UHGV virus genome: UHGV-1680239
Reading direction: 5' to 3' (one strand)
Length of the DNA stretch: 53,635 nucleotides
Source of the DNA: a virus
How positions within the stretch are numbered: the first letter of the stretch is position 1; the number at the start of each line of letters is the position of its first letter. Shown here piece by piece: positions 1 through 53,635 of the stretch. The position numbers were made by a program, and so were the translations under genes. The notes under the pieces were generated by a model. It was not told the origin of the DNA and did not search any database. It was given only the letters and a program-made list of their open reading frames with translations.

Positions 1-1
1 A

Positions 2-214
2 GCCGTAGGGTCTATGATGAAATATCCAGACGGCGGGAGTGGATTAGATGGAGAAGAAGGTGAACGGTATTACACTGTAGATTATTCTGGTGTTACTGGC
101 TTGCTTGTTCAGGTAGCCAGAGAGTCAGACGACAGGATAACAGCACTGGAAGAAGAAAACGCAGAATTAAGACAAAGATTATCTGCAATTGAGGCGGCGC
201 TTGCGTCTAAATAA
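2..214 (+). CDS. 3' end of a gene that begins upstream of the window; C-terminal coiled-coil segment, function unassigned (possibly virion or tail-fibre related)
   Basis: Reading frame is open from the window edge to the stop at 212-214; heptad-like ALEEENAELRQRLSAIEAAL tail; followed by a terminator. Confidence 0.3.
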   Translation, partial: AVGSMMKYPDGGSGLDGEEGERYYTVDYSGVTGLLVQVARESDDRITALEEENAELRQRLSAIEAALASK

Positions 215-220
215 TATTAA

Positions 221-240
221 GGGGCCGAGCGCCCCGTTTT
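221..240 (+). terminator. rho-independent terminator
   Basis: GC hairpin GGGGCCGAGCGCCCC followed by a T-run immediately after the stop at 214. Confidence 0.6.
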
Positions 241-250
241 ATTGGGTGGG

Positions 251-541
251 ATGAAAATGGATATAACACCTTTCCTTCATGCACTTTGTGCTGTGGCTGC
301 GCAGGTACTGGTTGGTCTTTTTACCGGAAACTGGGCTTACGGGGCGATAGCCGGTTGTACATTCTTCATTGCGCGGGAACACACCCAGGCAGAATATCGC
401 TGGATTGAAATGTTCGGGCATGGCAAGCGTATGAATATGCCGTGGTGGGGCGGTTTTGATCTACGCGCGTGGGATGTAGCAAGCCTGATGGATTTTGCGA
501 TTCCACTTTTAGCGTGCACATTATTATATATTTTTATTTAA
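251..541 (+). CDS. small multi-pass membrane protein (holin-like candidate)
   Basis: Three hydrophobic segments in about 95 aa; sits at the head of the lysis cassette; start is ATG 251 or 257 (the track's TTG at 242 overlaps the terminator). Confidence 0.3.
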   Translation: MKMDITPFLHALCAVAAQVLVGLFTGNWAYGAIAGCTFFIAREHTQAEYRWIEMFGHGKRMNMPWWGGFDLRAWDVASLMDFAIPLLACTLLYIFI

Positions 542-722
542 TATAAGATTAACTGAGATATAGCTTACGCAAAGAAGGCAATAAATATAAAGAGAGATGT
601 TCTGAGGTAATTTATTGTTGGTGTTTAAGTTTATTTACAGATAGGTAAGTGCATACCTATATAAAAAAGATAAAATGTGATATAAATCCGCCATCCCGAT
701 TTGACTTTTCATGGAGGAAAAT

Positions 723-1046
723 ATGTCGAACGAGATGGCGGGCGTAACAACAGAGCAAGTTGAGCGCATTGCCGCGATCGTTGCTCGGGAGGTTGTCGGC
801 AAATTAGGTAAAGAGCTACGTGAAGAAATTGGCCAGGAGGTTAACGATCAGCTGAAAACCTACTTTGGTGATATGACCCCGGCGCAACATAGTATTCAAC
901 ACTCCAATCTGGACAAACTCCTTAACCGGTTGGACTCCATCTCAAGTGGGTTCTTTGGCGGCATTGTTTCTAAAATAACGTCGTTCATTATTACTGCACT
1001 GCTTTTGGGGTTAGCCGCGTATGGCGTAAAAAGTGGACTGCAATAA
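723..1046 (+). CDS. small protein with a C-terminal transmembrane anchor (lysis-cassette member; holin/antiholin candidate)
   Basis: GGAGG at 714-718 favours the ATG at 723 over the track start at 711; acidic N-terminus and one C-terminal TM helix. Confidence 0.3.
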   Translation: MSNEMAGVTTEQVERIAAIVAREVVGKLGKELREEIGQEVNDQLKTYFGDMTPAQHSIQHSNLDKLLNRLDSISSGFFGGIVSKITSFIITALLLGLAAYGVKSGLQ

Positions 1047-1059
1047 CAGGAGATCAAGG

Positions 1060-1752
1060 ATGAAGACTCCGAGAGGCATTCGTAATAATAACCCCGGTAA
1101 TCTTGATAAAGGATCACCGTGGCAAGGTCTGGTTGCGAATCCAGACGAACCGCGCTTTTGCACGTTTAAAGACCCTGTTTGGGGGATTCGCGCGCTGGCG
1201 GTGACTCTAATTACCTACCACGATAAACGTCGCGCAAAAGACGGCACAAGTATCGATACCATTCGTGAAGTTATTGAACGCTGGGCACCGCCGAATGAAA
1301 ACAATACTGACGCCTACATTAATGAGGTGTCTAAAGCCGTTGGTGTAACCGCAGACATGATCATCGATCTGCATGATTACGACATCCTTCGACCTTTGGT
1401 TGAGGCAATCATTCGCCACGAGAATGGCCGAGGCCCGCTAAAAACGCTGAACACCTGGTATGCAGCAGAAGTTATTGAGGAAGGTCTGCGTCGAGCTGGC
1501 GTTGTTAAGCCGGTGAAAACCGTGAAGGCTGTTCCTGTAACTAAAGAAACCGCAGGCGCAACTGTTACAGCAGGTATTGGTCTGGCGCAGCTGGCCGATG
1601 TTATGCCGCAGGTTTCCGCTGCTATGGATAAAGCACAAGGTCATATCTCTAGCGGGGATACAGTACGCATCATCTTCGGTATTGCCACTATTGTTGTGGC
1701 AGGATTCATTGCCTGGTCGCAGGTAAGAAAACACCAGAAAGGGATGGTCTAA
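1060..1752 (+). CDS. lysis-module protein, putative muralytic (endolysin-like) enzyme with C-terminal TM helix; family unassigned
   Basis: Position between membrane proteins and spanins; N-terminal RNNNPGNL motif that I associate with phage cell-wall-acting proteins but cannot place in a family; AGGAG RBS 7 nt before ATG 1060. Confidence 0.35.
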   Translation: MKTPRGIRNNNPGNLDKGSPWQGLVANPDEPRFCTFKDPVWGIRALAVTLITYHDKRRAKDGTSIDTIREVIERWAPPNENNTDAYINEVSKAVGVTADMIIDLHDYDILRPLVEAIIRHENGRGPLKTLNTWYAAEVIEEGLRRAGVVKPVKTVKAVPVTKETAGATVTAGIGLAQLADVMPQVSAAMDKAQGHISSGDTVRIIFGIATIVVAGFIAWSQVRKHQKGMV

Positions 1753-1753
1753 T

Positions 1754-2005
1754 ATGCTAGGCAGCCTGATGACAAAGCTAAAAGTTGCTTTGATTACGCT
1801 GGCTGCCGTTCTTTTCGTTCTGGTCGGCGCTTACACGATGGGCGGAAATGCGGCGCGACGAGCAATGGAAGAGAAGGCAAAACAGGAAGACAGGAAACGA
1901 CTTCAAAACACAGTGAAAGTGGTGAATGAGACGAGCAGTAAAATACGTCAGAAAGATGCTTCTGCCGTTCATCGTGAGTTGTATGATAAGTGGGTGCGTC
2001 ATTAA
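1754..2005 (+). CDS. i-spanin (Rz-like)
   Basis: N-terminal TM helix then charged coiled-coil periplasmic domain; immediately upstream of and overlapping a lipoprotein ORF. Confidence 0.55.
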   Translation: MLGSLMTKLKVALITLAAVLFVLVGAYTMGGNAARRAMEEKAKQEDRKRLQNTVKVVNETSSKIRQKDASAVHRELYDKWVRH

Positions 2006-2141
2006 ACCACAAACCACCAGCGTGTTGTTCTGCGATGGGGCTGAGCCTATCTATATCAGCAATAATGATGTAATGACTGAAGAAACCGAACGCCAAATCC
2101 TTTTTCACAATACGATGGGAGAGAGGGTTTGTGGTTGGTGA
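1956..2141 (+). CDS. o-spanin (Rz1-like outer-membrane lipoprotein), overlapping the i-spanin gene in another frame
   Basis: Internal start MLLPFIVSCMISGC gives a signal peptide with lipobox ISG-C; short mature part with a C-terminal Cys; overlapped Rz/Rz1 architecture. Confidence 0.5.
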   Translation: MLLPFIVSCMISGCVIKPQTTSVLFCDGAEPIYISNNDVMTEETERQILFHNTMGERVCGW

Positions 2142-2148
2142 TGTCGAA

Positions 2149-2170
2149 GTTCCCCTCAAATGAGGGGAAC
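2149..2170. terminator. hairpin between convergent genes (candidate bidirectional terminator)
   Basis: GTTCCCCTCAAATGAGGGGAAC palindrome between the Rz1 stop (2141) and the GNAT gene stop (2174). Confidence 0.35.
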
Positions 2171-2173
2171 ACA

Positions 2174-2695
2174 TTATTCTTCGAACAATTTTTCGATAGA
2201 TTTTGTAGGATAGAACAAAGAACGCTCGTTGTTACCAACCAGCTGGATAAAGCCTAAACTTTTATAAAACGCCTTGGCTTTGTCATTTAACGCCTCAACG
2301 AAAAGTCCATGAATGCCTACAGCAAGAGATGCATTGTACACAACGCGCATTGCATGTGTTACAAGCATTGAGCCAAATCCTTGACCTTGAAGAGACTTGT
2401 CCAAAGCCAGCCTACCCAAAGTAACACTTGGAACATTCCGATAAGGAACCTTCTTTTGTTTGCTTCTTGAAGGTAAGGACTCCTTTTCAAAACAACTACC
2501 TGACAAAGTGTAATACCCTAACACTTTTGGCCTTTCTTCTTGAGTGCAAAGCACATAAGCACGAAGAATTTTTCCCTCATGCTGCCTTTTTAAGTGGTTG
2601 ACTAAAAAGGCGTTTAGTGACTCTTCGCCGCAATCAAAACCGTTTAGATCATAATCTTTCTCTCCAGAGAAAATCTCTATCGTCGTATTGCTCAC
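2174..2695 (-). CDS. GNAT-family acetyltransferase toxin (TacT/AtaT/KacT-like)
   Basis: 173 aa; acetyl-CoA-binding motif LQGQGFGSML; lies 7 nt downstream of a DUF1778-type antitoxin gene; GTG start. Confidence 0.8.
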   Translation of the reverse strand: MSNTTIEIFSGEKDYDLNGFDCGEESLNAFLVNHLKRQHEGKILRAYVLCTQEERPKVLGYYTLSGSCFEKESLPSRSKQKKVPYRNVPSVTLGRLALDKSLQGQGFGSMLVTHAMRVVYNASLAVGIHGLFVEALNDKAKAFYKSLGFIQLVGNNERSLFYPTKSIEKLFEE

Positions 2696-2702
2696 GAGTA
2701 AA

Positions 2703-2972
2703 CTACTCCATGCTTTTCAGACGATTAGCAGCTCGTTTCAGCTTATCGTTCGGTGCCGGAGGATTGCTTATAGCATCCATAACCAGATTCCAGGACTCTT
2801 CACTCAGAACCAGTCTTCGATGTTGTTCTATAACCTTTACGGCACGTTCAGATGCACTGCTAACCATAAACTGGGTTATGCTCTGGTTAGACATTGCGGC
2901 AGCTTCCTCGATGATGCTTTTATCGTCATCGGTTAATCTCAAATCGATGCGCTGCTTTTTCAGTGCGGACAT
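2703..2972 (-). CDS. DUF1778-type ribbon-helix-helix antitoxin (TacA-like)
   Basis: MSALKKQRIDLRLTDDDKSIIEEAAA... is typical of this antitoxin family; AGGGGGT RBS before the internal ATG (track ORF extends to 3044). Confidence 0.75.
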   Translation of the reverse strand: MSALKKQRIDLRLTDDDKSIIEEAAAMSNQSITQFMVSSASERAVKVIEQHRRLVLSEESWNLVMDAISNPPAPNDKLKRAANRLKSME

Positions 2973-3291
2973 TTGTACCCCCTGATGGCCTTTGATGTAG
3001 GAAGACCATCGCTCTCCTCTATTCAAACTGAGTTTTCGACTCAAAGATTACTTTAAAGGGCTATAGCCCATTATGTATGCGTCAACAAATTATGTACGGC
3101 ATAACACCGTACTTGTAATATAGAGGTCATTGTTACTTTTTTCAACAGACAAATACAAGCTATGATTGCCAATTGTTAATCACAACCTACCATTTAACCT
3201 TTACACCGCAGCCGTAGGCATTTAGGCTATATCACATATAAGAAAACAAGTTGTTTCAGACGATAATTATATACGCAAAGGGAACTCTCCA

Positions 3292-3960
3292 ATGACCAAG
3301 ATCTTTGTGGTTGGCGGCACAAAGGGCGGGCCTGGCAAATCCACCGTTGCCCAGCAAATTGCCGTTTGCCTGAAAGTCAAAAAGAAGAAGAAGGTTTATA
3401 TTACCGATATAGATATTCAGCGCACGACAACGAGCTGGTGTGAAGACCGTCGACAGAACGAAGACCTTGAGCTGATTCCTTTTGCATACGTTCAGGATGA
3501 CATCATTAAGCACCTAAAATCGCTTCAGGGTAGAGCTGAGTTTGTAGTGGTAGATGCTGGTGGCTTCGACTCCGAAATTCAGCGACAAGCGATGCTGATG
3601 GCTGACGTTATCATTATCCCGCTGCGTCCTAAGCGTCGTGATTTGAAATCTCTGCGTGACATCGATCCTATTATCGACAATGTTCGTAATGTAAACGATA
3701 AAGTGAAGGTCCGCGCGGTCATGAACCAGTGCCCGGCTTTGCCATCACAAGTGTCTCGCATTCTGGCGGCTAAAGAGATTGTTGAGACGTTTGGAATCGA
3801 GTCTGCGCCAGTCAATCTATATAACCGCAACGTCTATGATGATGCGGAAGAGTCTGGTCGTTCTATCTTTGAAATGACCGGTAGCGAGCGCGACAAAAAG
3901 GCGGAAGCCGAGTTTGAAGAATTTGTAGATTATCTGTTGAGTCTGGAGGAAGAAGAATAA
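3292..3960 (+). CDS. parA: ParA/Soj-family partition ATPase
   Basis: Deviant Walker A GGTKGGPGKST; 222 aa; followed by a small RHH-protein gene with overlapping stop/start. Confidence 0.85.
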   Translation: MTKIFVVGGTKGGPGKSTVAQQIAVCLKVKKKKKVYITDIDIQRTTTSWCEDRRQNEDLELIPFAYVQDDIIKHLKSLQGRAEFVVVDAGGFDSEIQRQAMLMADVIIIPLRPKRRDLKSLRDIDPIIDNVRNVNDKVKVRAVMNQCPALPSQVSRILAAKEIVETFGIESAPVNLYNRNVYDDAEESGRSIFEMTGSERDKKAEAEFEEFVDYLLSLEEEE

Positions 3961-4319
3961 TGTCCATGAAAATGGGTGACCTAGCAAAGCGCAAAGAGCC
4001 TGATGCACCGGCTAAGAACACAACTCCTTTGCGCCAACCAGTCAGACCACAGGGACGCCCGACTCGTGGCAAAGAGAAAATTAAAAGCCGCACAATGTCA
4101 CTGGAGGACGAATACTTCGAACTGCTGGAGATGATGAAGTTCATCCCTCGCTTCGAGAAGTTCACTCGTTCTGACGTGATTCGAGCAGCCATTTTCCATC
4201 TGGCAGAGAAGTCACCGCAGGAAATCGAGGACATCGTGAAATTGAATGAGGCGATCACCGCTGCCGATGTCACGATGCGTACCGATGAAATCAAACGAGA
4301 GTTGATGAAGAAAGGTTAA
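3960..4319 (+). CDS. small ribbon-helix-helix protein, probable centromere-binding partition partner (ParG-like)
   Basis: 119 aa, basic disordered N-terminus, RHH-like SLEDEYFELLEMMKFIPRF; translationally coupled to parA. Confidence 0.5.
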   Translation: MSMKMGDLAKRKEPDAPAKNTTPLRQPVRPQGRPTRGKEKIKSRTMSLEDEYFELLEMMKFIPRFEKFTRSDVIRAAIFHLAEKSPQEIEDIVKLNEAITAADVTMRTDEIKRELMKKG

Positions 4320-4322
4320 AAA

Positions 4323-4357
4323 TCATGCATTGGCGCGTACATTGCGCCAATGCATGA
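4323..4357. terminator. palindromic hairpin between convergent genes
   Basis: 13-bp perfect arms TCATGCATTGGCG / CGCCAATGCATGA; on the minus strand it is followed by a T-run, so it likely terminates the 4372..5139 gene. Confidence 0.4.
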
Positions 4358-4371
4358 CTACAGTGTCAGCT

Positions 4372-5139
4372 TTATGCCGCGCTAACACTATGTTCAGTCC
4401 TAACCACCCCAACCTTCACAAAAGGGCTACCGTAGCTTGGTGGCTTCTTGATTAATTTGCCTACATACAGTTTTCTAATATGCTCATCGGCTATTCTGCC
4501 AACAAATTCATAACGTTTTGTGTCGGGGCCAAGAGCTATATCCCTTGTAAAGTACTGCTGAGAACCGGCTTTGACCCAGCATTCAATCTGATAAACTTCC
4601 ATTATCAGCCCACCATATGTAGCGTAGGCATATTTGAGATTCTCGTCTCTTGGAACCTTTGCCCATACGCCACGCGTAGCTTCATATAATGCCAGAGCGG
4701 ACATTCCTGACTTGTAGGTGCTGTTTAGCAGGAAGGCAAGACCGGCGTGCTCAGGAGCAATTTCAGTTTCCTCTTGCAGCACTAAGTGATGGTAGGCGTC
4801 CAGTGATATTCTGCCCATCATGGAACCACTTCCTCGAACCTTATTCGTAAGCTCTCCGACCCCCATAAGGTCGATGCATGTCGCCTCAACAAGTTTGGCT
4901 GTGGTTTCATCCATACCATGACGAAGAATATCTATGCCTAATTTTTTATTAGCCAAAAGTTCTTTGATCCGCATGGATTTGGGAGAGTCATCGGGATACT
5001 TGATGTGATCGAGACAACGAGTCGATTTGCCTTTTCCTATGTAAAACGGTCTTTTCATCTTGTCTTCTGTATCATAGAGACAGTAAACATAGTATTTAGC
5101 CTTATCCAATGATCTCGCGTATACCGATAAATCGTCCAT
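4372..5139 (-). CDS. GIY-YIG nuclease-domain protein with uncharacterised C-terminal domain
   Basis: N-terminal YYVYCLYD...RPFYIGKGKSTR matches the GIY-(10-11)-YIG motif with the downstream Arg; about 150 aa of unassigned C-terminus. Confidence 0.55.
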   Translation of the reverse strand: MDDLSVYARSLDKAKYYVYCLYDTEDKMKRPFYIGKGKSTRCLDHIKYPDDSPKSMRIKELLANKKLGIDILRHGMDETTAKLVEATCIDLMGVGELTNKVRGSGSMMGRISLDAYHHLVLQEETEIAPEHAGLAFLLNSTYKSGMSALALYEATRGVWAKVPRDENLKYAYATYGGLIMEVYQIECWVKAGSQQYFTRDIALGPDTKRYEFVGRIADEHIRKLYVGKLIKKPPSYGSPFVKVGVVRTEHSVSAA

Positions 5140-5250
5140 TATTGCATCTCTTAGCTACTGACTAATGCGTTCTATTTTACACATAAGTTTTTAATCAATT
5201 TAACAGGCTCAAAGTGTAGAGCTTCTGGGCGTCTAAGACGACAAGTTATG

Positions 5251-5305
5251 CCTGCTTCTGTATATATAAATAATAAGTAACTTATTAAATATATACGGAA
5301 GCAGG
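5251..5305. repeat. 55-bp near-perfect palindrome with AT-rich centre (copy 1 of 2)
   Basis: CCTGCTTCTGTATATAT...ATATACGGAAGCAGG; the same element, with shared left flank, recurs at 51889-51947. Confidence 0.7.
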
Positions 5306-5413
5306 TCTTTTAAAAAGACACCACCAGAACAACTCCCTTCCGTTTCCACTTCCAAAAACTGCCACCAGTCGCTATCATCCGCTCATTGTGATAAGTAAGT
5401 AACTACCTACCAG

Positions 5414-6163
5414 GTGAGCCACATGAGCCAAATCTTTTTCGATACCATCGACAACGACCAGTACGACTTCATGACAGAGTGGAATACCGCTGTTATGGAC
5501 AAGTGGGTCGCTGAAAACATTGGTTTGTCGCGCTGTAAAGACGAGGCTGAACTCTTCGAGACGAAGTGGTTTGATTACCGCGACATGCATCCTCTCATGG
5601 CCACCTGTCTTTTTACGGAGGCATACAAACGTCAGTACTCAAATATCATGCTGACGCACGGTCGCGAACACTTTGAAACAGCTCCGTTCACCACCGGGTT
5701 AAAACGCCTGCCTTATCAGGAGTTGTCGACTGCCAATAAAACGTCGCTATGGAAAGCACGCCAGTTTGCGGATCGCTATTGCTGCTCATACGACTACTTT
5801 ATCTCCACCGTTCTTTCCGCAGCTGCACGACGGCTGTGGGACAAGCTGCCGCGCCCACAGCATTTGTGGCAGCCAGAACTGATTGAGATATTTGAAGAGA
5901 AATTAGCCAGACGCGCAACAACCCGTCTGGATGACTCTCTTGTTAGCTTTAAGCATATGGGAGACATGCAGTTCAACCCGATTCAGGAAAGCTATTTTGA
6001 GTGGATTCTAGAGCGTTTACGCACCATCCCCCGCAGCAAGCGCATACGCGCAATTTTCTCCGCTATCTGGCTAATGGAAATCGTTCCAGAGCGCCTTATT
6101 TCCGCCCACTTTCCAGAAGAACTGGAAGAAGCACGGCGGTTTATTGATCCCCTATCTAATTAA
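5414..6163 (+). CDS. hypothetical protein
   Basis: 249-aa ORF with no motif I recognise; GTG at 5414 or ATG at 5423. Confidence 0.5.
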   Translation: MSHMSQIFFDTIDNDQYDFMTEWNTAVMDKWVAENIGLSRCKDEAELFETKWFDYRDMHPLMATCLFTEAYKRQYSNIMLTHGREHFETAPFTTGLKRLPYQELSTANKTSLWKARQFADRYCCSYDYFISTVLSAAARRLWDKLPRPQHLWQPELIEIFEEKLARRATTRLDDSLVSFKHMGDMQFNPIQESYFEWILERLRTIPRSKRIRAIFSAIWLMEIVPERLISAHFPEELEEARRFIDPLSN

Positions 6164-6206
6164 CTAATACTAGAAAACAATTTGTTTAAAAAACAAAGGA
6201 AAGCAC

Positions 6207-7547
6207 ATGACCGAACTTTGCCATACAGGACGCGGGCTGTCCGAAGAGTTTGATGAAGATTTTCAGAACAGATTGACGGCCTATTTTTGTCGTGATCACG
6301 AGTTTCTTACTCGTGCTGGAGATCTGGTTGTACCTAACCAATTTGCCAATGCGGCCAATGCCATATTGGTTAATATGGTTTCGGGCTATTACCGTATGTA
6401 CAAGAGCGCGCCCTCTTCATCTGCGATTCTGGATATGCTTAAGCGTGCGAAACGCGATAAGACTATCCGTGAGGAACTATTCGCCGATGTTGTTGCTGCG
6501 TTTAAGCGCATCCTTGCAGAAAAATTGTCTGATACCTCGTACATGGTTGACCAGGTATCAACCTTCGCAAAAAGCGTAGCGTTTGATGATGCTCTGATTA
6601 AGGCTGCTGAACTGAAAGAGAAGGGCGACTTTCAGGGGGCGATGGCAATCATGGCCAAGGTTCAGCAGATTGGATCGAACGAAGCGACCGGAATCTATGA
6701 CTACTACACCTCCGCAAGTGAGCGATTGAAAGCGCGTGAATATGAGGCTTCAGAGGAGTATGTGCCAAACAGCATTACAACTGGACTCCCTCTGCTCGAT
6801 AGGTTGCTGTACCAAAAAGGCTGGGCGAAGCGTGAAATGGTGCTCTTCATGGGGTTCGCTAAATCCGGTAAATCGACCGCAATGGGTGAGTTTTCCATAA
6901 ACGCAACGCTTGCTGGCTACAATGTTCTGTATCTCTCGCTGGAGGTTCACACCACCATTTTATCCGACCGTTTTGATGCAAGATTGTCGGAGACAGAAAT
7001 GTCCAAGCTGGTGGAACGGCGCGATGAGGTTCATCGTAAGTTGGCAGAGTTGGGAGCCACGAAGGGGATTGGTAGTTTGTGGGTTGTTGAGCGTCCGTCA
7101 GGAAGTATGTCACCGGCAGATCTGGATCGTATGCTTAACAGCATGAAAGCCAATGGCATGGTGCCTGACATGGTTGTTGTCGACTATGCAGATTTGATGC
7201 GTGCCAGTTATGACCTTCGTGATGATCGCGCCAACATACGTAGTATCTATACCGACTTACGTGCTCTTTATGACAAACACAACGTTGCTGGTATCACGGC
7301 ATCGCAGACAAACCGTGAAGGTGGCGCGTCAGAAGTTGCCACAATGATGCACGCTGCCGACAACATCGAAAAAGTACGTATTGCTGACCTGGTAATAACG
7401 ATCAACAAAACCGAAGAAGAAGAAGCGAAAGGAGAGGCTCGTCTCTACTTTGCTGGTTCACGTAACCAGCAGGGAGGGATCAGCATTCGCGTTAAACAAA
7501 ACCTCGAACAAATGCGCTTCATTGAGCGAATCTTAGACGTTACCTAA
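6207..7547 (+). CDS. DnaB-like replicative DNA helicase (RecA-fold)
   Basis: Walker A GFAKSGKST in the C-terminal half, Walker B-like MVVVDYADLM; immediately upstream of the primase gene. Confidence 0.7.
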   Translation: MTELCHTGRGLSEEFDEDFQNRLTAYFCRDHEFLTRAGDLVVPNQFANAANAILVNMVSGYYRMYKSAPSSSAILDMLKRAKRDKTIREELFADVVAAFKRILAEKLSDTSYMVDQVSTFAKSVAFDDALIKAAELKEKGDFQGAMAIMAKVQQIGSNEATGIYDYYTSASERLKAREYEASEEYVPNSITTGLPLLDRLLYQKGWAKREMVLFMGFAKSGKSTAMGEFSINATLAGYNVLYLSLEVHTTILSDRFDARLSETEMSKLVERRDEVHRKLAELGATKGIGSLWVVERPSGSMSPADLDRMLNSMKANGMVPDMVVVDYADLMRASYDLRDDRANIRSIYTDLRALYDKHNVAGITASQTNREGGASEVATMMHAADNIEKVRIADLVITINKTEEEEAKGEARLYFAGSRNQQGGISIRVKQNLEQMRFIERILDVT

Positions 7548-7552
7548 AAAAT

Positions 7553-7577
7553 AAGCGTGGAGAACGCCTCCACGCTT
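7553..7577 (+). terminator. hairpin after the helicase gene (terminator or attenuator)
   Basis: 10-bp perfect stem AAGCGTGGAG/CTCCACGCTT with 5-nt loop, then a weak T-run. Confidence 0.4.
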
Positions 7578-7628
7578 GATTCATTGGTGAAACAACTTTT
7601 CTTTTGCCAAACCACAAAAGAAAAACAC

Positions 7629-8807
7629 ATGAGCCTTTATGTTATATCAACATTTAGGTTGGTCACAATATTGCCTATTAAAAGTGGAATTATCGTGAGC
7701 GAGCTGAAAGAGCTAATTACCGAATTAGATTTTGAACAATGGTTGGACACTGAAGGTATCGTTTATCGACGTGGAGGCGTGAGTGCTCGCGGTCGTGAAG
7801 TGAATATCAAGGAGTGTCCGGTATGCGGCAGCTCCAACTGGAAGGTATATTTCAATCTGACCAGTGGCGTCGGTAAATGCTTCGCTGGTGATCATCCCGA
7901 AGAGATTCAGTTCAATAAGCTGGTCTTCCTCAAGCACTACAGCGGCAAATCACGACGACAGTTCGAGGAATATGTGCAGAACGCCCTTCTTTCCCAGGGG
8001 TGGGCACCAAAGAAAGAAGAGATAGTGCTTGCAAGCACAGTCGAGTTAGAGGGACCACTTGCACTCCCTCGTCATTACGAACTTCCTATAGATGGCCGTC
8101 TTCCAGACTATCTGGTTGAACGAAACATATCGCCTGAAATGGCAAAGTATTTTGACCTACGATACTGCGTCGAAGGTAAGCACGCCTATGTAGATCCGTA
8201 TACAGATCAGGTTAAAGGACAGATATTCGATATGCGAATACTGATACCGGTTTACGATCTGGATGGGGTAATGAAGACATTTCAGGGACGAGACATTACC
8301 GGTACAGCAGAACGCCGCTACCTCTTTCCTATGCAGCTTCCAGCTTCAGGTAAGTTTCTCTACAACGGCCATAATGCAGTCGGCAAACAGACTGTAGTTG
8401 TCTGTGAGGGGGCGTTCGATGTTATGGGGGTTAAACGAGCTATTTTTGACGAAGAAACATTACGTGATTACGTGGAACCAATAGGAACGTTCGGGATGCA
8501 TCTATCTGGTAACACCACTCAGGATGCAGAAGATCAGTTAGGCGCGTTCCTGACGCTCAAGGCGCGTGGGTTACGTAATGTGATCATGATGTGGGATAGT
8601 GAAAAGCAAGCTATACGTAATACGATGGCCGCAGCCAGGCGACTGACCAGTATTGGTCTTAATGTCAAAGTGGCGTGTTTGGGCGAGGAAGGACTCGACC
8701 CGGGCGATGCAACGCCAGAGCAAATCATCAAAGCCTATTATCGGGCAAAACCGTATACCAAGCAGTTGGAGTTACAAAGCAAGGTTTTGGGCATTAAGGC
8801 TCTATGA
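7629..8807 (+). CDS. DnaG-type DNA primase (zinc finger plus TOPRIM)
   Basis: CPVCGSSNW...KCFAGDH zinc-binding motif; TOPRIM VVVCEGAFDV; the ATG at 7629 sits in the conserved AAAAACACATG context (track start 7557 lies inside the hairpin). Confidence 0.8.
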   Translation: MSLYVISTFRLVTILPIKSGIIVSELKELITELDFEQWLDTEGIVYRRGGVSARGREVNIKECPVCGSSNWKVYFNLTSGVGKCFAGDHPEEIQFNKLVFLKHYSGKSRRQFEEYVQNALLSQGWAPKKEEIVLASTVELEGPLALPRHYELPIDGRLPDYLVERNISPEMAKYFDLRYCVEGKHAYVDPYTDQVKGQIFDMRILIPVYDLDGVMKTFQGRDITGTAERRYLFPMQLPASGKFLYNGHNAVGKQTVVVCEGAFDVMGVKRAIFDEETLRDYVEPIGTFGMHLSGNTTQDAEDQLGAFLTLKARGLRNVIMMWDSEKQAIRNTMAAARRLTSIGLNVKVACLGEEGLDPGDATPEQIIKAYYRAKPYTKQLELQSKVLGIKAL

Positions 8808-8885
8808 TAACAATCACCTTTAAAATAAGTAGATGATTACTTATCTTTCTGTGAGAATACTTTCATCTGTTAGCTAGGAGTTGGT

Positions 8886-9662
8886 ATGAAAGACGAAATT
8901 CAGAAATTAGCCTGCGACATCATTGATAAAACTGGTTTAGAAATCAGCGAGAGCAATCGGCTAGACATCATTGAAAAAGCCGTAAAAACAGCAATGGATC
9001 ATATCGCCACTCGTTTGGTCGAGATCCCGCTACCAGGGCTACCTTATCTGAAAGTTGAGTTACACGTATGGGGTGAACCTTCTTGTTCACGGCGTTCTGC
9101 ATTAGTTGTTTTTATTAGCAAAGAAAACCCGCTCAGTCTTAAAGTGCAGGTTGGTGCATGGATGGATGGAAAAGTGATCTACACAAATACCGTTTTTTGT
9201 CTTTCAAACGACGAAACTATTGAAGCGGCCATTCAAGAAGCAGTTCTAGCAATGCGCAGCAGCGGTTTGATGAAGAATAACTACGAAGAGTACTTGCGTT
9301 CGATAAGTGGTGAAAAGACATTATCTCTGAAAGCAGATTTCGTTACCCCGAAAAATCTGTTGGAAGTCTTGCTTAATAAAGGGGCTAATGATGCCGTAAA
9401 TGTAATCAGAGAGAGTGAGTATGCGTCTCTTTGCGACATGTGCAAAAGCCAGTTGGATCTGGTGCATATCGTTATTGATGCTGGGAAGGCATGTGATGGC
9501 GTAATGGCGGAATTTGCTTGGAAGGTGGTCAGGATTGCTAACGAATTACCGATGATAGAGCAAGAGGCTAAATCATACGCCACCAATCATGTCACAGAGC
9601 TTCTTGCCCCCTATCGCTTAGAAAGCAATCAGAGCAAGATGATTAGCTGGGGAAGTTGGTAA
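8886..9662 (+). CDS. hypothetical protein
   Basis: 258-aa ORF with GGAG RBS; no recognisable motif. Confidence 0.5.
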   Translation: MKDEIQKLACDIIDKTGLEISESNRLDIIEKAVKTAMDHIATRLVEIPLPGLPYLKVELHVWGEPSCSRRSALVVFISKENPLSLKVQVGAWMDGKVIYTNTVFCLSNDETIEAAIQEAVLAMRSSGLMKNNYEEYLRSISGEKTLSLKADFVTPKNLLEVLLNKGANDAVNVIRESEYASLCDMCKSQLDLVHIVIDAGKACDGVMAEFAWKVVRIANELPMIEQEAKSYATNHVTELLAPYRLESNQSKMISWGSW

Positions 9663-9717
9663 TCTCTCCGCGCGTCGTTTTTTACGCAAATAACGATAGG
9701 TAAGTACAAGATTATTT

Positions 9718-10200
9718 ATGGCGGTAGTTGTGAAAGCTGATTTGTCAAAAATCCCTTCTATTTCAGGAAATAACGGTTATTCACTTCGTTGTGAGGAAGT
9801 AAAGATAAACGGTGAGTCGGCATATTGCAGCTATTCCGTTTGCCAGCACACCATTCTTGCCTTCAAAGAAAACCGTCTTCCTCGAACTTCTTTCCAGTCG
9901 TGCGCAACCGCTATTAAAGCAGGCAAATGCAAGGCGTTAAAAATGATGGTTGAAGAGATTCGTAAAGGAGAATCTCTGTATTTCGAAGATATGACCGCGC
10001 TCATTAAGGAGGTTGAAGAACGGAATAAACAAGCCAGAACTATAAAACGAAAACGTGACAGTGTAACGATTAATAGCATGGTTAAGAAGAGCACCACATC
10101 ACAAACAGCGATCACTGACGTGTATGCGGCGTTGCTTGAAGAAACAACAAAAGAAACACATGAGCAAATCGATCAACATATGGAGGCAAAACAACAATGA
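9718..10200 (+). CDS. hypothetical protein (Cys-rich N-terminal half, basic C-terminus)
   Basis: 160-aa ORF; stop overlaps the ligase start (ATGA). Confidence 0.5.
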   Translation: MAVVVKADLSKIPSISGNNGYSLRCEEVKINGESAYCSYSVCQHTILAFKENRLPRTSFQSCATAIKAGKCKALKMMVEEIRKGESLYFEDMTALIKEVEERNKQARTIKRKRDSVTINSMVKKSTTSQTAITDVYAALLEETTKETHEQIDQHMEAKQQ

Positions 10201-11519
10201 AAAAGTTGATCGCACTTAAGCATAAGCTGGACGAAATGAAAGCTATGGGAACCAATGCAAAAAAAGAGGCATTGGCCAACATGGATGACTTCGAGCAAAG
10301 CATGGTTTCATTGATGCTCAACCCTTTCATCCGTTTTGGGGTAAAGAAATACAAAGTGGCAGAGCCGCTTAGTGAGTCCATCCCAAGTGACGAAAAAGCC
10401 ATTGATGTACTGAATAAGCTGGCCTCTCGCGAGCTAACGGGGAACGCGGCAATAGCTGCTGTTGAGTCTATCGTGGCGTCAATGTGCGCCGATGGGCAGG
10501 ACGTGTTCCGTCGTTTCCTCTTAAAAGATCCGAAAGCTGGCGTTGGGATTAGCCTATGCAACAAGGTTTTTGAAAATCCCATTCCGAAATTTGAGGTGCA
10601 GCTGGCGTCACCGTATAAAGAAAAAGGCGACAAATACCCCTTCAAGCCAAATCCTAAAGCCAAATGGCCGATGATTGGCAGCCTTAAGCTCGATGGTTTG
10701 CGAGTAATTTGTGAGGTTATTGTTGACGAGGAAGAGGTGAACTTCCTTTCTCGTACTGGTAATCCAATCACGTCTCTCGATCACCTAAAGCCAGCCATGC
10801 TCGAATTAGGCAAACTTTCAGGCCACAAACACATCTTCTTCGATGGTGAAGGAACAGCCGGTTCATTTAACCAGTCCGTATCTGCATTGCGCAAAAAGAA
10901 CGTGCAGGCAATTGGCGCTATTTATCATGTTTTCGACTTCTTCCTACCGGAATGGCGGGCACAGGCTAAATCCAAAGAGTATGCAAAGACAGGTATGAAG
11001 CTGAAAGAGCGCCTGGCTATTCTCGTGGCGTTGTTCAAAAACGATCGCAGTGAAGACTACGCGCAAGACATTCACCTACATCCGTTCTACATCATCCATA
11101 GCCACGAAGACTTCATCGAACGCTTCATGAAACGCCTGGACGATAACGAAGAAGGGGAGATGGGCAAAGATCCGAACTCTGTTTACGAGTTTAAACGTAC
11201 CCGCAGCTGGTGGAAGTTAAAAGACGAAGATTCAGAAGATGGTGAAATTATCGACTTTGAGCCGGGCGACCCGGACTCTGGTTTTGCCAACACACTTGGA
11301 AAAATTGTTATTCGTCTTGAAAACGGCGTCATCGTTCGTGCGAGCGGCATTAAGCATAAATATCTGGACGAGATCTGGAACAACAAAGAGAAGTACCGTG
11401 GTCGTATTGTCGAGGTTCATTGTCACGAGAAAACACCGGACGGCAGCTTACGCCACCCACGACTGAAATGGCCGCGTTGCTTACGCGATACCGAAGATCG
11501 AATCGGAGATAAAGAATGA
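10197..11519 (+). CDS. ATP-dependent DNA ligase
   Basis: Adenylation motif I KLDGLR within SLKLDGLRVICE; 440 aa. Confidence 0.8.
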   Translation: MKKLIALKHKLDEMKAMGTNAKKEALANMDDFEQSMVSLMLNPFIRFGVKKYKVAEPLSESIPSDEKAIDVLNKLASRELTGNAAIAAVESIVASMCADGQDVFRRFLLKDPKAGVGISLCNKVFENPIPKFEVQLASPYKEKGDKYPFKPNPKAKWPMIGSLKLDGLRVICEVIVDEEEVNFLSRTGNPITSLDHLKPAMLELGKLSGHKHIFFDGEGTAGSFNQSVSALRKKNVQAIGAIYHVFDFFLPEWRAQAKSKEYAKTGMKLKERLAILVALFKNDRSEDYAQDIHLHPFYIIHSHEDFIERFMKRLDDNEEGEMGKDPNSVYEFKRTRSWWKLKDEDSEDGEIIDFEPGDPDSGFANTLGKIVIRLENGVIVRASGIKHKYLDEIWNNKEKYRGRIVEVHCHEKTPDGSLRHPRLKWPRCLRDTEDRIGDKE

Positions 11520-11731
11520 TCGTATTAAGTAAAAGGGAGAAAGAAACGCTTCATGAAATCAGTAAGTGGCCGGAGTTCCCTGAGTACTGGAAGCCTAAAA
11601 CGCGAGCTAAGTTAGAGCGTTTAGGGTTGGTTGCAAACGTTTCTGAAACGTGGTGCTCGGCCAACTACCAGTTAACTGATAAAGGGAAAGTATTGCTACA
11701 GCAATTAGTAGAATCAGGAGTGTTAAAATGA
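11516..11731 (+). CDS. small hypothetical protein (possible winged-helix fold)
   Basis: 71 aa; coupled to the ligase stop; wHTH-like KLERLGLV...YQLTDKGKVLL. Confidence 0.4.
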   Translation: MIVLSKREKETLHEISKWPEFPEYWKPKTRAKLERLGLVANVSETWCSANYQLTDKGKVLLQQLVESGVLK

Positions 11732-11880
11732 TTCCATACATCTCATTAGCTTTTATGGGTGGCTTCCTTATCGGCTTCGGCATCTGTCGTGATTTAATTA
11801 AGCAGGAACTTAAAACCAAAACACTGTGCATCGGAAAGCGTGTGTATCGGGTAGTTCATGAAACAAAGGTTAGAAAATGA
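11728..11880 (+). CDS. small membrane protein (about 50 aa), not in the ORF track
   Basis: ATG 11728 overlaps the upstream stop, TGA overlaps the next ATG (11877); one predicted TM helix. Confidence 0.3.
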   Translation: MIPYISLAFMGGFLIGFGICRDLIKQELKTKTLCIGKRVYRVVHETKVRK

Positions 11881-12167
11881 GCAATTTAACTTCTTGGGAC
11901 TGGTTGTTGGCCACCTATTTCTTAGCGGCCGGAGTCGCATTCGCCTTTTACGTAGGTCAGTTAGTCGTAAAACTGTTGCTGATTAAATTTGCTAGTCATA
12001 AACGTATCGATGATGGTCTGTGGCGTCTTGGCACCCTGGTGGAAACTCGCTACGGGCAACTTAAGGAGAACGAAACCATTACTATCCAGGCGAAACGATT
12101 CACTGCCACCATCACAAGAACACCTAGTCGTAGAGTGGCCTTGATCAAAAAAGTCACAACCGAATAA
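11877..12167 (+). CDS. small membrane protein
   Basis: 96 aa with N-terminal TM helix; last gene before the tRNA island. Confidence 0.4.
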   Translation: MSNLTSWDWLLATYFLAAGVAFAFYVGQLVVKLLLIKFASHKRIDDGLWRLGTLVETRYGQLKENETITIQAKRFTATITRTPSRRVALIKKVTTE

Positions 12168-12556
12168 AAACATCATGATAAGTATTTACTTACTTATCTT
12201 TTATGTATAAGATGACTTTGTTTTCGTTGAGACGCGACTGTTTGAACTTAAATACAAGTGCAAACGAAGAAGTCTATCTGGCAGTAGCCTAATAAGCCAA
12301 ACACCAGCGAGGTCAGTTTCCAGCCTCGTTACCGAAATGGGACACACTGAGCGAGTGTGATTGCAGAACGCAGGAGGGAACATTCATGTTCCCTCCGATG
12401 AAGTAACAGAATGGGCGGTTGGTATATTTTCAACTCCATATGACTCCCGGATTCTTAGCCACTGACCGCCCATCCTGTTACGTCATTTTGTTCAATTATG
12501 TCGTTTATACTGGGTTAAAAAGCGGCGACGTAGCCCGGCTGGTATGGTTAGCCAGC

Positions 12557-12679
12557 ACACAACGTTGAGGCCATTACATTTTTATCAATTCTAAGGTTCT
12601 ATTCACAGAGATACCGGCGAGCGTTGATATGTAACATGTTGGGCAAACATTCAATCGGAGTAGTGGCCTCAACGTTGTG
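12557..12679 (+). repeat. long hairpin element A (16-bp perfect stem ACACAACGTTGAGGCC / GGCCTCAACGTTGTG enclosing about 90 nt)
   Basis: Shares the CACAACG...CGTTGTG stem ends with elements B-D in the tRNA island. Confidence 0.5.
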
Positions 12680-12945
12680 AAGACAGGATTGTTGTGTAGG
12701 TTTAACCACTGTTGCCATTGGTGCCTGTTTTCACAACAAATGATTCCATACATCACATTGTATAAATTATAAAGTAGGTGCTGTCCTCAGAAACATCATC
12801 TACTTAAAGATTTTGCCTTCTACTATTGAGCGAAGTCGAAAGCGTCTGGCACTAACGAAAAGTGCAAGTAGCGGTGCGTTTCCTGGCAGAAACTAAACCG
12901 TCGCGATTGGCACTGTTGAGTAATAAATACTGGCAGTGCTGAATT

Positions 12946-13020
12946 GATGGTGTAGCTCAGCGGTAGAGCAGTTGGCTGTTAACCAACTGGTCGGTGGTTC
13001 GAATCCACCCACCATCGCCA
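12946..13020 (+). tRNA. tRNA-Asn (anticodon GTT)
   Basis: Hand-folded cloverleaf: acceptor GATGGTG/CACCATC, D-arm GCTC-AGCGGTA-GAGC, anticodon loop CTGTTAA, T-arm GGTGG-TTCGAAT-CCACC, encoded CCA. Confidence 0.85.
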
Positions 13021-13025
13021 ATTTA

Positions 13026-13112
13026 GGGGAGTTAGTCCGTAGGGGCAGCGGGGTAGACTGTAAATCTACTGTCATTGCGACTCGGGTGGTTCGACTCCAT
13101 CACTCCCCACCA
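13026..13112 (+). tRNA. tRNA-Tyr (anticodon GTA), long variable arm
   Basis: Acceptor GGGGAGT/ACTCCCC, anticodon stem-loop GTAGA-CTGTAAA-TCTAC, T-loop TTCGACT, encoded CCA; D-arm geometry slightly atypical. Confidence 0.75.
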
Positions 13113-13116
13113 AATT

Positions 13117-13192
13117 GCCGGTTTAGCTCAGTTGGTAGAGCGCCTGCCTTGTAAGCAGGATGTCAGCGGTTCGATCCCGTTAACCGGCACCA
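13117..13192 (+). tRNA. tRNA-Thr (anticodon TGT)
   Basis: Acceptor GCCGGTT/AACCGGC, D-arm GCTC...GAGC, anticodon loop CTTGTAA, T-loop TTCGATC, encoded CCA. Confidence 0.85.
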
Positions 13193-13278
13193 ACACAACA
13201 GGTAAGAGCATTGGGCGAATCGGCGATACTGACCCACAAGCCCGTAAATCGATAGAGTCAGACCAGTGCTCTTACCGT
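13193..13278 (+). repeat. long hairpin element B, abutting the 3' end of tRNA-Thr
   Basis: Arms CACAACAGGTAAGAGCA / TGCTCTTACCGTTGTG with one bulge. Confidence 0.5.
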
Positions 13279-13333
13279 TGTGAGGAAGTGCAGCTCTTTG
13301 AAGCAACCAGAAGATAAGCATCTGGCTTCACAA

Positions 13334-13412
13334 CACAACGATAAGATCATTACGGTTAATCGTCGTTCATGTGCACAATGACTGGTCGAAAGGTAGTGAT
13401 CTTACCGTTGTG
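13334..13412 (+). repeat. long hairpin element C
   Basis: Arms CACAACGATAAGATCA / TGATCTTACCGTTGTG with one mismatch. Confidence 0.5.
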
Positions 13413-13512
13413 ATGAATGCACAGGCTGATGTGCCGCAACTACAGTAGTGCGCGCTTTGCGGGGCTTGCTACAACCCTGTGTCGGAGTTCAGCACCGACC
13501 ATCACAATAGCT

Positions 13513-13599
13513 GGAGAGTAGGGAGCATGGTGCTCAAGCGGTCTTGAAAACCGTCCCATTGCGCAAGCGATGATGGTTCGATTCCATTACTCTCCGCCA
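13513..13599 (+). tRNA. tRNA-Ser (anticodon TGA), long variable arm
   Basis: Acceptor GGAGAGT/ACTCTCC, anticodon stem-loop GCGGT-CTTGAAA-ACCGT, T-arm GATGG-TTCGATT-CCATT, encoded CCA. Confidence 0.8.
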
Positions 13600-13601
13600 G
13601 A

Positions 13602-13679
13602 CACAGCGTTGAGCGGTTTGGCCTTTTAATCACCCAGATTAAGACTCCGCTAACATAAACCAGACCGCTCAACGCTGTG
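13602..13679 (+). repeat. long hairpin element D, abutting the 3' end of tRNA-Ser
   Basis: 16-bp perfect arms CACAGCGTTGAGCGGT / ACCGCTCAACGCTGTG. Confidence 0.5.
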
Positions 13680-13754
13680 ATAGACAATTACGGCAGACGT
13701 TCTTAACCATAGCTTGCTAACATCCTAGCAACACTTTTTTTCAGCGCAAAATTC

Positions 13755-13777
13755 AAAGGGGCTTCGGCCCCTTTTTT
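13755..13777 (+). terminator. rho-independent terminator closing the tRNA island
   Basis: GGGGC-TTCG-GCCCC hairpin followed by TTTTTT. Confidence 0.65.
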
Positions 13778-13820
13778 GCAACTGAAAGAGTCAAGTCTAC
13801 GAACTTTGTAGGAAGAAATA

Positions 13821-14171
13821 ATGACCAGCAAAGATAACACACCACTAAAAGTCACCCCTGAACACATTGAACAACTCATTCAAAGTGAACATTATTTCAC
13901 TGCATATGATGCCAGCCACGGGGATAACTTCATCTCTGTTTACAATTCAAAAACAGATATCGACAAAGGTCATGAGTCGTTAAAACTCTTAACGTTCTGC
14001 GTTATGGTTCTCAAAAATGGATATACCGTAACGGGAAAATCTGCGTGCGTAAGACCAGAAATCTTCAACTTTGATGTTGGTCGCGAGTACGCTCGAAAAG
14101 ATGCTATCGATCAAATCTGGCCCCTGGAAGGCTATCTCCTGAAGCAAAAGTGGCATGAGGCAAAGCAATGA
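13821..14171 (+). CDS. hypothetical protein
   Basis: 116-aa ORF, stop overlapping the glutaredoxin start. Confidence 0.45.
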   Translation: MTSKDNTPLKVTPEHIEQLIQSEHYFTAYDASHGDNFISVYNSKTDIDKGHESLKLLTFCVMVLKNGYTVTGKSACVRPEIFNFDVGREYARKDAIDQIWPLEGYLLKQKWHEAKQ

Positions 14172-14413
14172 CGATCACTATCTACGGACGAGATAACTGC
14201 TCATACTGCAAACGTGCGGTCGAGCTGGCGAAGCAACTAAAGGGACATGGCTACGGTGATTATGAGTACATCGACATCACCACTGCCGGTATCGATAAGG
14301 AAAAACTTAGCGAAATTGTTGGTAAACCGGTAGAGACGATCCCCCAGGTGCTGATCGATGGCCAGCCGATTGGCGGATACACAGAATTTGCTGCTTTTGC
14401 GAGCACTCTGTAG
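14168..14413 (+). CDS. glutaredoxin (NrdH/Grx-like)
   Basis: 81 aa with active-site CSYC near the N-terminus and a thioredoxin-fold pattern. Confidence 0.8.
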   Translation: MTITIYGRDNCSYCKRAVELAKQLKGHGYGDYEYIDITTAGIDKEKLSEIVGKPVETIPQVLIDGQPIGGYTEFAAFASTL

Positions 14414-14508
14414 TACAATACGGCTCCTTTTGGGGCCATTTATTATTTGTAGCTTTCATCAGCACAGCGTACACTTAGTTACGAGCCATTGAGTAGTTAA
14501 GAGGTTTT

Positions 14509-15117
14509 ATGCGTTTAGAAAATTGCCTAGAAGATATGAGTGTCATTAGCAATGCCCTTGCTACTGTGACCTCTAACGCTTCACGCTTTTCAAACGCAAA
14601 GCCTACAGCTAAATCTGGGCGTGATTTTATTGAACCGCGTGGATATCGACGCTTCCGTGGCACGATGAAGCCCTCTGCGAAATTCACAGGATTCAAAACA
14701 CAAACCTATGTGAGCACTGCGGCTATTCCTGTTCAAGAGAACCGCGATGCGGCACAGCTGGCAAAGATTGAAAGCAAGCTCGCAGAATTGACGGCGAAAC
14801 ACGTTCGCTTAGCCCATGCCATCTCTGGATGGAAAGCGGAAAAGATTCGCAGCAACTTCGGTGAAAGTCGTTACGAAGAACTGAAGAACGTTGACCTGAC
14901 CATTCGTGGTTTGGAGGGATTCGTTAACAAGTTGATTCGCGACTCTGAGCAACCTCATCCATATTTGAAACGCTTGAGCGATTCTGTAACTGAGTATCGT
15001 TTAGCTATCTCTGATCTGCTATTGATTTTAAATCAGTGTTTTAACGACGTAAACGTCATCGAATCGCAGACTGGCCTCATTGATGAGGACGTCTTCGCCA
15101 ACTTCTCATTCCATTGA
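14509..15117 (+). CDS. hypothetical protein immediately upstream of a YafO-like toxin gene (candidate cognate antitoxin)
   Basis: 202-aa ORF with RBS; 9-nt gap to the next gene; not YefM/Phd-like by eye. Confidence 0.5.
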   Translation: MRLENCLEDMSVISNALATVTSNASRFSNAKPTAKSGRDFIEPRGYRRFRGTMKPSAKFTGFKTQTYVSTAAIPVQENRDAAQLAKIESKLAELTAKHVRLAHAISGWKAEKIRSNFGESRYEELKNVDLTIRGLEGFVNKLIRDSEQPHPYLKRLSDSVTEYRLAISDLLLILNQCFNDVNVIESQTGLIDEDVFANFSFH

Positions 15118-15126
15118 GGTTGAACG

Positions 15127-15537
15127 ATGAAGATCACATGGAACAGTGATAGTTACGCCCAATTTTTAAAGCCGACCTTCGATATAAAGCCTGACTTAGA
15201 GATTACGTTACTCAACGATTTCAAGTCGTTTAAACAAGGCATGTACCCAGCCATATTCGGCAAAGATGGCCCGTATACGGCTCCTGGTGCTATCGTGTCC
15301 TCCCGCGTCTATCACGTTCATCTCTTGTTCACGAAGCAAGAACGAACCAGCAGCCGCAGCAGATTCAATTGCACAAGCGACCGTGCACTCGTTTACAGTC
15401 AACATGCACATTTCCAAGATGTGTATAGCCTATTGGCAATCTCCCCTAACAACGCACATCAGTACGCGAAAGATCCAAAAATTATGGTCGATATCGCTGC
15501 CTACGCGGCCGCATTTCAAGCTCTCACTAACCCTTAA
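15127..15537 (+). CDS. YafO-like toxin (candidate ribosome-dependent mRNA interferase)
   Basis: 136 aa; segments FGKDGPYTAPG...VYHVHL and ALVYSQHAHFQDVYSLLAI...AHQYAKD resemble E. coli YafO as I recall it. Confidence 0.5.
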   Translation: MKITWNSDSYAQFLKPTFDIKPDLEITLLNDFKSFKQGMYPAIFGKDGPYTAPGAIVSSRVYHVHLLFTKQERTSSRSRFNCTSDRALVYSQHAHFQDVYSLLAISPNNAHQYAKDPKIMVDIAAYAAAFQALTNP

Positions 15538-15710
15538 CAATCATATTAATAACGCCTCAGAATTTAAATTCCTCCCTTAAATGATTCCATACCTACTATG
15601 TATGGAATCATTACTGAAAATGAGTTACTTTGACTCTTGATCCTATAAGAATCTATGCCTAATATACTGTTTACTTATACAGTACATCGGCGTAACTCGG
15701 TGATTGTCAT

Positions 15711-16814
15711 ATGAAAAATAGCTTTGACAGAGCACGCGCAGCGGAGAACACCTCAAAAGAGGCGATTGAGTATCTCGAAAGAGCATCTCAAATGCAGGCA
15801 GTTATGATCTCCCAGGTCAGCAATGACATGAGATTCTCGGACGCATTCATGTTATTCACTCGCTTATCTCTGCTGATAACCAGACGTCGGCCAGAGATCG
15901 CTGTTCATTGTATTTTGATACATGTTTTGCCGCACATTGCCGATGTAAAAGTAAGTGACATTAATAGGTTCATGGTGAACCAACTGGTCAACCCACTAAT
16001 ACTGGATGGCAAAATTGTTATGGGCCGCCGCGTTTTCTCTCTGATGAAGCAGTTCCTTAGCTGGTGTGCCTTCCAGGGGATGATCGACGTATCACCGTTA
16101 AACGATATGTCACTAAACAAAGTTGCCGGTGGCGCAAAGCCCACACCTCGCGAGCGGAAGCTGACCGACGCAGAGGTATGGGTGTTCTGGAATATCTGGG
16201 ACTACTTCAATGTGTGCGCAGGTACAAAATGGGCGGCCAGGCTATGTCTTGTATCCGCAAGACGACCTGATGAAGTACTGCGGGCTAAAAAAAGTGAGTT
16301 CAATCTTAAGCGTGGGGTTTGGAATCAAGGCAAAAGAAACAAGTCAGCACGTGAGCATTCGCTGCCTTTAAGCACATTAATGCGCACATGCATTGAAGAG
16401 TTGTTCGAATACGGTAAAGATAGCCAGTGGCTCGTTCCTTCGAATAAAAAAATCGGGAAAGACCTTCCTATGTCTAAAGTGGCAATAGCCCAGGCATTAC
16501 GTCGTATTCTGGAACGACCAGAACTGATGGAGCTTGAGCCATTTACACCCCGAGATTTGCGCCGTACTGCGCGTAGTTACTTCCCAGCATTAGGCATAAG
16601 CCAGGAGGTATCACGTAAAATCATGAACCACAGTCTTGAGGGGATAGATCGGGTCTACGACCGGCACGATTATATGGACGAGATGCGAGACGCCTTAGAA
16701 AGTTTCTCGACGTACATCGCATCAATCGTAGAGCAACCGGATTTAGACGAAATTGACCACAAATTTAAGGGAGATCGTCTATCAACAGAGCTTATTCGTG
16801 TAAATTTTTCATAG
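15711..16814 (+). CDS. tyrosine site-specific recombinase (integrase or resolvase)
   Basis: C-terminal catalytic signature PRDLRRTARS ... NHSLEG ... VYDRHDY (R..R, H..R, Y). Confidence 0.8.
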   Translation: MKNSFDRARAAENTSKEAIEYLERASQMQAVMISQVSNDMRFSDAFMLFTRLSLLITRRRPEIAVHCILIHVLPHIADVKVSDINRFMVNQLVNPLILDGKIVMGRRVFSLMKQFLSWCAFQGMIDVSPLNDMSLNKVAGGAKPTPRERKLTDAEVWVFWNIWDYFNVCAGTKWAARLCLVSARRPDEVLRAKKSEFNLKRGVWNQGKRNKSAREHSLPLSTLMRTCIEELFEYGKDSQWLVPSNKKIGKDLPMSKVAIAQALRRILERPELMELEPFTPRDLRRTARSYFPALGISQEVSRKIMNHSLEGIDRVYDRHDYMDEMRDALESFSTYIASIVEQPDLDEIDHKFKGDRLSTELIRVNFS

Positions 16815-17195
16815 AGACTTTATGGCCTCAACAACCTTTTGTGATGCGCCTTTCTCTTTACCGAATCGCTCGTTATATGCAGCAAGAACCTGTTTTTCGT
16901 CCTCGTTAAGAGGAGCAGTGCCTTCTTTGTATAAAAATGCTGCGAGTTCGGGTTGGCGTTCTTCCAGCACCATCATCATAAGACGACTTGGCTCAATACC
17001 CAGTGCCAGCGCCAGCGGACGAACCTTATCGATAGGCAAAGGAATTTTGCCGCTTTTAATTAAAGAAAGGTTGTTGGCGTTTTTATACCCAATTGTTTTG
17101 GCTATCTGGGCCTGGCTCATAGGTGAGGATTCAATCAACCCTGCGATAAAAGCAGCGTAGCGACTTTCTATAAATTCAATCTTGTTATCAGACAT
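16809..17195 (-). CDS. XRE-family helix-turn-helix transcriptional regulator (repressor-like)
   Basis: N-terminal HTH SQAQIAKTIGYKNANNLSLIKSGK; convergent with and overlapping the recombinase 3' end; divergent from a small ORF. Confidence 0.75.
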   Translation of the reverse strand: MSDNKIEFIESRYAAFIAGLIESSPMSQAQIAKTIGYKNANNLSLIKSGKIPLPIDKVRPLALALGIEPSRLMMMVLEERQPELAAFLYKEGTAPLNEDEKQVLAAYNERFGKEKGASQKVVEAIKSL

Positions 17196-17446
17196 GGTTA
17201 CAACCTTTGCGCGTTCAATTCTCTCTGGTAAGTGCTTACTGATATTACATCAAAGGTTAGGGTTGTAAAGCTATTATCATTTTTTTCGATAGGCACTTAA
17301 AAGACCGGTTAAAGGCCATTGCACGGAGAAAAATTAGCCCAAAATAGGTAAGAAAATCAACTTGCATATGATATGAATGTATTCAGTATTGATACAAATT
17401 TTAGTAGTATTCCTTACCATAGTATAAGTTAGAATGGATTGATTGA

Positions 17447-17659
17447 ATGAAAACCACTATTTCCAGCCTAATCGCTCTTGAGATCGGACACGTACAGAAA
17501 TTAGCTGATGAGTGTGTAGCTGACATCCTCACTGATCTACCGAATGAGCAGATTCAGGTTGGTGTGAATGACACAACTGGCTTTATATTCGAACTTAACA
17601 ACAAACGCTTCACGCTTCTCAATACCGGCTCCGGGTCTTTAGCCGTCAGAATCTGTTAA
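17447..17659 (+). CDS. small hypothetical protein divergent from the XRE regulator
   Basis: 70-aa ORF followed by a 9-bp-stem hairpin (17672-17704). Confidence 0.35.
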   Translation: MKTTISSLIALEIGHVQKLADECVADILTDLPNEQIQVGVNDTTGFIFELNNKRFTLLNTGSGSLAVRIC

Positions 17660-17757
17660 CCCCTCTTCTCCCTGCGCGAATGGCTTAGTTCCCTGTTCGC
17701 GCAGTGCTACATTAAACAAACTAGTAAATAATTTGTTTTCATAACAAAGGATTAGCC

Positions 17758-19866
17758 ATGTCTAAAAAACGTTCCATCAAAGAGGTTCAGGACTTCCGTG
17801 ACAGTGTAAAACGAGTAGTCGCTCTCCTTTCAGGTAAAAACATCCCTGTTGCAGAACGAGGGGACGACGCTTATGTACGCTATAACGATGATGGAGAGCC
17901 AATTCTCGTAAACATCCCATCAATCCCGGATAACGCAACACCGGCATTGATGAATGCTGTGCGCGGATTTCTCGATCATGAGGTTGCTCACATTTTGTTT
18001 ACCGATATTCGTGTGTCCAACAAAATGAGAGAAAAAGGACGCGTTCCTTCCTGGTCGCTATGGAATGCCTTAGAAGACGTGTTCATCGAGCGAAAAATGG
18101 GTCAGGTCTTTAACGGAACAAGACGTAATCTGATGGCAACTCAGCGCCTTATAATCGAAAAAGTCTTTAAACCAAAGGCTTCAGAGGCTATTGCTTATTG
18201 TGGCAAAGATCAGCGCGCGCTTTTTCTAAACTTCTTTCTCTGTCCGGTTGTAAGAGCCTGGGATGGCCAAGCACCGTTCGTAGATTTCATGGATGAATAT
18301 TGGCCTGTCATTGAGAAACCAATTTCATTATTAAAAGAACATGGTATCGATGTGGCCGTGCGTAACATGTCTTGCACCGAGGATTGTGTAAAGGTGGCTG
18401 CAACCATAGCTAAGATCCTCAAAGACACTGAAAGTGAAAGCAAAGGTAAGGAGTCAGCTCCGGGAAAAACTTCCGATCCTTCAGACGCTGACCAGACGGA
18501 TGCCTCTGGAGAAAATAATGAAGATAACGAAGATCATGAGACATCCTCAGCGTTAGATAATCACAAATCTATCAAACCAGAATCACACAGTAAGCACAAA
18601 CATGATAATAACGACAGTGATGATTCAGATAATTCTGAATCATCAGAGACAATATTCAATGATACAGAAAATGATAAAGAGGTATCAGATTCTGGTGCTT
18701 CTGATAACGCGGCGTCAGAATCATTTACCACTGACCACGAAAAAAGAAAATCGACAGAAGACGGCTCTTCAGACATACCAACTCCGTCAAAAATGAGTCT
18801 GGAAGAGGCTTTAGAGGAGTTGGATAGCATGGAAGATGAAGTCGGAGGCATGACAGAAGATGCGCTATCCGAAACGATTAAAAGCGAGTTAACAGAAAGC
18901 TCGAAAAGCGAATACAGGCCATACAATCGCTCATACGACTTCATCGGCTCGATTGATCAGGCAGAAGCCCATATCAAACGGCTTATTAAAACATTCTCCG
19001 ATATTGATTTAGGTGGATATCCAATCAGCCGTTATCGCATCGTTCCTGAAGGCAACCAACTCTTCGACAAATATATTGAAAAGCACCTTTCGTCAGGTGT
19101 TTCGTCGACGCTGGCAAAAGACCTGGAACGTGCAATAGCAAGCAGAAACAGAGTTCAGTTTATACCTGGCCAGCGTCGGGGGCGCATTCATGGTTCAAGT
19201 ATCTACAGATTAACAATGAATGATGATCGCGTGTTTCGTAAAAAAGAAGAATCTAAAGCCGTTAACGCCTGTGTTCAACAAGTGATTGATTTATCTGGTT
19301 CAATGAGTGGCGAAACGATAAAACTAGCTCTTGCAAGTGCATATACCATCGCCGATGCACTTGATCGAATAAATGTTCCCAACATTATCACCGGCTTCAC
19401 TACATTTGGCAGTCATATGGCAGCAGGAGAACTTAAGGCTATCAAATATGAGTTCTCTCGCTTTGAATCTTTAATGCTACCTATCATCAAAAATTGGAAT
19501 GAAAAAGCAAATTCTCGCGAAGTTCGCTCACGTATGGGGTGCGTAGGCTACACATTCCCACTTCTTAATAACGTGGATGGTGAAAGCATAGCCAGCCTTG
19601 CATCGTTATTTTCCGGTCGCATGGAGGACAGGAAGATCATGCTTGTTCTGAGCGATGGCGAGCCGTGGGCTGTTGGGAGAGGTTTTGACGCTCATTTGCG
19701 TTCGGTTGCGAAGCAAATTGAAACGCAGACTGACATTGATTTGATGGCAATTGGCATCATGACTGACGCACCGGAGAGATTTTACTCAAATCATGCCCTG
19801 GTAACGAGCGTTGATAGTCTTGGTTCATCTGTAGTTACTGAACTATCTCGTATCATTTTGAAGTAA
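17758..19866 (+). CDS. CobT-like von Willebrand factor A (vWA) domain protein with long acidic Ser/Asp/Glu-rich linker
   Basis: MIDAS motif DLSGSMSG in the C-terminal domain; low-complexity acidic region over about 18420-18900; followed by an AAA+ ATPase gene. Confidence 0.65.
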   Translation: MSKKRSIKEVQDFRDSVKRVVALLSGKNIPVAERGDDAYVRYNDDGEPILVNIPSIPDNATPALMNAVRGFLDHEVAHILFTDIRVSNKMREKGRVPSWSLWNALEDVFIERKMGQVFNGTRRNLMATQRLIIEKVFKPKASEAIAYCGKDQRALFLNFFLCPVVRAWDGQAPFVDFMDEYWPVIEKPISLLKEHGIDVAVRNMSCTEDCVKVAATIAKILKDTESESKGKESAPGKTSDPSDADQTDASGENNEDNEDHETSSALDNHKSIKPESHSKHKHDNNDSDDSDNSESSETIFNDTENDKEVSDSGASDNAASESFTTDHEKRKSTEDGSSDIPTPSKMSLEEALEELDSMEDEVGGMTEDALSETIKSELTESSKSEYRPYNRSYDFIGSIDQAEAHIKRLIKTFSDIDLGGYPISRYRIVPEGNQLFDKYIEKHLSSGVSSTLAKDLERAIASRNRVQFIPGQRRGRIHGSSIYRLTMNDDRVFRKKEESKAVNACVQQVIDLSGSMSGETIKLALASAYTIADALDRINVPNIITGFTTFGSHMAAGELKAIKYEFSRFESLMLPIIKNWNEKANSREVRSRMGCVGYTFPLLNNVDGESIASLASLFSGRMEDRKIMLVLSDGEPWAVGRGFDAHLRSVAKQIETQTDIDLMAIGIMTDAPERFYSNHALVTSVDSLGSSVVTELSRIILK

Positions 19867-19961
19867 TTAAAACAGCCTTAATGATAAGTAACTACTTACC
19901 ATAGTTAATGGTATATTTATATAAGAACTTGAACGCTCATTAGAGAACAAAGGAAAAGCGC

Positions 19962-21197
19962 ATGACTACTACTGCACTGCAAAATGATAAAAATCCTTCT
20001 GATTACCTTGTTTGCAAGTGGTGCGGCAAATCATTTCACTATTTTAAGTCCCATGTAGCCAATGGTAATTGCGAGGGCATTCCTGAGTCAGTAAAAGATG
20101 CCGATCCTGACACCGTACTGAAAATGTACACAACGCAGTTTCCAGATGAGCCAACGCTATCGAAAAAGGCACTTGATGCAATTCAAGCTAAACGTGCCGA
20201 GCAAAAAAGCGAAATGGCCAAATCTTCTGGCTTGACCAGTAACCCTGGCTACACAGGCACAGTTGAGTACAAGACAGATCTGGTCGCAGCTCACGAACTG
20301 CTAAACGTAACGGTGGAAGAACTCGGAACAAAACGTGGGACGCCGCTCATGGTTAGCGTCAACGTCAATACGCCGTATCCAGAGTTCGTTCCCGAAGTGA
20401 AGAAAGGCTACGTATATGGCGACTTCGAACTGATCAAAGATATTTTCATGATGCTTGAACTTGGCATACCTGGCTATTTGTGGGGTCATGCAGGAACAGG
20501 CAAATCGTCATTGCCTACACAGCTATGTGCTTTGCTCAATCGTCCGTTGATCCGTGCCCAACATACAGCATCAATGGAAGAGGCACATGTTACGGGGCAA
20601 ATTCTGGCGCGTGATGGCTCTACGTATTTCGAACCTGGCTTGCTTGCGCTCGCAATGAAGCATGGCTGGGTTTACCTCGCGGATGAATACGACTTTGCGT
20701 TTCCACAAATTCTTGGCGTGTATCAGCCAGTGCTGGAAGGTGAGGCGTTGGTCATCAAAGAGGCAACTCCAGAATGGCGTCGCATTACTCCGCATGAACG
20801 GTTTGCTTTCATTGGCACTGGCAACACAAACGGTTCTGGTGATGAAACCGGCTTGTACCAGGGTACAAACATCCAGAACGCCGCGAACTTTTCGCGTTTT
20901 GGCATCGTTTCAAATGTGAAATACATGAGCAAAGAGGCAGAGATCAACATGTTGATAAATGCCGGCATCGTGGATGAATACGCTGAAAAGATGGTTAAGT
21001 TTGCCGGTATCGTTCGCGATGGTTACGAAGAACACAACATCAGCCAACCGATTGGGCCTCGTGAGCTTTTGTTGTCGGCCAAGATTGGAATGATGCGAGG
21101 CGACTTTGTGACAGGTATTGAGCGTTCTTTCATTAACAAACTCCCTTCAGCTTCTGCACAAGCAGCTCGTGAAGTTGTTCAAAAAATATTTGGTTAA
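19962..21197 (+). CDS. CobS/MoxR-like AAA+ ATPase with N-terminal Cys-rich extension
   Basis: Walker A GHAGTGKSS, Walker B-like WVYLADEYD; partner of the upstream vWA protein. Confidence 0.7.
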   Translation: MTTTALQNDKNPSDYLVCKWCGKSFHYFKSHVANGNCEGIPESVKDADPDTVLKMYTTQFPDEPTLSKKALDAIQAKRAEQKSEMAKSSGLTSNPGYTGTVEYKTDLVAAHELLNVTVEELGTKRGTPLMVSVNVNTPYPEFVPEVKKGYVYGDFELIKDIFMMLELGIPGYLWGHAGTGKSSLPTQLCALLNRPLIRAQHTASMEEAHVTGQILARDGSTYFEPGLLALAMKHGWVYLADEYDFAFPQILGVYQPVLEGEALVIKEATPEWRRITPHERFAFIGTGNTNGSGDETGLYQGTNIQNAANFSRFGIVSNVKYMSKEAEINMLINAGIVDEYAEKMVKFAGIVRDGYEEHNISQPIGPRELLLSAKIGMMRGDFVTGIERSFINKLPSASAQAAREVVQKIFG

Positions 21198-21377
21198 TCG
21201 TGCGTAAAGGATGTTTCGGCTCTCTTATCGCTGCTTCTGAAACTGGTAAGGCTTGTCTGGTGTGTCCAGACAAGCCCGATTGTCACCAATCAGCAAAAGA
21301 AGTTGCGATTTCGATGCATGGGAAGTTTGTAGGCTTCCCCAATGACAAAATCCAAAAAACCAGAAAGGTAAAAACAC

Positions 21378-24300
21378 ATGAAGGCACTGATGGTTCGAAC
21401 TGACTTCTCACTTGGGGAGTCGGCTCTAAAAGCAGAAAACGCGGTGAAGATTGCCAGAGAAGCTGGCTACACCGCTGTAATTTCAGCAGATAGCATGAAT
21501 ATTGCGAGTGTTATTCCACTACAACGTGCCGCTGGTGACGACATGGCGGTTATTTGTGGTGTGAAACTAAACATTGTTGATGATCCCACATACGAGCACC
21601 GGGCTAAACTTGCTAAAGAATCTATGAGATGTATGGAATCATTAGAGCGGGGACGTAACTACTCGTTTACCGCTCTAATTAAAAATGAGCAAGGATATCG
21701 CGACATCTGCGAACTAATGACGGTGGCCAACACACGAGAACAGTTCTACTTTGTACCGCGTCTCTCGCTCGAACAGTTGGTTTCTACATATGCCAAAGGC
21801 AACATCATCCTGCTCACTTCCGACATCGGTAGCGTGTTCCAACGCAACGATTTTGCAAAAATCATAAGCTCACTGATTACAGCGGGCGGGAAAGACAACT
21901 TCTATAGCGTGGTTTATCCGCACCCTACCCCATTCTACGACCAGATTAACGTCCGGGCGATGAAAGTAGCCAGCGCACTGAAAATAGAGCCAGTAGCGTT
22001 TTATCCCGCTTATTACGAATCGATCGACGATGCTGACATTAAAGACATTGCGCACATGGTTACGAACAACATCAAAATCGACCAGCCGCATCGTCTGCGT
22101 ATCCCCCACCAGCGAGATAACGCCATCAATGGTCGTCGCCATCTCCTTGAGGCGCTTAAAGCCTTCTCCGTTCGCATGGATGTGCCGGTAACAGCTGCAA
22201 TGGCCTCAACAACGCAGGACTCCATTATCGATGCCTGCACATGGCGCTGGCATGAATTGCCACCAGCACTGCCCAAGATGGCAGACGACGAACCTGCAAC
22301 GCTGATGAAACTGGCTGTTGAAGGGCTGCGTAAACGTCTTACCACAAAAGAGTTTGGATACACACCACCTGCTTCTGAGAACAGGGTTTATGTTGAGCGG
22401 CTAAAGTACGAAATGGACACGCTGACTCGCCTGGGATTTTGTGGTTACTTCCTGATGGTACGCGATCTGATGAATCACAGCCGTGAAACTGGCATTCCTG
22501 TCGGGCCTGGTCGTGGTTCCTCTGCCGGTTCTCTGGTGGCGTGGTGCATAGGCATAACCAACGTCGACCCAATCCGTCACGGTCTTCTGTTTGAGCGTTT
22601 CATCAACCCTGAGCGTCTCGACTTGCCGGATGCGGACTTGGACTTCAGCCAGGCACGTCGCCATGAGGTGATCGAGTATCTGAATGAACGCTACGGCGAA
22701 GATTACGTTGCAGGCATTCCGAACTTCACCTATCTGGGCGCGGCATCTGCGCTGCGTGACACTGCACGTATTTACGGTGTCGATGCTGCGGATATGGCGG
22801 TATCCAAAGAGTTCAAGAATATGGAGGACGACAGCCTGTCTCTGGAAGAGCTGCGCGAACAACTGGCAAGTCTCGACAAATACGCAACAAAATATCCTGA
22901 TGCATTCAATGCAGCCTGCAAGTTACAAAGCCTTATGCGTGGCTTTGGTAGACATGCGGCAGGGATGATCGTAGCAGGTGTTCCTCTGACAGAACGTACA
23001 CCGGTTGAGCGCCGTGGTGACGCGCGTTGTATCGCATTTGACAAGCGTTACTGCGAGGCTATGGGCCTAATTAAGCTGGACGTGCTTGGCCTGGCAACTC
23101 TCGATTTGCTCGATAGTGCAAAACGCTACATAAAAGAGAACACAGGTGAAGATATCAATCTTGATGCCATTTCTCTTGAAGATCGCAAGGTGCTGGATGG
23201 TTTTGCTGCTGGGTACACTCAAGGTGTTTTCCAGCTTGAATCAGGCCCAATGCGCAAGCTGCTTAAAGATTTAGGTGGTGGAATTGAGCCAATGAGCTTT
23301 AAAACGGTCGTCGCTACAACTGCGCTCTTCCGGCCGGGGCCAATTCAATCAGGCATGTTGGATGACTATGTTTCTGTCGCCAAAGGCTTTATGACGCCGG
23401 AATCATTACACCCCGTTCTTGATGAACTTACCGCGGAAACAAATGGCGTGATTCTCTATCAGGAACAGACGATGAACGCGACTCGATTGCTTGCCGGCTT
23501 CACAATGGCTGAAGCTGACGCTGTGCGTTCCGCAATCGGTAAGAAGAACATGGAAAAAATGAAGAGCATGGGCGAGAAGTTCATCGTTCAGGCTCAAGCT
23601 GGCTGGATAGACGTTGAGCTGGAAGATGGCACTACACAGCGCATTCACCGTGCGGAACATTTTAAATGCGAAGACGGAACTCTGAAAACTGTCGAAGAGG
23701 CGTTGGAGCATGGAGTGAAGCTGCCAATGCCAGTTGTGCGCGTTACAACGTCACATCCAGGTCTGTCTGAGACGAAGGCAAAAGAGATATGGACTGCATT
23801 TGAGAAAAACGGAGCCTATCAGTTCAATAAATCACACTCCGTTGCTTATTCTTTAATCAGTTATCAGTCTATGTGGCTAAAGACGCACTACCCTGCTGAG
23901 TTCTTCGCAGCTGCGCTCACCATTCTGGGCGAGGATAAGCATCAGGGGCTGGTGAAGGATGCGCTGACCTATGGCATTCGCGTATTGCCACCAGACGTTA
24001 ATGTGTCATCTAACCGAATTGAGATCCGCACACTCGAAGACGGCAGTCAGGCACTGTATGCGCCATTCTCTGCTGTGAAAGGCTGTTCTGAAAATGGTTG
24101 TCAGGCAATTATGCGTGCGCGTGAGAAAGTTGGTGGCAAATTCGAGTCAGTGGCACAATTCGATGAAGCGGTCGAGAAGCGTGCATGTAACAGTCGTGTA
24201 CGCGAGTCGCTTCATAAAGTAGGGGCTTTTGCGTCAATTGAGCCAGGCAGTCTGCCAGCAACTGATCCTGAACGACTGCGCGACCAGGCTGAGCTGATGG

Positions 24301-24896
24301 GCAATCTCATCATTGACGCTGTTAAAGCATCACGTCCGTTCGAAATGAATCCTAAGCGTTCTGCCGAAATCAACGTACTCATGACACGTATGGCGGCTGA
24401 AATGGGCTTGGGTGAGGAGTTGATACGCCCGACTATTGGTATTAAACCCAAAATCATGATCATTCTGGACAATGCGAACGGCAATGACGCTCGTACCGGC
24501 TACTTCATGGAGAACGGATACGACGACTTTAAGGCAAAACTACTGACAGTTGGAGATCTGCGCATGGGCGATCTTTATGTCACGGGTGTTTGTAAGAAGG
24601 TTAAGGACAAAGAAAAAGACTACACCAAAGACGAGATCGGCCAGTTCACCGACTTTATGCGTGAAGAGATCAATCTGGTGCGTCCAACCTACATTTTGAC
24701 GTGTGGTAGTCGTTCAACCGCACTATTTAACAATAAGAGTAAACCATCAGATCTGATTGGTCGTAAGGAGTACTTCCCGGAGCTTGATGCAACCGTCTTC
24801 TACGGATTTAACCCGAATATCCTGTACTTCCGACCGGAAGAAGGAGAGCGACTGGAGGCCATTCTGGCTGATATCGCGGAGACGATAAATAAGTAA
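21378..24896 (+). CDS. dnaE: DNA polymerase III alpha-subunit-like replicative polymerase (DnaE-type, N-terminal PHP domain)
   Basis: 1172 aa; GPGRGSSAGSLVAWCIGIT and FNKSHSVAYSLISYQSMWLKTHYPAEF are hallmark DnaE segments; ATG in the conserved AAAAACACATG context. Confidence 0.9.
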   Translation: MKALMVRTDFSLGESALKAENAVKIAREAGYTAVISADSMNIASVIPLQRAAGDDMAVICGVKLNIVDDPTYEHRAKLAKESMRCMESLERGRNYSFTALIKNEQGYRDICELMTVANTREQFYFVPRLSLEQLVSTYAKGNIILLTSDIGSVFQRNDFAKIISSLITAGGKDNFYSVVYPHPTPFYDQINVRAMKVASALKIEPVAFYPAYYESIDDADIKDIAHMVTNNIKIDQPHRLRIPHQRDNAINGRRHLLEALKAFSVRMDVPVTAAMASTTQDSIIDACTWRWHELPPALPKMADDEPATLMKLAVEGLRKRLTTKEFGYTPPASENRVYVERLKYEMDTLTRLGFCGYFLMVRDLMNHSRETGIPVGPGRGSSAGSLVAWCIGITNVDPIRHGLLFERFINPERLDLPDADLDFSQARRHEVIEYLNERYGEDYVAGIPNFTYLGAASALRDTARIYGVDAADMAVSKEFKNMEDDSLSLEELREQLASLDKYATKYPDAFNAACKLQSLMRGFGRHAAGMIVAGVPLTERTPVERRGDARCIAFDKRYCEAMGLIKLDVLGLATLDLLDSAKRYIKENTGEDINLDAISLEDRKVLDGFAAGYTQGVFQLESGPMRKLLKDLGGGIEPMSFKTVVATTALFRPGPIQSGMLDDYVSVAKGFMTPESLHPVLDELTAETNGVILYQEQTMNATRLLAGFTMAEADAVRSAIGKKNMEKMKSMGEKFIVQAQAGWIDVELEDGTTQRIHRAEHFKCEDGTLKTVEEALEHGVKLPMPVVRVTTSHPGLSETKAKEIWTAFEKNGAYQFNKSHSVAYSLISYQSMWLKTHYPAEFFAAALTILGEDKHQGLVKDALTYGIRVLPPDVNVSSNRIEIRTLEDGSQALYAPFSAVKGCSENGCQAIMRAREKVGGKFESVAQFDEAVEKRACNSRVRESLHKVGAFASIEPGSLPATDPERLRDQAELMGNLIIDAVKASRPFEMNPKRSAEINVLMTRMAAEMGLGEELIRPTIGIKPKIMIILDNANGNDARTGYFMENGYDDFKAKLLTVGDLRMGDLYVTGVCKKVKDKEKDYTKDEIGQFTDFMREEINLVRPTYILTCGSRSTALFNNKSKPSDLIGRKEYFPELDATVFYGFNPNILYFRPEEGERLEAILADIAETINK

Positions 24897-24902
24897 TAAA
24901 GA

Positions 24903-24924
24903 AAACCCGCCAACTGGCGGGTTT
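24903..24924. terminator. bidirectional hairpin terminator
   Basis: AAACCCGCC-AACT-GGCGGGTTT between the dnaE stop and the minus-strand gene stop at 24927; T-run on the minus-strand side. Confidence 0.5.
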
Positions 24925-24926
24925 CA

Positions 24927-25490
24927 TTATGCGCATTTCGCAATATCCTTGCGGCGTTTAATCAGTTTCTCAGCAATTTGCTCTATTTCGTTGAAATCTT
25001 TCGAGACGCTGTTTCGAAGCGCCAGATTCCATTTACTCAAAGTTCGGGCATTTTGGACAATCTGATCGCCCTCTTTAAGTCGTCCGTTATCCATGAGCCA
25101 TTCAGCCACATCAGCCCAATCCCACAGAGGCGACTGGCCTTTTATGCGTTGTACAGGGCAAGGGAAGTCGCCGCTTCCGCGCTTACCGTCTTTGAGCAAC
25201 GCCACAGCCTGGCGAGACAGGTCTGTCAGTTCCGCGATATCGCTTAAGCCCACAAGAGCCGAGTCGACGGATTCAACAATTGCACCGATACCGGCTGATT
25301 CAATATTGTCGACCGCAGATGCGATAGCTGCATCAAGTGATTGTGCTTCGCGGTCAAATTCTACATAGACGGAGTTTCCATATGCGCAAATTAGCGCATC
25401 GTCACAGCCGTTTTGGTACAGCGCGTCTTCCAGTCCTTCCGTCTCATACGATACGCCTGAGAGCGTCAGAGTGAAGTTATAAAGCGCCAT
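24927..25490 (-). CDS. two-domain protein with C-terminal HTH-like region (candidate antitoxin/regulator; HicB-like is only a hypothesis)
   Basis: Internal ATG (MALYNF...) preferred over the track's TTG at 25526; lies 25-60 nt downstream of a 74-aa gene on the same strand. Confidence 0.4.
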   Translation of the reverse strand: MALYNFTLTLSGVSYETEGLEDALYQNGCDDALICAYGNSVYVEFDREAQSLDAAIASAVDNIESAGIGAIVESVDSALVGLSDIAELTDLSRQAVALLKDGKRGSGDFPCPVQRIKGQSPLWDWADVAEWLMDNGRLKEGDQIVQNARTLSKWNLALRNSVSKDFNEIEQIAEKLIKRRKDIAKCA

Positions 25491-25550
25491 AGTATTCCTT
25501 TGAAGATAGTTGGACAGTTTCTGCAAAAGGCGGCAATAGCCGCCTTGAAA

Positions 25551-25775
25551 TCATTTACAACGATCAACCATTCGTTTGATCTGTTTGGCATGGTTTTCGG
25601 GATTACCCGGAGTCGACCATACGCTCATTTGGTGAGTTTTGTGTTCACCTTCTGGATTACCGCATCTCAGTCTGCAAAAACAATGTGCAGCACCACCAGC
25701 TGCTACCCAGATCCAGCCTTTACTTAATGCATAGTCAATGGCTGCTTGAATATGCTTATTCGGATGTTGCTTCAT
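25551..25775 (-). CDS. small protein, HicA-like toxin candidate (weak)
   Basis: 74 aa; GW..G.AH ... SVWSTPGNPENHAKQIKRMV loosely resembles the YcfA/HicA pattern; upstream of the partner gene on the same strand. Confidence 0.35.
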   Translation of the reverse strand: MKQHPNKHIQAAIDYALSKGWIWVAAGGAAHCFCRLRCGNPEGEHKTHQMSVWSTPGNPENHAKQIKRMVDRCK

Positions 25776-26029
25776 TCGCCTCCGATAATAGTATTCTATT
25801 CACAGTGTTGACATCTGTCAACGGCGACTGAATTTCATCCGTTCATGCCATACCCCCATCCATCTCATGTATGTGACCTAAAGATGGTCAGCACAGCTTA
25901 CCAAAATAAGACAACTAATTATCTTCGGTGATCTCAATATTTTCCCCTGAACAAAGTTGACATGACGCCATAAACCCGTTCTCTGTTTGATATAATTGAT
26001 ACAGATTTTATAAGTAGGAACCTATTAGA

Positions 26030-26461
26030 GTGAACACTGATATTTTTTCTAAAATCATGGCCGATCTGGAGTTCGACCGCGACAACCTTGAGGAAGTATG
26101 GCGTAAACAGCCACGGCTTTTAATGGAGTATGGGTCAAAACTAGCGCAGGCAGATCGAGATGTCGCAGAGGCAAAACTTAACCTTGAAGCTGTTGAAGCA
26201 AAGCTATACGACACAGAGCGTAAGAACTTGAGTATGAACGGCATTAAGTTCAACGAGTCTGTACTGGACGCTAAGGTTAAAACAAACCCACAGTATCTGT
26301 CTAAACGGCAGAAGTTGGATGAAGCACGGCACATCGCAGACATATACAAACATGCTGTCGCCGCCTTTTCGCATCGCCGAGACATGATCGTTCAGGCGTC
26401 AAAGATGGCCATCGTTGAATTAGAGCGATTAGGCTCTGAACGCTTTATTACTCCCCGTTGA
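26030..26461 (+). CDS. hypothetical coiled-coil protein
   Basis: 143-aa ORF, GTG start, charged helical composition. Confidence 0.45.
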   Translation: MNTDIFSKIMADLEFDRDNLEEVWRKQPRLLMEYGSKLAQADRDVAEAKLNLEAVEAKLYDTERKNLSMNGIKFNESVLDAKVKTNPQYLSKRQKLDEARHIADIYKHAVAAFSHRRDMIVQASKMAIVELERLGSERFITPR

Positions 26462-26578
26462 TTTTTGATAGATAATAAGTAAGTACTGATCTATCATTTA
26501 ACAGCTCGAAAGAGCCACGAATGAACGAAAGCCCAACGCGCATAGCGCCATCGGCCAAATCACAACAAGGAGAAACAC

Positions 26579-27607
26579 ATGTCTAAGACATTACTTGATT
26601 TGCTTAACAAAACTCGTGAAGACATTGCCGCCAAACGTGGCAACAACGTTGATCTGACTCGCTTAAAAGACGGCGTCAACTATATCCGCATCTTCCCGAA
26701 TAAAGACGACCCAAACGGTAAGTTCTTCCAGACTTTCGGTATGCACTACGTTAAGTATCAGAACGAGGAAGGTAAAGAAGCAACCAACGCTTATATTTGT
26801 GAGCAACATACTCACGGTCGCGCTTGTCAGCTATGCGAAATGGTTATGGAAGGTCGCGCTCGTCACAAGGGTAACAAAGCAATGGAAGAACGCATCGGTC
26901 AAATGCGTGCCACTCCTCGCTACCTGGTCAACGGCATTCTTTCTGCTCGTGAGGATTTCGCAGATGCTGAGAAATGCCAGTTAATCGAGCTGCCGTCTAC
27001 TGTATTCGATGATATCTGCAAAGCAATCACCGAAGACATCGCTGATGATATCGGCAATCCACTGAGCAAAGAGGAAGGCTACGCATTCCTGATTAAACGT
27101 ACTGGCTCTGGTCGCGATACCAAATATGACGTCTCGCCTAAGCGTAAAGTCTACAAAGGCGATATCGAAGATAAATTCTGGAACACCCAGCATGATCTGA
27201 TCGCATACGCAAATCAGGCTGATGAAACTCGTCTTCTGTCGACAGTTCGCACTATGGGTCGTCTGATTGGCATCGCTGCACCAACTGCCGCAGCATCTGC
27301 ACCAGCAATTTCCTCAACCGCGAAAACATCGGCTGCGGCACTACCTGGATTTGGCTCTGTCACTGGTCATACGGAGGGTGCGACTGCTGTAGCAACCGCG
27401 CACACCCCAGCTTCTGAACCAACCAGTCTGGTTGATGAAGAAATCCTCCGTGCCGTTGAAACTGAATTTAAACCAGAAGCAAGTTCCGCTGCCGTTGCCG
27501 TATCAGTCAAAGAGTCTGAAGCAGTCGCAGCGACATCTGTAGCAGCCGCATCTGCGACGGAAGATGAAGGTCTGGATGACCTACTGAGAGAGCTGGACTC
27601 TCTGTAA
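26579..27607 (+). CDS. single-stranded DNA-binding protein, T4 gp32-like
   Basis: Zn-binding-like cluster CEQHTHGRACQLC, Ala/Ser/Thr-rich linker and acidic C-terminal tail EDEGLDDLLRELDSL. Confidence 0.7.
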   Translation: MSKTLLDLLNKTREDIAAKRGNNVDLTRLKDGVNYIRIFPNKDDPNGKFFQTFGMHYVKYQNEEGKEATNAYICEQHTHGRACQLCEMVMEGRARHKGNKAMEERIGQMRATPRYLVNGILSAREDFADAEKCQLIELPSTVFDDICKAITEDIADDIGNPLSKEEGYAFLIKRTGSGRDTKYDVSPKRKVYKGDIEDKFWNTQHDLIAYANQADETRLLSTVRTMGRLIGIAAPTAAASAPAISSTAKTSAAALPGFGSVTGHTEGATAVATAHTPASEPTSLVDEEILRAVETEFKPEASSAAVAVSVKESEAVAATSVAAASATEDEGLDDLLRELDSL

Positions 27608-27624
27608 TCCCATTACGTGACCAG

Positions 27625-27652
27625 TAAGGCGTCTACGGACGCCTTACTTTTT
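27625..27652 (+). terminator. rho-independent terminator
   Basis: GTAAGGCGTC-TACG-GACGCCTTAC then TTTTT; same stem family as the terminators at 31227 and 32364. Confidence 0.6.
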
Positions 27653-27667
27653 GGAAGGAATGTACCG

Positions 27668-28612
27668 GTGAATTATCTCTTCGTAGATGGCAATAGCCTT
27701 GGTTATTACCACCAACAATCTGACAAATTGCACAACGGCGAAATGGAAGTACAGGCTGCTTTCGGCTTTGTTAAGAACGTCCGTCGTTATGCCTCCATCC
27801 TCCATGCCCGACCTATGATTCTTTGGGATGGATTTAGTGACAAGCGTCGCGACTTTTACCCGGACTACAAAGCAAATCGCGACGACGATCCTGATATGAA
27901 AAAGATGAAGGAAGGCTTTGCTATCCAGAAGCCATACATCCTCAAAATGATGACCGCGCTTGGAGTTACCCAACTCATTGCAAAAGATGCAGAAGCGGAT
28001 GATCTGGCCGGGCTGCTGGTAGCCAGCATTGCACCGCAGCCAATCGTTGAACACATCTATCTGTTAACAGGCGATAGCGACTGGCTTCAGTTAGTTCGCG
28101 AAAACGTAAGCTGGGTAAGCCTGCGCGAAGACGCCAAAAACAAGCAGGTTAATTTTGAGCAATTTGCGGAGCTGACAGGATTCGCTACTCCTCGCGCATT
28201 TTTGGAAGCAAAAGCATTACAAGGCGATAAATCGGACAACATTAGCGGTGTTGGTGGCATTGGTGCTGGCGGTGCGAAAGAGCTGCTGCATGAATGGGGA
28301 AGTGTCGCAACGATGGTACGCGGCATCAACGACGGCTCAATCGTGGTTAATAAAGGGCGTCATAAGACCGCCTTCAACAAACTAGCGAAGAATGCCTTCA
28401 ACGAGAAAACAGGCTGTCGAATGCTCGAAGCGTTCAAGAGAAACATCACGCTAATGAACCTGATTGAGACGAAGTTTCCGCCTACCGAAATCGAAACAAT
28501 CAAAGGCAATCGTGACGTGAAAGCATTCGAGCAACTGTGCTACGAGCTGAATTTCCGTTCGTTCCTTGAAGATCTTGAAGTGTTTGTTCTTCCATTCGAA
28601 AGGTATTGCTAA
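27668..28612 (+). CDS. 5'-3' exonuclease / flap endonuclease (FEN, RNase H-like)
   Basis: N-terminal YLFVDGNSLGYY and H3TH-like GVGGIGAGGAKELL; GTG 27668 with GGAAGGA RBS is preferred because the track start 27617 lies in the terminator. Confidence 0.75.
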   Translation: MNYLFVDGNSLGYYHQQSDKLHNGEMEVQAAFGFVKNVRRYASILHARPMILWDGFSDKRRDFYPDYKANRDDDPDMKKMKEGFAIQKPYILKMMTALGVTQLIAKDAEADDLAGLLVASIAPQPIVEHIYLLTGDSDWLQLVRENVSWVSLREDAKNKQVNFEQFAELTGFATPRAFLEAKALQGDKSDNISGVGGIGAGGAKELLHEWGSVATMVRGINDGSIVVNKGRHKTAFNKLAKNAFNEKTGCRMLEAFKRNITLMNLIETKFPPTEIETIKGNRDVKAFEQLCYELNFRSFLEDLEVFVLPFERYC

Positions 28613-28878
28613 TGCTTAAATCGATTATCAATGGCGCTACAACCACCCCTGCCCAACTGGCAAAAGAGATTGTCTTTTATCACGGTGAGTACGCTGTCAT
28701 CGCACTGCCGTCAATTCTAGGCGCTGCCGGAATGAAAGCGACAGATCGCGAGTTTGGATTAGTCAGCGAGCAGGTCGTAAAAATCCTCGCTCGTGTATCC
28801 AGACTCCTTAATCACGATGCGATTGTATTCGACGAATCCGCCGCTTTAAAACGAATCAACGAAACAAAAGGAGCCTGA
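28606..28878 (+). CDS. hypothetical protein
   Basis: 90-aa ORF between the FEN and recombinase genes. Confidence 0.4.
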   Translation: MLMLKSIINGATTTPAQLAKEIVFYHGEYAVIALPSILGAAGMKATDREFGLVSEQVVKILARVSRLLNHDAIVFDESAALKRINETKGA

Positions 28879-28880
28879 TC

Positions 28881-31220
28881 ATGGCAAAAGGAAAATCCGC
28901 ACTGGCACTTGCTCTGAAAAAGAAAATCGGTAGCAACGACGAAATTCAGAAAGTAACTCATTGGATTGACACAGGCTTTCCTCCGTTAAACAAAGCTATT
29001 TCCGGTCGTTACGATGGCGGTTTCCCATGTGGTCGTATCGTCGAAGTATTCGGGCCGCCAAGCGCGGGGAAATGTGTTACCGCAGACACCATGCTGCTGA
29101 CGGAGCGTGGAATGGTAACAGTGAAAGAGTTGTTTGAGATTGAAGGGTACAAAGCGACATGCACTACTCGCGATGTAGAGCATAACGTTGGACTCATCAA
29201 TGAAAATGGCGTGATAGAGAAGACCTCACACCTGACATGGAACAACCGTCGCAAATTCAAGCGTATTAAGCTGGCATCAGGCGGTTATATCGAGGCTACG
29301 TTCCGTCACCCAATCCGTGTGGTTGACGACTTAGGTAATGTCGTCTGGCGACATGCTGAAAAAATCAGTGTAGGCGACACGATTCCTTCAATGGTTGGCA
29401 CACATCAATTCGGCGATCAGCACCTGGATGCCAATATCGCAAAACTGATGGGCTATTTAATTGCTGACGGATACGTGGCCTCTGAAAATTCAGTGAATTT
29501 TTCTAACACAGATCCTTTCATCAAGGATGAGTACTACCGCCTCATTTCGCTGGTATCAGACAAGATGCCAGTTACGAGAAAACATAACGGCTCGGAAGAC
29601 CATGTGCTGTTTAGCAAAGAGGTGCGTTCGCTGCTTTTTAAAGAATATGGTCTGGAGTATGAGAAAGCTGCTGGCAAGCAGGTTCCGTTGAGTGTGCGTC
29701 GCGCCAATAGCGAGGCTCAAATTGCATTCCTTCGCGGCTACTTTGAGCTGGAATGCCACGTCAATGATGGTCGCTGCATTGAGGTTGTGAGCGCGAGTGG
29801 GCTGCTGCTACAGCAAATTCGCCTCATGCTCCTGAATCTGGGGATTACGTCAACTGTCTCTGAAAAACACGTCGCGGGTTATGAAAATACATATTACCGG
29901 CTGTCATTCAGTGGCTCTAATTACGACCTTTTTCTGTCAACGATTGGTTTCGAATCTCCGGCACGTTTATCAGTGGCAACCAAACGGGACATTGGTTTTG
30001 ACCGCACTTACTCAGGCTATGTTCCGCACATCAGCGGCTTAGTGAAATCACTCTACGAGTCGCTCACCAAGACCACCCGTGAAGACTACGCTCTGGTAGA
30101 CCACGTTATTGGCCGCGGCGATCGTGTCGGAATAGACAAACTGCGAGAAATCTATGTCTCCTTCATTGGCAGAAAGAATCGTTTTAACGAGCATCTGTTT
30201 GCAGAACTGGCAGCGGTAATTGGCTCTAACTTGTTCTACGACGAAGTCGTGGCTATTGAGGAAGGTGAAGCACCAACGTTCGACGTAGCGATGCCGGAAA
30301 CACACTCTTTCTGGTCTAACGGGATTATCAGCCACAACACATTCCTTGCAACAGCAGCAATGATCTCCGCACAGAAACAAGATGGTCTGGCGGTATTCCT
30401 CGATCATGAGAACAGTTTTGACGTTGGCCTGGCTGTAGCCAATGGCCTGAACGCAGATGAGGATGACGGTCAGTGGGTATACAAGCAGCCAGATACCTTC
30501 GAAGACTCTGTAGAGTTGATCGGCACAATACTTAAATTGGTTCGTGATGAAGAGCTTATCCCCGAATCAGCACCTATCTGTATCGTGGCTGACTCTCTTG
30601 CGTCTATGGTTCCGAACTCCAAAGCCGAGAAGTTCGAAAAGATGGCTGAAGGCACTGCCAAAGACAAAGATCAGCTAAACATGAACGACAATACGGCACT
30701 GGCTCGTGCGACGAGTGCGAACTTCCCTACTCTGGCTTTGTGGGCACGCAAATACAACGCCTGCATCATCTTCTTGAATCAGGTTCGCACAAAAATCGGT
30801 GTAATGTTTGGCGACCCTACTACGTCGCCAGGTGGAGATTCACCGAAGTTCTACGCTTCTGTACGTATCCGTCTTGGTGCATCGGTGATGAAGGATGGTA
30901 AAGAGAAGATCGGCCAGGACGTAGGCGCAGAATGCATCAAAAACAAAGTTGCACCACCGTATGGCAAATGCACCTGGAAATTCTACTTCGATCCTACTCG
31001 TGGCCTCGACGTTATCGAATCGCTCGTCGAGTACATGCTGGAAGAAGGATACCTGCCAAAGAACGCCAGCGGGCGAGTTGAAATTGGTGACAAGAAATAC
31101 ACCAAATCGCAGATCGTCGAGATGTATCGGGAGAAGCCACTGGCTGAAATCATTGCGGCTTTGCAGGCAATCGACGACCGAAGAGCAAAAGACAACCCCA
31201 CCGAGTCAGTAGAAGAGTAA
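28881..31220 (+). CDS. RecA/UvsX-like recombinase precursor interrupted by an intein
   Basis: Exteins join as GPPSAGK|TFLATAA...; RecA-like FLNQVRTKIGVMFGDPTTSPGGDSPKFYASVRIRLG; 779 aa total, about 357 aa without the intein. Confidence 0.8.
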   Translation: MAKGKSALALALKKKIGSNDEIQKVTHWIDTGFPPLNKAISGRYDGGFPCGRIVEVFGPPSAGKCVTADTMLLTERGMVTVKELFEIEGYKATCTTRDVEHNVGLINENGVIEKTSHLTWNNRRKFKRIKLASGGYIEATFRHPIRVVDDLGNVVWRHAEKISVGDTIPSMVGTHQFGDQHLDANIAKLMGYLIADGYVASENSVNFSNTDPFIKDEYYRLISLVSDKMPVTRKHNGSEDHVLFSKEVRSLLFKEYGLEYEKAAGKQVPLSVRRANSEAQIAFLRGYFELECHVNDGRCIEVVSASGLLLQQIRLMLLNLGITSTVSEKHVAGYENTYYRLSFSGSNYDLFLSTIGFESPARLSVATKRDIGFDRTYSGYVPHISGLVKSLYESLTKTTREDYALVDHVIGRGDRVGIDKLREIYVSFIGRKNRFNEHLFAELAAVIGSNLFYDEVVAIEEGEAPTFDVAMPETHSFWSNGIISHNTFLATAAMISAQKQDGLAVFLDHENSFDVGLAVANGLNADEDDGQWVYKQPDTFEDSVELIGTILKLVRDEELIPESAPICIVADSLASMVPNSKAEKFEKMAEGTAKDKDQLNMNDNTALARATSANFPTLALWARKYNACIIFLNQVRTKIGVMFGDPTTSPGGDSPKFYASVRIRLGASVMKDGKEKIGQDVGAECIKNKVAPPYGKCTWKFYFDPTRGLDVIESLVEYMLEEGYLPKNASGRVEIGDKKYTKSQIVEMYREKPLAEIIAALQAIDDRRAKDNPTESVEE
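29073..30338 (+). mobile_element. intein (422 aa) with LAGLIDADG homing-endonuclease domain, inserted in the P-loop
   Basis: Begins with Cys after GPPSAGK, ends ...IISHN followed by Thr; LAGLIDADG-like blocks KLMGYLIADGY and FLRGYFELECHV. Confidence 0.75.
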
Positions 31221-31226
31221 ACACAA

Positions 31227-31249
31227 GGCGTCCACAGGACGCCTTTTTT
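31227..31249 (+). terminator. rho-independent terminator
   Basis: GGCGTCC-ACA-GGACGCC followed by TTTTTT. Confidence 0.65.
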
Positions 31250-31312
31250 ATCTCTTGAAAATATATAAGCACTTACTTATTATTTTCGCATAACAACCAC
31301 ATAGGAAAACAC

Positions 31313-31513
31313 ATGATCAAAATCTATCTATTGGCAGTAGCCACAGGCCTTTCAGTGGCTCTCATCTACGGTTTACTGGTTCCGTCGCTGATTTCTACCA
31401 AGAGTGATTTAGCCGTCATGTTTGGAGTTATCGTTGGTTTTGGTGCTCCTGTAATCGGTCTTATTGCTGGTCGTAAGTTTATCAACTCATTAATCAAAGC
31501 AAAGGGGAAATAA
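31313..31513 (+). CDS. small two-TM membrane protein (NfeD-like partner candidate)
   Basis: 66 aa, two hydrophobic helices; 3 nt upstream of the SPFH gene. Confidence 0.45.
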   Translation: MIKIYLLAVATGLSVALIYGLLVPSLISTKSDLAVMFGVIVGFGAPVIGLIAGRKFINSLIKAKGK

Positions 31514-31516
31514 GTA

Positions 31517-32347
31517 ATGAAGAAAGGTTTACTTGCAGTTGCTCTGGCGGCTATTTGCACAATGGGTCTTACTGGCTGCGATCGCGTGGAGCCTGGATAC
31601 GTTGGCATCAAAGTAAACAAATTAGGTGAAGACAAAGGGATTGGTGAAGTGGTTGGCGTTGGTCGCCAATGGACAGGTCTTAACACCGAACTTTACGTAT
31701 TCCCGACCTTCAAACAAATGAAGACCTACGACGAGCCGTTCACATTCCAGATGAGTGACGGTACTGCTATTGGTCACAAAATTGGCGTTGCGTATCTGGT
31801 TAATCGTGACAAGGTAACGACGGTGTTCCAGACCTATCGCAAAGGCGTAGACGATATCACCGAATCAGATCTGCGTCAGAAAATTGCCGACTCTCTAAAC
31901 CGTTTGGCCAGCCGTATGACCACTGACTCATTTATCGACGGTGGTAAGGCACAATTGCTGGACAACGCACTGAAAGATATTCAGAAAGAGATGTCTCCGG
32001 TTGGTATTGAGGTACTGAGCCTGTCATGGGTTGGAAAGCCTGATTACCCAAAAACTGTCATTGAATCTATTAACGCCAAAGTAACGGCTAACCAGCGTAC
32101 TCTGCAACGTCAGCAGGAAGTAGAACAACGTAAAGCTGAGGCGAATATGCTGCGTGAACAGGCTAATGGTGAAGCTGATGCTATCCGTGCTCGTGCGCAG
32201 GCAGAAGCAGATGCCATTCGTCTGCGCGGTGAAGCTCTGCGTCAAAACCCGAACGTTATGGAACTGGAAGCCATCAATAAATGGAATGGCCAGTTACCGC
32301 AGTACATGACTCAAGGGGCTAACACTCCTTTCATTACAGTGAAATAA
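31517..32347 (+). CDS. SPFH/band-7 (stomatin/prohibitin-like) domain lipoprotein
   Basis: Signal peptide with lipobox LTG-C; SPFH-like core then Ala/Glu/Arg-rich coiled-coil (AEANMLREQANGEADAIRARAQAEADAIRLRGEA). Confidence 0.65.
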   Translation: MKKGLLAVALAAICTMGLTGCDRVEPGYVGIKVNKLGEDKGIGEVVGVGRQWTGLNTELYVFPTFKQMKTYDEPFTFQMSDGTAIGHKIGVAYLVNRDKVTTVFQTYRKGVDDITESDLRQKIADSLNRLASRMTTDSFIDGGKAQLLDNALKDIQKEMSPVGIEVLSLSWVGKPDYPKTVIESINAKVTANQRTLQRQQEVEQRKAEANMLREQANGEADAIRARAQAEADAIRLRGEALRQNPNVMELEAINKWNGQLPQYMTQGANTPFITVK

Positions 32348-32363
32348 CTCCCCTAAAAAGTTC

Positions 32364-32388
32364 AGGCGTCCAGTTGGACGCCTTTTTT
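32364..32388 (+). terminator. rho-independent terminator
   Basis: AGGCGTCC-AGTT-GGACGCCT followed by TTTTTT. Confidence 0.65.
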
Positions 32389-32438
32389 ATCGCAATTATC
32401 TTATTAAGAAAACAATTTGTTTAAAAGGATAAGAAAAC

Positions 32439-32864
32439 ATGACAGCTATTAAGAAACTCTACGATGCCGCAAACGTGGCTCTGGATGTTATTGATGATGA
32501 AGTAGCAAAAGGCTTTCCTGAACCTGATTGGGCGCATCAGCTACGAAACGCTATCGCAGAAATGACCCCACCAGATCCAACCCCCGACGAGACAGACTGG
32601 CAGCGATTCATCCGTATGTACGCTCAGGAAATAGGTCCAACGCCAACGGCAGAGCAGGCAATGCTGCTGAAATACTTCAAAGAGGCGGGAGAGGATTTAC
32701 CAATTGATGACTCAGCATATTGGTTCCACTGCGCATGGCGTAAGTATGACGTGATATTCACACAAGGCATGGGAAGCAAAGATATGGTTGTGTGGCATCT
32801 ACTCCATATAGACACAGCCGTTGACAGAGTTATTGAACAGTTTTTCCCTAAACAAGAAGATTGA
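32439..32864 (+). CDS. hypothetical protein
   Basis: 141-aa ORF preceded by the conserved GAAAACAATTTGTTTAAAA leader motif and RBS. Confidence 0.5.
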   Translation: MTAIKKLYDAANVALDVIDDEVAKGFPEPDWAHQLRNAIAEMTPPDPTPDETDWQRFIRMYAQEIGPTPTAEQAMLLKYFKEAGEDLPIDDSAYWFHCAWRKYDVIFTQGMGSKDMVVWHLLHIDTAVDRVIEQFFPKQED

Positions 32865-32919
32865 TCGCCTATTCATAACTAACAAAATAAGTAAACACTA
32901 ACCACAAAAGGAAAAACAC

Positions 32920-33195
32920 ATGAGAGTTTTAGTTCGAATCGTTACCAGCACTGTCTATGACGTGTTTCCGCTTTTTATGGTCAAAGCCGATGGCCTTAAC
33001 GACGAAGAAACTGACGCGCTGATCCAGCGTATTCTCGTTGAATATACAGGTCATGACGCTGATTCAGTGATGGTTGATGATGATGGTGTTTGTTGGCATA
33101 ACGGCAACTGTTGGTACGTAGAAGAGACTCAACAAATCAGTGATGAAGATGCCGCACATCTTGAGCGTATTTTAAGCATCAGCACTTTTGAGTGA
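32920..33195 (+). CDS. hypothetical acidic protein
   Basis: 91-aa ORF with the conserved AAAGGAAAAACACATG start context. Confidence 0.45.
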   Translation: MRVLVRIVTSTVYDVFPLFMVKADGLNDEETDALIQRILVEYTGHDADSVMVDDDGVCWHNGNCWYVEETQQISDEDAAHLERILSISTFE

Positions 33196-33234
33196 GTTTA
33201 CAGTAAAATTTATATAAGTTAGTATCTACCTATC

Positions 33235-33414
33235 ATGAAGATTTTTATTGAATACTTGTTACTCATCGTGTCAATAGCTTTTGTCATCGACTGCATTTTC
33301 ACTGGTGTCATTCGTAAAGTCTTTTCCCCGGTGAACGACGTAGTCATAAACGCTTTGGCTATCGTGCTCGTATTTAATTCAGCATTTGATGTAATCAAAG
33401 AGGTGGCAGCATGA
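33235..33414 (+). CDS. small membrane protein (59 aa), not in the ORF track
   Basis: ATG 33235; two hydrophobic helices; stop overlaps the next ATG (33411). Confidence 0.3.
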   Translation: MKIFIEYLLLIVSIAFVIDCIFTGVIRKVFSPVNDVVINALAIVLVFNSAFDVIKEVAA

Positions 33415-33746
33415 AGGCCATCCCATTCGCGCTGTTGTTCCTTTCTTCGATCGTTGTGGCCGACACCACTGTTTATCAGTGTGAAATGTCTGTAGCCGAC
33501 GTTAAGAATGGCGCTCTTACCGACGTCATAAAAGCACCATATGGAGCGATGGTCGTAGACAGCGGCGACCAGTTCTATGTTGTGCGTGACGATCGAGTGT
33601 TGTCATCCCCATATCTCACAAATCGTAATGGCAAATTAACCGGCGTCGGAGAAGACCACTTCGTATACAACAAATACAAGGGCTTCTATGGCGTTCACGC
33701 TTCTCAGCAAAGCTACCTTTTCGATGACTGCAAGGAGGTTGGATAA
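33411..33746 (+). CDS. secreted/periplasmic hypothetical protein
   Basis: N-terminal signal peptide MKAIPFALLFLSSIVVA; 111 aa. Confidence 0.5.
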   Translation: MKAIPFALLFLSSIVVADTTVYQCEMSVADVKNGALTDVIKAPYGAMVVDSGDQFYVVRDDRVLSSPYLTNRNGKLTGVGEDHFVYNKYKGFYGVHASQQSYLFDDCKEVG

Positions 33747-33958
33747 TGGCATTAACACTGGCAGGTCTGGAAATCGAGAAAACAAGCGGCTACTGGCGTG
33801 CTAAGGGTTTCAAGCAGCCTGGCATTCTTGAGCGTCTGGAACGTGAAGATGGGTATATCGTCCACCAGCGGCGTGAATGGCGTATGTACGATCCAGAAAC
33901 AGGAAAACTGACTACAAAAGCCGGAACACTTTGGGGTCTGTTGAAGAAAATACACTAA
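33746..33958 (+). CDS. hypothetical protein
   Basis: 70-aa ORF coupled to the upstream gene (ATAATG overlap). Confidence 0.4.
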   Translation: MALTLAGLEIEKTSGYWRAKGFKQPGILERLEREDGYIVHQRREWRMYDPETGKLTTKAGTLWGLLKKIH

Positions 33959-33965
33959 TAGCACC

Positions 33966-34449
33966 AACCACTGCGGTGAGTAGTCTGCTCACCGCATTCG
34001 TATCCAGCTCATTATCCACTGTAGTCAGTAACAAAACCTTCCTACATATCTGCTAACCACTGTAGCGAGTAGACAGCCTTTCATTCGCATCAAACAACCA
34101 CTATGGTGAGTATTGGAGTGAGATGTCCAGCGGGTATCCACTATGGTGAGTAAGCCTTTGCTGTTTTCAGTGGATATCCACTCGCCACAGTGGATACGCT
34201 CAAAGATGAGGGCGACAACAACCACTATAGACAGTAAATTTTCCAAGATACCCAGTGACCACTAACCTCGCAGCCCTTGTTTCATCAGTGTTAGTGATCA
34301 CTAACATTTAATTCAGTATTTGCATTCTACTGCCTACAGTGGTTATCAACAGATAACGATACTCACTATAGTGGATAGCGAATTACAGATATAAGTAAGG
34401 CTCACTACAGTGGATAGTGAGCCTTACTACTAACTACAGTGGTTGGGCT
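33966..34449. repeat. iteron field downstream of repA (incA-like), about 10 copies in both orientations
   Basis: Repeated units such as AACCACTGCGGTGAGTAG, TATCCACTGTAGTCAGTAAC, AACCACTATGGTGAGTAT and their complements (CTACAGTGGATAG). Confidence 0.7.
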
Positions 34450-35503
34450 ATTTGCGAGTCTTTGCCTTGCGCAACTCTTCGAGAAGCGCCAGTTCTTCTT
34501 TACTCAACATGACCATTTTGCCTTCTTTTTCGTCAGGCACAACGTCGATAATGTCATCTTGATTCTCATCTGGGAGGCTATATTCCGTCTCATCATTATC
34601 GATTTTTGTTGATATTTGTGCCTGGCGTAACTTTGGCCGCCTATAGTGGATGACGAAGTAGACCGAGTTTCCGCGCTTAACTTCCGTGTAATCGAGATAT
34701 CCTATCTCTCGCAGCTGTTCCATAGCCTTTCTTACCGTCGCATTCTGAGTAATAGTGCGACTTGTTAGATTAAGTCTGGCGCGTAAACGGGCTAGTGATA
34801 TTGGTGCCGGATCAGGCGGCAAACTTTCAATAAAAGTATAAAGCGCCTGAGCGGATTCTTTTCTTGAGAGTTCGTTTATAGCCCGGAGTTGCAGAAGAAC
34901 CTTTTTGTCGAACTGGTAGAGTTCGAAAATCTTGGGATCTGCTTTCAGTTCGACCGTATCGTGCTTGACACTATATTTTGCCGTTTGCACAAGATGCGTT
35001 ACGTAAAACTCATCAGAGCCTTTGCTACGGAACGAGATGGTATTTGTGGCAATACGGCTTAGCGAACTGTCCAGGCGTTTGCGTAACTTCGCTGATGACC
35101 TGGCGGTCGGAATGCCACACAGCCTTACAAACTCAACGAACGGCAACGTGACAGTATCGCCAACGACCTTGTGTTTGGCAAACGCGTGGATTATTCCCAC
35201 CCACGTTTTAAAGTCGTTATCCATATCAAGCCGAAGGCCAGAGATCCTTATGTCTTCGTACCCTTCGGCTTTTGCCAGAGACAGCTGTTTGAGTTCAGCA
35301 GAGGCATCCATAGAGACCATTTGCCCCTTTCTTCCTCTGGATGTCGATTTCAGCGTCGGAACGAAGAGGCCCAGACGCATCAAAGCAACAGGCTGAACAG
35401 TGTTATTAGTGTTAGGAACCAACATAACAACTTCGCCTGTCTTTTTATCTGTTTCTGAAAATGCTTCAACGATCGCTATGTTTTTATTGCCGTTTTCGCT
35501 CAT
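34448..35503 (-). CDS. repA: iteron-binding plasmid replication initiator RepA (P1/RepFIB-like)
   Basis: 351 aa; [16 protein letters not shown] ... [25 protein letters not shown] resemble P1 RepA as I recall it; gene flanked on both sides by iterons. Confidence 0.75.
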
Positions 35504-35548
35504 TCCAAATGTCTCTTGTTATTCGACGGCTTTGGTGGCCTTTGCTGA

Positions 35549-35670
35549 TTACAGTGGATAGTAGCACTCATCACAGCGGTTATCCTACCGTCTATAGTGG
35601 TTTTTCTCCTCTCTATAGTGGTTGCTTTGCTCCCTATAGTGGATTATTCGCTCTCTATAGTGGATATCGA
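35549..35670. repeat. iteron array upstream of repA (incC-like), about 6 direct repeats with 21-bp register
   Basis: TATAGTGG cores at 35594, 35614, 35635 and 35656 (spacing 20-21 bp) plus two degenerate copies. Confidence 0.7.
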
Positions 35671-35699
35671 TCATGTCTGAAGGCAGATGGCACAACGGT

Positions 35700-35790
35700 T
35701 TGAGGTGGGCGGGGATCTTATTGGGTCTTTATGGGTCTCTTTGGTTCTCTTTGTGATCTGAATTACTGGATCGGGCCTGTGGATAAAAAT
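35700..35790. promoter_or_regulatory. GATC cluster with consensus DnaA box (origin-like segment 1)
   Basis: GATC at about 35714, 35755 and 35769; TGTGGATAA (complement TTATCCACA) at 35778-35786; AT-rich stretch and two 8/9 DnaA boxes follow to about 35930. Confidence 0.5.
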
Positions 35791-35946
35791 CAGAGGATTT
35801 CAAGAACAGGTAACTCTACTCTTCTGTGGATATTTAAGGACATAAGAATCATGACTAAGAGTAGAGTTTAAAATATATCTATGTATATCAGTATGTTAAT
35901 GAAGAATTAAGTCATTAAGTTATCCATAAAAGACAATGTGCTCTAC

Positions 35947-36050
35947 TCTCTACAGTGGATATATACAGCTCTCCAGAGTGGTTGTTTTACTCTTCATAGC
36001 GGTTATTCAGCTCTCTACAGAGGTTTCTTTGCTCTCCATAGTGGATGGCA
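35947..36050. repeat. second iteron array (5 repeats, 21-bp spacing)
   Basis: CTCTCTACAGTGGAT, CTCTCCAGAGTGGTT, TCTTCATAGCGGTT, CTCTCTACAGAGGTT, CTCTCCATAGTGGAT. Confidence 0.65.
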
Positions 36051-36085
36051 ACACCCTTTCAGACCAGTAACCGCAACGGCTAGAG

Positions 36086-36162
36086 GCGATCGGGGATCTC
36101 TTTGGATCTTCTATTTGATCTTACTTGGGATCTCTTATTTGGATCTATCCAGTGGATAACTG
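36086..36162. promoter_or_regulatory. six closely spaced GATC sites plus DnaA-box-like site (origin-like segment 2, P1 oriR-like)
   Basis: GATC at about 36088, 36095, 36105, 36117, 36129 and 36142 (roughly 7-13 bp apart); CCAGTGGATAAC (complement TTATCCACT) at 36149-36160. Confidence 0.55.
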
Positions 36163-36246
36163 GGATAAGTAAAACAGGCAAATGCAGATTAAGGTATGCC
36201 TAATGAGTTATCGTAGCATCGGCCAATAACTACTGAAAAAACGATT

Positions 36247-36891
36247 ATGGATCTAAAACGCACGCGCTGGGTTCGTCGTCTTGAGGACGGCTCCTACACT
36301 ATCGAATCAAATTCCAACCTGAATAAGCAGAAGTTACTTTGTGATATCTGCGGTATAGCGGCGAAGTGCCCGATCTACGAAACCAGAATTAAACTTGATA
36401 AGGCTGGTGTGAACTTTCATTTGAATAGTTGTATCAGGTACGTTCCATTGCTCGCATTTCGTAAACCGATCATCGGATTGGATGCGCCCTACTTCAACAC
36501 ACTCCGTTCAGGAGTAACGTGGCGAGATCGTTTATCACCAGACAAACTGATTTGCCTTGTATCCGCAGATACAGGAAAAATCATTCGTTTTGGGAAAGTA
36601 GACAAGGTTTACTCAGGCCCAGTTGACGAGATGTTGCGGAAACACAGCCGGTTTAATCACCTCTGCATGGGTGGTGAGAAAATCGAGAAGGTTGAAGAAG
36701 TGATCCGCAAATCCTACGGACACTTCCTGACCAAAGATAGCCTGCTCACTGCAATCTACATCAGACATGTAAAACGTGAGTTCGACCTTGAATACCATAG
36801 CGAAGAAGAACTGAACCTTGTCGATCCACGTCCTAAAGCTGGCGTCATAAGCATAAATGCAGCGCGTAAAAAGCCCACTGACGCGCTGTAA
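36247..36891 (+). CDS. hypothetical protein
   Basis: 214-aa ORF directly beside the origin region; no recognisable motif. Confidence 0.5.
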   Translation: MDLKRTRWVRRLEDGSYTIESNSNLNKQKLLCDICGIAAKCPIYETRIKLDKAGVNFHLNSCIRYVPLLAFRKPIIGLDAPYFNTLRSGVTWRDRLSPDKLICLVSADTGKIIRFGKVDKVYSGPVDEMLRKHSRFNHLCMGGEKIEKVEEVIRKSYGHFLTKDSLLTAIYIRHVKREFDLEYHSEEELNLVDPRPKAGVISINAARKKPTDAL

Positions 36892-37145
36892 CCCTCCAGA
36901 TCGTATATTGGCGTAGATAGAATCTACGCCCCCTCAAAATAGCTCTCATAGCGTTCTACAGTGATCCTGTCTTATTTTTAGTCATACAGACAAGCAAAGT
37001 TGCGCCACGATAAATAGGTATATACTTACTTATAAATTTTGTATATTAAGGCGCTCGTTTCATTCCTAACATACCGTTATGCATAGTTGTTTACCTCCTC
37101 ATTGCTCTTAGAATTTGTATCAAAATAACCACAAAGGAAAAACAC

Positions 37146-38231
37146 ATGACTTTGCCATACGGCGTCATTTCTGACTGCCACTACCACAAATGGGATGCGT
37201 TCTCCACGACGAACGCTGAGGGGCTTAACTCCAGACTTGAAATACAGTTGGAAGCAACGAAAGAAGCAGCCATCGCCATGAAGAAGGCCGGTTGTAAGTA
37301 CATGTTGGTTGCCGGTGATACATTTCACGTCCGAGGAACTGTGTCCCCTTCTGTTTTGCATTACGTAACTGAAACGTACAAGTGGATTATCAACGAGCTT
37401 GATCTGACAGTAGTAATGCTGGCCGGTAATCACGATCTTGAAACCAACGATTCAGTATATAGCGCCAACGCAGCAGCATCGCTGAGTTCTATCGGCGTGG
37501 TAATCGTATGTGGCAAGCGCCCACACTCAATAAAAATTGGCGATGTGACTGTCCACCTGATTAGCTGGCGTAACAATCATGCGGAGCTTATCAGCGATCT
37601 GAAAGCATTACGTAAGAGCGTAGAAGGTGATAATCATGACGTTGTTATCCATACATCCATTAACAAAGCCATTCCAACAATGCCTGACGTCGGTATCGAT
37701 GCGCAGGAGTTAAAGGATATCGGCTTTCGTCTCGTGCTTAGTGGGCATTACCACAACCACAAAGAGGTCATTCCTGGAGTTATCAGTGTCGGTGCACTGA
37801 CTCATCAAAATTGGGGAGATGTTGGATCTCTGGCTGGCTACATGATCGTAAACCCGGACGGCAGTTTCAGTCACTACGAAACCAGTGCGCCTAAATTCAT
37901 TAACCTGGAAGATGATGTTGCTGATGACCAAATTCGCGGCAACTACGTGCGTTTCCGCGCCGTAATTGAGAACGATGAAGAAGGCATTAAGTACCAGAAC
38001 ATCCTCAAAACAATGGGTGCAAAAGGTGTCGTGTGCAACTTCATCCGTAAGTCATCAATGATGGAAGGTACAGCCAGCACAACTGAAACCAGCAAAATCG
38101 ATAGCCTGGGAGAGTCGGTATCTGCTTATTGCAAGATTGTCCACGATACTGACGGCGGATTTGATCTGAGCAAATTGGATATTTTGTGTCAGGAAATCCT
38201 CACCGAAGCGGAGAGTTCGGAGGCTGTGTGA
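37146..38231 (+). CDS. Mre11/SbcD-like nuclease (calcineurin-type metallophosphoesterase)
   Basis: Phosphoesterase motifs DCHYH, GDTFH, GNHD, GHYHNH in canonical order. Confidence 0.8.
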   Translation: MTLPYGVISDCHYHKWDAFSTTNAEGLNSRLEIQLEATKEAAIAMKKAGCKYMLVAGDTFHVRGTVSPSVLHYVTETYKWIINELDLTVVMLAGNHDLETNDSVYSANAAASLSSIGVVIVCGKRPHSIKIGDVTVHLISWRNNHAELISDLKALRKSVEGDNHDVVIHTSINKAIPTMPDVGIDAQELKDIGFRLVLSGHYHNHKEVIPGVISVGALTHQNWGDVGSLAGYMIVNPDGSFSHYETSAPKFINLEDDVADDQIRGNYVRFRAVIENDEEGIKYQNILKTMGAKGVVCNFIRKSSMMEGTASTTETSKIDSLGESVSAYCKIVHDTDGGFDLSKLDILCQEILTEAESSEAV

Positions 38232-38460
38232 AGCAAAGTCGTTATGGGAGCTTTCGAGACTTTGCCATCACGATGAAAAGACTTGAACGAGGCCAGACGG
38301 TGATGTTTCACAAGCCCTACCCGCCACAAGGAAATCCCGTAGCGTTTTATCTTGGAAGGTTAACAAGAAAAGGCGTATTGAGGCGCAGATCCTTCCCGGC
38401 GCATACGGAGTTCAGATTGAAAGAAGGCCAAAAGCTAACACGCGGTATCAGAGGTGTTAT

Positions 38461-40377
38461 ATGAAGTTTTTAAAGCTCCAGGTTGAGAATTTTATGGCTA
38501 TCGCCAGCGCGGAGGTCGAGTTAGATCAGCGTGGTTTAGTGCTTATTCAGGGTGTTAATAGTGATGATAGTTCCGCATCAAGTAATGGCTCTGGAAAGTC
38601 AACTCTAATGAATAGCCTGATGTGGTGTCTTTATGGCGAAACAGCTCATGGTGTGAAGGGTGACGATGTGTTGTCTACCGACCATGAAAAGAACTGTCGT
38701 GTTGCAGTAACCATCGAGGATGAAGGCAAGAGATACGCAATCATTCGTCACCGTAAACATAAAGAGTTCAAAAATCGTCTTATCGTTCGTGGTGAAGATG
38801 GCGATATGACGAAAGGCAAAGATGCGCTGACGCAGGAGTTCGTCGAGCGTCTGATCGGTGCATCTAAAGAGGTTTTCATGGCTTCCATCTATGCGAGCCA
38901 AGAAGCTATGCCAGATTTACCTGGAATGTCCGACAAAAACCTCAAAACCATCGTAGAAGAAGCCGCTGGCGTTGACAGACTGACACGCGCCTACGCTATT
39001 GCTCGTGAGCGAGCTAATGCAGCTGCCGCACGTATGGATGTGGTTAAAACCAAATTGGAGTCGACAATCTCGACCATTGAGGCAACACAGTCAGAAATTG
39101 AGTCAGCGAAAGCCTCCTCTGAATCATGGGAGCAAGAGCGTTCTAAACGTTATGACGATGCCCTGGCTGGGCTGGCCAGTGCCGAAGTTGAGTTAACGGA
39201 AGTTGAACTTGAGATCCGCACTCTTCCCGAACAGATACGTGATACCGAGAAGGCAATCGAAAATGAGCGCAAAAAGTTAGCCTCAAAAGAAGAACATGAC
39301 GCCAAGTTGCTCAAAGTTCGTGGTGCGATAACTGATATTCGGGCAAGCATCAAAGCTACAGAAAATAGTCAGGCTGATGCAATGACCCGCGCGCGTAATT
39401 TTAAGACCAAAGCAGAAGAGGTTGGTACTAAAGTGGGATCACCATGCCCTACTTGTGGCAAAGCCTACTGCGAAGAAGATCTATCAACGGTGAAGGAGAG
39501 TTTCATTGAACAAGCACGTCAGGAAATTGGTCAGGCTAAGACACTTGCAGAGGCAATGGCTAAACACAAAACGAATCTTGAGAAAGCGTTAAGCATTGAG
39601 TCTGCCCTTGTTAAAACGACACCTGATGTAACGGCTATCATTGCCCGGATTGAAGAGCTTACGAAACAACTCTCATCTTTGCGTCATCGTGAGAAGGAGG
39701 TTGTTGCTATTGAGTCTCTTGTGACTCGTGCTCGTACTGAGGTCGATCGTATATCAAAAGAGATTAATCCGTTTATTGCTCTTATCGCCAGACACGAAGA
39801 TAACCTGGTATCCAGTAAGTCTACCTTCAAGTCCTTAAAAGATGAGTTGAAGGCTATTCAGGAACAAACGTTGCTATTGGAAAAAGCTCGTCAGGTCTAC
39901 TCTCCTGCCGGGGTGCGTTCTCATATTTTGACGTCTGTTACGCCTTTCCTGAATACACTCACAGCCGAATATCTCAATACGTTGTCTGACGGGAACATTA
40001 CTGCTGAGTGGTCGACGATGGATGTCACTAAAAAAGGTGAGTATCGCGACAAATTCAACATTAGTGTGCAGAAGAAAGGTTCAAGTAAGTCGTTCCAAAC
40101 CCTCTCTGGTGGTGAGAAGCGGAAGGTTCGCATTGCGTGTTCTTTGGCATTGCAGGATCTGGTTAGTAACCGGGCGAGTAAAAACATCGATTTGTTTATC
40201 GGCGACGAAATTGACGATGCACTCGATACAGCCGGTCTTGAACGCCTCATGGGTATTCTGGAGTCCAAAGCTCGCGAGCGAGGTACTGTGCTGATTATCT
40301 CCCATAAAGAGATGAAGTCATGGTTCAGGGAAACTATTACGCTGGAAGTTAAAGAGGGGCGCAGCTATGTCGTTTAA
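38461..40377 (+). CDS. SbcC/Rad50-like ATPase
   Basis: N-terminal Walker A GSGKSTLMNSLMWCLYG, long coiled-coil with CPTCGK zinc hook, signature LSGGEKRKV and Walker B LFIGDEIDDALD. Confidence 0.8.
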   Translation: MKFLKLQVENFMAIASAEVELDQRGLVLIQGVNSDDSSASSNGSGKSTLMNSLMWCLYGETAHGVKGDDVLSTDHEKNCRVAVTIEDEGKRYAIIRHRKHKEFKNRLIVRGEDGDMTKGKDALTQEFVERLIGASKEVFMASIYASQEAMPDLPGMSDKNLKTIVEEAAGVDRLTRAYAIARERANAAAARMDVVKTKLESTISTIEATQSEIESAKASSESWEQERSKRYDDALAGLASAEVELTEVELEIRTLPEQIRDTEKAIENERKKLASKEEHDAKLLKVRGAITDIRASIKATENSQADAMTRARNFKTKAEEVGTKVGSPCPTCGKAYCEEDLSTVKESFIEQARQEIGQAKTLAEAMAKHKTNLEKALSIESALVKTTPDVTAIIARIEELTKQLSSLRHREKEVVAIESLVTRARTEVDRISKEINPFIALIARHEDNLVSSKSTFKSLKDELKAIQEQTLLLEKARQVYSPAGVRSHILTSVTPFLNTLTAEYLNTLSDGNITAEWSTMDVTKKGEYRDKFNISVQKKGSSKSFQTLSGGEKRKVRIACSLALQDLVSNRASKNIDLFIGDEIDDALDTAGLERLMGILESKARERGTVLIISHKEMKSWFRETITLEVKEGRSYVV

Positions 40378-41110
40378 ATTAAGCCGCTCGCAGTTTTTGC
40401 AGGTATTTGCAGTGATGCAGTCGATAAAACTGATCAATGGGCATACTTCCAATGGTGCGGCTCCACGTATTCTGTGGGGCAGCAACAATATTGACGGAGT
40501 ACAATTCGCCGCGTTGCTTGGTCTAATATCCGAGACACCATTGATGCAAAGTTTGAAATCACTACCACCTGGATGTATTGCGCCGATCCTGATTAATCCT
40601 TTTGTTGAGGGGGGATATCTTCCCAACGTCGGGCCTGGGTTTATTGCATCCCATGAAACTGAAGATCTTAACATTAATAGCGAAGGGTTCTTTGGGGGAA
40701 TGGGTGCGCATCACTGTATGGCTTTCACGAACCTTATTCGACTTGCCAATAAGCGGGTGGATAGTTTGGCATCGCCAGGTGATGCTTTTACTGGTTTCCT
40801 TATCCAAAGGAGGGATAAAAAGTACAGTGCGGACAAACTACAGTTTGTTGGTAAGTATGGGGAAATGGTGGAAATCGAACTTCAGCTCCCTCATGTTTTA
40901 GCAAACGATAGTGCAGACAGTCGGAGGCTGTTGGGCATCATGCGTCATTTCATAGCAAGTGGCGTTAAACATGCCGTAGATAAACGTGTCACGCAGGAAA
41001 ATGAGTATTCAGACTTTGCAAACTATCCCCAACCAACGTTGCAAACGGCAATAGTAACCAATTCGTTGGAGGCGAGATTATTGGAAAACCCTATATGGGG
41101 AACATGGTAA
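40367..41110 (+). CDS. hypothetical protein inside the recombination operon
   Basis: 247-aa ORF overlapping the SbcC-like stop; no recognisable motif. Confidence 0.5.
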   Translation: MSFKLSRSQFLQVFAVMQSIKLINGHTSNGAAPRILWGSNNIDGVQFAALLGLISETPLMQSLKSLPPGCIAPILINPFVEGGYLPNVGPGFIASHETEDLNINSEGFFGGMGAHHCMAFTNLIRLANKRVDSLASPGDAFTGFLIQRRDKKYSADKLQFVGKYGEMVEIELQLPHVLANDSADSRRLLGIMRHFIASGVKHAVDKRVTQENEYSDFANYPQPTLQTAIVTNSLEARLLENPIWGTW

Positions 41111-41119
41111 GGAGACTAT

Positions 41120-41689
41120 ATGAGTAAAAAAATCAGCGTAGTTGGTGTTGATCCCTCAATGAGCAACTTTGGGCTTGCTGTGGGCACTTTAGACCTTGAA
41201 ACGGACGAACTTGAGATTCACGGCCTTACTCTTGTTGAGACTAAAGCGGGGAGTAACAAAAAGACCGTTCGTGTGAACAGTGACGATCTGCGCCGTGCCA
41301 GTGAAATATGGCGTGTTGCGAAGCCAATCATTGATAAGGCAAATATGGTTTTTTGTGAGCTACCGGTTGGGAGCCAAAACTCTCGTTCGCAGACGTCTTA
41401 CGGTATTTGCATCGGTGTACTTGCGTGCGTAGATAAGCCATTGATCCAGGTTACTCCAAACGAAATTAAACATTTTATCGGCAATAAACTTACAACATCG
41501 AAAGAAGAGATTATCCAGTGGGCTACGAAAAAACACCCTAAAGCACCGTGGCTGCGTCGTAAGCAATCTGGACAGGATGTTCTCGTGAACAAAAACGAAC
41601 ATTTGGCTGATGCGGTGGCTGCCATCCATACCGGTATGCAAACAGATCAGTTTCGCCAGGTGCGCGATGTTCTCAAGTCTCTCATTTGA
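41120..41689 (+). CDS. RuvC-like Holliday-junction resolvase
   Basis: N-terminal VVGVDPSMSNFGLAV with catalytic Asp, acidic residue in FCELPVG, C-terminal EHLADAVAAIHTG. Confidence 0.65.
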   Translation: MSKKISVVGVDPSMSNFGLAVGTLDLETDELEIHGLTLVETKAGSNKKTVRVNSDDLRRASEIWRVAKPIIDKANMVFCELPVGSQNSRSQTSYGICIGVLACVDKPLIQVTPNEIKHFIGNKLTTSKEEIIQWATKKHPKAPWLRRKQSGQDVLVNKNEHLADAVAAIHTGMQTDQFRQVRDVLKSLI

Positions 41690-41694
41690 TCTCA

Positions 41695-41723
41695 TTGATA
41701 GGTAAGTGCTTATCTATTAATAT
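41695..41723 (+). promoter_or_regulatory. sigma70-type promoter (TTGATA-17 bp-TAATAT) whose spacer is the recurrent palindromic motif
   Basis: TTGATA at 41695-41700, spacer GGTAAGTGCTTATCTAT, TAATAT at 41718-41723; a 7-bp hairpin (41724-41746) lies before the nrdA ATG. Confidence 0.5.
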
Positions 41724-41762
41724 GGGCCACTAAATATAGTGGCCCTCTTTATTTGGTGATAC

Positions 41763-44078
41763 ATGATAAGCATCGTAAAACGTAACGGCCAAACAGAGCC
41801 GTTATCCGAAGATAAATACAACCGCGTCGTAATGTATGGCGTAGAAGACATTCGTGGCGTAAGCGCATCCGCTGTAGCAATGGGAGCTGCGGCCAGCATT
41901 TTTGATGGGATTACCACCAGCCAGTTGCATGAGGCTTTGGTTAAATCTGCCGCTGATTTGATCTCACCAGAAGCACCAAATTACTCACAGGTGGCTGCCC
42001 GCCTGAACATTTTTAAAATTCGCAAAGATGCCTTCGGTCGTTACGACTATCCGAACTTCTACCAACACATTGTCAAGAACGTTAACAAGGGCGTTTATGA
42101 CAAGGATTTGCTGACACATTATTCATTTGAAGAGATCGAAGAACTCGGCAATTACATTAAGCCTAAACGTGACGATCTTTTTGGCTATGCAGCTACGGTG
42201 CAATTGCAAAGCAAATACCTCGTTCAAAACCGCGTTACTGGTGAGATTCATGAGGGGCCGCAACATATCTATATGCTGGTAGGCATGTGTCTGTTCCAGA
42301 ATTGGGAAGACGACTGCGCTGGCAAAACACGTATGGAGATGGTCAAAGGTTTCTATGACGTTACAAGTACGTTCAAACTGTCTCTGCCCACACCAATCAT
42401 GGCCGGCGTCCGTACTCCAACCCGTCAGTTCTCCAGTTGTGTGCTGATTGAGTCTGGCGATAGTCTGAAAGGGATTAGTGCAGCTTCAGCCGCAATTATC
42501 GACTACGTTTCACGTCGTGCTGGAATTGGTATTGGTTTTGGCCGTATCCGTGCGCTGGGCAGCGAGATCCGCAATGGTGAAGCCACACATACCGGAGTTA
42601 CTCCATTCCTGAAGCATTTCCAGACGGCTGTTAAATCTTGTTCGCAAGGTGGTGTTCGTGGTGGCGCAGCAACAGCGTTTTACCCGATCTGGCATCTTGA
42701 AGTTGAAAGTCTGCTGGTGGTGAAAAATAACCGTGGTATTGATGAAAACCGCGTTCGCCATCTTGATTACGGCGTCATGAGTAACCGTCTGATGTACCGT
42801 CGACTCGTCAGAAGCGAGAACATCACTCTGTTCAGCCCGCATGATGTGCCTGATATGTACGAAGCCTTCTTCACAGACCAGGATCTGTTTGAAAAGCTGT
42901 ACCATGAATACGAAGCCGATGATTCAATTCGCAAGAAGTCAGTACCTGCCATTGAGCTGTTCTCATCTCTGATGCAGGAACGAGCGTCCACGGGCCGAAT
43001 TTATATTGCGAACGTCGATCATATTAACGAGCATGGCGCTTTCATTCCTGCTCTTGCACCTGTTCGCCAGTCAAACCTGTGCATGGAGATCACTCTACCC
43101 ACTCGTCCACTGGCATTTACCGACGACCCGAACGGTGAGATCGCGCTTTGCACTTTATCCGCTTTTAACCTCGGAGCCATCCGTTCACTGGAGTCTCTTA
43201 AAGAGGTGGCGTTCTATGCCGTTGCTGCACTGGATTCGTTACTGGATTATCAAGACTATCCGATGGAGGCAGCCGAAGTGCCAGCCAAAGCTCGCCGTAG
43301 CCTGGGAATCGGTGTAACCAACTTTGCTTATTACCTGGCAAAGAATGGCGTTCGTTATTCTGATACCGCTGGCAATAAACTGGTGCATGAAACGTTCGAA
43401 GCTATCCAGTATTACCTTCTTGATGCCAGCTGCCGACTTGCTGAAGCAAAAGGTGAGTGTGACTGGTTTGAGCAGACCAAGTACGCAATTGGTCAGTTGC
43501 CGATCGACCATTATCGTTCTTCATTAGACGAAAGTGGCGAAACCAACTTTGAGTTAAAGATGCCGTGGGAAGAACTGCGTGAACGTATTGCAAAATACGG
43601 TCTTCGCAACTCCACACTGACGGCACAAATGCCATGCGAGACTTCCAGCCAGATCACTAATTCCACCAACGGCATCGAGCCGCCTCGTGGCCCGGTGTCG
43701 GTGAAATCTTCTAAGGACGGCATCGTTAAGATGGTCGTGCCTGAGTTTGAAAAACTGAAGGAACAGTATGAATACCTGTGGGATATGCCGGACAACCGCG
43801 GCTATCTGACAAAGGTGGCGATCATCCAGAAGTTCTTTGACCAGGCTATTTCAGCCAATACCAACTATGACCCTTCTCGCTTTGAAGGCGATAAAGTCCC
43901 AATGATGACGCTACTGTCAGATTTGCTTCTCGCCTACAAGATGGGAGTTAAAACGCTTTACTACCACAACACCAGAGATGGTGCAGGAAAGCGTGATGAC
44001 GACGAAGCGCAGAATCCACTTACGCAAGCTGTAGCCGTCGAGCCAGAAGATGAGTGCGACGGAGCCTGCAAAATCTGA
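41763..44078 (+). CDS. nrdA: ribonucleotide reductase class Ia large subunit
   Basis: 771 aa; N-terminal ATP-cone-like VKRNGQTEPLSEDKYNRVV; active-site block SNLCMEITLP; C-terminal Cys pair. Confidence 0.9.
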   Translation: MISIVKRNGQTEPLSEDKYNRVVMYGVEDIRGVSASAVAMGAAASIFDGITTSQLHEALVKSAADLISPEAPNYSQVAARLNIFKIRKDAFGRYDYPNFYQHIVKNVNKGVYDKDLLTHYSFEEIEELGNYIKPKRDDLFGYAATVQLQSKYLVQNRVTGEIHEGPQHIYMLVGMCLFQNWEDDCAGKTRMEMVKGFYDVTSTFKLSLPTPIMAGVRTPTRQFSSCVLIESGDSLKGISAASAAIIDYVSRRAGIGIGFGRIRALGSEIRNGEATHTGVTPFLKHFQTAVKSCSQGGVRGGAATAFYPIWHLEVESLLVVKNNRGIDENRVRHLDYGVMSNRLMYRRLVRSENITLFSPHDVPDMYEAFFTDQDLFEKLYHEYEADDSIRKKSVPAIELFSSLMQERASTGRIYIANVDHINEHGAFIPALAPVRQSNLCMEITLPTRPLAFTDDPNGEIALCTLSAFNLGAIRSLESLKEVAFYAVAALDSLLDYQDYPMEAAEVPAKARRSLGIGVTNFAYYLAKNGVRYSDTAGNKLVHETFEAIQYYLLDASCRLAEAKGECDWFEQTKYAIGQLPIDHYRSSLDESGETNFELKMPWEELRERIAKYGLRNSTLTAQMPCETSSQITNSTNGIEPPRGPVSVKSSKDGIVKMVVPEFEKLKEQYEYLWDMPDNRGYLTKVAIIQKFFDQAISANTNYDPSRFEGDKVPMMTLLSDLLLAYKMGVKTLYYHNTRDGAGKRDDDEAQNPLTQAVAVEPEDECDGACKI

Positions 44079-44083
44079 CATAT

Positions 44084-44115
44084 GGTGGGGTATATCCCCA
44101 CCTTATCTTTGATTT
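44084..44115 (+). terminator. rho-independent terminator after nrdA
   Basis: GGTGGGG-TATAT-CCCCACC followed by TTATCTTTGATTT. Confidence 0.55.
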
Positions 44116-44178
44116 GTAAGCCTTGTTTAAACACATAAGATAACAACTTGTTTAAACACATCAAAAAAGGAAAAACAC

Positions 44179-45321
44179 ATGTCATATTCAACGTTCCGTT
44201 TGGGTGCTAATGATGCAACCAAAGAGCCTATGTTCCTCGGACAATCTGTCAACGTGGCACGTTACGATCAGCAAAAATACCGTGATTTTGAAAAGTTGAT
44301 TGAACGTCAATTGTCTTTCTTCTGGCGGCCGGAAGAAGTTGATATTTCGAGCGATCGTATCGACTTCAACACGAAGCTGCGAGACCACGAACGTCACATT
44401 TTTCTGAGCAATCTCCGTTATCAAACGTTACTCGATTCAGTTCAGGGACGTAGCCCAAATGCAACGCTGCTGCCGCTTATCTCTATTCCTGAACTGGAAA
44501 CGTGGGTTGAAACATGGTCTTTCTCTGAGACTATCCATAGCCGCAGCTACACCCACATTATTCGTGGCATGGTGGACGATCCGAGCATTGTTTTTGACGG
44601 TATTGTTACGGATGAAGAAATCATCAACCGAGCGATCAGTATCTCTGCTGAATATGACAGGCTTTATGGGATGACCTGCGAGCGCCAGTCGTTAGGTGAG
44701 AAAGAGTTTGAACGTCTGTACGTAAATGAATATGGCTGGGAGCCATACCCTTTGCATCGTCAGCTTTTCCGCACGTTGGTGTCCATTAATGCGCTTGAGG
44801 CGATCCGTTTCTATGTAAGTTTTGCATGTACGTTTGCCTTTGGCGAACGGAAGTTGCTTGAGGGTAACACCAAAATTATGCGCTTTATTGCCCGTGATGA
44901 AGCTCTGCATTGCGAAGGAACTGAACGCATGATCCGCTTCATGCGTACCGGTCGCGAAGGTTTATTGTGGAAAGAGATTGCTGCTGATGAAGAAAACGTC
45001 ATTTACGACACCATGAAATCAGTCGCCGAACAAGAAATGAACTGGGCAGACTATCTCTTCAAAGACGGTTCGATGATTGGTTTAAACGCGGATATTCTGA
45101 AGACCTATGTAAAATACCGAACCAATCTGGCTATGAATCGTCTTGGCCTGAAGGCTTTATTTCCAGAAGTTACCACAGATCCGCTGGTCTGGATGAACAA
45201 GTGGTTGTTAACCGACACACTGCAAATTGCACCACAAGAGGCAGAGCAAAGCACATATCTGGTAGGTCAGATCGATTCTACCGTGGATAAGGCTTCTCTA
45301 AGCCAGTTTGCAGACCTGTAA
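44179..45321 (+). CDS. nrdB: ribonucleotide reductase small subunit
   Basis: 380 aa; di-iron/radical-site segments [14 protein letters not shown] and ALHCEG. Confidence 0.9.
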
Positions 45322-45398
45322 ACCGATACAAAGCATTATGTGGCCTGGCAACGCTGGGTCACAATGGATCACAAGAATTAAGAAGGAACAAAACTAGC

Positions 45399-46268
45399 AT
45401 GAACTTTACCAAACTGACTGACCACCTGAAACTTGCCACCGATCGACTCATTGGATTTAAGCCAGAACCATATGAGTTGCATGAAGGCCATGGTGTAGCC
45501 ACTGAAAGTATTTACAAGATGGTCGATCAGTTTCATGAACTCTTCCAGCATCCGAGACGCGTTATGCCGACACCAGAGCTGCTTCGTCTCCGTGCAAGCC
45601 TGATTCATGAAGAAGCTGTAGTGGAAGGGATTCCAGCCGCAATGAATGGGGATATTGAGCAACTGCTGGATGCAATGGCCGACTTTTTATACGTTGGTGT
45701 TGGTACGATGGTCTCCATCAAAGGTGGTATTTCTACCGGCATGACCTATTACACGCAGGAACAGAGCATTGATCGCTTTATGCAGACAATTTTTGTGCCC
45801 GGTAACACTGTTTTCGATGATATGGCAATGCCATTTCAGGAAGCTCGTGAGGCGTCATGTATGCTCGAAGAGCTGGCAGATAAACTTGAGAAGAAGGCTG
45901 TTAAGGATTCTGAGCTGATTCAGGAACTGCGCCGTGTAATGAACAAAATCTATGTGGCGTGCATGATGACTTATCGACTGGCTGATTTCCTCGGTATCAA
46001 TGTCGTCGAGCTGGTTGGCGAAATTCATCGGTCTAACATGACAAAATTATGGCCTGCTGATGTTGAGGAACGTCGCCAGGCTGTGGCCAACTGCAAATAC
46101 GACTCTTCAGATCTGGGATTCCGCCATGCTGATGGCACCGATAAGATGATCGGTTTTCGAATTTCCGATGGAAAGATTCTGAAGTCTCCAACCTATAGTG
46201 ATGTCGATTTATCCTCCTTTGTTGAGCAAGCTAAAGCCTCAGCAATGTACGGAATGATCAAAAAATAA
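45399..46268 (+). CDS. hypothetical protein (weak resemblance to all-alpha NTP pyrophosphohydrolases)
   Basis: 289-aa ORF; EE..E / D..AD-like acidic helices (LIHEEAVVE, LLDAMADFLYV); the assignment is tentative. Confidence 0.4.
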   Translation: MNFTKLTDHLKLATDRLIGFKPEPYELHEGHGVATESIYKMVDQFHELFQHPRRVMPTPELLRLRASLIHEEAVVEGIPAAMNGDIEQLLDAMADFLYVGVGTMVSIKGGISTGMTYYTQEQSIDRFMQTIFVPGNTVFDDMAMPFQEAREASCMLEELADKLEKKAVKDSELIQELRRVMNKIYVACMMTYRLADFLGINVVELVGEIHRSNMTKLWPADVEERRQAVANCKYDSSDLGFRHADGTDKMIGFRISDGKILKSPTYSDVDLSSFVEQAKASAMYGMIKK

Positions 46269-46335
46269 TTGTAGGTAGTTATCTATCTATGTATATTTAA
46301 CATGCGTAATAAAACTCTGGAATGACTATTCGTTT

Positions 46336-46361
46336 TGGTGGCCTATGGCCACCATTTTTTT
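46336..46361 (+). terminator. rho-independent terminator
   Basis: TGGTGGCC-TAT-GGCCACCA followed by TTTTTTT. Confidence 0.6.
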
Positions 46362-46438
46362 ATCTGTCTGGTCTTGTTCTCTCAATGAATGTAAACTCAC
46401 ATGATGAATAAGTAATTACTTATCTTTGTGAGGTTTTT

Positions 46439-47542
46439 GTGTCACTACTTTTGAATCGAGAGCATACGAACGGTCAGGTAACAAACGCATCGTATGCAAA
46501 AGTTATTGAGACGGTGCTTAAAAGCGGCGTGCAGGCTGATGATCGCACAGGCACTGGTACTTTAAGCACCTGCTACGTTCCCTCTTATTACATGCTTACT
46601 GGTGGGACTGTGCCGCTTATTTCTGGAAAGGCGGTAAATCTTAAGCCACTGCTTGTCGAACTTGAGTGGTATCTGAAAGGCACGGGCAACATCCAATTTC
46701 TCAAGGATAACGGCGTTAAGATTTGGGATGCATGGGCCGATGAGAATGGCGATTTGGGGCCGGTTTACGGTAAGCAGTGGCGTCGATGGGAAGATACCCG
46801 CATCGTGAGCCATAGTGAATATCTGAGCAAGATCGCTACTTTCCGTGAACGCGGGTACAAAGTCGAGGGATACCTGGGTATCAGTGAAGATCGCGTAGTG
46901 CTGTCCCGTGAAATCGATCAGCTACAGCGTATTGTCGATACACTGCGCACGAACCCTACCGATCGTCGCATCATGCTTAACGCATGGAACGTAGGCGAGC
47001 TTGAGGATATGAAACTGCCACCTTGCCACTTTGTCTTCTCTTTGTGGAGTCGTGAGCTGGATTTTGAAACCCGTTTAACGATGGCAACTGACATTGGTCT
47101 TCAACACAGTCGCCTCGGTTACGAGTCTATCTACACCAAGATGCTATACGATCTGGAGGTGGACGGCAGTGTTACTGAAGCTGAACTGGATGAACTTGGA
47201 ATCCCCAAACGCATCCTCAACTCCTGCCTCGTACAGCGTAGCGTAGACACTTTTGTTGGTATGCCATTCAATATTGCTGGCTATGGCATTCTCACTCATT
47301 TTCTCGCGAAGATTACGGGTCACATGGCCGGTGCATTTGTGCATTTTGGCTTTGACGTGCATTTGTACAACAACCACATGGAAGGTGTGTGTGAGCTAAT
47401 GAAACGACAGGCTCCAGAGCATTCAGATCCGGTCGTTATTTTCCCTCATGAATGGTCAGAGTTGGATGATTTCAAATGGGACGAGGTTTTAATTCTTGGC
47501 TATGACCCTCTATCGTGGATCAAGGTTCCAGTGGCGGTGTGA
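46439..47542 (+). CDS. thyA: thymidylate synthase (ThyA-type) with internal insertions
   Basis: DRTGTGTLS, RRIMLNAWN, PPCHFVF and C-terminal ...KVPVAV blocks; 367 aa versus about 264-290 typical; GTG start. Confidence 0.85.
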   Translation: MSLLLNREHTNGQVTNASYAKVIETVLKSGVQADDRTGTGTLSTCYVPSYYMLTGGTVPLISGKAVNLKPLLVELEWYLKGTGNIQFLKDNGVKIWDAWADENGDLGPVYGKQWRRWEDTRIVSHSEYLSKIATFRERGYKVEGYLGISEDRVVLSREIDQLQRIVDTLRTNPTDRRIMLNAWNVGELEDMKLPPCHFVFSLWSRELDFETRLTMATDIGLQHSRLGYESIYTKMLYDLEVDGSVTEAELDELGIPKRILNSCLVQRSVDTFVGMPFNIAGYGILTHFLAKITGHMAGAFVHFGFDVHLYNNHMEGVCELMKRQAPEHSDPVVIFPHEWSELDDFKWDEVLILGYDPLSWIKVPVAV

Positions 47543-47543
47543 T

Positions 47544-47957
47544 ATGGCAAGAGGTATGTATGTCTTATGCGAAATTGAAGGTGTGCTGGCAAATGCCAGC
47601 CATCGTAAATCAGTATCTGACGCGGATGCAGGCCAGCTCATTGCCGGTGATGAACTCATTTTCCCCACTAGCCGTATGTTGCGTGGTTTTGCTCGCTCAG
47701 GGGCTGAAGTGGTGCTTATCAGTAGCCGCTCTGAAACTCTTGAAGCGCCCACTAAACGATGGCTGAAAGATTTTGGCGTTGATTACGACTGGCTTTATCT
47801 CGTACCGAATGGCACCAGTTATGAGAAGCATATTAAGCGCACATTAGCGGAGCATAAAGGCGATCTGCTTATCGCTGCGCTGGTGCACGATCCTCGACTC
47901 CGTGCCGCTTTAGCCGACTCTCACCATCGACCGGTCATCTATGAGGTGAGCAAATGA
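47544..47957 (+). CDS. hypothetical protein
   Basis: ATG one nt after the thyA stop; stop overlaps the DHFR start; function unassigned. Confidence 0.4.
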   Translation: MARGMYVLCEIEGVLANASHRKSVSDADAGQLIAGDELIFPTSRMLRGFARSGAEVVLISSRSETLEAPTKRWLKDFGVDYDWLYLVPNGTSYEKHIKRTLAEHKGDLLIAALVHDPRLRAALADSHHRPVIYEVSK

Positions 47958-48430
47958 AGATGATCGCTGCTGTTGGCCGTAACTATGAGATCGGCATAGC
48001 GAATGAACTCCCCTGGCGTTGTTCTACCGATCTGAAGCTATTTAAGAGACTCACCAAAAACGCCACTGTCGTTATGGGGCGTAAAACGATGGAAAGTCTC
48101 AAACGCCCTCTTCCAGAGCGTCATAACCTCGTTTTGACGCGCTCTCATGGCTTTGTACCAAATGGATTCTACCCTGCTGGTGTGGATGATGTGTTGCGAT
48201 TACCAGAGCCTGTGTGGGTGATTGGCGGGGAACAAATTTACTCGCTATTCATGCCGCATGTTGAAGAGATTTGGCTCTCCCACATCGGCGTTGATGTACC
48301 AAACGCCGATGCATTCTTCCCGGCAAGCATGATGCGTAACTTAGGCTTTGTGCCTGTTGAAACAGCTTATACCCAACGAGCCAGCGAGGAAGAGCCTGGC
48401 TTTTCGCAGATCGTATACAGAAGGTCGTAA
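47954..48430 (+). CDS. dihydrofolate reductase
   Basis: 158 aa; N-terminal MIAAVGRNYEIGIANELPWR and a later Gly-Gly NADPH-binding pattern. Confidence 0.8.
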   Translation: MKMIAAVGRNYEIGIANELPWRCSTDLKLFKRLTKNATVVMGRKTMESLKRPLPERHNLVLTRSHGFVPNGFYPAGVDDVLRLPEPVWVIGGEQIYSLFMPHVEEIWLSHIGVDVPNADAFFPASMMRNLGFVPVETAYTQRASEEEPGFSQIVYRRS

Positions 48431-49074
48431 TGGATTACCGGATTGGGATCACTGGTGCTCAGGGCAGTGGGAAAACAACCCTGGCTAAATATATCGACAA
48501 ACATTACGGAATCCCTTACGTGGATGCTGGTGTCGGAAGTTTGATGAGCCGCCTCGGTGTTCGAGTAGGTGATTCTATGCCTCTATATGAGCGGCTTCAG
48601 ATTCAAATGGAAATAGCAAAGCATATAGAGCTACTTACGCGTGGTGTTGAAGGCTTTGTTATCGATCGCACACCTGCTGATGTTATGGCCTACACGTTGG
48701 ATTTGGTCGGCCATACCAATGAAGATCGGTGTATTGAGTTAGCCCTCGATATCGAAAAGTTTTGCCACAAAACTGCTATTTCAAACTTTAACGCCATTGC
48801 TGGCTTACGCCCGGGAGTCGCTCTCTCAGAGCGAGATTACTTGCGATCACAACGAGCATCATTAGACCGTCTGTATGTCGCTCGTATTGATGCGTTGATG
48901 TGCGGGGAACTGACAAAAATTCACCTGCATCCGCAAAGGGGAGATCTGCAAACCTTCGTCGTTTCCAACCGATATCGCACAGTTGAAGCAAGAGCCAGAT
49001 CAGTAATGAGAATGCTCGATAACGCGGTAGAAAAGATAGAAAACCTCTTCTGTGGCCGAGTGACCGTTCATTAG
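48430..49074 (+). CDS. P-loop nucleotide/nucleoside kinase-like protein (possible dNMP kinase)
   Basis: N-terminal Walker A GITGAQGSGKTT; about 214 aa; sits among nucleotide-metabolism genes. Confidence 0.5.
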   Translation: MDYRIGITGAQGSGKTTLAKYIDKHYGIPYVDAGVGSLMSRLGVRVGDSMPLYERLQIQMEIAKHIELLTRGVEGFVIDRTPADVMAYTLDLVGHTNEDRCIELALDIEKFCHKTAISNFNAIAGLRPGVALSERDYLRSQRASLDRLYVARIDALMCGELTKIHLHPQRGDLQTFVVSNRYRTVEARARSVMRMLDNAVEKIENLFCGRVTVH

Positions 49075-49135
49075 AAATTGTTCGCCTCTTCGACATTGCG
49101 ACAATAAAACTCTCAAAATGGGTTAAGGATAAAAA

Positions 49136-49555
49136 ATGTTTAGTGAAATGTTGCTTGAAGATGAACTGGATCGGAAAACAACAGAGGCTTTGATTCGTGT
49201 AGCGGACGAACATTCCCGGTCGCTTATGAGCGATCGAGAGGCTCGTCTGGCTATTCGTGCCATATTCGAAACTGTGCAGGGGCTTGTTGGCGCACAAGTA
49301 GGTGAAGCCATTAACATCGCCATGTCTCAGTTCAGTGAAGACAGTAAAAAGCCTCTGTTTCCTATGCATTTGATGCTGGCTGGTGGCACGGTGCTTTATA
49401 TCTCTGTTTGTCTGGATAGCAACCAAATCAACATTCTCAACACGGCGTCAGGTAAGTGGAAAGATCCGGTTGTCTGTGAAACCAGTGAAGAAACTTTGAA
49501 AAAAGCGGCTCAATTTGTACGTAGCGCACTACTTAAGGGCGCTAAGAAGTTGTAA
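49136..49555 (+). CDS. hypothetical protein
   Basis: 139-aa ORF with RBS. Confidence 0.45.
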   Translation: MFSEMLLEDELDRKTTEALIRVADEHSRSLMSDREARLAIRAIFETVQGLVGAQVGEAINIAMSQFSEDSKKPLFPMHLMLAGGTVLYISVCLDSNQINILNTASGKWKDPVVCETSEETLKKAAQFVRSALLKGAKKL

Positions 49556-49564
49556 GGAGTTCTG

Positions 49565-50122
49565 ATGACAACGATTGTTGCAGGCATCGATATCGAGTCT
49601 ACGGGACTGGATTTCCTTGCTGGTCATAAAATTATTGAAATCGCAATTACCCGCTATGAACTGGAGACACAGAGACATATTGATAGTCTGGAGATGCGTT
49701 TTAACCCTCGCAGAAACATAGATCCGAAAGCTCAAGCCGTTCATGGCATTTCATTGGAACAGCTCGCAGCTGAACCTTTGTTGTCAAATCATGCCAGCGA
49801 AATTGGCGCTTATATGGGGGCATGTAGTGCGTGGATTGCTCATAACGGCGAAGCGTTTGATATACCATTTATTCGACACGAGTTTTCAGGGTATGGAGTA
49901 AGACTGCCAGACGTTCCTGTTATAGATACTATGTTATCGGGATTGTGGGCCACAGAAGACGGTAAACGTCCACGCCTTGAAGAGTTGGCCTTCTCTCTTG
50001 GCTTTATATACGATCATGCCAAAGCACATAGTGCCTTATATGACACAAAATTAATGATGCAATGCTTCTTTAAGGCACGTAATAAGTACGGATTTTTTAA
50101 ATTACCCTCTGAAATTGTGTAA
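49565..50122 (+). CDS. DnaQ-like 3'-5' exonuclease (DEDDh; Pol III epsilon-like proofreading subunit)
   Basis: Exo I GIDIESTG, Exo II HNGEAFDIPFI, Exo III HSALYDT. Confidence 0.8.
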   Translation: MTTIVAGIDIESTGLDFLAGHKIIEIAITRYELETQRHIDSLEMRFNPRRNIDPKAQAVHGISLEQLAAEPLLSNHASEIGAYMGACSAWIAHNGEAFDIPFIRHEFSGYGVRLPDVPVIDTMLSGLWATEDGKRPRLEELAFSLGFIYDHAKAHSALYDTKLMMQCFFKARNKYGFFKLPSEIV

Positions 50123-50126
50123 AACA

Positions 50127-50165
50127 AAAGCCTACTTTAAAAAGTTTAAAGTAGGCTTTCTTTTA
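50127..50165. terminator. hairpin terminator after the exonuclease gene
   Basis: 12-bp perfect arms AAAGCCTACTTT / AAAGTAGGCTTT followed by a T-run. Confidence 0.5.
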
Positions 50166-50280
50166 AAGAACAGTCGCCTTTCAATCATTTCCTGCCTGTA
50201 TTTAATACTTTTCCGCCTGATAGGTTTAGTCAAAATGTAGCCATCGAAACGCAAATGTAACCAAACAGAAGGAGACTTAC

Positions 50281-51090
50281 ATGAGTTCGGTTGAAAATGT
50301 AATGACAAATGATGATCTGGACGAGCTGACAGCCATGTTGCAATCACTTGATGAACCAGTAAAAAAAGCTGCACAGGTTGAAAATACTGATGATATTGAC
50401 GATCTGCTGCTCGGCCTAGATGCTGGCGTAGCCATGAGTTCTGATGATGTTGCCGAAGAACTGTTCAATGAAGAAAAAGCAGGTGATTTCAGCTCTGCTT
50501 TAAATGAGTTGGAGTTAGCGCATGAGCCTATAAACGTAATTAACGCTGAAAGTGTTGAAGCTGCCGAAAACGAGCCAGAACAATTGGGATTTATTGAGGT
50601 TGAAGAGTGTGTTGAGGTTAATGATGAATTAAAAGTTCAACAGTCAAATGATAGCAATACAAATAAAAAAGCTCGTACTGCAAGAGGTCCTCGTTTTACT
50701 TTAAGTGATAAAGATGATTCGTTTTTCAATAAAGCGGGCTTAGAAAAAGATATTTTCTTAGACGCTTACGATAACGCGCCTGTCAAAGCAAAGGATAAGA
50801 TATTAAACCTTCTTAATTGGTTTAGCGGAGGTCCAGATATTAGTGTTTACACGGTAATTTCCATGAGACACCTTCTCACAGAAAAGAAGGCTACAAGTAA
50901 TAGTATTAAGATTGCTTTAATGAGCAATCCAGAAAAACCGTATCCGCTTAACACTGCGTCAACTCAGGCTGGGCAAATGATGGCTGTATTTCCAGCGACA
51001 AGAATTGCTGTTAGAGACGGTGGAAATCTAACATTGAACGAAGAATCACCGATCGTTAAGAAGTTTGTCGCGGAGTACACTATTGGATGA
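50281..51090 (+). CDS. hypothetical protein with strongly acidic N-terminal 100 aa
   Basis: 269-aa ORF; Asp/Glu-rich N-terminus; locally AT-rich DNA; just upstream of the Dam-type methyltransferase. Confidence 0.5.
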   Translation: MSSVENVMTNDDLDELTAMLQSLDEPVKKAAQVENTDDIDDLLLGLDAGVAMSSDDVAEELFNEEKAGDFSSALNELELAHEPINVINAESVEAAENEPEQLGFIEVEECVEVNDELKVQQSNDSNTNKKARTARGPRFTLSDKDDSFFNKAGLEKDIFLDAYDNAPVKAKDKILNLLNWFSGGPDISVYTVISMRHLLTEKKATSNSIKIALMSNPEKPYPLNTASTQAGQMMAVFPATRIAVRDGGNLTLNEESPIVKKFVAEYTIG

Positions 51091-51273
51091 CGTTCCCCTA
51101 CTGAAAATAAAGCCCATAGAGAGCTTTATATTGCTGGGTAAGCCAATCACATACCCAGCACCACAAAAACGCGCCAGAGAGCTTCTCGTTTGCATTTCTG
51201 GCGCGTTTTATTTGATTGCCAGACATAAAATCAAATGCAAAAATAGGTAATCACTTACCTATCGAGAAAGAAG

Positions 51274-51867
51274 ATGATTGCAGCCGAAAAAATCAAACAG
51301 CGAAAGCGCGACAACTCTCTTCGTGACCTCTGGAGAACACCTGACTGGCTGTTTTCTGCCATTCAACGTTATCTTGGGGTGACATTTGATGTTGACGTTG
51401 CCTGCAACAAGGACAATGCAAAGCTGCCTAATTTCATAGGCGTTGAGCGTGATGCTTTGAAATCTGAATGGGGACAGCCAGGTACAATTGCCTTCCTCAA
51501 TCCCCCCTACTCCAAAATCTCCCCCTGGATTGATGCGGCTATACGTGAGCAGGCTCGCGGAGTTACAACAGTGATGCTAATTCCTCAATCCCTAGATACA
51601 AAGTGGTATGAGCGTGCAACAGAGTGTGCGAATGAGACGATTATTCTGTCTGGTGGCCGCGTAGCGTTTGTCGAGCCTGACGTCAATCTGGGTCAGGTAG
51701 AAGTAAACATCAACCCAGGTGGCAGTATGCTCGTTGTTTTTCGAGGATTCTGTCAGGACGCTGGGCACTCTATAAGCAAGATCCCTTTGGACGTCATGAA
51801 AAGTCTGGGAGGGTATGATCCTGCGAATGTGATCAGGAAAAAAAGACCATCAAAGAAGGCTGCTTAG
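51274..51867 (+). CDS. phage-type DNA N6-adenine methyltransferase (Dam-like)
   Basis: Catalytic NPPY within FLNPPYS; N-terminal WRTPDWLF typical of small phage Dam-family enzymes. Confidence 0.8.
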   Translation: MIAAEKIKQRKRDNSLRDLWRTPDWLFSAIQRYLGVTFDVDVACNKDNAKLPNFIGVERDALKSEWGQPGTIAFLNPPYSKISPWIDAAIREQARGVTTVMLIPQSLDTKWYERATECANETIILSGGRVAFVEPDVNLGQVEVNINPGGSMLVVFRGFCQDAGHSISKIPLDVMKSLGGYDPANVIRKKRPSKKAA

Positions 51868-51888
51868 TTTGTTCTGGCGTCTGTAATT

Positions 51889-51947
51889 AGCCTGCTTCTG
51901 TATATATAAATAACTACATATTAATTATTAATATACGGAAGCAGGCT
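51889..51947. repeat. palindromic element, copy 2 of 2
   Basis: AGCCTGCTTCTGTATATATAAATAA...ATATACGGAAGCAGGCT; shares stem and left flank (CTGG(G)CGTCT) with the element at 5251-5305. Confidence 0.7.
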
Positions 51948-52028
51948 GTTTTGTATCAGAGACTCCAGACCTGAACATCACTACAGAATCCACTAGAACC
52001 CCTTCCCAGACGCTTTAAAATCGATTTT

Positions 52029-52283
52029 ATGAATCACTTTAAGGAAACTAACATGTCATACCCGACTAATGTCGTTGCGCTCGTAGAGAGCGATTTTCTG
52101 GCCCAGGCCCGTGAAATGATGAAAGATCGCGAGCAGGCTTTCAACTTGTACGAATGGGCAATTAAGTGCTTGCATCTTGGGGAGCATCGCGAACTTGTTG
52201 AACAGCTTTTAGGTGAGTTGATTAACGAGGTGTTTGCCTTGAATGTTCAACTACATGGTCGAGAAAATAATCAATCGAAATGA
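52029..52283 (+). CDS. hypothetical small protein
   Basis: 84-aa ORF (internal ATG at 52053 is also possible). Confidence 0.4.
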   Translation: MNHFKETNMSYPTNVVALVESDFLAQAREMMKDREQAFNLYEWAIKCLHLGEHRELVEQLLGELINEVFALNVQLHGRENNQSK

Positions 52284-52868
52284 TAGATAAGTACAAACTA
52301 TTCATAAAGTGAATTGTAAGTGCTAAGATCTGATAGTTTCCAGTCGTAGACTGGAGACTCGACCTGATGGGTGGGGGATAGCGTCACTGGCGTCAGGTTT
52401 AAAAAAGCTCACTACCAGCGTAGAACCGGCACCGTTTAGGGGTTGGGGAAGGGGGAACCAAAGTGGGCAGAGAGAAGGGTCACTTTATGATTGTCGAGTC
52501 TGGAGTGTTTAGAGAGGTTGAATCCAGTGCTCCCCTTCATAAAGTGTGGGAAGATCTCGGTTCTGGGGTGCTGTCATCCATAACTTCCCAAGTCTAAGCT
52601 GGCAGTAGACTTAGGCCATAACTTTTCAGGTTATGAAACGACCAGGTTGGTGAGGGATTTTTATACTCACCTCCCTGGGAGAGTATTACCTGAAAAGACA
52701 ACCTCTCACTTCGTTCGAGGTGAACTTCACTCACTTCGTTCGTTCAGTTCAGGTTTATAAAAACCTGTTCTGGGAAGTAATTTGTTTATTTTAATAATTA
52801 TTAACACGCACGCGTGTGCGCACGCGCGAGGAAAAAAAATCGGCGCGGCGCTTGATTCAGGAGTTTAT
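52284..52868 (+). other. ORF-free, GC-richer structured region (candidate non-coding RNA locus)
   Basis: No ORF of 60 aa or more on either strand across about 580 bp; several local and long-range complementarities, G-tracts, and an alternating purine-pyrimidine palindrome. Confidence 0.3.
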
Positions 52869-53462
52869 ATGACGACGAAGACACCAGCCCGATCGCAAGC
52901 AAAAACTCGCAAAAAAGCCAAAAACAAAAATTCTCCCCGCACCAATTACACAACGCCTGTCGTAGAGTTCAATCCCCAGCTTAAAACCGTGAAAATCTTC
53001 AGTGATGGATCTTGCCTTAAAAATCCGGGTGGCCCGGGCGGTTACGGTATCGTTCTTCAGTATCGTGGAGAGGAACGCGAGTTCTCAGATGGTTTTCATA
53101 GCACCACCAATAACCGCATGGAGATGATGGGGGCACTTATCGGGCTGGAGCGTTTGAAATATCCATGCAACGTTATTTTACACTCTGATAGCCAGTATCT
53201 GAAAAACGGCATGACACTGTGGATGAAATGGTGGAAACGCAATGGATGGATGACTTCTGACAAAAAACCGGTAAAGAATGTTGATCTGTGGAAGCGTCTG
53301 GATGAGGCTGCAAGTCGACATAATGTTCGCTGGAAGTGGGTTAAAGGTCACGCCGGGCATCGTGAAAATGAAATATGTGATCGACTCGCGAAGATCGCAG
53401 CTTTTTCCGCAGCAGATATGCCTCACAAGAAAGATATTGGTTTTGTTTACAACAAACGGTAG
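52869..53462 (+). CDS. rnhA: ribonuclease HI with Lys-rich N-terminal extension
   Basis: [37 protein letters not shown] and [16 protein letters not shown] match RNase HI catalytic blocks; AGGAG RBS before ATG 52869 (track start 52782 is too far upstream). Confidence 0.85.
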
Positions 53463-53635
53463 GTAAGTGTTTACCTATCATTTTAAATCATGTATCTTAT
53501 CGGCGTCAGGATGACAATGTGTCGGTAAGACACAGTTCCAGGATGGAACGAGAAAGGCGGGGGGGGGGTTTCCCCCCCCAAACTTTTTTCCCCCGGGGGG
53601 GGGGGCCACACCCCCAGCAAACAACTCTTCCTTCC

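Follow-up and report, generated by a model that had tools for sequence, protein, structure and literature searches.

The window, that is the whole stretch of 53,635 nt of DNA that was analysed, is very probably about half of an SSU5-supergroup phage-plasmid of ~105-112 kb, which belongs to the pLF82/Cyrano lineage of E. coli. Such an element would be kept as a low-copy circular plasmid in lysogeny, and upon induction it would be amplified by its own enzymes and lyse the cell. The portion contained in the window is the non-structural half, from the 3' end of the tail-fibre gene through rnhA. Phage-plasmids of the SSU5/pLF82 "Cyrano" kind are already well known; the finding is correct but ordinary.

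The SSU5 supergroup was defined previously (PMC7969092), and pLF82/Cyrano is classed as an SSU5-like phage-plasmid producing virions (PMC9928086; PMC7969092). For Cyrano, a copy number of about 5.5 per cell, DNase-protected genomes at 32-fold over background and a 39-fold induction by ciprofloxacin were reported (PMC9928086). These data on virion production and induction are Cyrano's, while the copy analysed here is known from the sequence of its non-structural half.

Relatives and replicon type

The original prediction had read the window as a phage-plasmid and had likened it to SSU5/pHCM2-type elements; direct nucleotide searches bore out both. Phage Cyrano (= plasmid pLF82) matched positions 1-25000 with 97.0% identity over 87% and positions 25001-50000 with 98.8% identity over 100%, and Salmonella phage SSU5 showed ~78-81% nucleotide identity over 53-86% of the window. 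Five fetched relatives combined covered 52,932 of the 53,635 nt (98.7%) at an identity of at least 90%. In PLSDB, at least 80% of the first 25 kb is covered by 158 plasmids and at least 80% of the last 9.6 kb by 342. The relatives in this database number hundreds, stem from E. coli or E. albertii and have sizes of 105-112 kb.

Nearly all of these plasmids are typed as non-mobilizable, and MOB-suite calls relatives IncFIB. Among the fetched relatives, pXH988_2, pU_B2_3 and pMTY12368_pLF82 are circular, and the last two have the type IncFIB. Such calls would also suit an ordinary IncFIB plasmid with a few phage-like genes and no phage genome. However, genes for conjugation or mobilisation are absent from the window, which consists mostly of a lysis cassette and a T4-like module of replication, recombination and nucleotide genes. 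Furthermore, the relatives possess full tail modules, with tape-measure, minor tail and tail-fibre genes directly upstream of the equivalent of window position 1, and include the isolated phages SSU5, Cyrano and PhiR41_1. It is thus highly improbable that the window represents an ordinary plasmid.

The presence of a tyrosine recombinase gene (15711-16814) would be in line with a chromosomal prophage, integrated by this enzyme, instead of an extrachromosomal replicon. This is extremely unlikely, since among the matches listed from 5,426 complete E. coli genomes, all those with a query coverage of at least 12% were on plasmid-sized records (105-152 kb), the listed ones in chromosomes comprised the SPFH gene only (5-7% coverage), and the window holds a complete RepA/iteron/ParA maintenance set. 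In no relative examined was the element located in a chromosome, and in none did the best hits fall on a non-phage replicon. In the window, a single molecule thus unites plasmid maintenance genes (RepA/iterons, ParA) with a lysis cassette and a replisome of phage type.

Plasmid maintenance genes

Genes were assigned by Pfam, NCBIfam and PHROGs searches of the ORFs of the window. The following features are putatively concerned with maintenance or are listed here with such genes:

2174-2695 (-) GNAT acetyltransferase toxin (Acetyltransf_7/_1)
2703-3044 (-) TacA/DUF1778 antitoxin (TacA1, E 7.5e-26)
3292..3960 (+) ParA, Walker-type partition ATPase, 222 aa (MipZ/AAA_31/CbiA; NF041546 ParA_partition, E 1.9e-33)
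3960..4319 (+) ParA partner (phrog_5111)
14509..15537 (+) cassette with a 202-aa protein upstream of YafO (phrog_13546; presumed antitoxin)
15127-15537 (+) YafO toxin (YafO_toxin, E 2e-21)
15711-16814 (+) tyrosine recombinase (Phage_integrase, E 4.7e-10)
16809-17195 (-) HTH repressor-like gene, divergent from the recombinase (HTH_19, weak; 'putative repressor' in the Cyrano annotation)
24927..25775 (-) two-gene module (PADLOC candidate system PDC-M06A/B; PDC-M06B E 1.9e-32, PDC-M06A E 1.2e-19)
33963..34445 (no strand) incA-like array, iterons in both orientations, located downstream of repA (10 core matches, 34014-34444)
34448..35503 (-) RepA initiator, Rep_3 (WH1+WH2), P1/RepFIB type (Rep3_N + Rep3_C)
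35541..36160 (no strand) origin region, two diverged copies ~380 bp apart (iterons, GATC, DnaA-box-like sites)

The predicted P1-type repA/iteron origin was recovered. RepA is 48.7% identical to RepA of P1 and P7 (E 2e-78), with the P1 alignment comprising 76% of the protein. The iteron core CTAYAGTGGWT occurs 23 times in the window versus 2.3 times expected by chance (~10-fold), and 19 of these 23 matches are clustered about repA (34014-36046). As in replicons of the P1/RepFIB type, origin iterons are located upstream and control iterons downstream of repA. In both copies of the origin region the iterons are spaced by 21 bp (35541-35670 and 35942-36050), and each copy has a GATC-bearing stretch (35693-35790 and 36074-36145) with 3 and 6 GATC per ~100 nt, respectively, versus 4.4 per kb window-wide; the six sites fall in 36070-36165. 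Candidate DnaA-box-like sites were recognized at 35778-35786 (TGTGGATAA) and at 36150-36159. The second iteron/GATC/DnaA-box module (35942-36160) is the better preserved of the two.

Regarding partition, a parA gene with an RHH partner had been predicted. ParA was confirmed, although its match to NF041546 (residues 9-213) lies below the curated cut-off; the protein is small and does not possess an N-terminal DNA-binding domain, as in type Ib partition systems. The RHH fold of the partner, presumably the centromere-binding protein, was not confirmed. Hints were weak: the match to the aCcr1 (RHH) family was sub-threshold (E 2.3e-4), and no Pfam match was obtained. A single-sequence AF2 model (helices 48-59, 70-82 and 86-118) had a low confidence (pLDDT 67) and gave no match in a fold comparison. 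The Cyrano record labels this protein RelE/ParE, which was unsupported. In the region searched upstream of parA no centromere repeat array was found, only a 20-nt palindrome (3163-3182).

The toxin-antitoxin pairs of the original prediction were identified as GNAT/TacA and as YafO with its upstream partner. The module at 24927..25775 is labelled HicAB in the Cyrano record, but showed neither a HicA nor a HicB Pfam match.

We infer the following roles of the individual modules in this copy. During lysogeny, RepA would bind the iterons at the P1/RepFIB-type origin with its DnaA boxes and GATC cluster, and by analogy with P1 the array downstream of repA probably restricts the copy number via handcuffing. 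Segregation of the copies would fall to the small ParA together with the partner protein, and resolution of multimers most likely to the tyrosine recombinase; loss of the element may be penalised by the GNAT/TacA and YafO modules.

Phage replication, recombination and lysis genes

The co-directional array that had been predicted is reflected in the + strand, which carries 52 of the 59 main ORFs. The genes for replication, recombination and nucleotide metabolism, together with the remaining genes of the window, are:

4372..5139 (-) GIY-YIG nuclease, PD-T4-3-like defence gene at a variable site (LEM-3_GIY-YIG, E 5.5e-7; PADLOC PD-T4-3, E 1.3e-23)
6207-7547 (+) DnaB-like helicase (DnaB_C)
7557-8807 (+) primase, weak (DNAG_N/Toprim_2 just under the cut-off; TIGR01391, E 2.7e-9)
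10197-11519 (+) ATP-dependent DNA ligase (domain match)
12946..13599 (+) tRNA cluster Asn(GTT), Tyr(GTA), Thr(TGT), Ser(TGA) (ARAGORN; three of the four detected by Rfam)
14168-14413 (+) glutaredoxin (PF00462, E 8.7e-11)
17758..21197 (+) CobT-like VWA protein and AAA_5 (CobS/MoxR-like) ATPase pair (CobT_C, E 2.9e-82; AAA_5, E 2.1e-15)
21378-24896 (+) DnaE, DNA polymerase III alpha (DNA_pol3_alpha, finger, HHH_6 and PHP domains)
in block 26030..28612 (+) UvsY-like mediator, weak (phrog_231, E 1.9e-4)
26579-27607 (+) gp32-type SSB (gp32, E 1.7e-66)
27617-28612 (+) 5'-3' exonuclease/FEN (5_3_exonuc_N + 5_3_exonuc)
28881..31220 (+) RecA-like recombinase with intein (RecA, Intein_splicing, LAGLIDADG_3)
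31517..32347 (+) SPFH/Band-7 membrane protein (Band_7, E 2.6e-30)
37146-38231 (+) SbcD (Metallophos)
38461-40377 (+) SbcC (AAA_23/SMC_N/SbcC_Walker_B)
41120-41689 (+) RuvC-like resolvase (phrog_159, E 8.5e-57)
41763-44078 (+) NrdA (domain match)
44179-45321 (+) NrdB (domain match)
46439-47542 (+) ThyA (Thymidylat_synt, E 6.6e-78)
47954-48430 (+) DHFR (domain match)
in block 41763..49074 (+) MazG-like, PNKP-phosphatase-like and P-loop kinase-like genes of nucleotide metabolism (domain matches)
49565-50122 (+) DEDDh 3'-5' exonuclease, DnaQ-like (RNase_T, E 5.1e-21)
51274..51867 (+) Dam-type N6-adenine methyltransferase (PF05869, E 2.5e-38)
52782-53462 (+) RNase HI (PF00075, E 6.6e-44)

All classes of replisome and nucleotide-metabolism genes that had been listed from the sequence were retrieved in the domain searches, the primase weakly. 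Two unknown genes lie between primase and ligase in the replication block (6207..11519), and another one between SbcC and the RuvC-like resolvase. The domain searches of the window revealed neither a sliding clamp nor a clamp loader, and 'near-complete replisome' is therefore a fair wording. The Cyrano record names the gene at 46439-47542 ThyX; because of the Thymidylat_synt match, it was assigned as ThyA.

After induction, the element would be amplified by its own helicase, primase, DnaE, DEDDh exonuclease, gp32 SSB, FEN, RNase H and ligase, with the clamp and clamp loader presumably supplied by the host. Recombination may be performed by the RecA/UvsX-like, UvsY-like, SbcCD and RuvC-like proteins, and NrdAB, ThyA, DHFR, glutaredoxin and MazG would provide dNTPs.

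The Walker A motif (P-loop) of the RecA-like protein is split by a 422-aa LAGLIDADG intein (nt 29073-30338), which begins with Cys1 and ends with His-Asn before Thr+1 (CVTADTML...GIISHN/T), and contains the two LAGLIDADG motifs LMGYLIADGYV and FLRGYFELECHV. By all sequence criteria, a class 1 intein with a LAGLIDADG homing endonuclease is predicted. In NZ_OZ369275.1 the RecA allele lacks the intein, and its 357-aa product agrees with the exteins at 100%. Some relatives do not possess the RecA intein, and both alleles occur on ~98% identical backbones.

In the library searched, no literature joining 'intein', 'RecA' and 'SSU5' was found. It is conceivable, but rather doubtful, that the intein in the P-loop currently spreads by active homing among the SSU5-like phage-plasmids of E. 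coli and that the module at 35942-36160 is a functional second origin and not a decayed duplicate.

The left end of the window comprises the tail-fibre tip and the lysis genes:

1..214 (+) 3' end of the tail-fibre gene, last 70 codons (by translation)
251..541 (+) 96-aa two-TM membrane protein accompanying the tail-fibre tip cassette (phrog_1443, E 1.8e-54; TM 5-26 and 76-96)
711..1046 (+) putative holin (phrog_5093, unknown function; single C-terminal TM, residues 80-107)
1033..1752 (+) endolysin (phrog_873, E 6.5e-89; C-terminal TM, residues 208-231)
1754..2005 (+) i-spanin, Rz-like (phrog_1026, E 7e-25; N-terminal TM, residues 1-32)
1926..2141 (+) o-spanin, Rz1-like lipoprotein (phrog_1275, E 4.7e-25; lipobox ISGC in MLLPFIVSCMISGC)

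The tail-fibre end is the sole fragment of a virion gene in the window, and the structural and packaging half of the element lies outside it. At the nucleotide level, this end is 94-98% identical to the 3' ends of the tail-fibre genes in the lambdoid phages Tritos, 2G7b and PhiR46_1, and the tip cassette of the window is of lambdoid type. A spanin-containing lysis cassette had been foreseen, and PHROGs confirmed the endolysin and both spanins, with the o-spanin gene in another frame and overlapping the Rz gene at its 3' end. The putative holin was assigned from its position and its one TM segment, and it is termed 'Holin' in the Cyrano record. Holin, endolysin and the two-component spanin would finally lyse the cell.

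This copy might also be a defective phage-derived plasmid of the same family, which replicates and partitions but no longer forms infectious virions. The visible part is the non-structural half only, IS elements and transposons have inserted in relatives (IS91 and ISEcp1/CTX-M-15 among them), and the RuvC-like gene is frameshifted in pXH988_2. In addition, at least one SSU5-like element of Klebsiella has been presented as a plasmid that contains conserved phage genes, and not as a demonstrated phage (PMC8969562). However, all 59 main ORFs of the window are intact and of full length in comparison to the relatives, including the lysis cassette, the tail-fibre end is likewise intact, and the nearly identical Cyrano produces virions. 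Defectiveness is thus unlikely.

Comparison with Cyrano, SSU5 and P1

Cyrano (pLF82 of AIEC strain LF82; OV696614) is collinear with the window from the lysis cassette to past DHFR; its RepA is 99.7% identical, and the same RecA intein and origin region occur in both. Differences concern the tail-fibre tip cassette (window 1-638), with the fibre end at 1..214 common neither to Cyrano nor to pU_B2_3, and a diverged stretch of 218 nt in dnaE. Furthermore, the window has the PD-T4-3-like GIY-YIG gene (4318-5240) where Cyrano has CYRAN_30, the YafO cassette (14386-15579) where Cyrano has CYRAN_43, and an extra tRNA-Tyr, which is absent from Cyrano.

The plasmids pXH988_2 (NZ_CP019354), pU_B2_3 (NZ_CP075058) and pMTY12368_pLF82 (NZ_CP134368) are 97-99% identical to the window. 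The GIY-YIG gene, which is also missing in pU_B2_3, was found in pXH988_2 together with all four tRNAs, whereas the YafO cassette is missing in pXH988_2 and present in pU_B2_3; pMTY12368_pLF82 matches 35504-53560 at 99.1%. No single fetched relative has all variable cassettes, and the window is therefore a mosaic of known variants.

SSU5 (JQ965645), and with it the supergroup's SSU5_pHCM2 group, has the same architecture, and the RepA of SSU5 has 90.7% identical amino acids. SSU5 derives, however, from another host genus, its identity is lower, and some stretches of the window cannot be aligned to it.

The P1 replicon (repA/oriR/incA) resembles that of the window in its homologous RepA, the iterons flanking repA, the DnaA boxes and the GATC cluster. 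Outside the replicon, the element has no relationship to P1. For partition, P1 employs ParB/parS and a large ParA, whereas the window encodes the small ParA of 222 aa, and, unlike in P1, the origin module is duplicated in two diverged copies.

Relatives and distribution of the element

The original prediction placed the window with the SSU5/pHCM2-type phage-plasmids, and nucleotide searches against known phage-plasmids, which it had proposed as a check, support this. In megablast analyses, Escherichia phage Cyrano (OV696614; the pLF82 plasmid of AIEC strain LF82, described as an SSU5-like phage-plasmid in PMC9928086) matched with 97.0% identity over 87% of positions 1-25000 and with 98.8% identity over 100% of positions 25001-50000; Salmonella phage SSU5 matched with 78-81% identity. 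In PLSDB, the first 25 kb were covered to 80% or more by 158 plasmids and the last 9.6 kb to the same extent by 342, and nearly all of these relatives were typed as non-mobilizable. The fetched relative plasmids are circular and 105-112 kb in size (IncFIB typing in two), and combining five fetched relatives accounts for 52,932 of the 53,635 nt at ≥ 90% identity.

A central 11-kb probe was present to at least 80% in 84 of 5,426 complete E. coli genomes. Among the matches listed, those with a coverage of at least 12% were located on plasmid-sized records, and the chromosomal ones were short stretches matching the SPFH gene. On the basis of this distribution and of the gene content, a chromosomal prophage was rejected, as was a plain plasmid. 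The window starts with the final 70 codons of a tail-fibre gene; the site matching its first base is immediately preceded, in the relatives, by genes for tape-measure, minor tail and tail-fibre proteins. A defective derivative of a phage-plasmid is an improbable reading, which keeps some weight because the structural half of the window's own copy is outside the view and only the non-structural half is covered.

The window departs from Cyrano at five places.

Segments differing from Cyrano
1-638, tail-fibre tip and small membrane protein; 94-98% identical to lambdoid phages, e.g. Tritos, 2G7b and PhiR46_1
4318-5240, GIY-YIG gene segment; PADLOC match to PD-T4-3 (E 1.3e-23)
13023-13497, extra tRNA-Tyr segment
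14386-15579, YafO cassette
23564-23781, divergent stretch within dnaE

The tail-fibre segment is covered by NZ_CP124469.1 and each of the other four by at least one other fetched plasmid. Since all five occur in other relatives, the window is a mosaic of known variants. The first segment, comprising the C-terminal tip of the tail fibre and a 96-aa membrane protein with two TM segments, is not common to Cyrano, and the lambdoid phages matching it are unrelated and about 46 kb in size; it looks like a host-range cassette swapped by recombination. A Peptidase_S74-type chaperone domain at the C-terminus of the tail fibre was not supported by Pfam on the 70-aa fragment. The LEM-3-like GIY-YIG gene (4372-5139, minus strand) matches the single-gene defence system PD-T4-3 of PADLOC. 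Its slot, with the par operon on one side and the replication genes on the other, is variable and holds other genes in Cyrano and in plasmid pU_B2_3. PD-T4-3 is among the defence genes of SSU5-type phage-plasmids in E. coli and Shigella according to a large surveillance study (bioRxiv 10.1101/2025.09.12.675607).

Four tRNA genes (Asn, Tyr, Thr and Ser) are located at 12946-13599; the one for Tyr is missing from Cyrano. The Asn/Tyr/Thr stretch matches the tRNA clusters of P7 and of the P1-like phage vB_EcoM-Ro157c2YLVW with 84-90% identity. An Rfam scan of the window revealed only tRNAs, with tRNA-Ser below the threshold; none of its matches was to a riboswitch, an intron or an antisense RNA family.

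Replication and plasmid maintenance genes

Of the 59 main ORFs in the window, 52 are on the plus strand. The gene classes were checked by Pfam, NCBIfam and PHROGs scans, and nearly all of those originally assigned were recovered.

Replication and nucleotide-metabolism genes
6207-7547, DnaB-like helicase
7557-8807, primase; weak (DNAG_N and Toprim_2 just under the cut-off, TIGR01391 E 2.7e-9)
10197-11519, ATP-dependent ligase
14168-14413, glutaredoxin
21378-24896, DnaE
26579-27607, gp32-type SSB
27617-28612, 5'-3' exonuclease/FEN
41763-45321, NrdA and NrdB
46439-47542, ThyA (Pfam)
47954-48430, DHFR
49565-50122, DEDDh (DnaQ-like) exonuclease
52782-53462, RNase HI

Neither a sliding clamp nor a clamp loader was found in the window. 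Thymidylate synthases of the ThyA type typically have about 264 aa. The ThyA found here has 367 aa and matched the Pfam profile (266 positions) in two stretches, and therefore carries about 100 extra residues; the Cyrano record names this enzyme ThyX, which is contradicted by Pfam. A CobT-like VWA protein and an AAA_5 (CobS/MoxR-like) ATPase (17758-21197) are conserved family-wide between integrase/repressor and dnaE.

Plasmid maintenance features
2174-3044, GNAT/TacA toxin-antitoxin pair
3292-3960, ParA (222 aa)
15127-15537, YafO toxin
15711-16814, tyrosine recombinase
33963-34445, iterons downstream of repA (about 10, both orientations)
34448-35503, minus strand, Rep_3-type RepA
35541-35670, iterons upstream of repA with 21-bp spacing, followed by a GATC-bearing stretch and a perfect DnaA box (35778-35786)
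35942-36050, iterons of a second, diverged origin module about 380 bp further, with six GATC sites (36070-36165) and a DnaA-box-like site (36150-36159)

The postulated tyrosine recombinase and toxin-antitoxin genes were confirmed. RepA shows 48.7% identity to RepA of P1 and P7 (E 2e-78) and 90.7% to that of SSU5. The iteron core CTAYAGTGGWT, with one mismatch allowed, occurs 23 times in the window versus 2.3 expected, and 19 of these 23 matches lie at 34014-36046; the iterons downstream of repA resemble P1 incA. Because of the RepA identity and this layout of clustered iterons, GATC stretch, DnaA box and incA-like repeats, a P1-type repA/iteron origin is a fair description. The origin module is doubled (35541-36160), the distal copy having six GATC sites versus three beside repA. 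In some relatives that are otherwise 95-98% identical, namely CMS-2020a strain SCU-175 (CP054387.1) and PhiR41_1 (PV340561.1), RepA is only 50% identical to that of the window, and the replicon has therefore been exchanged within the lineage.

The par operon had been described as parA plus a ribbon-helix-helix (RHH) partner. ParA was verified, but the RHH nature of the partner, the presumed centromere-binding protein encoded directly downstream (3960-4319, plus strand), was not demonstrated. No Pfam domain was found in it, the match to the RHH family aCcr1 was sub-threshold (E 2.3e-4), and comparison with PDB sequences gave chance matches only. A single-sequence AlphaFold model of low confidence (pLDDT 67) consists of a disordered N-terminus followed by two short helices and a long one, and Foldseek retrieved nothing from the PDB at E ≤ 0.001. 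Neither 'RHH' nor the label 'RelE/ParE toxin' of the Cyrano record is therefore demonstrated. Centromere repeats were searched for upstream of parA, and none were found.

Lysis cassette, RecA intein and labels of the Cyrano record

Lysis genes
711-1046, putative holin, based on position and one TM segment only
1033-1752, endolysin (phrog_873, E 6.5e-89)
1754-2005, Rz-like i-spanin with N-terminal TM segment
1926-2141, Rz1-like o-spanin overlapping the i-spanin; lipobox ISGC

The predicted spanin-containing lysis cassette was thus found, the holin being putative. The o-spanin ORF, which has the lipobox MLLPFIVSCMISGC, begins within the 3'-terminal part of the Rz gene. In contrast, 'Rz1' of the Cyrano record has just 39 aa (2539-2658 in that record) and lacks signal peptide and lipobox, so this annotation looks truncated. 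The endolysin, an orthologue of which is named 'membrane protein' by PGAP, is predicted to possess a C-terminal TM segment (residues 208-231), unlike a SAR signal-anchor, which would be N-terminal.

A RecA-like gene (28881-31220, 779 aa) contains a 422-aa intein (nt 29073-30338) within the Walker A motif, inserted at GPPSAGK/C...HN/TFLATA. It is a class-1 intein (Cys1, His-Asn, Thr+1) with a LAGLIDADG homing endonuclease possessing two LAGLIDADG motifs. Intein-free alleles occur in some plasmids whose backbones are about 98% identical, e.g. NZ_OZ369275.1, whose 357-aa allele has exteins 100% identical to those of the window. No report in the literature collection searched joins intein, RecA and SSU5.

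The two-gene module at 24927-25775 (minus strand) matches the candidate defence system PDC-M06A/B of PADLOC (E 1e-19 and 2e-32), and its larger protein is an 'excisionase and transcriptional regulator' according to PHROGs. The Cyrano record labels its counterpart HicA/HicB; this label was rejected, as neither HicA nor HicB was matched in Pfam even at E 0.1. Three labels of that record thus seem incorrect or lack support: ThyX, the enzyme being a ThyA; Rz1, which is truncated; and the names RelE/ParE and HicAB, which are without domain support.

Proposed life cycle and comparison with known phage-plasmids

The window combines a RepA/iteron replicon, a small-ParA operon and toxin-antitoxin modules with a phage-type block for replication, recombination and dNTP supply and a lysis cassette. 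In the plasmid state, copy number would be controlled by iteron handcuffing, as in P1, multimers may be resolved by the tyrosine recombinase, and the toxin-antitoxin pairs would mediate post-segregational killing. Lytic growth would involve a change-over to the element's own replisome, which would presumably use the clamp and clamp loader of the host. For Cyrano, which is 97-99% identical, plasmid maintenance and inducible virion production have been shown, with 5.5 copies per cell, virion genomes up to 32-fold over the plasmid background and a 39-fold induction by ciprofloxacin (PMC9928086).

These results add nothing to existing knowledge but are of practical use for annotation, where 'SSU5/pLF82-type phage-plasmid' is the proper label for the contig, rather than 'cryptic IncFIB plasmid'. 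The element is an already known one of this type. The SSU5 supergroup, with the SSU5_pHCM2 group inside it, has been defined (PMC7969092), and SSU5-like phage-plasmids are a catalogued family that is widespread in Enterobacteriaceae and whose resistance and defence genes have been surveyed (PMC7969092; bioRxiv 10.1101/2025.09.12.675607).

Follow-up and report, generated by a model that had tools for sequence, protein, structure and literature searches.

A recurrent intergenic palindrome in an SSU5-like phage-plasmid as a candidate operator of an element-encoded repressor

Palindromic sites in the window

The window, a stretch of 53,635 nucleotides of viral DNA (UHGV-1680239), derives from an SSU5/pHCM2-type (SSU5-like) phage-plasmid with ~96% identity to the E. 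coli phage Cyrano/pLF82. Across it recurs a palindrome of 22–26 bp, whose consensus arms are (AT)GATARGTAAGT and ACTTACYTATC(AT), in 13 strong and about five weaker copies, where chance predicts ~0.1. The 22-mer GATAGGTAAGTACTTACCTATC matched 7 sites with at most 4 mismatches and 15 with at most 6, while first-order Markov simulations of the window gave 0.0 and 0.1, respectively. Sites were further scored in bits with an iterated palindromic position weight matrix (PWM), which found 22 positions at the cut-off of at least 15 bits, where the null averaged 0.07.

A previous sequence-only reading had listed 16 instances of such a palindrome, and at essentially all of its coordinates the motif is present, far above chance. 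Twelve are full sites (the rows marked 'full' below). The instances at 9695 and 52282 have a good left arm and a degenerate right arm, that at 19883 is weak, though all relatives examined keep it between cobT and cobS, and at 17228–17242 there is only a 13-bp core. The spacer of 2–4 nt that had been drawn between the half-sites did not hold: the form as written has no exact match in the window, the two 11-bp arms adjoin directly, and the symmetry continues ~2 bp further on either side. A conserved copy within cobT was absent from that list. The sites are as follows, with PWM scores and orthologous positions.

640–661: operator-like palindrome GATAGGTAAGTGCATACCTATA, full, non-coding, between the tail-fibre and holin genes and 49 nt from the start of the latter; 26.4 bits; orthologous sites at Cyrano 26656, SSU5 27473 and Kp 69441
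5390–5411: palindrome GATAAGTAAGTAACTACCTACC, full, at the head of the helicase-primase operon, 11 nt 5′ of its first gene and abutting the ribosome-binding site; 23.6 bits; kept in SSU5 and Kp, with variant cores at the equivalent upstream gaps of the helicase region of the Acinetobacter plasmids
8824–8845: palindrome AATAAGTAGATGATTACTTATC, full, 16 nt past the primase stop and followed by the extended −10-like TGTGAGAAT; 21.8 bits; a footprint amid diverged flanks (15/22 motif columns invariant versus 14/56 flank columns)
9695–9716: weak site with perfect left arm GATAGGTAAGT and degenerate right arm, 1 nt before a start codon; 17.3 bits; weak orthologous sites at Cyrano 35606 and Kp 80737
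12177–12198: palindrome GATAAGTATTTACTTACTTATC, full, 9 nt past a stop codon, with a conserved TATAAG and the tRNA cluster (tRNAs at 12946–13599) downstream; 27.8 bits; kept in SSU5 and Kp
17227–17239: core copy GGTAAGTGCTTAC, directly past the −10 in the predicted XRE promoter
18552–18573: site GTTAGATAATCACAAATCTATC within cobT; 18.2 bits; matches at the corresponding cobT position in Cyrano (43931), SSU5 (43660) and Kp (91931, 24.9 bits)
19883–19904: weak site GATAAGTAACTACTTACCATAG in the cobT-cobS gap; 16.8 bits; a site in this gap in SSU5 and Kp and a lineage-specific variant in both Acinetobacter plasmids
26474–26495: palindrome AATAAGTAAGTACTGATCTATC, full, forming the inner part of the longer palindrome TGATAGAT...ATCTATCA between uvsY and the gp32-like SSB gene, and overlapping a promoter-like TAGATA-17-TATCAT; 25.1 bits; 19/22 columns invariant
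31260–31281: palindrome AATATATAAGCACTTACTTATT, full, in the spacer of TTGAAA-17-TATTAT (31255–31283, promoter match 10/12) and overlapping both hexamers, directly after the terminator of the RecA-like gene (31225–31245, 9-bp stem); 24.2 bits; TTGAAA-17-TATCAT at the SSU5 orthologue
33213–33234: palindrome TATAAGTTAGTATCTACCTATC, full, its last base adjoining the ATG at 33235; 23.2 bits; 20/22 columns invariant
37013–37034: palindrome AATAGGTATATACTTACTTATA, full, 111 nt upstream of sbcD; 24.7 bits; 19/22 motif columns invariant versus 46/140 flank columns, with Acinetobacter variants at the same gap
41697–41718: palindrome GATAGGTAAGTGCTTATCTATT, full, inside the nrdA promoter TTGATA-17-TAATAT found by promoter scan (41695–41723); 28.0 bits; kept in SSU5 and Kp
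46403–46424: palindrome GATGAATAAGTAATTACTTATC, full, 14 nt from the start of thyX and preceded at ~50 nt by a strong terminator (46336–46354); 23.6 bits; a phylogenetic footprint
51242–51263: palindrome AATAGGTAATCACTTACCTATC, full, 10 nt before the dam start; 27.7 bits; kept in SSU5 and Kp
52282–52303: half site GATAGATAAGTACAAACTATTC, overlapping a stop codon; 20.0 bits; orthologues at Cyrano 78476 and SSU5 78708
53458–53479: palindrome GGTAGGTAAGTGTTTACCTATC, full, overlapping the RNase H stop codon; 24.3 bits; strongly conserved (29.4 in both SSU5 and Kp)

The intergenic location suggested earlier was borne out: coding sequence makes up 86% of the window, and all 13 strong sites are confined to the 14% that is non-coding or reach at most 5 bp into a stop codon (~0.14^13 by a simple binomial). 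The strong copies precede lytic genes for lysis, replication, recombination and nucleotide metabolism, at 0 to 111 nt from the start codon, and in relatives the gaps between virion genes hold copies as well. No copy adjoins the plasmid-maintenance and toxin-antitoxin genes.

Conservation and element specificity

The sites are under selection. In SSU5, Klebsiella pJN2-26 and Y. pestis pMT1 there are copies at orthologous gaps that are more conserved than their surroundings, with 77% of motif columns invariant in these comparisons versus 48% of columns in the non-coding flanks (Fisher p = 6e-17). They are also element-specific. A BLAST search with the consensus 32-mer (E ≤ 10) against 5,426 complete E. 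coli genomes placed it at 840 positions on the plasmids of 218 genomes, and the chromosomes returned no near-consensus match. At orthologous gaps, two Acinetobacter lineages have altered cores that also differ from each other (GTCAGTACTGAC and GTAAGCGCTTAC), and the recognition helices of their XRE proteins differ as well, which within one host genus fits a binder that is encoded by the element and co-evolves with its site; this link between helix and motif covers three lineages only, in which everything else differs too. A host transcription factor as the occupant is thus extremely improbable, given the empty chromosomes and the two cores in two elements of Acinetobacter, even though the motif has a partial likeness to some enterobacterial boxes, its GATAA ends being similar to Fur boxes and TACCTAT to the NarL heptamers.

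Arm symmetry and promoter context

The two arms behave as independent half-sites. Mirrored positions do not covary: Watson-Crick pairs are as numerous as expected for independent arms, and A-C mismatches are frequent; it is the individual bases that are conserved across sites, rather than the pairing. Such independent variation argues for a DNA site bound by a protein dimer and not for an RNA hairpin. A hairpin in polycistronic transcripts (for RNA processing, stabilisation or termination, or as a translational operator) would suit the position of the sites between co-directional genes, several of them abutting ribosome-binding sites or start codons, and stems of 8–12 bp with −7 to −8 kcal/mol and z-scores of −3 to −5 can be drawn. 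We nevertheless regard this possibility as very unlikely, since compensatory changes are absent, the mismatches occur at the frequency predicted by chance, the stems are weak and AT-rich, most are without a U-tract, and no Rfam family matched.

Where sigma-70 promoters are clear, the palindrome occupies the 17-bp spacer and extends into one hexamer or both, and any protein bound there would keep RNA polymerase out. This is seen in TTGAAA-17-TATTAT, which follows the RecA terminator, in TTGATA-17-TAATAT at nrdA and, in relatives, in TTGAAA-17-TATGAT at the 3′ end of the portal gene. The nrdA case had been described correctly, with TTGATA at 41695, a 17-bp spacer and TAATAT ending at 41723, the −35 overlapping the first four bases of the motif. 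The broader statement that the motif often lies in promoter spacers holds for 4–5 of the 13 strong sites and not for the remainder: other copies adjoin ribosome-binding sites, and most sites are without a recognisable −35 hexamer, so that many of them may not function as promoters by themselves.

Both arms contain, at a fixed offset, a −10-like TAT(C/T)AT, which could also fit an activator or promoter element. Under such a reading, which we consider unlikely, the palindrome would be an activator-dependent lytic promoter element that replaces the −35, with an element-encoded activator bound next to the built-in −10 (TATCAT). It would resemble the P1 late promoters, where a 9-bp inverted repeat at ~−22 is recognised by Lpa, and the T4 MotA boxes. 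The missing −35 at most sites speaks for it, as does the hexamer at motif positions 19–24, which puts the centre of the dyad at about −20, similar to the geometry annotated for P1. Several sites come after terminators, where transcription must restart, DNA-metabolism and virion genes are both preceded by sites, and nearly all site-linked genes are off in Cyrano lysogens, which is compatible with an absent activator. However, the hexamer stands equally on the mirror arm, and is thus part of the palindrome rather than a directional element. The geometry to start codons (0 to 111 nt within the window) and to the −10 is not fixed, several sites lie too close to the ribosome-binding site for a promoter to fit in between, and at thyX, dam, 33235, 5423 and terL/portal the space is insufficient for a start site and leader. 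Moreover, the good −35/−10 pairs have the optimal 17-bp spacer and would not need an activator, a single motif for early-type and late genes speaks against an activator of one temporal class, and the enteric elements contain neither an Lpa homologue nor a sigma factor. Of the two earlier suggestions, a promoter class served by a factor of the element is the weaker.

A candidate repressor and its proposed operators

Of the two regulators named in the sequence-only reading, one remains a good candidate.

16809–17195, minus strand: 128-aa XRE/Cro-C1-type HTH protein, homologue of CYRAN_45 and proposed cognate repressor
11516–11731: 71-aa protein without a detectable DNA-binding domain

The XRE protein has a match to Pfam HTH_19 that falls below the gathering score (E = 7.8e-4) and one to PHROG 8 'transcriptional regulator' (E = 1.3e-11), and its N-terminal domain in an AF2 model matches the folds of C.BclI, HigA, 434 and SinR. 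It is 100% identical to CYRAN_45, and its family was found only on contigs of ~100–116 kb. Among enteric elements the overall identity is 55–70% while residues 36–62, including the predicted recognition helix, are near-invariant, matching the invariant motif in these elements. CYRAN_45 is reportedly expressed in Cyrano lysogens and is the sole protein with a DNA-binding domain among the genes listed as expressed there (PMC9928086 Table 1); the genes 3′ of the sites are nearly all missing from that list, the exception being CYRAN_81, which follows the half site at Cyrano 78476.

On balance, we favour the reading that the palindrome is the operator of an element-encoded dimeric HTH repressor, most likely the XRE protein. 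The operator for a dimeric regulator proposed earlier fits every test run (dyad symmetry, independent arms and footprints), and also the E. coli chromosomes free of near-consensus matches, the core variants that track the XRE recognition helix and the overlap with recognisable sigma-70 promoters; from these we infer protein binding, XRE as the binder and repression.

That the operators serve another conserved protein of the element seems improbable to us. Candidates include a KorB-like ParB_N protein (CYRAN_119/120), encoded outside the window, the 70-aa gene divergent from XRE, and the 71-aa protein. In Cyrano, 17 bp separate the ParB_N gene from a site on its 5′ side (105106–105127), and IncP KorB, a ParB-family protein that can run a plasmid-wide network of palindromic operators, provides a precedent. 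SSU5 retains all sites despite having no XRE, but its lack of the int-XRE module reflects a recent deletion, the relatives with 98–99% identical flanks all retaining the module, so the retained sites are uninformative as to which protein binds. The ParB_N genes and both small proteins, which have no detectable DNA-binding domain, are missing from the list of genes with reported expression in Cyrano lysogens (PMC9928086 Table 1).

If XRE is the repressor, its dimers would in the plasmid (lysogenic) state occupy ~25–28 sites over the ~108-kb genome, including the 13 strong ones in the window. At sites between or overlapping the −35 and −10 of sigma-70 promoters they would exclude RNA polymerase, and in very short gaps or against ribosome-binding sites they would probably work as roadblocks against transcription that reads through. 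The genes for lysis, replication, recombination, nucleotide metabolism and the virion would be silenced together, so that ~80 kb of phage genes could be held silent by the element's own small HTH protein during plasmid life, while the plasmid-maintenance and toxin-antitoxin genes, having no site, would stay on. Such a dispersed set may be likened to the C1 operators of P1 and the stoperators of mycobacteriophage L5.

Retention of the int-XRE module in all close relatives, with its recent loss in SSU5, fits the module being the immunity region. This region has one core copy and half-sites rather than the usual cluster of strong operators. The predicted XRE promoter lies on the minus strand (TTTACA, 16 bp, TAATAT; 17269 to 17242), and E. 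coli, Yersinia and Klebsiella all conserve the block TGGTAAGTRCTTACYGATATTACA at this promoter as well as the 13-bp core. Lying just downstream of the −10 and over the likely start site, the core at 17227–17239 probably serves negative autoregulation of XRE.

The element and its repeated palindrome

Over positions 17000–25000, the window shared 96.5% identity with Escherichia phage Cyrano (pLF82, OV696614) and ∼80% identity with Salmonella phage SSU5 and Klebsiella phage-plasmids in megablast searches. The window as a whole corresponded to about 25.4–79.8 kb of Cyrano and ran from the 3′ end of the tail fibre through a lysis cassette, KacAT, ParA, helicase-primase, ligase, a tRNA cluster and an integrase to a 128-aa 'putative repressor', CobT/S, Pol III alpha, HicAB and UvsY/SSB/RecA-like genes, and then through RepA, SbcCD, NrdAB, ThyX and Dam, ending at RNase H. 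SSU5-like phage-plasmids are common, and the family takes in S. Typhi pHCM2 and the Y. pestis pMT1 backbone, with resistance genes possible in its members. For comparison, Cyrano and Klebsiella pJN2-26 were taken whole, SSU5 over its first 100 kb, and pMT1 and two Acinetobacter relatives as segments of 40 kb; K. variicola p_AC125, a possible fourth lineage, was left out for poor annotation and a probable frameshift. The gene content was unlike that of Cyrano at 4372–5139, where a 255-aa minus-strand ORF stood in place of CYRAN_30, and at 14509–15537, where two plus-strand ORFs with the lengths and position of Klebsiella pJN226_0104/0105 replaced CYRAN_43, a gene with very high expression in Cyrano lysogens (PMC9928086).

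A sequence-only reading had described at least 15 copies of a palindrome whose half-sites were separated by 2–4 nt. That spaced form had no exact match in the window; in the instances inspected, two 11-bp arms, GATAGGTAAGT and ACTTACCTATC, directly abutted. The recurrence itself was borne out. The left arm alone occurred 12 times in the window with at most one mismatch (1.96 expected), and the abutting 22-mer was found at 7 positions with up to 4 mismatches and at 15 with up to 6, where Markov simulations gave 0.0 and 0.1, respectively. An iterated symmetrised position weight matrix (PWM) placed 22 window positions at or above 15 bits against 0.07 expected, and 13 sites reached at least 20 bits. 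The information profile of 66 sites from three genomes was symmetric, flanks included, with near-invariant T3 A4 and G6 T7 A8 and their mirror images, a conserved AGTACT centre and a symmetric 2-bp extension that gave the full form ATGATA...TATCAT. The half-site cores lay ∼12 bp apart, as in a dyad-symmetric operator.

The intergenic location noticed at first reading also held, in that all 13 strong sites were non-coding or overlapped a stop codon by no more than 5 bp in a window that is 86% coding by the gene map made here. The genes following sites encoded helicase-primase, SSB, sbcD, nrdA, thyX and dam as well as virion proteins, and no strong site on the window gene map adjoined KacAT, ParA/RelE, HicAB, RepA or the integrase. 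One motif copy fell within the cobT coding sequence (18552–18573), and the PWM also matched at the equivalent place of Cyrano, of SSU5 and of Klebsiella, the last at 24.9 bits; inside the gene, this copy may serve as an operator or roadblock, or else as a promoter.

Conservation, element specificity and symmetry

PWM hits of at least 14 bits numbered 28 in Cyrano, 26 in SSU5 and 27 in Klebsiella pJN2-26 (per-genome range 23–28, the two or three weakest hits in each relative being loops of long hairpins), and the SSU5-like part of pMT1 held 6 sites. In the virion module of the relatives, sites occupied the terL/portal gap, the portal 3′ end and the gap after the capsid gene, with others between tail genes and before the holin. 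In three-way alignments of 11 orthologous gaps, the motif stayed identical while its flanks diverged, the contrast being sharpest at sbcD, thyX, dam and the gap after the primase, and 187 of 242 motif columns were invariant compared with 410 of 862 columns of non-coding flank (Fisher p = 6e-17). By these alignments, the sites are family-wide and under selection.

A consensus 32-mer searched by BLAST (E ≤ 10) against 5426 complete E. coli genomes matched at 840 places, on plasmids of 218 genomes, and had no match on the chromosomes of the same genomes. At orthologous gaps of the Acinetobacter SSU5-like plasmids (in front of sbcD and of cobS, and within the helicase-primase region), the cores were altered, one lineage carrying AGTCAGTACTGACT and the second AGTAAGCGCTTACT. 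Such a pair of cores within one host genus argues for a binder that is encoded by the element and co-evolves with its site, and together with the chromosome search it led us to reject a site for a host factor.

The palindrome could also have acted as RNA, as a hairpin, processing site, terminator or translational operator. Watson–Crick counts equalled the expectation under independence at every variable mirrored pair; at positions 5/18, 31 were observed against 28.7 expected, with 14 A–C mismatches among 63 sites. The predicted RNA stems were weak (−7 to −8 kcal/mol), most sites lacked a U-tract, and in an Rfam search over the window only tRNAs reached gathering scores, the motif matching no family. 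We therefore rejected an RNA role for want of compensatory covariation, U-tracts and an Rfam family. Since mirrored positions vary independently, the element would be read as duplex DNA by a symmetric dimer, and the half-site symmetry from which a dimeric regulator had been proposed at first reading is upheld by this independence and by the symmetric information profile. Judged from sequence, we take the palindrome to be real, conserved, element-specific and read as DNA, and very probably the binding site of a dimeric regulator that the element itself encodes.

The candidate repressor and its proposed mode of action

The features that bear on the regulator and its promoters in the window are as follows.
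16809–17195, minus strand: gene of the 128-aa Cro/C1-type protein (XRE; CYRAN_45 in Cyrano)
17227–17239: core copy GGTAAGTGCTTAC, directly past the −10 of the promoter predicted for XRE (TTTACA-16-TAATAT, minus strand)
31255–31283: promoter TTGAAA-17-TATTAT, directly after the strong terminator of the RecA gene

XRE matched Pfam HTH_19 (E = 7.8e-4, 19.7 bits, below the 30.2-bit gathering score) and PHROG 8 (E = 1.3e-11). In an AF2 model (pLDDT 78), its N-terminal domain resembled C-proteins, HigA, 434 repressor and SinR, and the Foldseek matches were C.BclI, C.AhdI, HigA, 434 repressor and SinR, all weak (TM to target ∼0.7, E ≥ 0.01). By profile and predicted fold, XRE is thus classed as a Cro/C1-type helix-turn-helix protein; a PDB sequence search gave no match, and no S24 peptidase domain, the domain of RecA-mediated self-cleavage, was found in it. 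Homologues in Enterobacteriaceae lay only on contigs of about 100–116 kb. In PLSDB, they were found on ∼1000 plasmids, hundreds of them from Klebsiella, Salmonella, Enterobacter and Yersinia, and the integrase adjoined in all matches listed.

Across the enteric lineages XRE is only 55–70% identical, and yet residues 36–62 (GYKNxNNLSLIKSGKIPLPxDKVRPLA), which include the predicted recognition helix, are almost invariant, which would parallel the invariant motif. Between the two Acinetobacter lineages the recognition-helix sequence differs, and so do the motif cores, a correspondence that rests on three lineages. The core copy at the XRE promoter is conserved in the three enteric lineages (E. 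coli, Yersinia and Klebsiella), and both Acinetobacter plasmids carry a half copy or partial core of their lineage-specific sequence upstream of XRE. In the published transcriptome of Cyrano lysogens, CYRAN_45 is expressed (PMC9928086); none of the other genes listed there as expressed has a recognisable DNA-binding domain, and nearly all genes downstream of sites are missing from the list, the exception being CYRAN_81, which lies downstream of a half site at Cyrano 78476. From the position of sites in promoter cores, the expression of CYRAN_45 in lysogens and the helix–motif correspondence in three lineages, we propose XRE as the protein that would occupy the operator and act as its repressor.

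The entire glutaredoxin-integrase-XRE-70aa module is missing from SSU5 (SSU5 ∼41.8–42.8 kb against window 13.6–17.7 kb). None of 822 matching plasmids was collinear with SSU5 across the module junction, and its closest relatives, 98–99% identical on the left flank, matched as two separate places, from which we conclude that the deletion is recent. At least one of these relatives, NZ_CP090193, encodes XRE beside an integrase. Sites retained in SSU5 after so recent a deletion say nothing against XRE, and we discarded the absence of XRE from SSU5 as an argument excluding it as the binder. SSU5, the type phage of the family, therefore appears to be a lytic derivative whose immunity region was recently deleted.

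At the recognisable sigma-70 promoters, the site filled the optimal 17-bp spacer and overlapped one or both hexamers, so that a bound protein would have to exclude RNA polymerase. Besides the promoter after the RecA gene, this arrangement was seen at TTGAAA-17-TATGAT/TATCAT at the portal 3′ end in relatives and at TTGATA-17-TAATAT of nrdA, whose spacer holds a site as the sequence-only reading had stated. Elsewhere, sites ended 0–14 nt before start codons (33235, dam, 5423 and thyX) or, in relatives, lay inside the 26-bp terL/portal gap, positions that leave no place for stand-alone promoters.

The main competing reading, a less probable one, takes the palindrome as an activator-dependent promoter element. 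It accords with the lack of a −35 hexamer at most sites and with the TAT(C/T)AT hexamer that is common at positions 19–24, which would put the dyad centre near −20, close to the geometry of P1 late promoters. The same hexamer is, however, mirrored on the opposite arm, a best-promoter scan showed no difference between the strands in preferred position, several sites touch or overlap a start codon and the motif spans more than one temporal gene class. Homologues of the P1 late activator Lpa and of the P1 repressor C1 are moreover absent here by tblastn, the best E-value being 1.1 for Lpa and 6.5 for C1 (the latter in the window, Cyrano, SSU5, Klebsiella pJN2-26 and an Acinetobacter relative, L009). 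A single sigma-70 geometry for all sites was rejected because a PWM scan found no preferred −10 beyond the palindrome's own hexamer. An element-encoded sigma factor was also rejected as the reader: a sigma-70 family gene lies between cobS and dnaE in the two Acinetobacter relatives (L011 15101–15766 and L009 14900–15583, mutually 27% identical), with no homologue by tblastn in the window, Cyrano, SSU5 or Klebsiella.

A subset of sites was followed after 3–7 nt by TGTGAGAAT, TGTAAGAAT or TGTGAGGTT (8846–8860, 46425–46436 and Cyrano 84641–84654), which resemble an extended −10 (TGn plus hexamer); were they such elements, the −35 region of those promoters would be covered by the palindrome. Sequences resembling the sigma-70 consensus promoter were depleted in window 1–20000 (16 against 32.8 ± 5.8 in shuffles) and more mildly in the rest (23 against 27.2 and 16 against 20.0), a pattern that might come from selection to keep spurious promoters out of a genome that is silenced.

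Known operator networks and other structures in the window

The element resembles P1, a temperate phage kept as a plasmid, in that one repressor-type site is repeated at many lytic promoters genome-wide. As with P1 C1, the operators overlap −35/−10 elements and copies also occur at the repressor's own gene; within half of the P1 record, annotated C1 operators were found at rlf, dmt, ban, 26, ppp, pmgR, pmgT, lpa and c1, and the 13 strong window sites show the same dispersal at lytic promoters of a phage-plasmid. The C1 operators are, however, 17-bp and asymmetric and are read by a 283-aa protein, whereas the site here is a 22–26 bp palindrome, and P1 uses the separate activator Lpa for its late genes while the same palindrome here also lies between virion genes. 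The P1 late promoters offer another likeness, a short inverted repeat just before a −10-like hexamer with no −35 at many phage genes, and one late box serves two divergent promoters (LP26 and LPpmgL in the P1 annotation). These promoters are Lpa-dependent with a 9-bp inverted repeat at about −22 and boxes of about AAGTGACTT, a sequence unrelated to the motif here, which is not limited to late (morphogenesis/lysis) genes and which at several sites lies at a distance from the start codon that does not allow a fixed promoter.

The KorA and KorB proteins of IncP plasmid RK2 are plasmid-encoded dimeric repressors that coordinate the backbone through palindromic operators at many plasmid promoters. 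The repeated palindromes here would be operators of like kind; the RK2 regulons control conjugative-plasmid functions, with 7 and 12 sites, and KorB belongs to the ParB family. Nearer in protein type are the XRE phage repressors (434, P22 c2 and lambda cI) along with C-proteins and HigA, which XRE resembles in its modelled N-terminal fold and in a dyad-symmetric operator, and as in Cro/C1 systems an operator core stands at the repressor's own promoter. The classical repressors have 3–6 operators confined to the immunity region, in contrast to ∼27 sites genome-wide and no S24 peptidase domain here.

In mycobacteriophage L5 and Cluster A, 20–30 sites of the repressor gp71 are scattered throughout the genome, some as promoter operators and most as 'stoperators' that block elongation in short gaps of early and late operons, and from lineage to lineage motif and repressor vary together (PMC6550527). 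Here the sites agree with this in number and placement, among them those in the terL/portal, capsid and tail gaps of relatives, and in the mix of promoter sites and non-promoter sites in short gaps. The L5 sites are 13–14 bp, without dyad, oriented with transcription and bound non-cooperatively, unlike the palindrome here, which is presumably dimer-bound. By analogy with L5, we propose that elongating RNA polymerase may be roadblocked at the sites.

The best-supported mechanism, which we favour by a modest balance of probability when its whole chain is counted, is a dispersed operator and roadblock network of the element's XRE repressor. In a tentative and rather doubtful extension, a stoperator-like silencing by a symmetric operator, dimers of this small protein, lacking a peptidase domain, would occupy ∼27 palindromes and silence the whole lytic genome of the SSU5/pHCM2/pMT1 family, would act as transcription roadblocks at non-promoter sites within virion and replication operons, and through the operator code would set immunity groups among Enterobacteriaceae and Acinetobacter elements. 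If true, it would be the first such genome-wide roadblock network outside actinobacteriophages, also at work in Y. pestis pMT1 and S. Typhi pHCM2. Dispersed operator networks are already established for P1, L5 and RK2; the finding, a useful one, is family-specific and adds no new principle. The operator and its candidate repressor would provide a testable map of the lytic regulon, immunity/incompatibility groups predictable from sequence, and a handle to induce or cure SSU5-like elements. Literature topic searches found no description of lysis/lysogeny switch control in SSU5-like elements and no study of an SSU5 operator or its regulation, a 2026 bioRxiv preprint on SSU5-like elements and heteroresistance lying outside their coverage, and a sequence search of the literature did not find the motif in relevant papers.

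Other structures observed in the window were as follows.
5250–5306 and 51888–51948: long hairpin, near-perfect and in two copies, one upstream of the replication operon and one after dam
12946–13599: tRNA cluster (Asn-GTT, Tyr-GTA, Thr-TGT and Ser-TGA)
41724–41745: palindrome GGGCCACTAAATATAGTGGCCC with a T-run, between the nrdA promoter/operator and the nrdA ATG
53559–53579: G10-TTT-C8 hairpin with a T-run behind it, beyond the last motif copy and at the window's right end

The long hairpins consist of CCTGCTTCTGTATATATAAATAA, a loop and ATATATACGGAAGCAGG followed by T-rich sequence, fold as RNA at −30.2 and −27.8 kcal/mol (z −9.1 and −6.1) and carry a motif-like core TAAGTAACTTA in their loops. 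By exact seed, one to two were found in each relative (Cyrano 78093 and 108351; SSU5 33467 and 78313; Klebsiella pJN2-26 15279); the further copy in Cyrano stands at the right end of its linear record, right before terS, with which the record starts. Possible roles are those of strong terminators, of signals for single-strand initiation or packaging, or of a composite operator.

The palindrome before nrdA is conserved in SSU5 and Klebsiella and also scores as a terminator/attenuator. We take it to resemble an NrdR box (acaCwAtATaTwGtgt), and host NrdR may be a second control layer on the phage nrdAB. Upstream of the tRNA cluster stand site 12177, the second-highest in the window at 27.8 bits, and a conserved TATAAG, and the tRNAs may belong to the same regulon; Cyrano has Asn, Thr and Ser tRNAs and SSU5 Asn only. 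Outside the window, CYRAN_114 (Cyrano, L003 25781–26302) is homologous over its full length to FljA, known as 'repressor of phase-1 flagellin' (Pfam PF03614, E = 1e-80), which the SSU5-like family thus encodes. In Salmonella, FljA is a translational repressor that binds mRNA, and the family homologue may be a host-directed moron. The hairpin at the right end of the window has a terminator-like stem that is unusually GC-pure.

Follow-up and report, generated by a model that had tools for sequence, protein, structure and literature searches.

A probable AtaRT/KacAT-clade toxin–antitoxin operon in a swappable cargo slot of an SSU5-like phage-plasmid of Escherichia coli

Two small genes located next to the partition gene parA in the virus genome UHGV-1680239 raise the question to which toxin–antitoxin family they belong and what they do for the element that carries them. 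The window analysed here is the whole stretch of 53,635 nucleotides. It was recognised as an SSU5-like phage-plasmid of E. coli, about 49 kb of which is syntenic with phage Cyrano (pLF82). From sequence comparison, we propose that the pair is very probably an intact type II toxin–antitoxin operon of the AtaRT/KacAT clade, in its identity as well as in its mode of action. The pair itself is ordinary and is already annotated in near-identical public records. The analysis supplies a precise name for it, an AtaRT/KacAT-clade toxin–antitoxin module of an SSU5-like phage-plasmid, and adds little beyond the annotation in this respect.

Gene structure and family of the pair

Both genes lie on the minus strand with the antitoxin gene first, and they are separated by 7 nt (TTTACTC). 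The original prediction of a 173-aa GNAT reading frame 7 nt downstream of an 89-aa DUF1778/ribbon-helix-helix reading frame was borne out in its coordinates, start codons and gap (Table 1). The toxin reading frame has neither an upstream extension nor a useful internal start, and its likely ribosome-binding site is situated within the last codons of the antitoxin gene. The short gap and the overlapping ribosome-binding site fit a bicistronic, coupled expression, probably from a single transcript. The divergent neighbour of the pair is parA (3292-3960, plus strand), 319 nt away from the antitoxin gene.

In identical plasmids (NCBI/PGAP annotation) the antitoxin is called as the same 270-nt gene encoding 89 aa. 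Two longer models were rejected. The 113-aa model from the list of open reading frames, starting with TTG at 3044, is not supported, since the alignments of AtaR and KacA (88 aa) begin at residue 1 of the shorter, 89-aa form. The 101-aa model of the Cyrano annotation uses an upstream ATG; in the window, a 1-nt indel relative to Cyrano puts this ATG in a different frame from the gene. The indel lies upstream of 2972, and this stretch is therefore regarded as non-coding. The model in the Cyrano record should read 89 aa.

Table 1. Features of the toxin–antitoxin locus, in window coordinates
Feature	Position	Strand	Details	Basis
Toxin gene (GNAT, AtaT/KacT clade)	2174..2695	-	173 aa, GTG start	ORF, Pfam and PDB matches
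Antitoxin gene (DUF1778/TacA1 ribbon-helix-helix)	2703..2972	-	89 aa, ATG start	PF08681 and KacA/AtaR matches
GGAG, likely toxin ribosome-binding site	2706..2709	-	10 nt before GTG	read from sequence
Antitoxin Shine-Dalgarno AGGGGG	2978..2983	-	5 nt before ATG	read from sequence
Leader hairpin GATGGTCTT...AAGGCCATC	2984..3010	-	abuts antitoxin Shine-Dalgarno	MFE folds
Putative operator palindrome GTACGG-N7-CCGTAC	3094..3112	-	4 nt after predicted -10 box	
Sigma-70-like promoter	3117..3145	-	-35 TTGAAA 3145-3140, 17 nt, -10 TATATT 3122-3117	consensus scan, predicted
G+C-rich hairpin GTTCCCCTCAAATGAGGGGAAC, likely terminator	2149..2170	.	between convergent Rz1 and toxin genes	
Swappable cargo slot, ~1.05 kb	2134..3184	.	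holds terminator, both genes, leader, operator, promoter	

A profile search found both of the families proposed originally, the Pfam GNAT families and PF08681. The toxin matches Acetyltransf_7 (E 5e-8) and Acetyltransf_1 (E 7e-8), both above the cut-off, as well as the acetyltransferase family phrog_1758 of PHROGs (E 3e-52). An NCBIfam scan yielded no AtaT- or KacT-specific match; weak RimI-like models below the cut-off were the sole hits and gave nothing beyond Pfam and PDB. In a phmmer search of the PDB, the toxin matches AtaT (6gts/6ajm) with E 1e-79 over residues 1-172 and KacT (5zgn/5xun) with E 6e-75. As a sequence match, the similarity to the solved AtaT chains is far beyond chance. Over its full length the toxin shares 68.6% identity with AtaT and 66.1% with KacT.

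The acetyl-CoA motif of the clade reads Q/R-x-x-G-x-G/A, ending at G108 in AtaT. It is intact in the window toxin as Q103-G-Q-G-F-G108, in agreement with the original prediction. That prediction would have been refuted by a GNAT protein without the catalytic residues on alignment. The alignment to AtaT is free of gaps, and the catalytic tyrosine (AtaT Y144, KacT Y145) is present as Y144. Both G108 and Y144 are invariant in 11 clade members. The roles of the AtaT residues in catalysis, acetyl-CoA binding and tRNA contact have been described (PMC7595197), and the clade contacts the tRNA acceptor stem through H34, R37 and R40 of alpha-1, S76-K82 of alpha-3, Y85 and R95 (PMC7595197). Apart from Y144 and G108, the window toxin is identical to AtaT at Y85, R95, F30, L27, H34 and R37, and further at S76, S78, K79, K81, K82, P84, L136 and K165. 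These positions are also invariant in the 11 members, with H34 and R37 nearly so and K79, K81 and K82 variable. Most of the listed tRNA-binding residues are thus kept, and the exchanges K77R and R71K are conservative. The toxin differs from AtaT by A26S in the aminoacyl pocket and by R40E and N41G in the tRNA-contacting helix alpha-1; therefore, its substrate range may differ from the Gly, Trp, Tyr, Phe and fMet set of AtaT.

The antitoxin belongs to PF08681 TacA1, formerly DUF1778 (E 3.5e-26, residues 8-86), a family named after TacA. Its best PDB matches are KacA (5zgn_A, E 2.5e-41) and AtaR (6ajm_C, E 5e-40), both aligned from residue 1, with 78% and 74% identity over the full length, respectively. 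The alignment spans the C-terminal fragment that was crystallised with AtaT (6gtq_C, residues 44-88). At the N-terminus, R8, D10 and R12 are identical to the operator-reading residues of KacA (PMC6698736).

The TacAT/AtaRT/KacAT-type architecture proposed originally can be narrowed to the AtaRT/KacAT clade by the identities (66-69% for the toxin, 74-78% for the antitoxin), the residues and the operator. The AtaR–AtaT pair of E. coli O157:H7 EHEC (6AJM, 6GTS, 6GTP, 7CHD) has the same gene order, with proteins of 88 and 175 aa compared with 89 and 173 aa in the window. The two loci are also alike in the gap of 6-7 nt, Y144, G108, most tRNA-contact residues and the operator half-sites with their 7-nt spacer. 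In contrast, ataRT lies on the chromosome between panM and livJ, its toxin gene starts with ATG and its leader is 26 nt long, whereas the window pair resides on a phage-plasmid and has a GTG start and a structured leader of 121 nt. The KacA–KacT pair of K. pneumoniae (5XUN, 5ZGN) resembles the window pair in R8, D10 and R12 and in a -10 box TATATT followed by the same palindrome. By analogy, the T2A4 complex and the regulation through the toxin:antitoxin ratio described for KacAT (PMC6698736) are probably shared as well. The kacAT locus (L004) differs in its ATG toxin start, 10-nt gap and 30-nt leader. The TacA–TacT pair of Salmonella (5FVJ, 7AK7-9, 6G96) shows the same architecture, and its aminoacyl-tRNA acetylation chemistry would by analogy be that of the window toxin. 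However, TacT is far more distant from it (E 1e-11 to 1e-19, compared with 1e-79 for AtaT) and belongs to a different clade. Outside the AtaT/KacT clade, conservation of the AtaT alpha-3 residues is reported to be lacking (PMC7595197).

Promoter, operator and proposed mode of action

The predicted promoter matches the consensus in 10 of 12 positions. In most of the homologous loci that were aligned, the palindrome is preceded at an equal distance by hexamers of the form TTGA.. and TAT..., with ataRT (TTGTAG, TATGCT) deviating. The same palindrome is present upstream of ataR, kacA and three homologues on IncF plasmids, its half-sites match those of ataRT and kacAT exactly, and it was found in 48 of the 50 Enterobacterales genome loci of the clade. 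KacA and AtaR bind a palindrome that spans the transcription start (PMC6698736). The window palindrome is considered the putative operator of the antitoxin–toxin complex. At the other end of the operon, the hairpin between Rz1 and the toxin gene is a perfect 10-nt inverted repeat and is terminator-like on the plus strand. Its use by the toxin–antitoxin operon is uncertain, because it is not followed by a T-run on the minus strand.

The following mode of action is proposed. The single predicted promoter would drive transcription of the antitoxin gene and then of the toxin gene. The antitoxin would dimerise via its N-terminal ribbon-helix-helix domain, and its C-terminal part would wrap the toxin, resulting in a T2A4 complex. 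This complex would block the toxin and would bind the palindrome over the transcription start, leading to self-repression of the operon. Upon degradation of an antitoxin that is no longer replenished, the toxin dimer would be freed. Using acetyl-CoA, the freed toxin would acetylate aminoacyl-tRNAs at their alpha-amino group, which would make them unusable in translation and bring growth to a stop. For this particular allele, we infer by analogy with the characterised systems that the toxin is toxic and that the antitoxin neutralises it; the same applies to the tRNA targets and to the biological role.

The cargo slot and the role of the module

Originally, a plasmid was implied as the carrier of the pair. 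The extrachromosomal setting was confirmed: matches with an identity of at least 90% fall without exception on plasmid records of 62-205 kb, mostly about 100-120 kb, and the locus is 99.8% identical to that of the circular 101.9-kb plasmid ESBL242. The replicon is not a plain plasmid, however, but an SSU5-type phage-plasmid. The locus of the E. coli LF82 phage Cyrano shares 96.9% identity with the window and is annotated as a KacT-type toxin and a putative antitoxin. In Cyrano lysogens both genes are transcribed, reaching 35x and 60x the local background, and a cell contains 5.5 copies of the element (PMC9928086).

The module occupies a slot between the lysis genes (Rz1) and parA. Compared with each of four relatives (SSU5, an E. 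coli phage-plasmid carrying different cargo, one carrying a second GNAT/DUF1778 type, and a Klebsiella phage-plasmid), the window loses homology at 2123-2138 and regains it at 3185-3186. The slot holds at least three alternative cassettes; in relatives it is filled by the second GNAT/DUF1778 type or by a gene pair unrelated to the module. The slot cargo of the SSU5_031/032 type has no Pfam or PADLOC match, and its PHROGs are families of unknown function. About a fifth to a quarter of the related phage-plasmid records carry the module. It is regarded as dispensable for the maintenance of the family, because most related records and SSU5 lack it. About 150 records contain the module at 92-100% identity and with its reading frames intact. 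The GTG toxin start is common to all phage-plasmid alleles examined and to one IncFIB plasmid allele. Homologues with 67-70% nucleotide identity adjoin repB on conjugative IncF plasmids. The window phage-plasmid also carries a partner gene of parA and a second annotated toxin–antitoxin pair, hicAB, which, like the absence of the module from most related records, weighs against a stabilising role of the module. Beyond the parA operon, about 1.4 kb past the slot, a gene encodes a GIY-YIG protein that matches the defence protein PD-T4-3 (E 1.3e-23). Relatives have other accessory genes at this site, including a P-loop NTPase-fold gene and DUF2971.

There is about an even chance that the module serves to stabilise this phage-plasmid of about five copies by post-segregational killing, a role assigned by analogy. 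The original prediction had derived this role from the position next to parA. The adjacency itself is correct, but it is weak evidence for the role, since SSU5 and many relatives have unrelated cargo in the slot. An addiction role is plausible because the GNAT pair GmvA–GmvT stabilises the S. flexneri virulence plasmid pINV through post-segregational killing that depends on Lon (PMC6519299). Like the window module, GmvAT is of the acetyltransferase type and resides on a large low-copy extrachromosomal replicon with partition systems (PMC6519299). It differs in being located on a plain plasmid and in working mainly at 21 degrees C, and it is likened here by type, not by sequence. The textbook case of prophage-plasmid addiction is Phd–Doc of P1. 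It is likewise a type II pair on a phage-plasmid, but it belongs to an unrelated family with a different toxin chemistry. In the P1 group, Phd–Doc is counted among the persistent genes (PMC7969092). The locus described here offers a natural test case for a tRNA-acetylating toxin as a phage-plasmid stabiliser.

Alternatively, the module may act mainly in conflict between elements. Another infecting phage would free the toxin by shutting off transcription of the host or by degrading the antitoxin, resulting in abortive infection or superinfection exclusion, or phage-plasmids with a rival cassette in this slot would be excluded. The character of the slot as a cargo hotspot with its alternative cassettes, the PD-T4-3-like gene and the variable accessory genes beyond the parA operon, and the expression of the module in Cyrano lysogeny in the manner of a moron are in line with this explanation. 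Furthermore, SSU5-group phage-plasmids have been reported to carry defence systems, including PD-T4-3 (bioRxiv 10.1101/2025.09.12.675607). On the other hand, a PADLOC search with E up to 0.01 gave no defence model for either protein, a literature search found no phage defence by a GNAT/DUF1778 pair, and no trigger for the module is known. A function mainly in conflict is considered unlikely.

It also seems improbable that the module is merely a selfish cassette that counter-selects its own loss without net benefit to the phage-plasmid, with effects on the host, such as growth arrest and antibiotic tolerance of the kind reported for KacT or tolerance of stress inside macrophages, as a by-product. 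This would agree with its patchy occurrence among otherwise near-identical phage-plasmids and with the sharp common boundaries of the cassettes. The clade is found in 50 Enterobacterales species and is common on chromosomes, where there is no replicon to stabilise; ataRT is present in about 1,600 of 5,426 E. coli genomes. KacT is known to induce antibiotic tolerance (PMC9431474). The identity of 92-100% across about 150 records with intact frames speaks against a cassette of this kind, which is, however, hard to tell from post-segregational killing, since the same property yields both.

Decay or disarming of the pair, with the toxin either inactive or neutralised by chromosomal AtaR and no phenotype in most hosts, is very improbable: the weak GTG start could cut toxin output and a start-codon change has been discussed as lowering the toxicity of KacT4 (PMC9431474), but none of the residues that AtaT is known to require for toxicity is altered, every allele examined has both frames open and the GTG start looks maintained rather than accidental; and although chromosomal ataRT is present in about 30% of complete E. 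coli genomes with an antitoxin 74% identical and similar in its C-terminal toxin-binding part, and Klebsiella has provided cases of neutralisation across chromosomal and plasmid GNAT/RHH pairs, most non-cognate Klebsiella and Salmonella pairs do not cross-neutralise (PMC9431474). Where such a chromosomal relative is present, its antitoxin might disarm the module and act as an anti-addiction factor. At most 71 genomes carry two copies, compared with about 90 expected under independence; the estimate is rough and confounded by phylogeny, and no conclusion was drawn from it. Stabilisation of the phage-plasmid by post-segregational killing is retained as the preferred role of the module.

The leader of the antitoxin gene

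The leader of the antitoxin gene comprises 121 nt (2973-3093) and is predicted to fold into a hairpin directly in front of the Shine-Dalgarno sequence (Table 1). Hairpins at the same position were found in 24 of 43 distinct leaders of relatives, compared with 4.7 expected from shuffled sequences. They represent 15 different stems, and as the recurrence was derived from folds of the individual sequences with a shuffle control, it is weaker than formal covariation. A covariation count was dropped, as two sequence groups were one column out of register in the MAFFT alignment of the hairpins. The hairpin is absent from the short leaders of ataRT and kacAT. Leader length was rejected as a clean marker distinguishing chromosomal from mobile loci, with values of 14-165 nt among the genome loci, which are mostly on draft contigs. 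A pseudoknot between the loop sequence UUCCU and the Shine-Dalgarno sequence was rejected on geometric grounds: the complement is on the 5′ side within the loop, with the Shine-Dalgarno sequence starting right behind the stem. In an Rfam scan of the region 1900-3400 with E up to 1, three sub-threshold chance matches were obtained, none of them in the leader downstream of the operator.

Since the prototypes have neither the GTG toxin start nor the long structured leader, the control of expression may differ in the window pair. As a tentative proposal, the long-leader alleles of phage-plasmids, IncF plasmids and viral contigs may possess a post-transcriptional layer that is absent from the prototypes, and the Rz1–parA slot may be an exchange site for three competing, mutually exclusive cassettes, including a two-gene module to which no function can be assigned. 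If the hairpin sets the half-life of the mRNA or the translation of the antitoxin, the balance of toxin to antitoxin would depend on it, and so would the rate at which toxin is released once the element is lost. Both the leader hairpin and the three-way slot appear to be undescribed so far. One sub-class of the hairpins has the conserved loop TTCCTACATCAC, while the stems differ between lineages. In the phage-plasmid alleles the leader hairpin is combined with the weak GTG start of the toxin gene.

Clade membership and conserved residues

The original prediction described a GNAT protein encoded 7 nt downstream of a DUF1778 protein and likened the pair to TacAT, AtaRT and KacAT. Both genes are present as claimed on the minus strand, and both families are matched in Pfam: the 173-aa toxin falls into GNAT families above the cut-offs and the 89-aa antitoxin into PF08681 (TacA1, formerly DUF1778; E 3.5e-26). 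When the toxin is compared with every solved structure, AtaT of Escherichia coli O157:H7 aligns gap-free over residues 1-172 (E 1.4e-79); KacT of Klebsiella pneumoniae reaches E 5.6e-75, and TacT, ItaT-like and other GNAT toxins score no better than 1e-21. For the antitoxin, the matches are KacA (2.5e-41) and AtaR (5.2e-40). Globally, the toxin shares 68.6% identity with AtaT and 66.1% with KacT, and the antitoxin shares 74.2% with AtaR and 77.5% with KacA. The proposed architecture thus holds and is narrowed to the AtaRT/KacAT clade, rather than just the wider TacAT-like superfamily. All tested properties lie within the family definition and none departs from it; the locus is ordinary, and both the structures and the biochemistry of its clade have been characterised. 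PGAP already gives the pair a generic annotation in public records, and the record of Escherichia phage Cyrano (pLF82 of E. coli LF82) names the genes specifically as "KacT Acetyltransferase-type toxin" and "putative antitoxin"; the pair has also been mentioned in print.

The gap-free alignment allowed AtaT positions, with the residue roles described in PMC7595197, to be transferred directly to the toxin. Catalytic Y144 is identical to AtaT, and so is G108, a residue whose change to D blocks acetyl-CoA binding. Also identical are Y85, R95, F30 and L27, changes at which reduce or abolish AtaT toxicity, H34 and R37 of helix alpha-1, the alpha-3 stretch S76, S78, K79, K81 and K82, and P84, L136 and K165. 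The toxin differs from AtaT by the conservative changes R71K and K77R, by A26S in the aminoacyl pocket and by R40E and N41G in helix alpha-1. When 11 clade members encoded on chromosomes, IncF plasmids, phage-plasmids and viral contigs are aligned, most of the AtaT-identical positions are invariant (H34 and R37 nearly so); K79, K81 and K82 vary.

Expression signals and the antitoxin leader

Coordinates of the toxin-antitoxin locus, its cargo slot and related loci
Feature	Position	Strand	Remarks
Sigma-70-like promoter (predicted)	TTGAAA 3145-3140, TATATT 3122-3117	-	sequence scan; best on minus strand; 17-nt spacing
Putative operator palindrome GTACGGTGTTATGCCGTAC	3112-3094	-	4 nt downstream of promoter
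Antitoxin leader	3093-2973	-	between operator and ATG
Leader hairpin GATGGTCTT...AAGGCCATC	3010-2984	-	folds; 3' arm ends right at Shine-Dalgarno
Antitoxin Shine-Dalgarno AGGGGG	2983-2978	-	precedes antitoxin ATG
DUF1778 antitoxin gene	2703..2972	-	89 aa; ATG start
GNAT toxin gene	2174..2695	-	173 aa; GTG at 2695 is the sole possible full-length start
Slot	2134-3184		about 1.05 kb; terminator-like hairpin, both genes, leader, operator, promoter
Slot counterparts in comparison loci	L002 3612-5000; L012 1302-2735; L013 1291-2468; L015 1479-3000		
Second GNAT/DUF1778 pair	L013 1357-2154; L014 1357-2154		E. coli pYPE3-114k; Citrobacter freundii plasmid
GIY-YIG protein gene	4372-5139	-	255 aa; PADLOC model of anti-phage PD-T4-3, E 1.3e-23

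The palindrome GTACGG-N7-CCGTAC also follows the -10 region of ataRT (O157:H7) and kacAT (Klebsiella). All ten loci compared (plasmid, phage-plasmid and chromosomal) have it, as do 48 of 50 clade loci from genomes of different Enterobacterales species. This conservation fits the published operator binding of the KacA4KacT2 and AtaR4AtaT2 complexes, whose target is a palindrome that spans the start of transcription (PMC6698736). In the KacAT-DNA structure (PMC6698736), KacA reads the operator through R8, D10 and R12, and the antitoxin has the same three residues. By analogy, we infer operator binding and regulation by the toxin:antitoxin ratio for the window's allele.

AtaR and KacA (both 88 aa) align with the 89-aa antitoxin from its first residue, and the NCBI annotation in identical plasmids gives a 270-nt gene. 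A 113-aa form starting from TTG at 3044, taken from the ORF listing, and the 101-aa form annotated in the Cyrano record were therefore rejected. In addition, a 1-nt indel between the window and Cyrano upstream of 2972 shifts the ATG used in that record out of the window's reading frame, so this stretch is non-coding. The toxin gene is served by a GGAG within the final antitoxin codons. Its GTG start is common to the phage-plasmid alleles, while ataT, kacT and the examined IncF alleles, except one IncFIB allele, have ATG.

The distance from the palindrome end to the antitoxin ATG is 121 nt, compared with 26 nt in ataRT and 30 nt in kacAT. Besides the stable hairpin next to the Shine-Dalgarno sequence, the leader holds a 12-nt palindrome (GGGCTATAGCCC) and a small stem, TGAGT...ACTCA; Rfam gives nothing for the region. 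Hairpins with quite different stem sequences occupy the same leader position in relatives. Of 43 distinct leaders long enough to leave 22 nt or more before the Shine-Dalgarno sequence, 24 show a helix of at least 6 bp ending at most 3 nt from it (4.7 predicted by shuffles), with 15 different stems; this strict criterion overlooks several further hairpins visible by eye. In one sub-class, which includes the window and loci of Enterobacter soli, Lelliottia, Salmonella, Providencia, Morganella and Mangrovibacter, the loop TTCCTACATCAC is kept and the stems change (GATGGCC, GACCGCCC, GATTGCCC, GACCATTT, GGCCGCC). The MAFFT alignment of the leader hairpins is out of register. The obvious guess would be that the leader acts at the level of RNA, on mRNA stability or on translation of the antitoxin.

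A cargo slot between Rz1 and parA

Compared with SSU5, an E. coli phage-plasmid with other cargo, a Klebsiella phage-plasmid and two elements with the other toxin-antitoxin type, homology always stops at 2123-2138, at or just before the Rz1 end (stop 2141), and resumes at 3185-3186. In relatives this slot holds one of at least three cassettes. The first is the window's pair, within which the toxin is more variable (93.6-94.2% identity) than the antitoxin (97.8-100%). The second is another GNAT/DUF1778 pair. Its antitoxin shares ~89% identity with the window's (83% at the nucleotide level), but its 167-aa toxin only ~61%, the toxin gene giving no blastn match. The degree of divergence between the two types jumps where one gene gives way to the other, suggesting a mosaic or a toxin that evolves much faster. 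The third consists of two plus-strand genes of the SSU5_031/032 type (phrog_2594 and phrog_3307, function unknown) with no Pfam or PADLOC match. The hairpin abutting the Shine-Dalgarno sequence and the three-way slot are absent from the literature searched; both are minor.

At 90% identity or more, the window's allele is found in ~145 plasmid records of PLSDB and in ~152 records from complete E. coli genomes, and the slot flanks occur in 600-740 plasmid records. Since the cargo varies and the allele is present in a minority of flank-sharing records, adjacency to parA is a property of the slot and not of the module. The position beside parA given in the original prediction is correct, but it is a weak argument for post-segregational killing.

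At the left break point of the slot, a 71-aa ORF overlapping the Rz end (1926-2141, plus strand) has a signal peptide and a lipobox-like ISGC, as expected for full-length Rz1 o-spanin; Cyrano annotates its last 39 codons only.

Probable mode of action and possible role on the phage-plasmid

The phage-plasmid in the window is of the SSU5-like type. Its toxin-antitoxin locus shares 96.9% identity with Cyrano, and the window is syntenic with Cyrano over ~49 kb (among others holin, endolysin, Rz/Rz1, parA, helicase, primase, ligase, tRNAs, integrase, repressor, polymerase, RepA). The locus is also 99.8-99.9% identical, with identical proteins, to ESBL242, a circular E. coli plasmid of 101.9 kb. 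In Cyrano, present at 5.5 copies per cell, the pair is among the morons transcribed in lysogeny, at 35x and 60x the local background (Misson et al., PMC9928086).

From homology, the molecular mode of action is very probably that of the prototypes: the operon would be autorepressed, the two proteins would form a T2A4 complex, and the freed toxin dimer would acetylate aminoacyl-tRNA. The substrates may resemble those of AtaT, which are Gly, Trp, Tyr, Phe and initiator Met tRNAs (PMC7595197).

For the biological role, post-segregational stabilisation of the low-copy phage-plasmid is the best single reading, to which we give about an even chance. GmvAT stabilises Shigella pINV in a Lon-dependent manner (PMC6519299), and relatives at 67-70% nucleotide identity adjoin repB on conjugative IncF plasmids. 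Most SSU5-like family members do without the module, and the element also carries parA, a partner gene for it and genes annotated as hicAB; both count against an essential role. It is unlikely that the module acts in conflict with other phages or competing elements. A PD-T4-3-like GIY-YIG gene just past the parA operon lends this reading some support, and the lack of a PADLOC match for the pair itself counts against it. A selfish cassette with host-side by-products is likewise improbable. Chromosomal ataRT (L003, the E. coli O157:H7 chromosome, 1477-2277; 66% nucleotide identity to the window's pair) is carried by ~1,626 of 5,426 complete E. coli genomes (~30%), so that chromosomal AtaR could possibly act as an anti-addiction factor against the window's toxin; at most 71 genomes have two clade copies. 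Cross-talk between such pairs is the exception in published tests (PMC9431474). That the module is disarmed is very doubtful.

The GIY-YIG gene marks a second variable spot, occupied in Cyrano by the unrelated CYRAN_30 and in other relatives by a P-loop NTPase-fold or DUF2971 gene. The gene at 3960-4319 (plus strand; PGAP start 3966) overlaps the parA stop and is called "RelE/ParE putative toxin" in Cyrano. Pfam gives no match for it, and it belongs to phrog_5111, a PHROG of unknown function; its position suggests a centromere-binding ParA partner rather than a toxin. The genes at 24927-25526 and 25551-25775 (minus strand) correspond by synteny to those annotated HicB antitoxin and HicA toxin in Cyrano, and would give the element another toxin-antitoxin pair. 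Four tRNA genes (Asn-GTT, Tyr-GTA, Thr-TGT, Ser-TGA) lie at 12946-13599, the tRNA-Tyr gene within a stretch (13023-13497) without match in the Cyrano comparison. AtaT substrates include Tyr-tRNA and, weakly, Asn-tRNA, and the phage-plasmid tRNA-Tyr has A5-U68 inside the acceptor-stem G-C run that AtaT needs; that it might escape the element's own toxin is pure speculation.

What the first reader, a model, noticed from the sequence alone, without database searches (positions are those of the whole stretch)
12180..13780. tRNA island contains a family of long hairpins with shared stem ends (CACAACG...CGTTGTG), two of them fused to tRNA 3' ends
Four tRNAs (Asn-GTT, Tyr-GTA, Thr-TGT, Ser-TGA) lie in a 1.6-kb ORF-free island. 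Four 80-125-nt imperfect hairpins with 16-bp stems share near-identical stem termini (12557-12679, 13193-13278, 13334-13412, 13602-13679). Elements B and D begin immediately after the CCA of tRNA-Thr and tRNA-Ser. Other strong palindromes sit at 12379-12402 and 12403-12481. They could be processing signals, stable small RNAs like those in T4/T5 tRNA clusters, or a small mobile palindromic element.
Basis: seen in the sequence. Interest (0 to 1): 0.6.

Follow-up and report, generated by a model that had tools for sequence, protein, structure and literature searches.

The report
Phage tRNA-island spacer hairpin family
The four long hairpins are real members of a widespread, so far unannotated family of RNA stem-loops that sit flush against tRNAs and tRNA-like small RNAs in non-coding islands of P1-like, SSU5-like and lambda-like temperate phages, and most likely act as processing spacers between those RNAs.

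Summary
The window is an SSU5-like phage-plasmid. It carries four tRNAs and exactly four hairpins with 20-bp stems (not 16 bp) and shared ends, CACARCG...CGYTGTG. B and D start 1-2 nt after the CCA of tRNA-Thr and tRNA-Ser.

The hairpins belong to a large family: 137 distinct copies in P1, P7, D6, SSU5, Klebsiella phage-plasmids and about 40-kb lambdoid prophages. Evidence for a real RNA structure:
- In a 28-member alignment, 97% of stem cells pair and 11 of 20 pairs show compensatory changes.
- Mismatches are G.U (229) rather than A.C (16) on the tRNA strand, so the fold is RNA on that strand.
- No Rfam family matches, and RefSeq leaves the region blank.

The hairpin follows a tRNA or a terminator-like stem. 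Its last 3-6 nt double as the 5' strand of the next module, which is a STnc100-like cloverleaf or a real tRNA. Homology breakpoints between related phages fall in the arms.

Best reading (inferred, 0.45): the hairpins are spacers that punctuate a polycistronic tRNA/sRNA precursor and are cut by RNase III. The basal helix resembles the one beside the RNase III cuts in the E. coli 23S rRNA stalk. A mobile-element origin is not supported. Function is untested.

The parts
12398..12486 (+). Hairpin Z: 22-nt arms, 91% complementary, ends GTAACAG...CTGTTAC. Probable diverged fifth family member, at the position of hairpin h1 in P1.
   Evidence: Inverted repeat I1. R1 score 11.4 bits, E=0.36. Conserved with covarying arms in SSU5, Klebsiella and CMS-2020a relatives. 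P1 h1 at the homologous place scores 42.6 bits.
12558..12679 (+). Hairpin A: 20-bp stem CACAACGTTGAGGCCATTAC / GTAGTGGCCTCAACGTTGTG, 82-nt loop.
   Evidence: MFE -47.8, z -6.2. R1 67.9 bits. Orthologues in Klebsiella, SSU5 and others keep the stem through compensatory changes.
12674..12737 (+). Module M1: stem GTTGTGAAGACAGG / CCTGTTTTCACAAC. Its 5' strand reuses the last 6 nt of hairpin A.
   Evidence: I10; z -3.4. The Klebsiella version CGTTGTGGTCACGG / CCGTGGCCACAACG covaries.
12946..13020 (+). tRNA-Asn (GTT)
13026..13112 (+). tRNA-Tyr (GTA); absent from Cyrano and P1.
13117..13192 (+). tRNA-Thr (TGT), ends in CCA.
13194..13282 (+). Hairpin B: starts 1 nt after the tRNA-Thr CCA; 20 bp plus a bulged A; 48-nt loop.
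   Evidence: R1 64 bits.
13277..13333 (+). Module M2: closed by GTTGTGAGG / (G)CTTCACAAC. Its 5' strand is the end of hairpin B.
   Evidence: z -2.3. About 90% conserved in P1.
13334..13412 (+). Hairpin C: 20-position stem with one A.C mismatch, 39-nt loop.
   Evidence: R1 62.6 bits.
13407..13508 (+). Module M3: four-arm, cloverleaf-like fold closed by TTGTGATG / CATCACAA. A T-arm-like hairpin abuts the 3' strand, and the 5' strand overlaps hairpin C.
   Evidence: Fold. The closing helix and first hairpin are conserved and covary in relatives.
13513..13599 (+). tRNA-Ser (TGA), ends in CCA.
   Evidence: Rfam tRNA-Sec model 44.6 bits.
13602..13679 (+). Hairpin D: starts 2 nt after the tRNA-Ser CCA; 20-bp stem CACAGCGTTGAGCGGTTTGG / CCAGACCGCTCAACGCTGTG.
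   Evidence: z -10.1. R1 56.5 bits. It follows tRNA-Ser in nearly all SSU5-like relatives.
13758..13777 (+). Intrinsic-terminator-like GGGGC-TTCG-GCCCC followed by TTTTTT; likely end of the non-coding transcription unit.
   Evidence: Read directly. The consensus scanner did not report it.

Best explanation
The hairpins are transcribed on the + strand as part of one non-coding operon: leader RNAs, hairpins, tRNA-Asn/Tyr/Thr, tRNA-like modules, tRNA-Ser, terminator. Each hairpin is a structured spacer. It begins 0-2 nt after the 3' end of a tRNA (or of a terminator-like stem in lambdoid phages). Its last 3-6 nt (GUUGUG) are also the 5' strand of the closing, acceptor-like helix of the next tRNA or tRNA-like module.

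Proposed mechanism (inferred, not shown): the uninterrupted 20-23-bp stem is a substrate for host RNase III. A staggered cut above the conserved basal helix CACAACG/CGUUGUG separates the upstream tRNA, which exonucleases then trim back to CCA, from the downstream module. The cut frees GUUGUG to pair with the downstream CACAAC and close that module. The upper stem-loop is released as a small by-product RNA. RNase P may contribute at the junction with the downstream tRNA-like module.

Because all copies share the same arm ends, recombination within the arms adds, removes and swaps units between phages.
For: Shown:
- RNA-level structure. In 28 diverse members, 97% of stem cells pair; 11 of 20 pairs have compensatory changes; 75 double-change cells against 21.8 in shuffles; slid controls pair at 35-53%.
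- Strand asymmetry. G.U rather than A.C on the tRNA strand in 43 of 46 unambiguous cases. With orientation fixed by the 3' flank, 110 G.U against 6 A.C. Overall 229 against 16. R1 scores are 13-28 bits higher on +.
- Flush placement. The hairpin sits 0-2 nt after the CCA of tRNA-Thr, Ser or Asn in dozens of phages. It overlaps by 3 nt the 5' end of a real tRNA-Arg in L146. It overlaps by 5-6 nt the covarying closing helix of STnc100-like modules.
- Stem length of 20-23 bp matches the roughly 22 bp that RNase III accommodates, and RNase III cuts 3' of alaT and gltT in rRNA operons (PMC6212723).
- The helix between the mature 23S rRNA ends and the flanking stalk, where (from my own knowledge, not mapped here) RNase III cuts, is GUUGUGA/UUACAACG in E. 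coli. This is the same half-site as the hairpin base.
- The family occurs in unrelated phage types that share no neighbouring protein gene, which points to a host factor.
- In an E. coli LF82 lysogen, the annotated ORF lying over tRNA-Thr, tRNA-Ser and hairpin D of Cyrano is 15-fold above prophage background (PMC9928086).
Against: No cleavage data exist for these RNAs, so the nuclease assignment is inference.
- RNase III has weak sequence preference, so it does not by itself explain the conserved base pairs (1, 3, 4, 6, 7, 11), some of which were fixed by my search patterns.
- The match to the 23S stalk is only 6-7 bp and could be chance (my rough estimate is 1-3% after allowing for the known sites).
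- Many lambdoid members have a mismatch at stem position 9.
- In those phages the hairpin follows a terminator-like stem plus U-run, so its transcription there is unproven.
- Orthologous loops keep short motifs (ACUCCGC in D, CACAGAG in A), which hints at a function beyond a spacer.
- The strand of the LF82 RNA-seq signal is not resolved.
Confidence: 0.45

Rival explanations
1. The hairpins are stable, trans-acting small RNAs. The conserved lower stem (CACAACG/CGUUGUG, A-U/G-C at positions 11-12, U.G or C-G at 17) is a binding site for a specific host or phage protein. The variable loops are effector modules, as in Y RNAs with a conserved Ro-binding stem and variable loops. Release from the tRNA precursor is only their route of biogenesis.
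For: - Several base pairs stay the same while neighbours change freely.
- There are multiple paralogues per phage with different loops.
- Orthologues keep loop motifs.
- Some loops contain T-arm-like hairpins: GGGTTCGAATCCC in P1 h2, CAGAGTTCGACTCTCTG in L010.
- T4 encodes stable RNAs of unknown function directly after a tRNA.
- The region is transcribed in lysogens.
Against: - Units are gained and lost between phages that are otherwise 97-99% identical, so each unit is dispensable.
- RNAalifold finds no consensus inner structure in the loops of type A.
- No complementarity above chance between the loops and the rest of the window.
- No conserved neighbouring protein gene.
- The Rfam YrlA model does not match.
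Confidence: 0.25
2. Processing is done by the tRNA machinery alone, as in mitochondrial tRNA punctuation. RNase P cuts at the 5' end of the downstream tRNA or tRNA-like module, inside the 3' arm of the hairpin. This frees the CACAAC linker for RNase E or RNase BN, which cuts after the CCA. On this view the hairpin is only an insulating spacer that keeps neighbouring modules from misfolding.
For: - The hairpin's 3' end is part of the acceptor stem of a genuine tRNA-Arg and of the cloverleaf-like modules.
- From my own knowledge, RNase P processes non-tRNA phage RNAs such as the P1/P7 C4 RNA. This was not checked here.
Against: - A 20-bp stem should outcompete a 7-9-bp closing helix.
- The 3' flank lacks RCCA.
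- A purely insulating role does not explain the conserved sequence.
Confidence: 0.15
3. The element acts at the DNA level. The shared arm ends are sites where recombination exchanges tRNA and sRNA cassettes between phages, like integron attC sites or module boundary sequences. The hairpin would form in single-stranded DNA.
For: - Homology breakpoints between the window and relatives cluster in the arms: 12573, 13212-13214, 13263-13267, 13331-13338, 13395, 13498-13513, 13621, 13679.
- Cyrano lacks the B-to-C block, with a junction at ACACAA.
- The same blocks occur in otherwise unrelated P1-like and SSU5-like genomes.
- The overall shape (conserved ends, covarying imperfect palindrome of 60-125 nt) resembles attC.
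Against: - The G.U/A.C asymmetry always follows the direction of transcription in three unrelated phage types.
- D-type copies have AGC/GCT where attC needs AAC/GTT.
- There is no unpaired central spacer and there are no extrahelical bases.
- Ordinary homologous recombination between repeats explains the breakpoints.
- No dedicated recombinase is seen next to the islands.
Confidence: 0.07
4. The hairpins are copies of a small mobile palindromic element (MITE- or REP-like) that inserted next to tRNA genes.
For: Repeated palindromic units with shared termini, and variable copy number between relatives.
Against: - No copy outside the island in 53 kb.
- No copies in the species-representative genomes scanned, except one Pantoea prophage and one MAG.
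- E. coli copies lie on phage-plasmids: 211 of 212 places.
- No target-site duplications at presence/absence junctions.
- Arms differ between copies in a compensatory way, which a recently spread element would not show.
Confidence: 0.03

Closest known systems
RNase III processing stalks of rRNA operons (E. coli 23S rRNA flanks) and phage T7 inter-genic RNase III sites
   Same: A long uninterrupted duplex of about 20 bp lies between functional RNAs in one precursor. The basal helix GUUGUG/CACAAC(G) matches GUUGUGA/UUACAACG beside the mature 23S rRNA ends. RNase III also cuts 3' of spacer tRNAs in rrn operons (PMC6212723).
   Different: Here the duplex is a local hairpin with a 38-82-nt loop, not a long-range stalk. 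It is repeated up to five times per operon, and its end is shared with the next module. Cleavage has not been shown.
Phage T4 stable RNAs rnaD and rnaC (species 2 and 1) in the tRNA cluster
   Same: Small structured RNAs of unknown function are encoded 1 nt and 6 nt after a tRNA or the preceding RNA on the same strand. rnaC carries a T-arm, CCGGGUUCGAAUCCCGG, as do some hairpin loops and modules here.
   Different: No sequence or model similarity: the best R1 hit in the T4 region is 10 bits and lies elsewhere. The T4 RNAs are not simple long-stem hairpins with shared ends.
STnc100 (Rfam RF02076) / PasD prophage sRNAs
   Same: The modules that follow the hairpins in P1, P7, D6 and Pantoea-type prophages match STnc100 model positions 31-147 (24-43 bits). 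Their closing helix starts inside the hairpin's 3' arm. They are prophage-borne and lie near tRNA-like sequences (preprint 10.64898/2026.05.13.724894).
   Different: The hairpins themselves are not part of that model. Scores are below the gathering score of 47. The window's own modules give no STnc100 hit. Phage 933W has STnc100 without a hairpin.
Integron attC sites
   Same: Imperfect palindromes of about 60-140 nt in which only the ends are conserved in sequence and the rest covaries. They flank short cassettes.
   Different: The invariant AAC/GTT is absent in D-type copies. There is no unpaired central spacer and there are no extrahelical bases. Strand asymmetry follows transcription, and no integron integrase context is seen.
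tRNA spacer-derived RNAs such as 3'ETS-leuZ in E. coli
   Same: A functional RNA is cut out of the trailer or spacer of a tRNA precursor (from my own knowledge, not checked here).
   Different: 3'ETS-leuZ is an Hfq-bound, largely single-stranded sponge released by RNase E. The hairpins here are long perfect stems with a shared sequence and many paralogues.
Bacterial Y RNAs (YrlA)
   Same: A conserved stem formed by the 5' and 3' ends plus variable, sometimes tRNA-like, loop modules, with several paralogues.
   Different: The Rfam YrlA model does not match the hairpins. The stem sequence is different. No rsr gene was looked for or seen nearby.

Membership tests
Any Rfam 15 family | Match to a curated covariance model at its gathering score | tested here: not met
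   Only tRNAs reach the gathering score. At E up to 10 the hairpins get only noise hits to miRNA or sX4 models at 17-18 bits.
RNase III processing stem | Uninterrupted double-stranded RNA of about two helical turns (about 20-22 bp) | tested here: met
   20-bp stems in A and D; 20 with one bulge or mismatch in B and C; 97% pairing across the family. Length requirement taken from PMC6212723.
RNase III processing stem | Lies between functional RNAs within one transcript | tested here: inconclusive
   The position between tRNAs and modules on one strand is shown. A single transcript is inferred from the lack of internal terminators and from P1's Pban annotation, not demonstrated.
RNase III processing stem | rnc-dependent staggered cleavage in the stem | not testable with these tools
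   Needs end mapping in wild type versus an rnc mutant. The position-specific scoring table of PMC6212723 is not held.
Integron attC | R'' RYYYAAC and R' GTTRRRY with invariant AAC/GTT | tested here: not met
   D-type copies read CACAGCG/CGCTGTG. The other copies read ACACAAC/GTTGTGA, which deviates from RYYYAAC/GTTRRRY.
Integron attC | Unpaired central spacer and extrahelical bases in the folded strand | tested here: not met
   Continuous stems, with at most one bulged A in some copies.
Integron attC | Adjacent intI integrase and attI | not tested
   The window's proteins were not scanned. Neighbours of the island are a ligase, small ORFs and a glutaredoxin in the Cyrano annotation.
REP/BIME or MITE | Many dispersed copies in the host or element genome, with target-site duplications | tested here: not met
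   Four copies, all in the island. The genome scan finds only a Pantoea prophage and one MAG. 211 of 212 E. coli places are on plasmids. Junctions show repeat-mediated deletion.
T4 rnaC/rnaD stable RNAs | Sequence or structure homology to T4 species 1 and 2 RNAs | tested here: not met
   R1 has no hit over rnaC or rnaD, and the folds differ. The position directly after a tRNA is analogous.
YrlA / Y RNA | Match to RF02553 (Ro-binding stem plus tRNA-like domain) | tested here: not met
   YrlA hits (24-26 bits, gathering score 69) fall on the tRNA-Asn/Thr genes, not on the hairpins.
STnc100 / PasD (for the modules between hairpins) | Match to RF02076 at the gathering score of 47 bits | tested here: inconclusive
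   33-43 bits in P1, P7, D6 and Ro157c2; 24-26 bits in Pantoea-type prophages; no hit in the window.
tmRNA (for the tag-like segment at 12260-12295) | tRNA-like domain (acceptor stem with 3' CCA, T-arm) together with a tag reading frame | tested here: not met
   ARAGORN reports no tmRNA. Rfam tmRNA models align only the tag region at 13-24 bits, against gathering scores of 47-84.

The most novel reading that the evidence does not exclude
The hairpins are not passive spacers. They would be a new class of modular phage RNA with two roles. First, the conserved lower stem recruits a specific protein. Second, the stem gates, by mutually exclusive pairing of GUUGUG, the folding and release of the adjacent tRNAs and tRNA-like sRNAs (STnc100/PasD type). 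Temperate phages would thereby couple the supply of their tRNAs and sRNAs, and possibly the tmRNA-tag-like leader RNA, to a host RNase or to a defence state.
Probability: 0.2. Interest if true: 0.8.

Novelty: new variant of a known kind. Interest (0 to 1): 0.6.

Why it matters
P1 is a classic model phage. P1-like and SSU5-like phage-plasmids are common in clinical Enterobacterales:
- The P1-type region is in 550 of 5,426 complete E. coli genomes.
- Hairpin A is in 211 of those genomes.
- The island has homologues in 1,316 PLSDB plasmids.

Despite this, the roughly 1-1.5-kb region is blank in RefSeq, or is covered in older records by ORFs that are probably spurious (P1 plp and upl, Cyrano CYRAN_40).

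Recognising it as an array of tRNAs, tRNA-like sRNA modules and a conserved hairpin family has three consequences:
- It gives a covariance model for annotation.
- It links the STnc100/PasD prophage sRNAs to a tRNA-derived operon architecture.
- It makes the maturation of phage tRNAs, which are now of interest as counter-defence tools, directly testable with rnc, rnp and rne mutants.

Tried and rejected
- Rfam at gathering and permissive thresholds: no family for the hairpins.
- ARAGORN for a tmRNA: none.
- Promoter/terminator scanner: returned nothing, even though a canonical terminator is visible at 13758-13777. I gave no weight to its negative result.
- Loop-to-window complementarity search: only 10-12-mers, which is chance level.
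- RNAalifold on eight type-A orthologues: only the long stem is supported, with no consensus inner structure.
- attC, REP and MITE readings: rejected on defining features (see membership tests).
- Three-way covariation (hairpin 5' arm / GUUGYG / module 3' strand): only two supporting cases, P1 h4 and the P7/D6 post-Ser hairpin. Too few to count.
- U-element upstream of the lambdoid hairpins as a tRNA-like structure: folding gives a plain terminator-like stem, so this was rejected.
- Species-representative genome scan: mostly unrelated 12-bp-stem hits in Rhodoluna and other Micrococcales.
- Stx2 phage 933W: no hairpin next to its tRNAs or its STnc100.
- Papers not held: the P1 genome paper and the RNase III scoring table.
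- Literature searches found no description of these hairpins or of a P1 tmRNA-like tag.
Full report
WHAT THE WINDOW IS. The island at 12180-13780 is 96-98% identical to Escherichia phage CMS-2020a and Cyrano, which are SSU5-like phage-plasmids. Parts of it are 82-92% identical to the tRNA region of P1, P7 and D6. In PLSDB it has homologues in 1,316 plasmids of Escherichia, Klebsiella, Salmonella, Enterobacter, Yersinia and Citrobacter.

CHECKING THE OBSERVATION. ARAGORN finds the four tRNAs at the stated places, all on +. Repeat finding and folding confirm four hairpins:
- A: 12558-12679
- B: 13194-13282
- C: 13334-13412
- D: 13602-13679

The stems have 20 positions, not 16. A and D are perfect, B has one bulged A, and C has one A.C mismatch. 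Folding z-scores are -4.8 to -10.1. The end motif with its spacing occurs 3 times against 0.08 expected. B starts 1 nt and D starts 2 nt after the CCA. The island has no ORF longer than 80 aa.

THE HAIRPINS ARE A CONSERVED FAMILY, NOT A LOCAL ODDITY.
- The same kind of hairpin is present in every relative fetched: Cyrano, two CMS-2020a records, two Klebsiella phage-plasmids, SSU5, P1, P7, D6 and Ro157c2.
- A pattern scan of IMG/VR returned 69 loci.
- In total I collected 137 distinct hairpins with 79 distinct stems, 60-122 nt long.
- A covariance model (R1) built from 28 diverse members finds exactly four copies in the window and none elsewhere in its 53.6 kb. The palindrome at 12398-12486 is a borderline fifth copy (11.4 bits), at the position of P1 hairpin h1.
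- P1 has four copies, D6 five, and one SSU5-like contig five. Pantoea-type prophages have two or three.
- Rfam 15 has no matching family. RefSeq leaves the region unannotated in P1-like and SSU5-like E. coli plasmids.

THE FOLD IS SELECTED, AND IT IS AN RNA FOLD ON THE tRNA STRAND.
- On the 28-member alignment, 97% of stem cells form standard pairs, against 82% in shuffles and 35-53% when partners are slid.
- 11 of 20 pairs carry compensatory double changes, and 75 cells have changes on both sides against 21.8 in shuffles.
- Departures from Watson-Crick pairing are G.U on one strand, which would be A.C on the other. That strand is the tRNA strand in 43 of 46 unambiguous cases.
- When orientation is fixed independently by the conserved 3' flank RTGAAT, 58 distinct hairpins contain 110 G.U and 6 A.C. 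Overall the count is 229 against 16.
- Stem position 17 is U.G in 14, C-G in 11 and U-A in 3 of the 28 members.
- R1 scores are 13-28 bits higher on +.
- A double-stranded DNA site or a cruciform would not show this asymmetry. Single-stranded DNA of one fixed strand cannot be formally excluded. However, the asymmetry follows the direction of transcription in three unrelated phage types.

ANATOMY OF THE SURROUNDINGS.
- Upstream tRNAs. In SSU5-like phages the hairpin follows tRNA-Ser (gap 2 nt), tRNA-Thr (gap 1 nt) or, in the Klebsiella type, tRNA-Asn, where the CA of the CCA is shared with CACAACG.
- Downstream modules ('M'). The hairpin's last 5-6 nt (UUGYG) form the 5' strand of the closing helix of the next structured module. 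In the window these are 12674-12737, 13277-13333 and 13407-13508. The third folds into a four-arm, cloverleaf-like shape with a T-arm-like hairpin abutting the 3' strand.
- Link to STnc100. In P1, P7, D6 and Pantoea-type prophages the module matches positions 31-147 of the Rfam sRNA STnc100, below threshold at 24-43 bits against 47. Its closing helix UUGYGRUG/CAYCRCAA covaries.
- Overlap with real or near-real tRNAs. In contig L146 the hairpin's last 3 nt are the first 3 nt of a genuine tRNA-Arg(UCU). In L017 the hairpin runs into a pseudo-tRNA with a CCU anticodon loop.
- Lambdoid contexts. In about 40-kb lambdoid contigs the array lies just downstream of the cI-type repressor gene on the same strand. 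It follows a terminator-like stem plus CUUUUU (32 of 58 cases) and usually has no tRNA nearby (3 of 109 loci).
- No constant protein neighbour. The three phage types share no protein gene next to the array.

MOSAICISM. BLAST breakpoints between the window and its relatives cluster in the hairpin arms and at module ends: 12573, 13212-13214, 13263-13267, 13331-13338, 13395, 13498-13513, 13621 and 13679. Cyrano lacks tRNA-Tyr and the whole B-M2-C-M3 block, with a junction at ACACAA. Other near-identical phages have C directly after tRNA-Thr, or a different hairpin type after the B 5' arm. Units are therefore added, lost and swapped by recombination within the shared arms. I found no target-site duplications and no dispersed copies, so transposition is not indicated.

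EXPRESSION. In P1 the homologous region lies in the C1-controlled ban operon, downstream of Pban and a 'dicF-like region' (annotation). In E. coli LF82 grown in LB, the Cyrano ORF CYRAN_40 is 15-fold above the prophage's median expression (PMC9928086 Table 1). CYRAN_40 is a minus-strand ORF lying over the tRNA-Thr 3' end, tRNA-Ser and hairpin D. The strand of that signal is not stated, so this shows transcription of the segment in a carrier but not of the hairpin RNA as such.

HOW IT MOST LIKELY WORKS (INFERENCE). A perfect 20-23-bp RNA helix is the size RNase III accommodates, and RNase III is known to cut 3' of spacer tRNAs in rRNA operons (PMC6212723). In the E. coli 23S rRNA stalk, the helix next to the mature ends is GUUGUGA paired with UUACAACG. 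RNase III cuts there according to my own knowledge; I did not map this. The hairpin base is the same half-site: CGUUGUG(A) paired with (A)CACAACG.

I therefore propose the following steps:
1. RNase III cuts the stem above this basal helix.
2. The upstream tRNA keeps a short tail, which exonucleases remove.
3. The short basal duplex melts.
4. The freed GUUGUG pairs with the downstream CACAAC to close the next module.

This explains the flush placement, the shared sequence at the stem base, and the conserved overlap between hairpin and module. It rests on a 6-7-bp resemblance and on no cleavage data, so I give it 0.45. RNase P acting at the module junction (0.15) and a protein-binding, Y-RNA-like role (0.25) remain open. 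The bases that stay constant, and the loop motifs kept between orthologues (ACUCCGC in D, CACAGAG in A), are better explained by the protein-binding role. Some of that constancy was imposed by my search patterns.

COMPARISON WITH KNOWN THINGS.
- Closest in layout: the T4 tRNA cluster, where tRNA-Arg is followed after 1 nt by rnaD and then rnaC, two stable RNAs of unknown function. rnaC carries a T-arm. R1 does not match them.
- Closest in proposed mechanism: rRNA and T7 RNase III sites.
- The modules between hairpins connect to STnc100/PasD prophage sRNAs, which a 2026 preprint relates to each other and finds near tRNA-like sequences. Phage 933W has STnc100 without a hairpin.
- attC, REP/BIME, MITE and YrlA memberships fail on tested defining features.

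VERDICT. The hairpins form a real, widespread, structurally selected RNA family that is not in Rfam or RefSeq annotation. Their function as processing spacers is a reasoned inference, not a result. I rate it a new variant of a known kind (structured processing or spacer RNAs in phage tRNA/sRNA operons), interest 0.6.

Noticed in passing
window 12260-12295 (+); P1 locus L002 2047-2079: A tmRNA-tag-like reading frame with no start codon lies in the leader of the island: GCAAACGAAGAAGTCTATCTGGCAGTAGCCTAATAA = ANEEVYLAVA** (E. coli ssrA tag: ANDENYALAA). SSU5 has ANEDTYLAVA, P1 and D6 have ANDDLMMVAA, and P7 has ANDDLMMAAA. Rfam tmRNA models align only this part, at 13-24 bits and below threshold. 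No tRNA-like domain was found and ARAGORN reports no tmRNA. No paper found describes it.
   Followed up: partly
P1 locus L002 2575-3144 (NC_005856 69472-70041): The P1 genes plp and upl (minus strand) lie entirely over hairpins h2, h3 and h4 and the modules between them, which are selected as RNA on the plus strand. RefSeq annotates nothing there in 565 P1-like E. coli records. These two ORFs are probably spurious. The same applies to Cyrano CYRAN_40.
   Followed up: partly
window 13407-13508; L009 3240-3368; L120 8860-8985: The modules between hairpins, including STnc100-like ones, fold as cloverleaf-like four-arm structures. They have a 7-9-bp closing helix, a 3-nt linker, a first hairpin, and a last hairpin abutting the 3' strand. 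This suggests that STnc100/PasD-type prophage sRNAs derive from tRNA-like scaffolds. Only the closing helix and first hairpin are supported by covariation.
   Followed up: partly
window 12373-12396 and 12177-12198: There is a small perfect hairpin GGAGGGAACAT-TC-ATGTTCCCTCC just before hairpin Z. An 8-bp inverted repeat, GATAAGTA-N6-TACTTATC, sits at the start of the island, where a promoter or operator would be expected by analogy with P1's C1-controlled Pban.
   Followed up: no
window 5250-5306 and 51888-51948: Two copies of the same AT-centred palindrome (GCCTGCTTCTGTATATAT ... ATATATACGGAAGCAGG, 18-bp arms) lie about 46 kb apart. R1 gives them weak chance-level hits. They may be a repeated operator or terminator.
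   Followed up: no
window 53559-53634: Long homopolymer G and C runs (GGGGGGGGGGTTTCCCCCCCC ... GGGGGGGGGGGCC) occur at the very end of the window. This may be a phage end or replication feature, or an assembly artefact.
   Followed up: no
window 13758-13777: A textbook intrinsic terminator (GGGGC TTCG GCCCC TTTTTT) is visible, but scan_promoters_terminators reported none. The scanner's negatives should not be trusted here.
   Followed up: no
loci L080, L081, L083, L084, L088-L090 (Rhodoluna / Micrococcales MAGs): A different conserved hairpin of about 65 nt (CACAGCAGTAAGTTATTGG...CTTACCGCTGTG, about a 12-bp stem) recurs in actinobacterial MAGs and matched my pattern. It is probably unrelated to the phage family and remains unidentified.
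   Followed up: no
Cyrano OV696614 40268-40822 (L001 3515-4069, minus strand): CYRAN_43, a hypothetical protein about 1 kb downstream of the island, is reported as 723-fold above prophage background in LF82 lysogens, by far the strongest 'moron' (PMC9928086 Table 1). The window does not have the same minus-strand ORF at the corresponding place.
   Followed up: no
locus L017 5133-5201 and 6907-7056: A P22-type sar antisense RNA hit (33 bits, gathering score 43) lies 1.7 kb upstream of a family hairpin. That hairpin runs into a pseudo-tRNA with a CCU anticodon loop and a canonical T-arm. The family therefore also occurs in P22-like immunity regions.
   Followed up: partly
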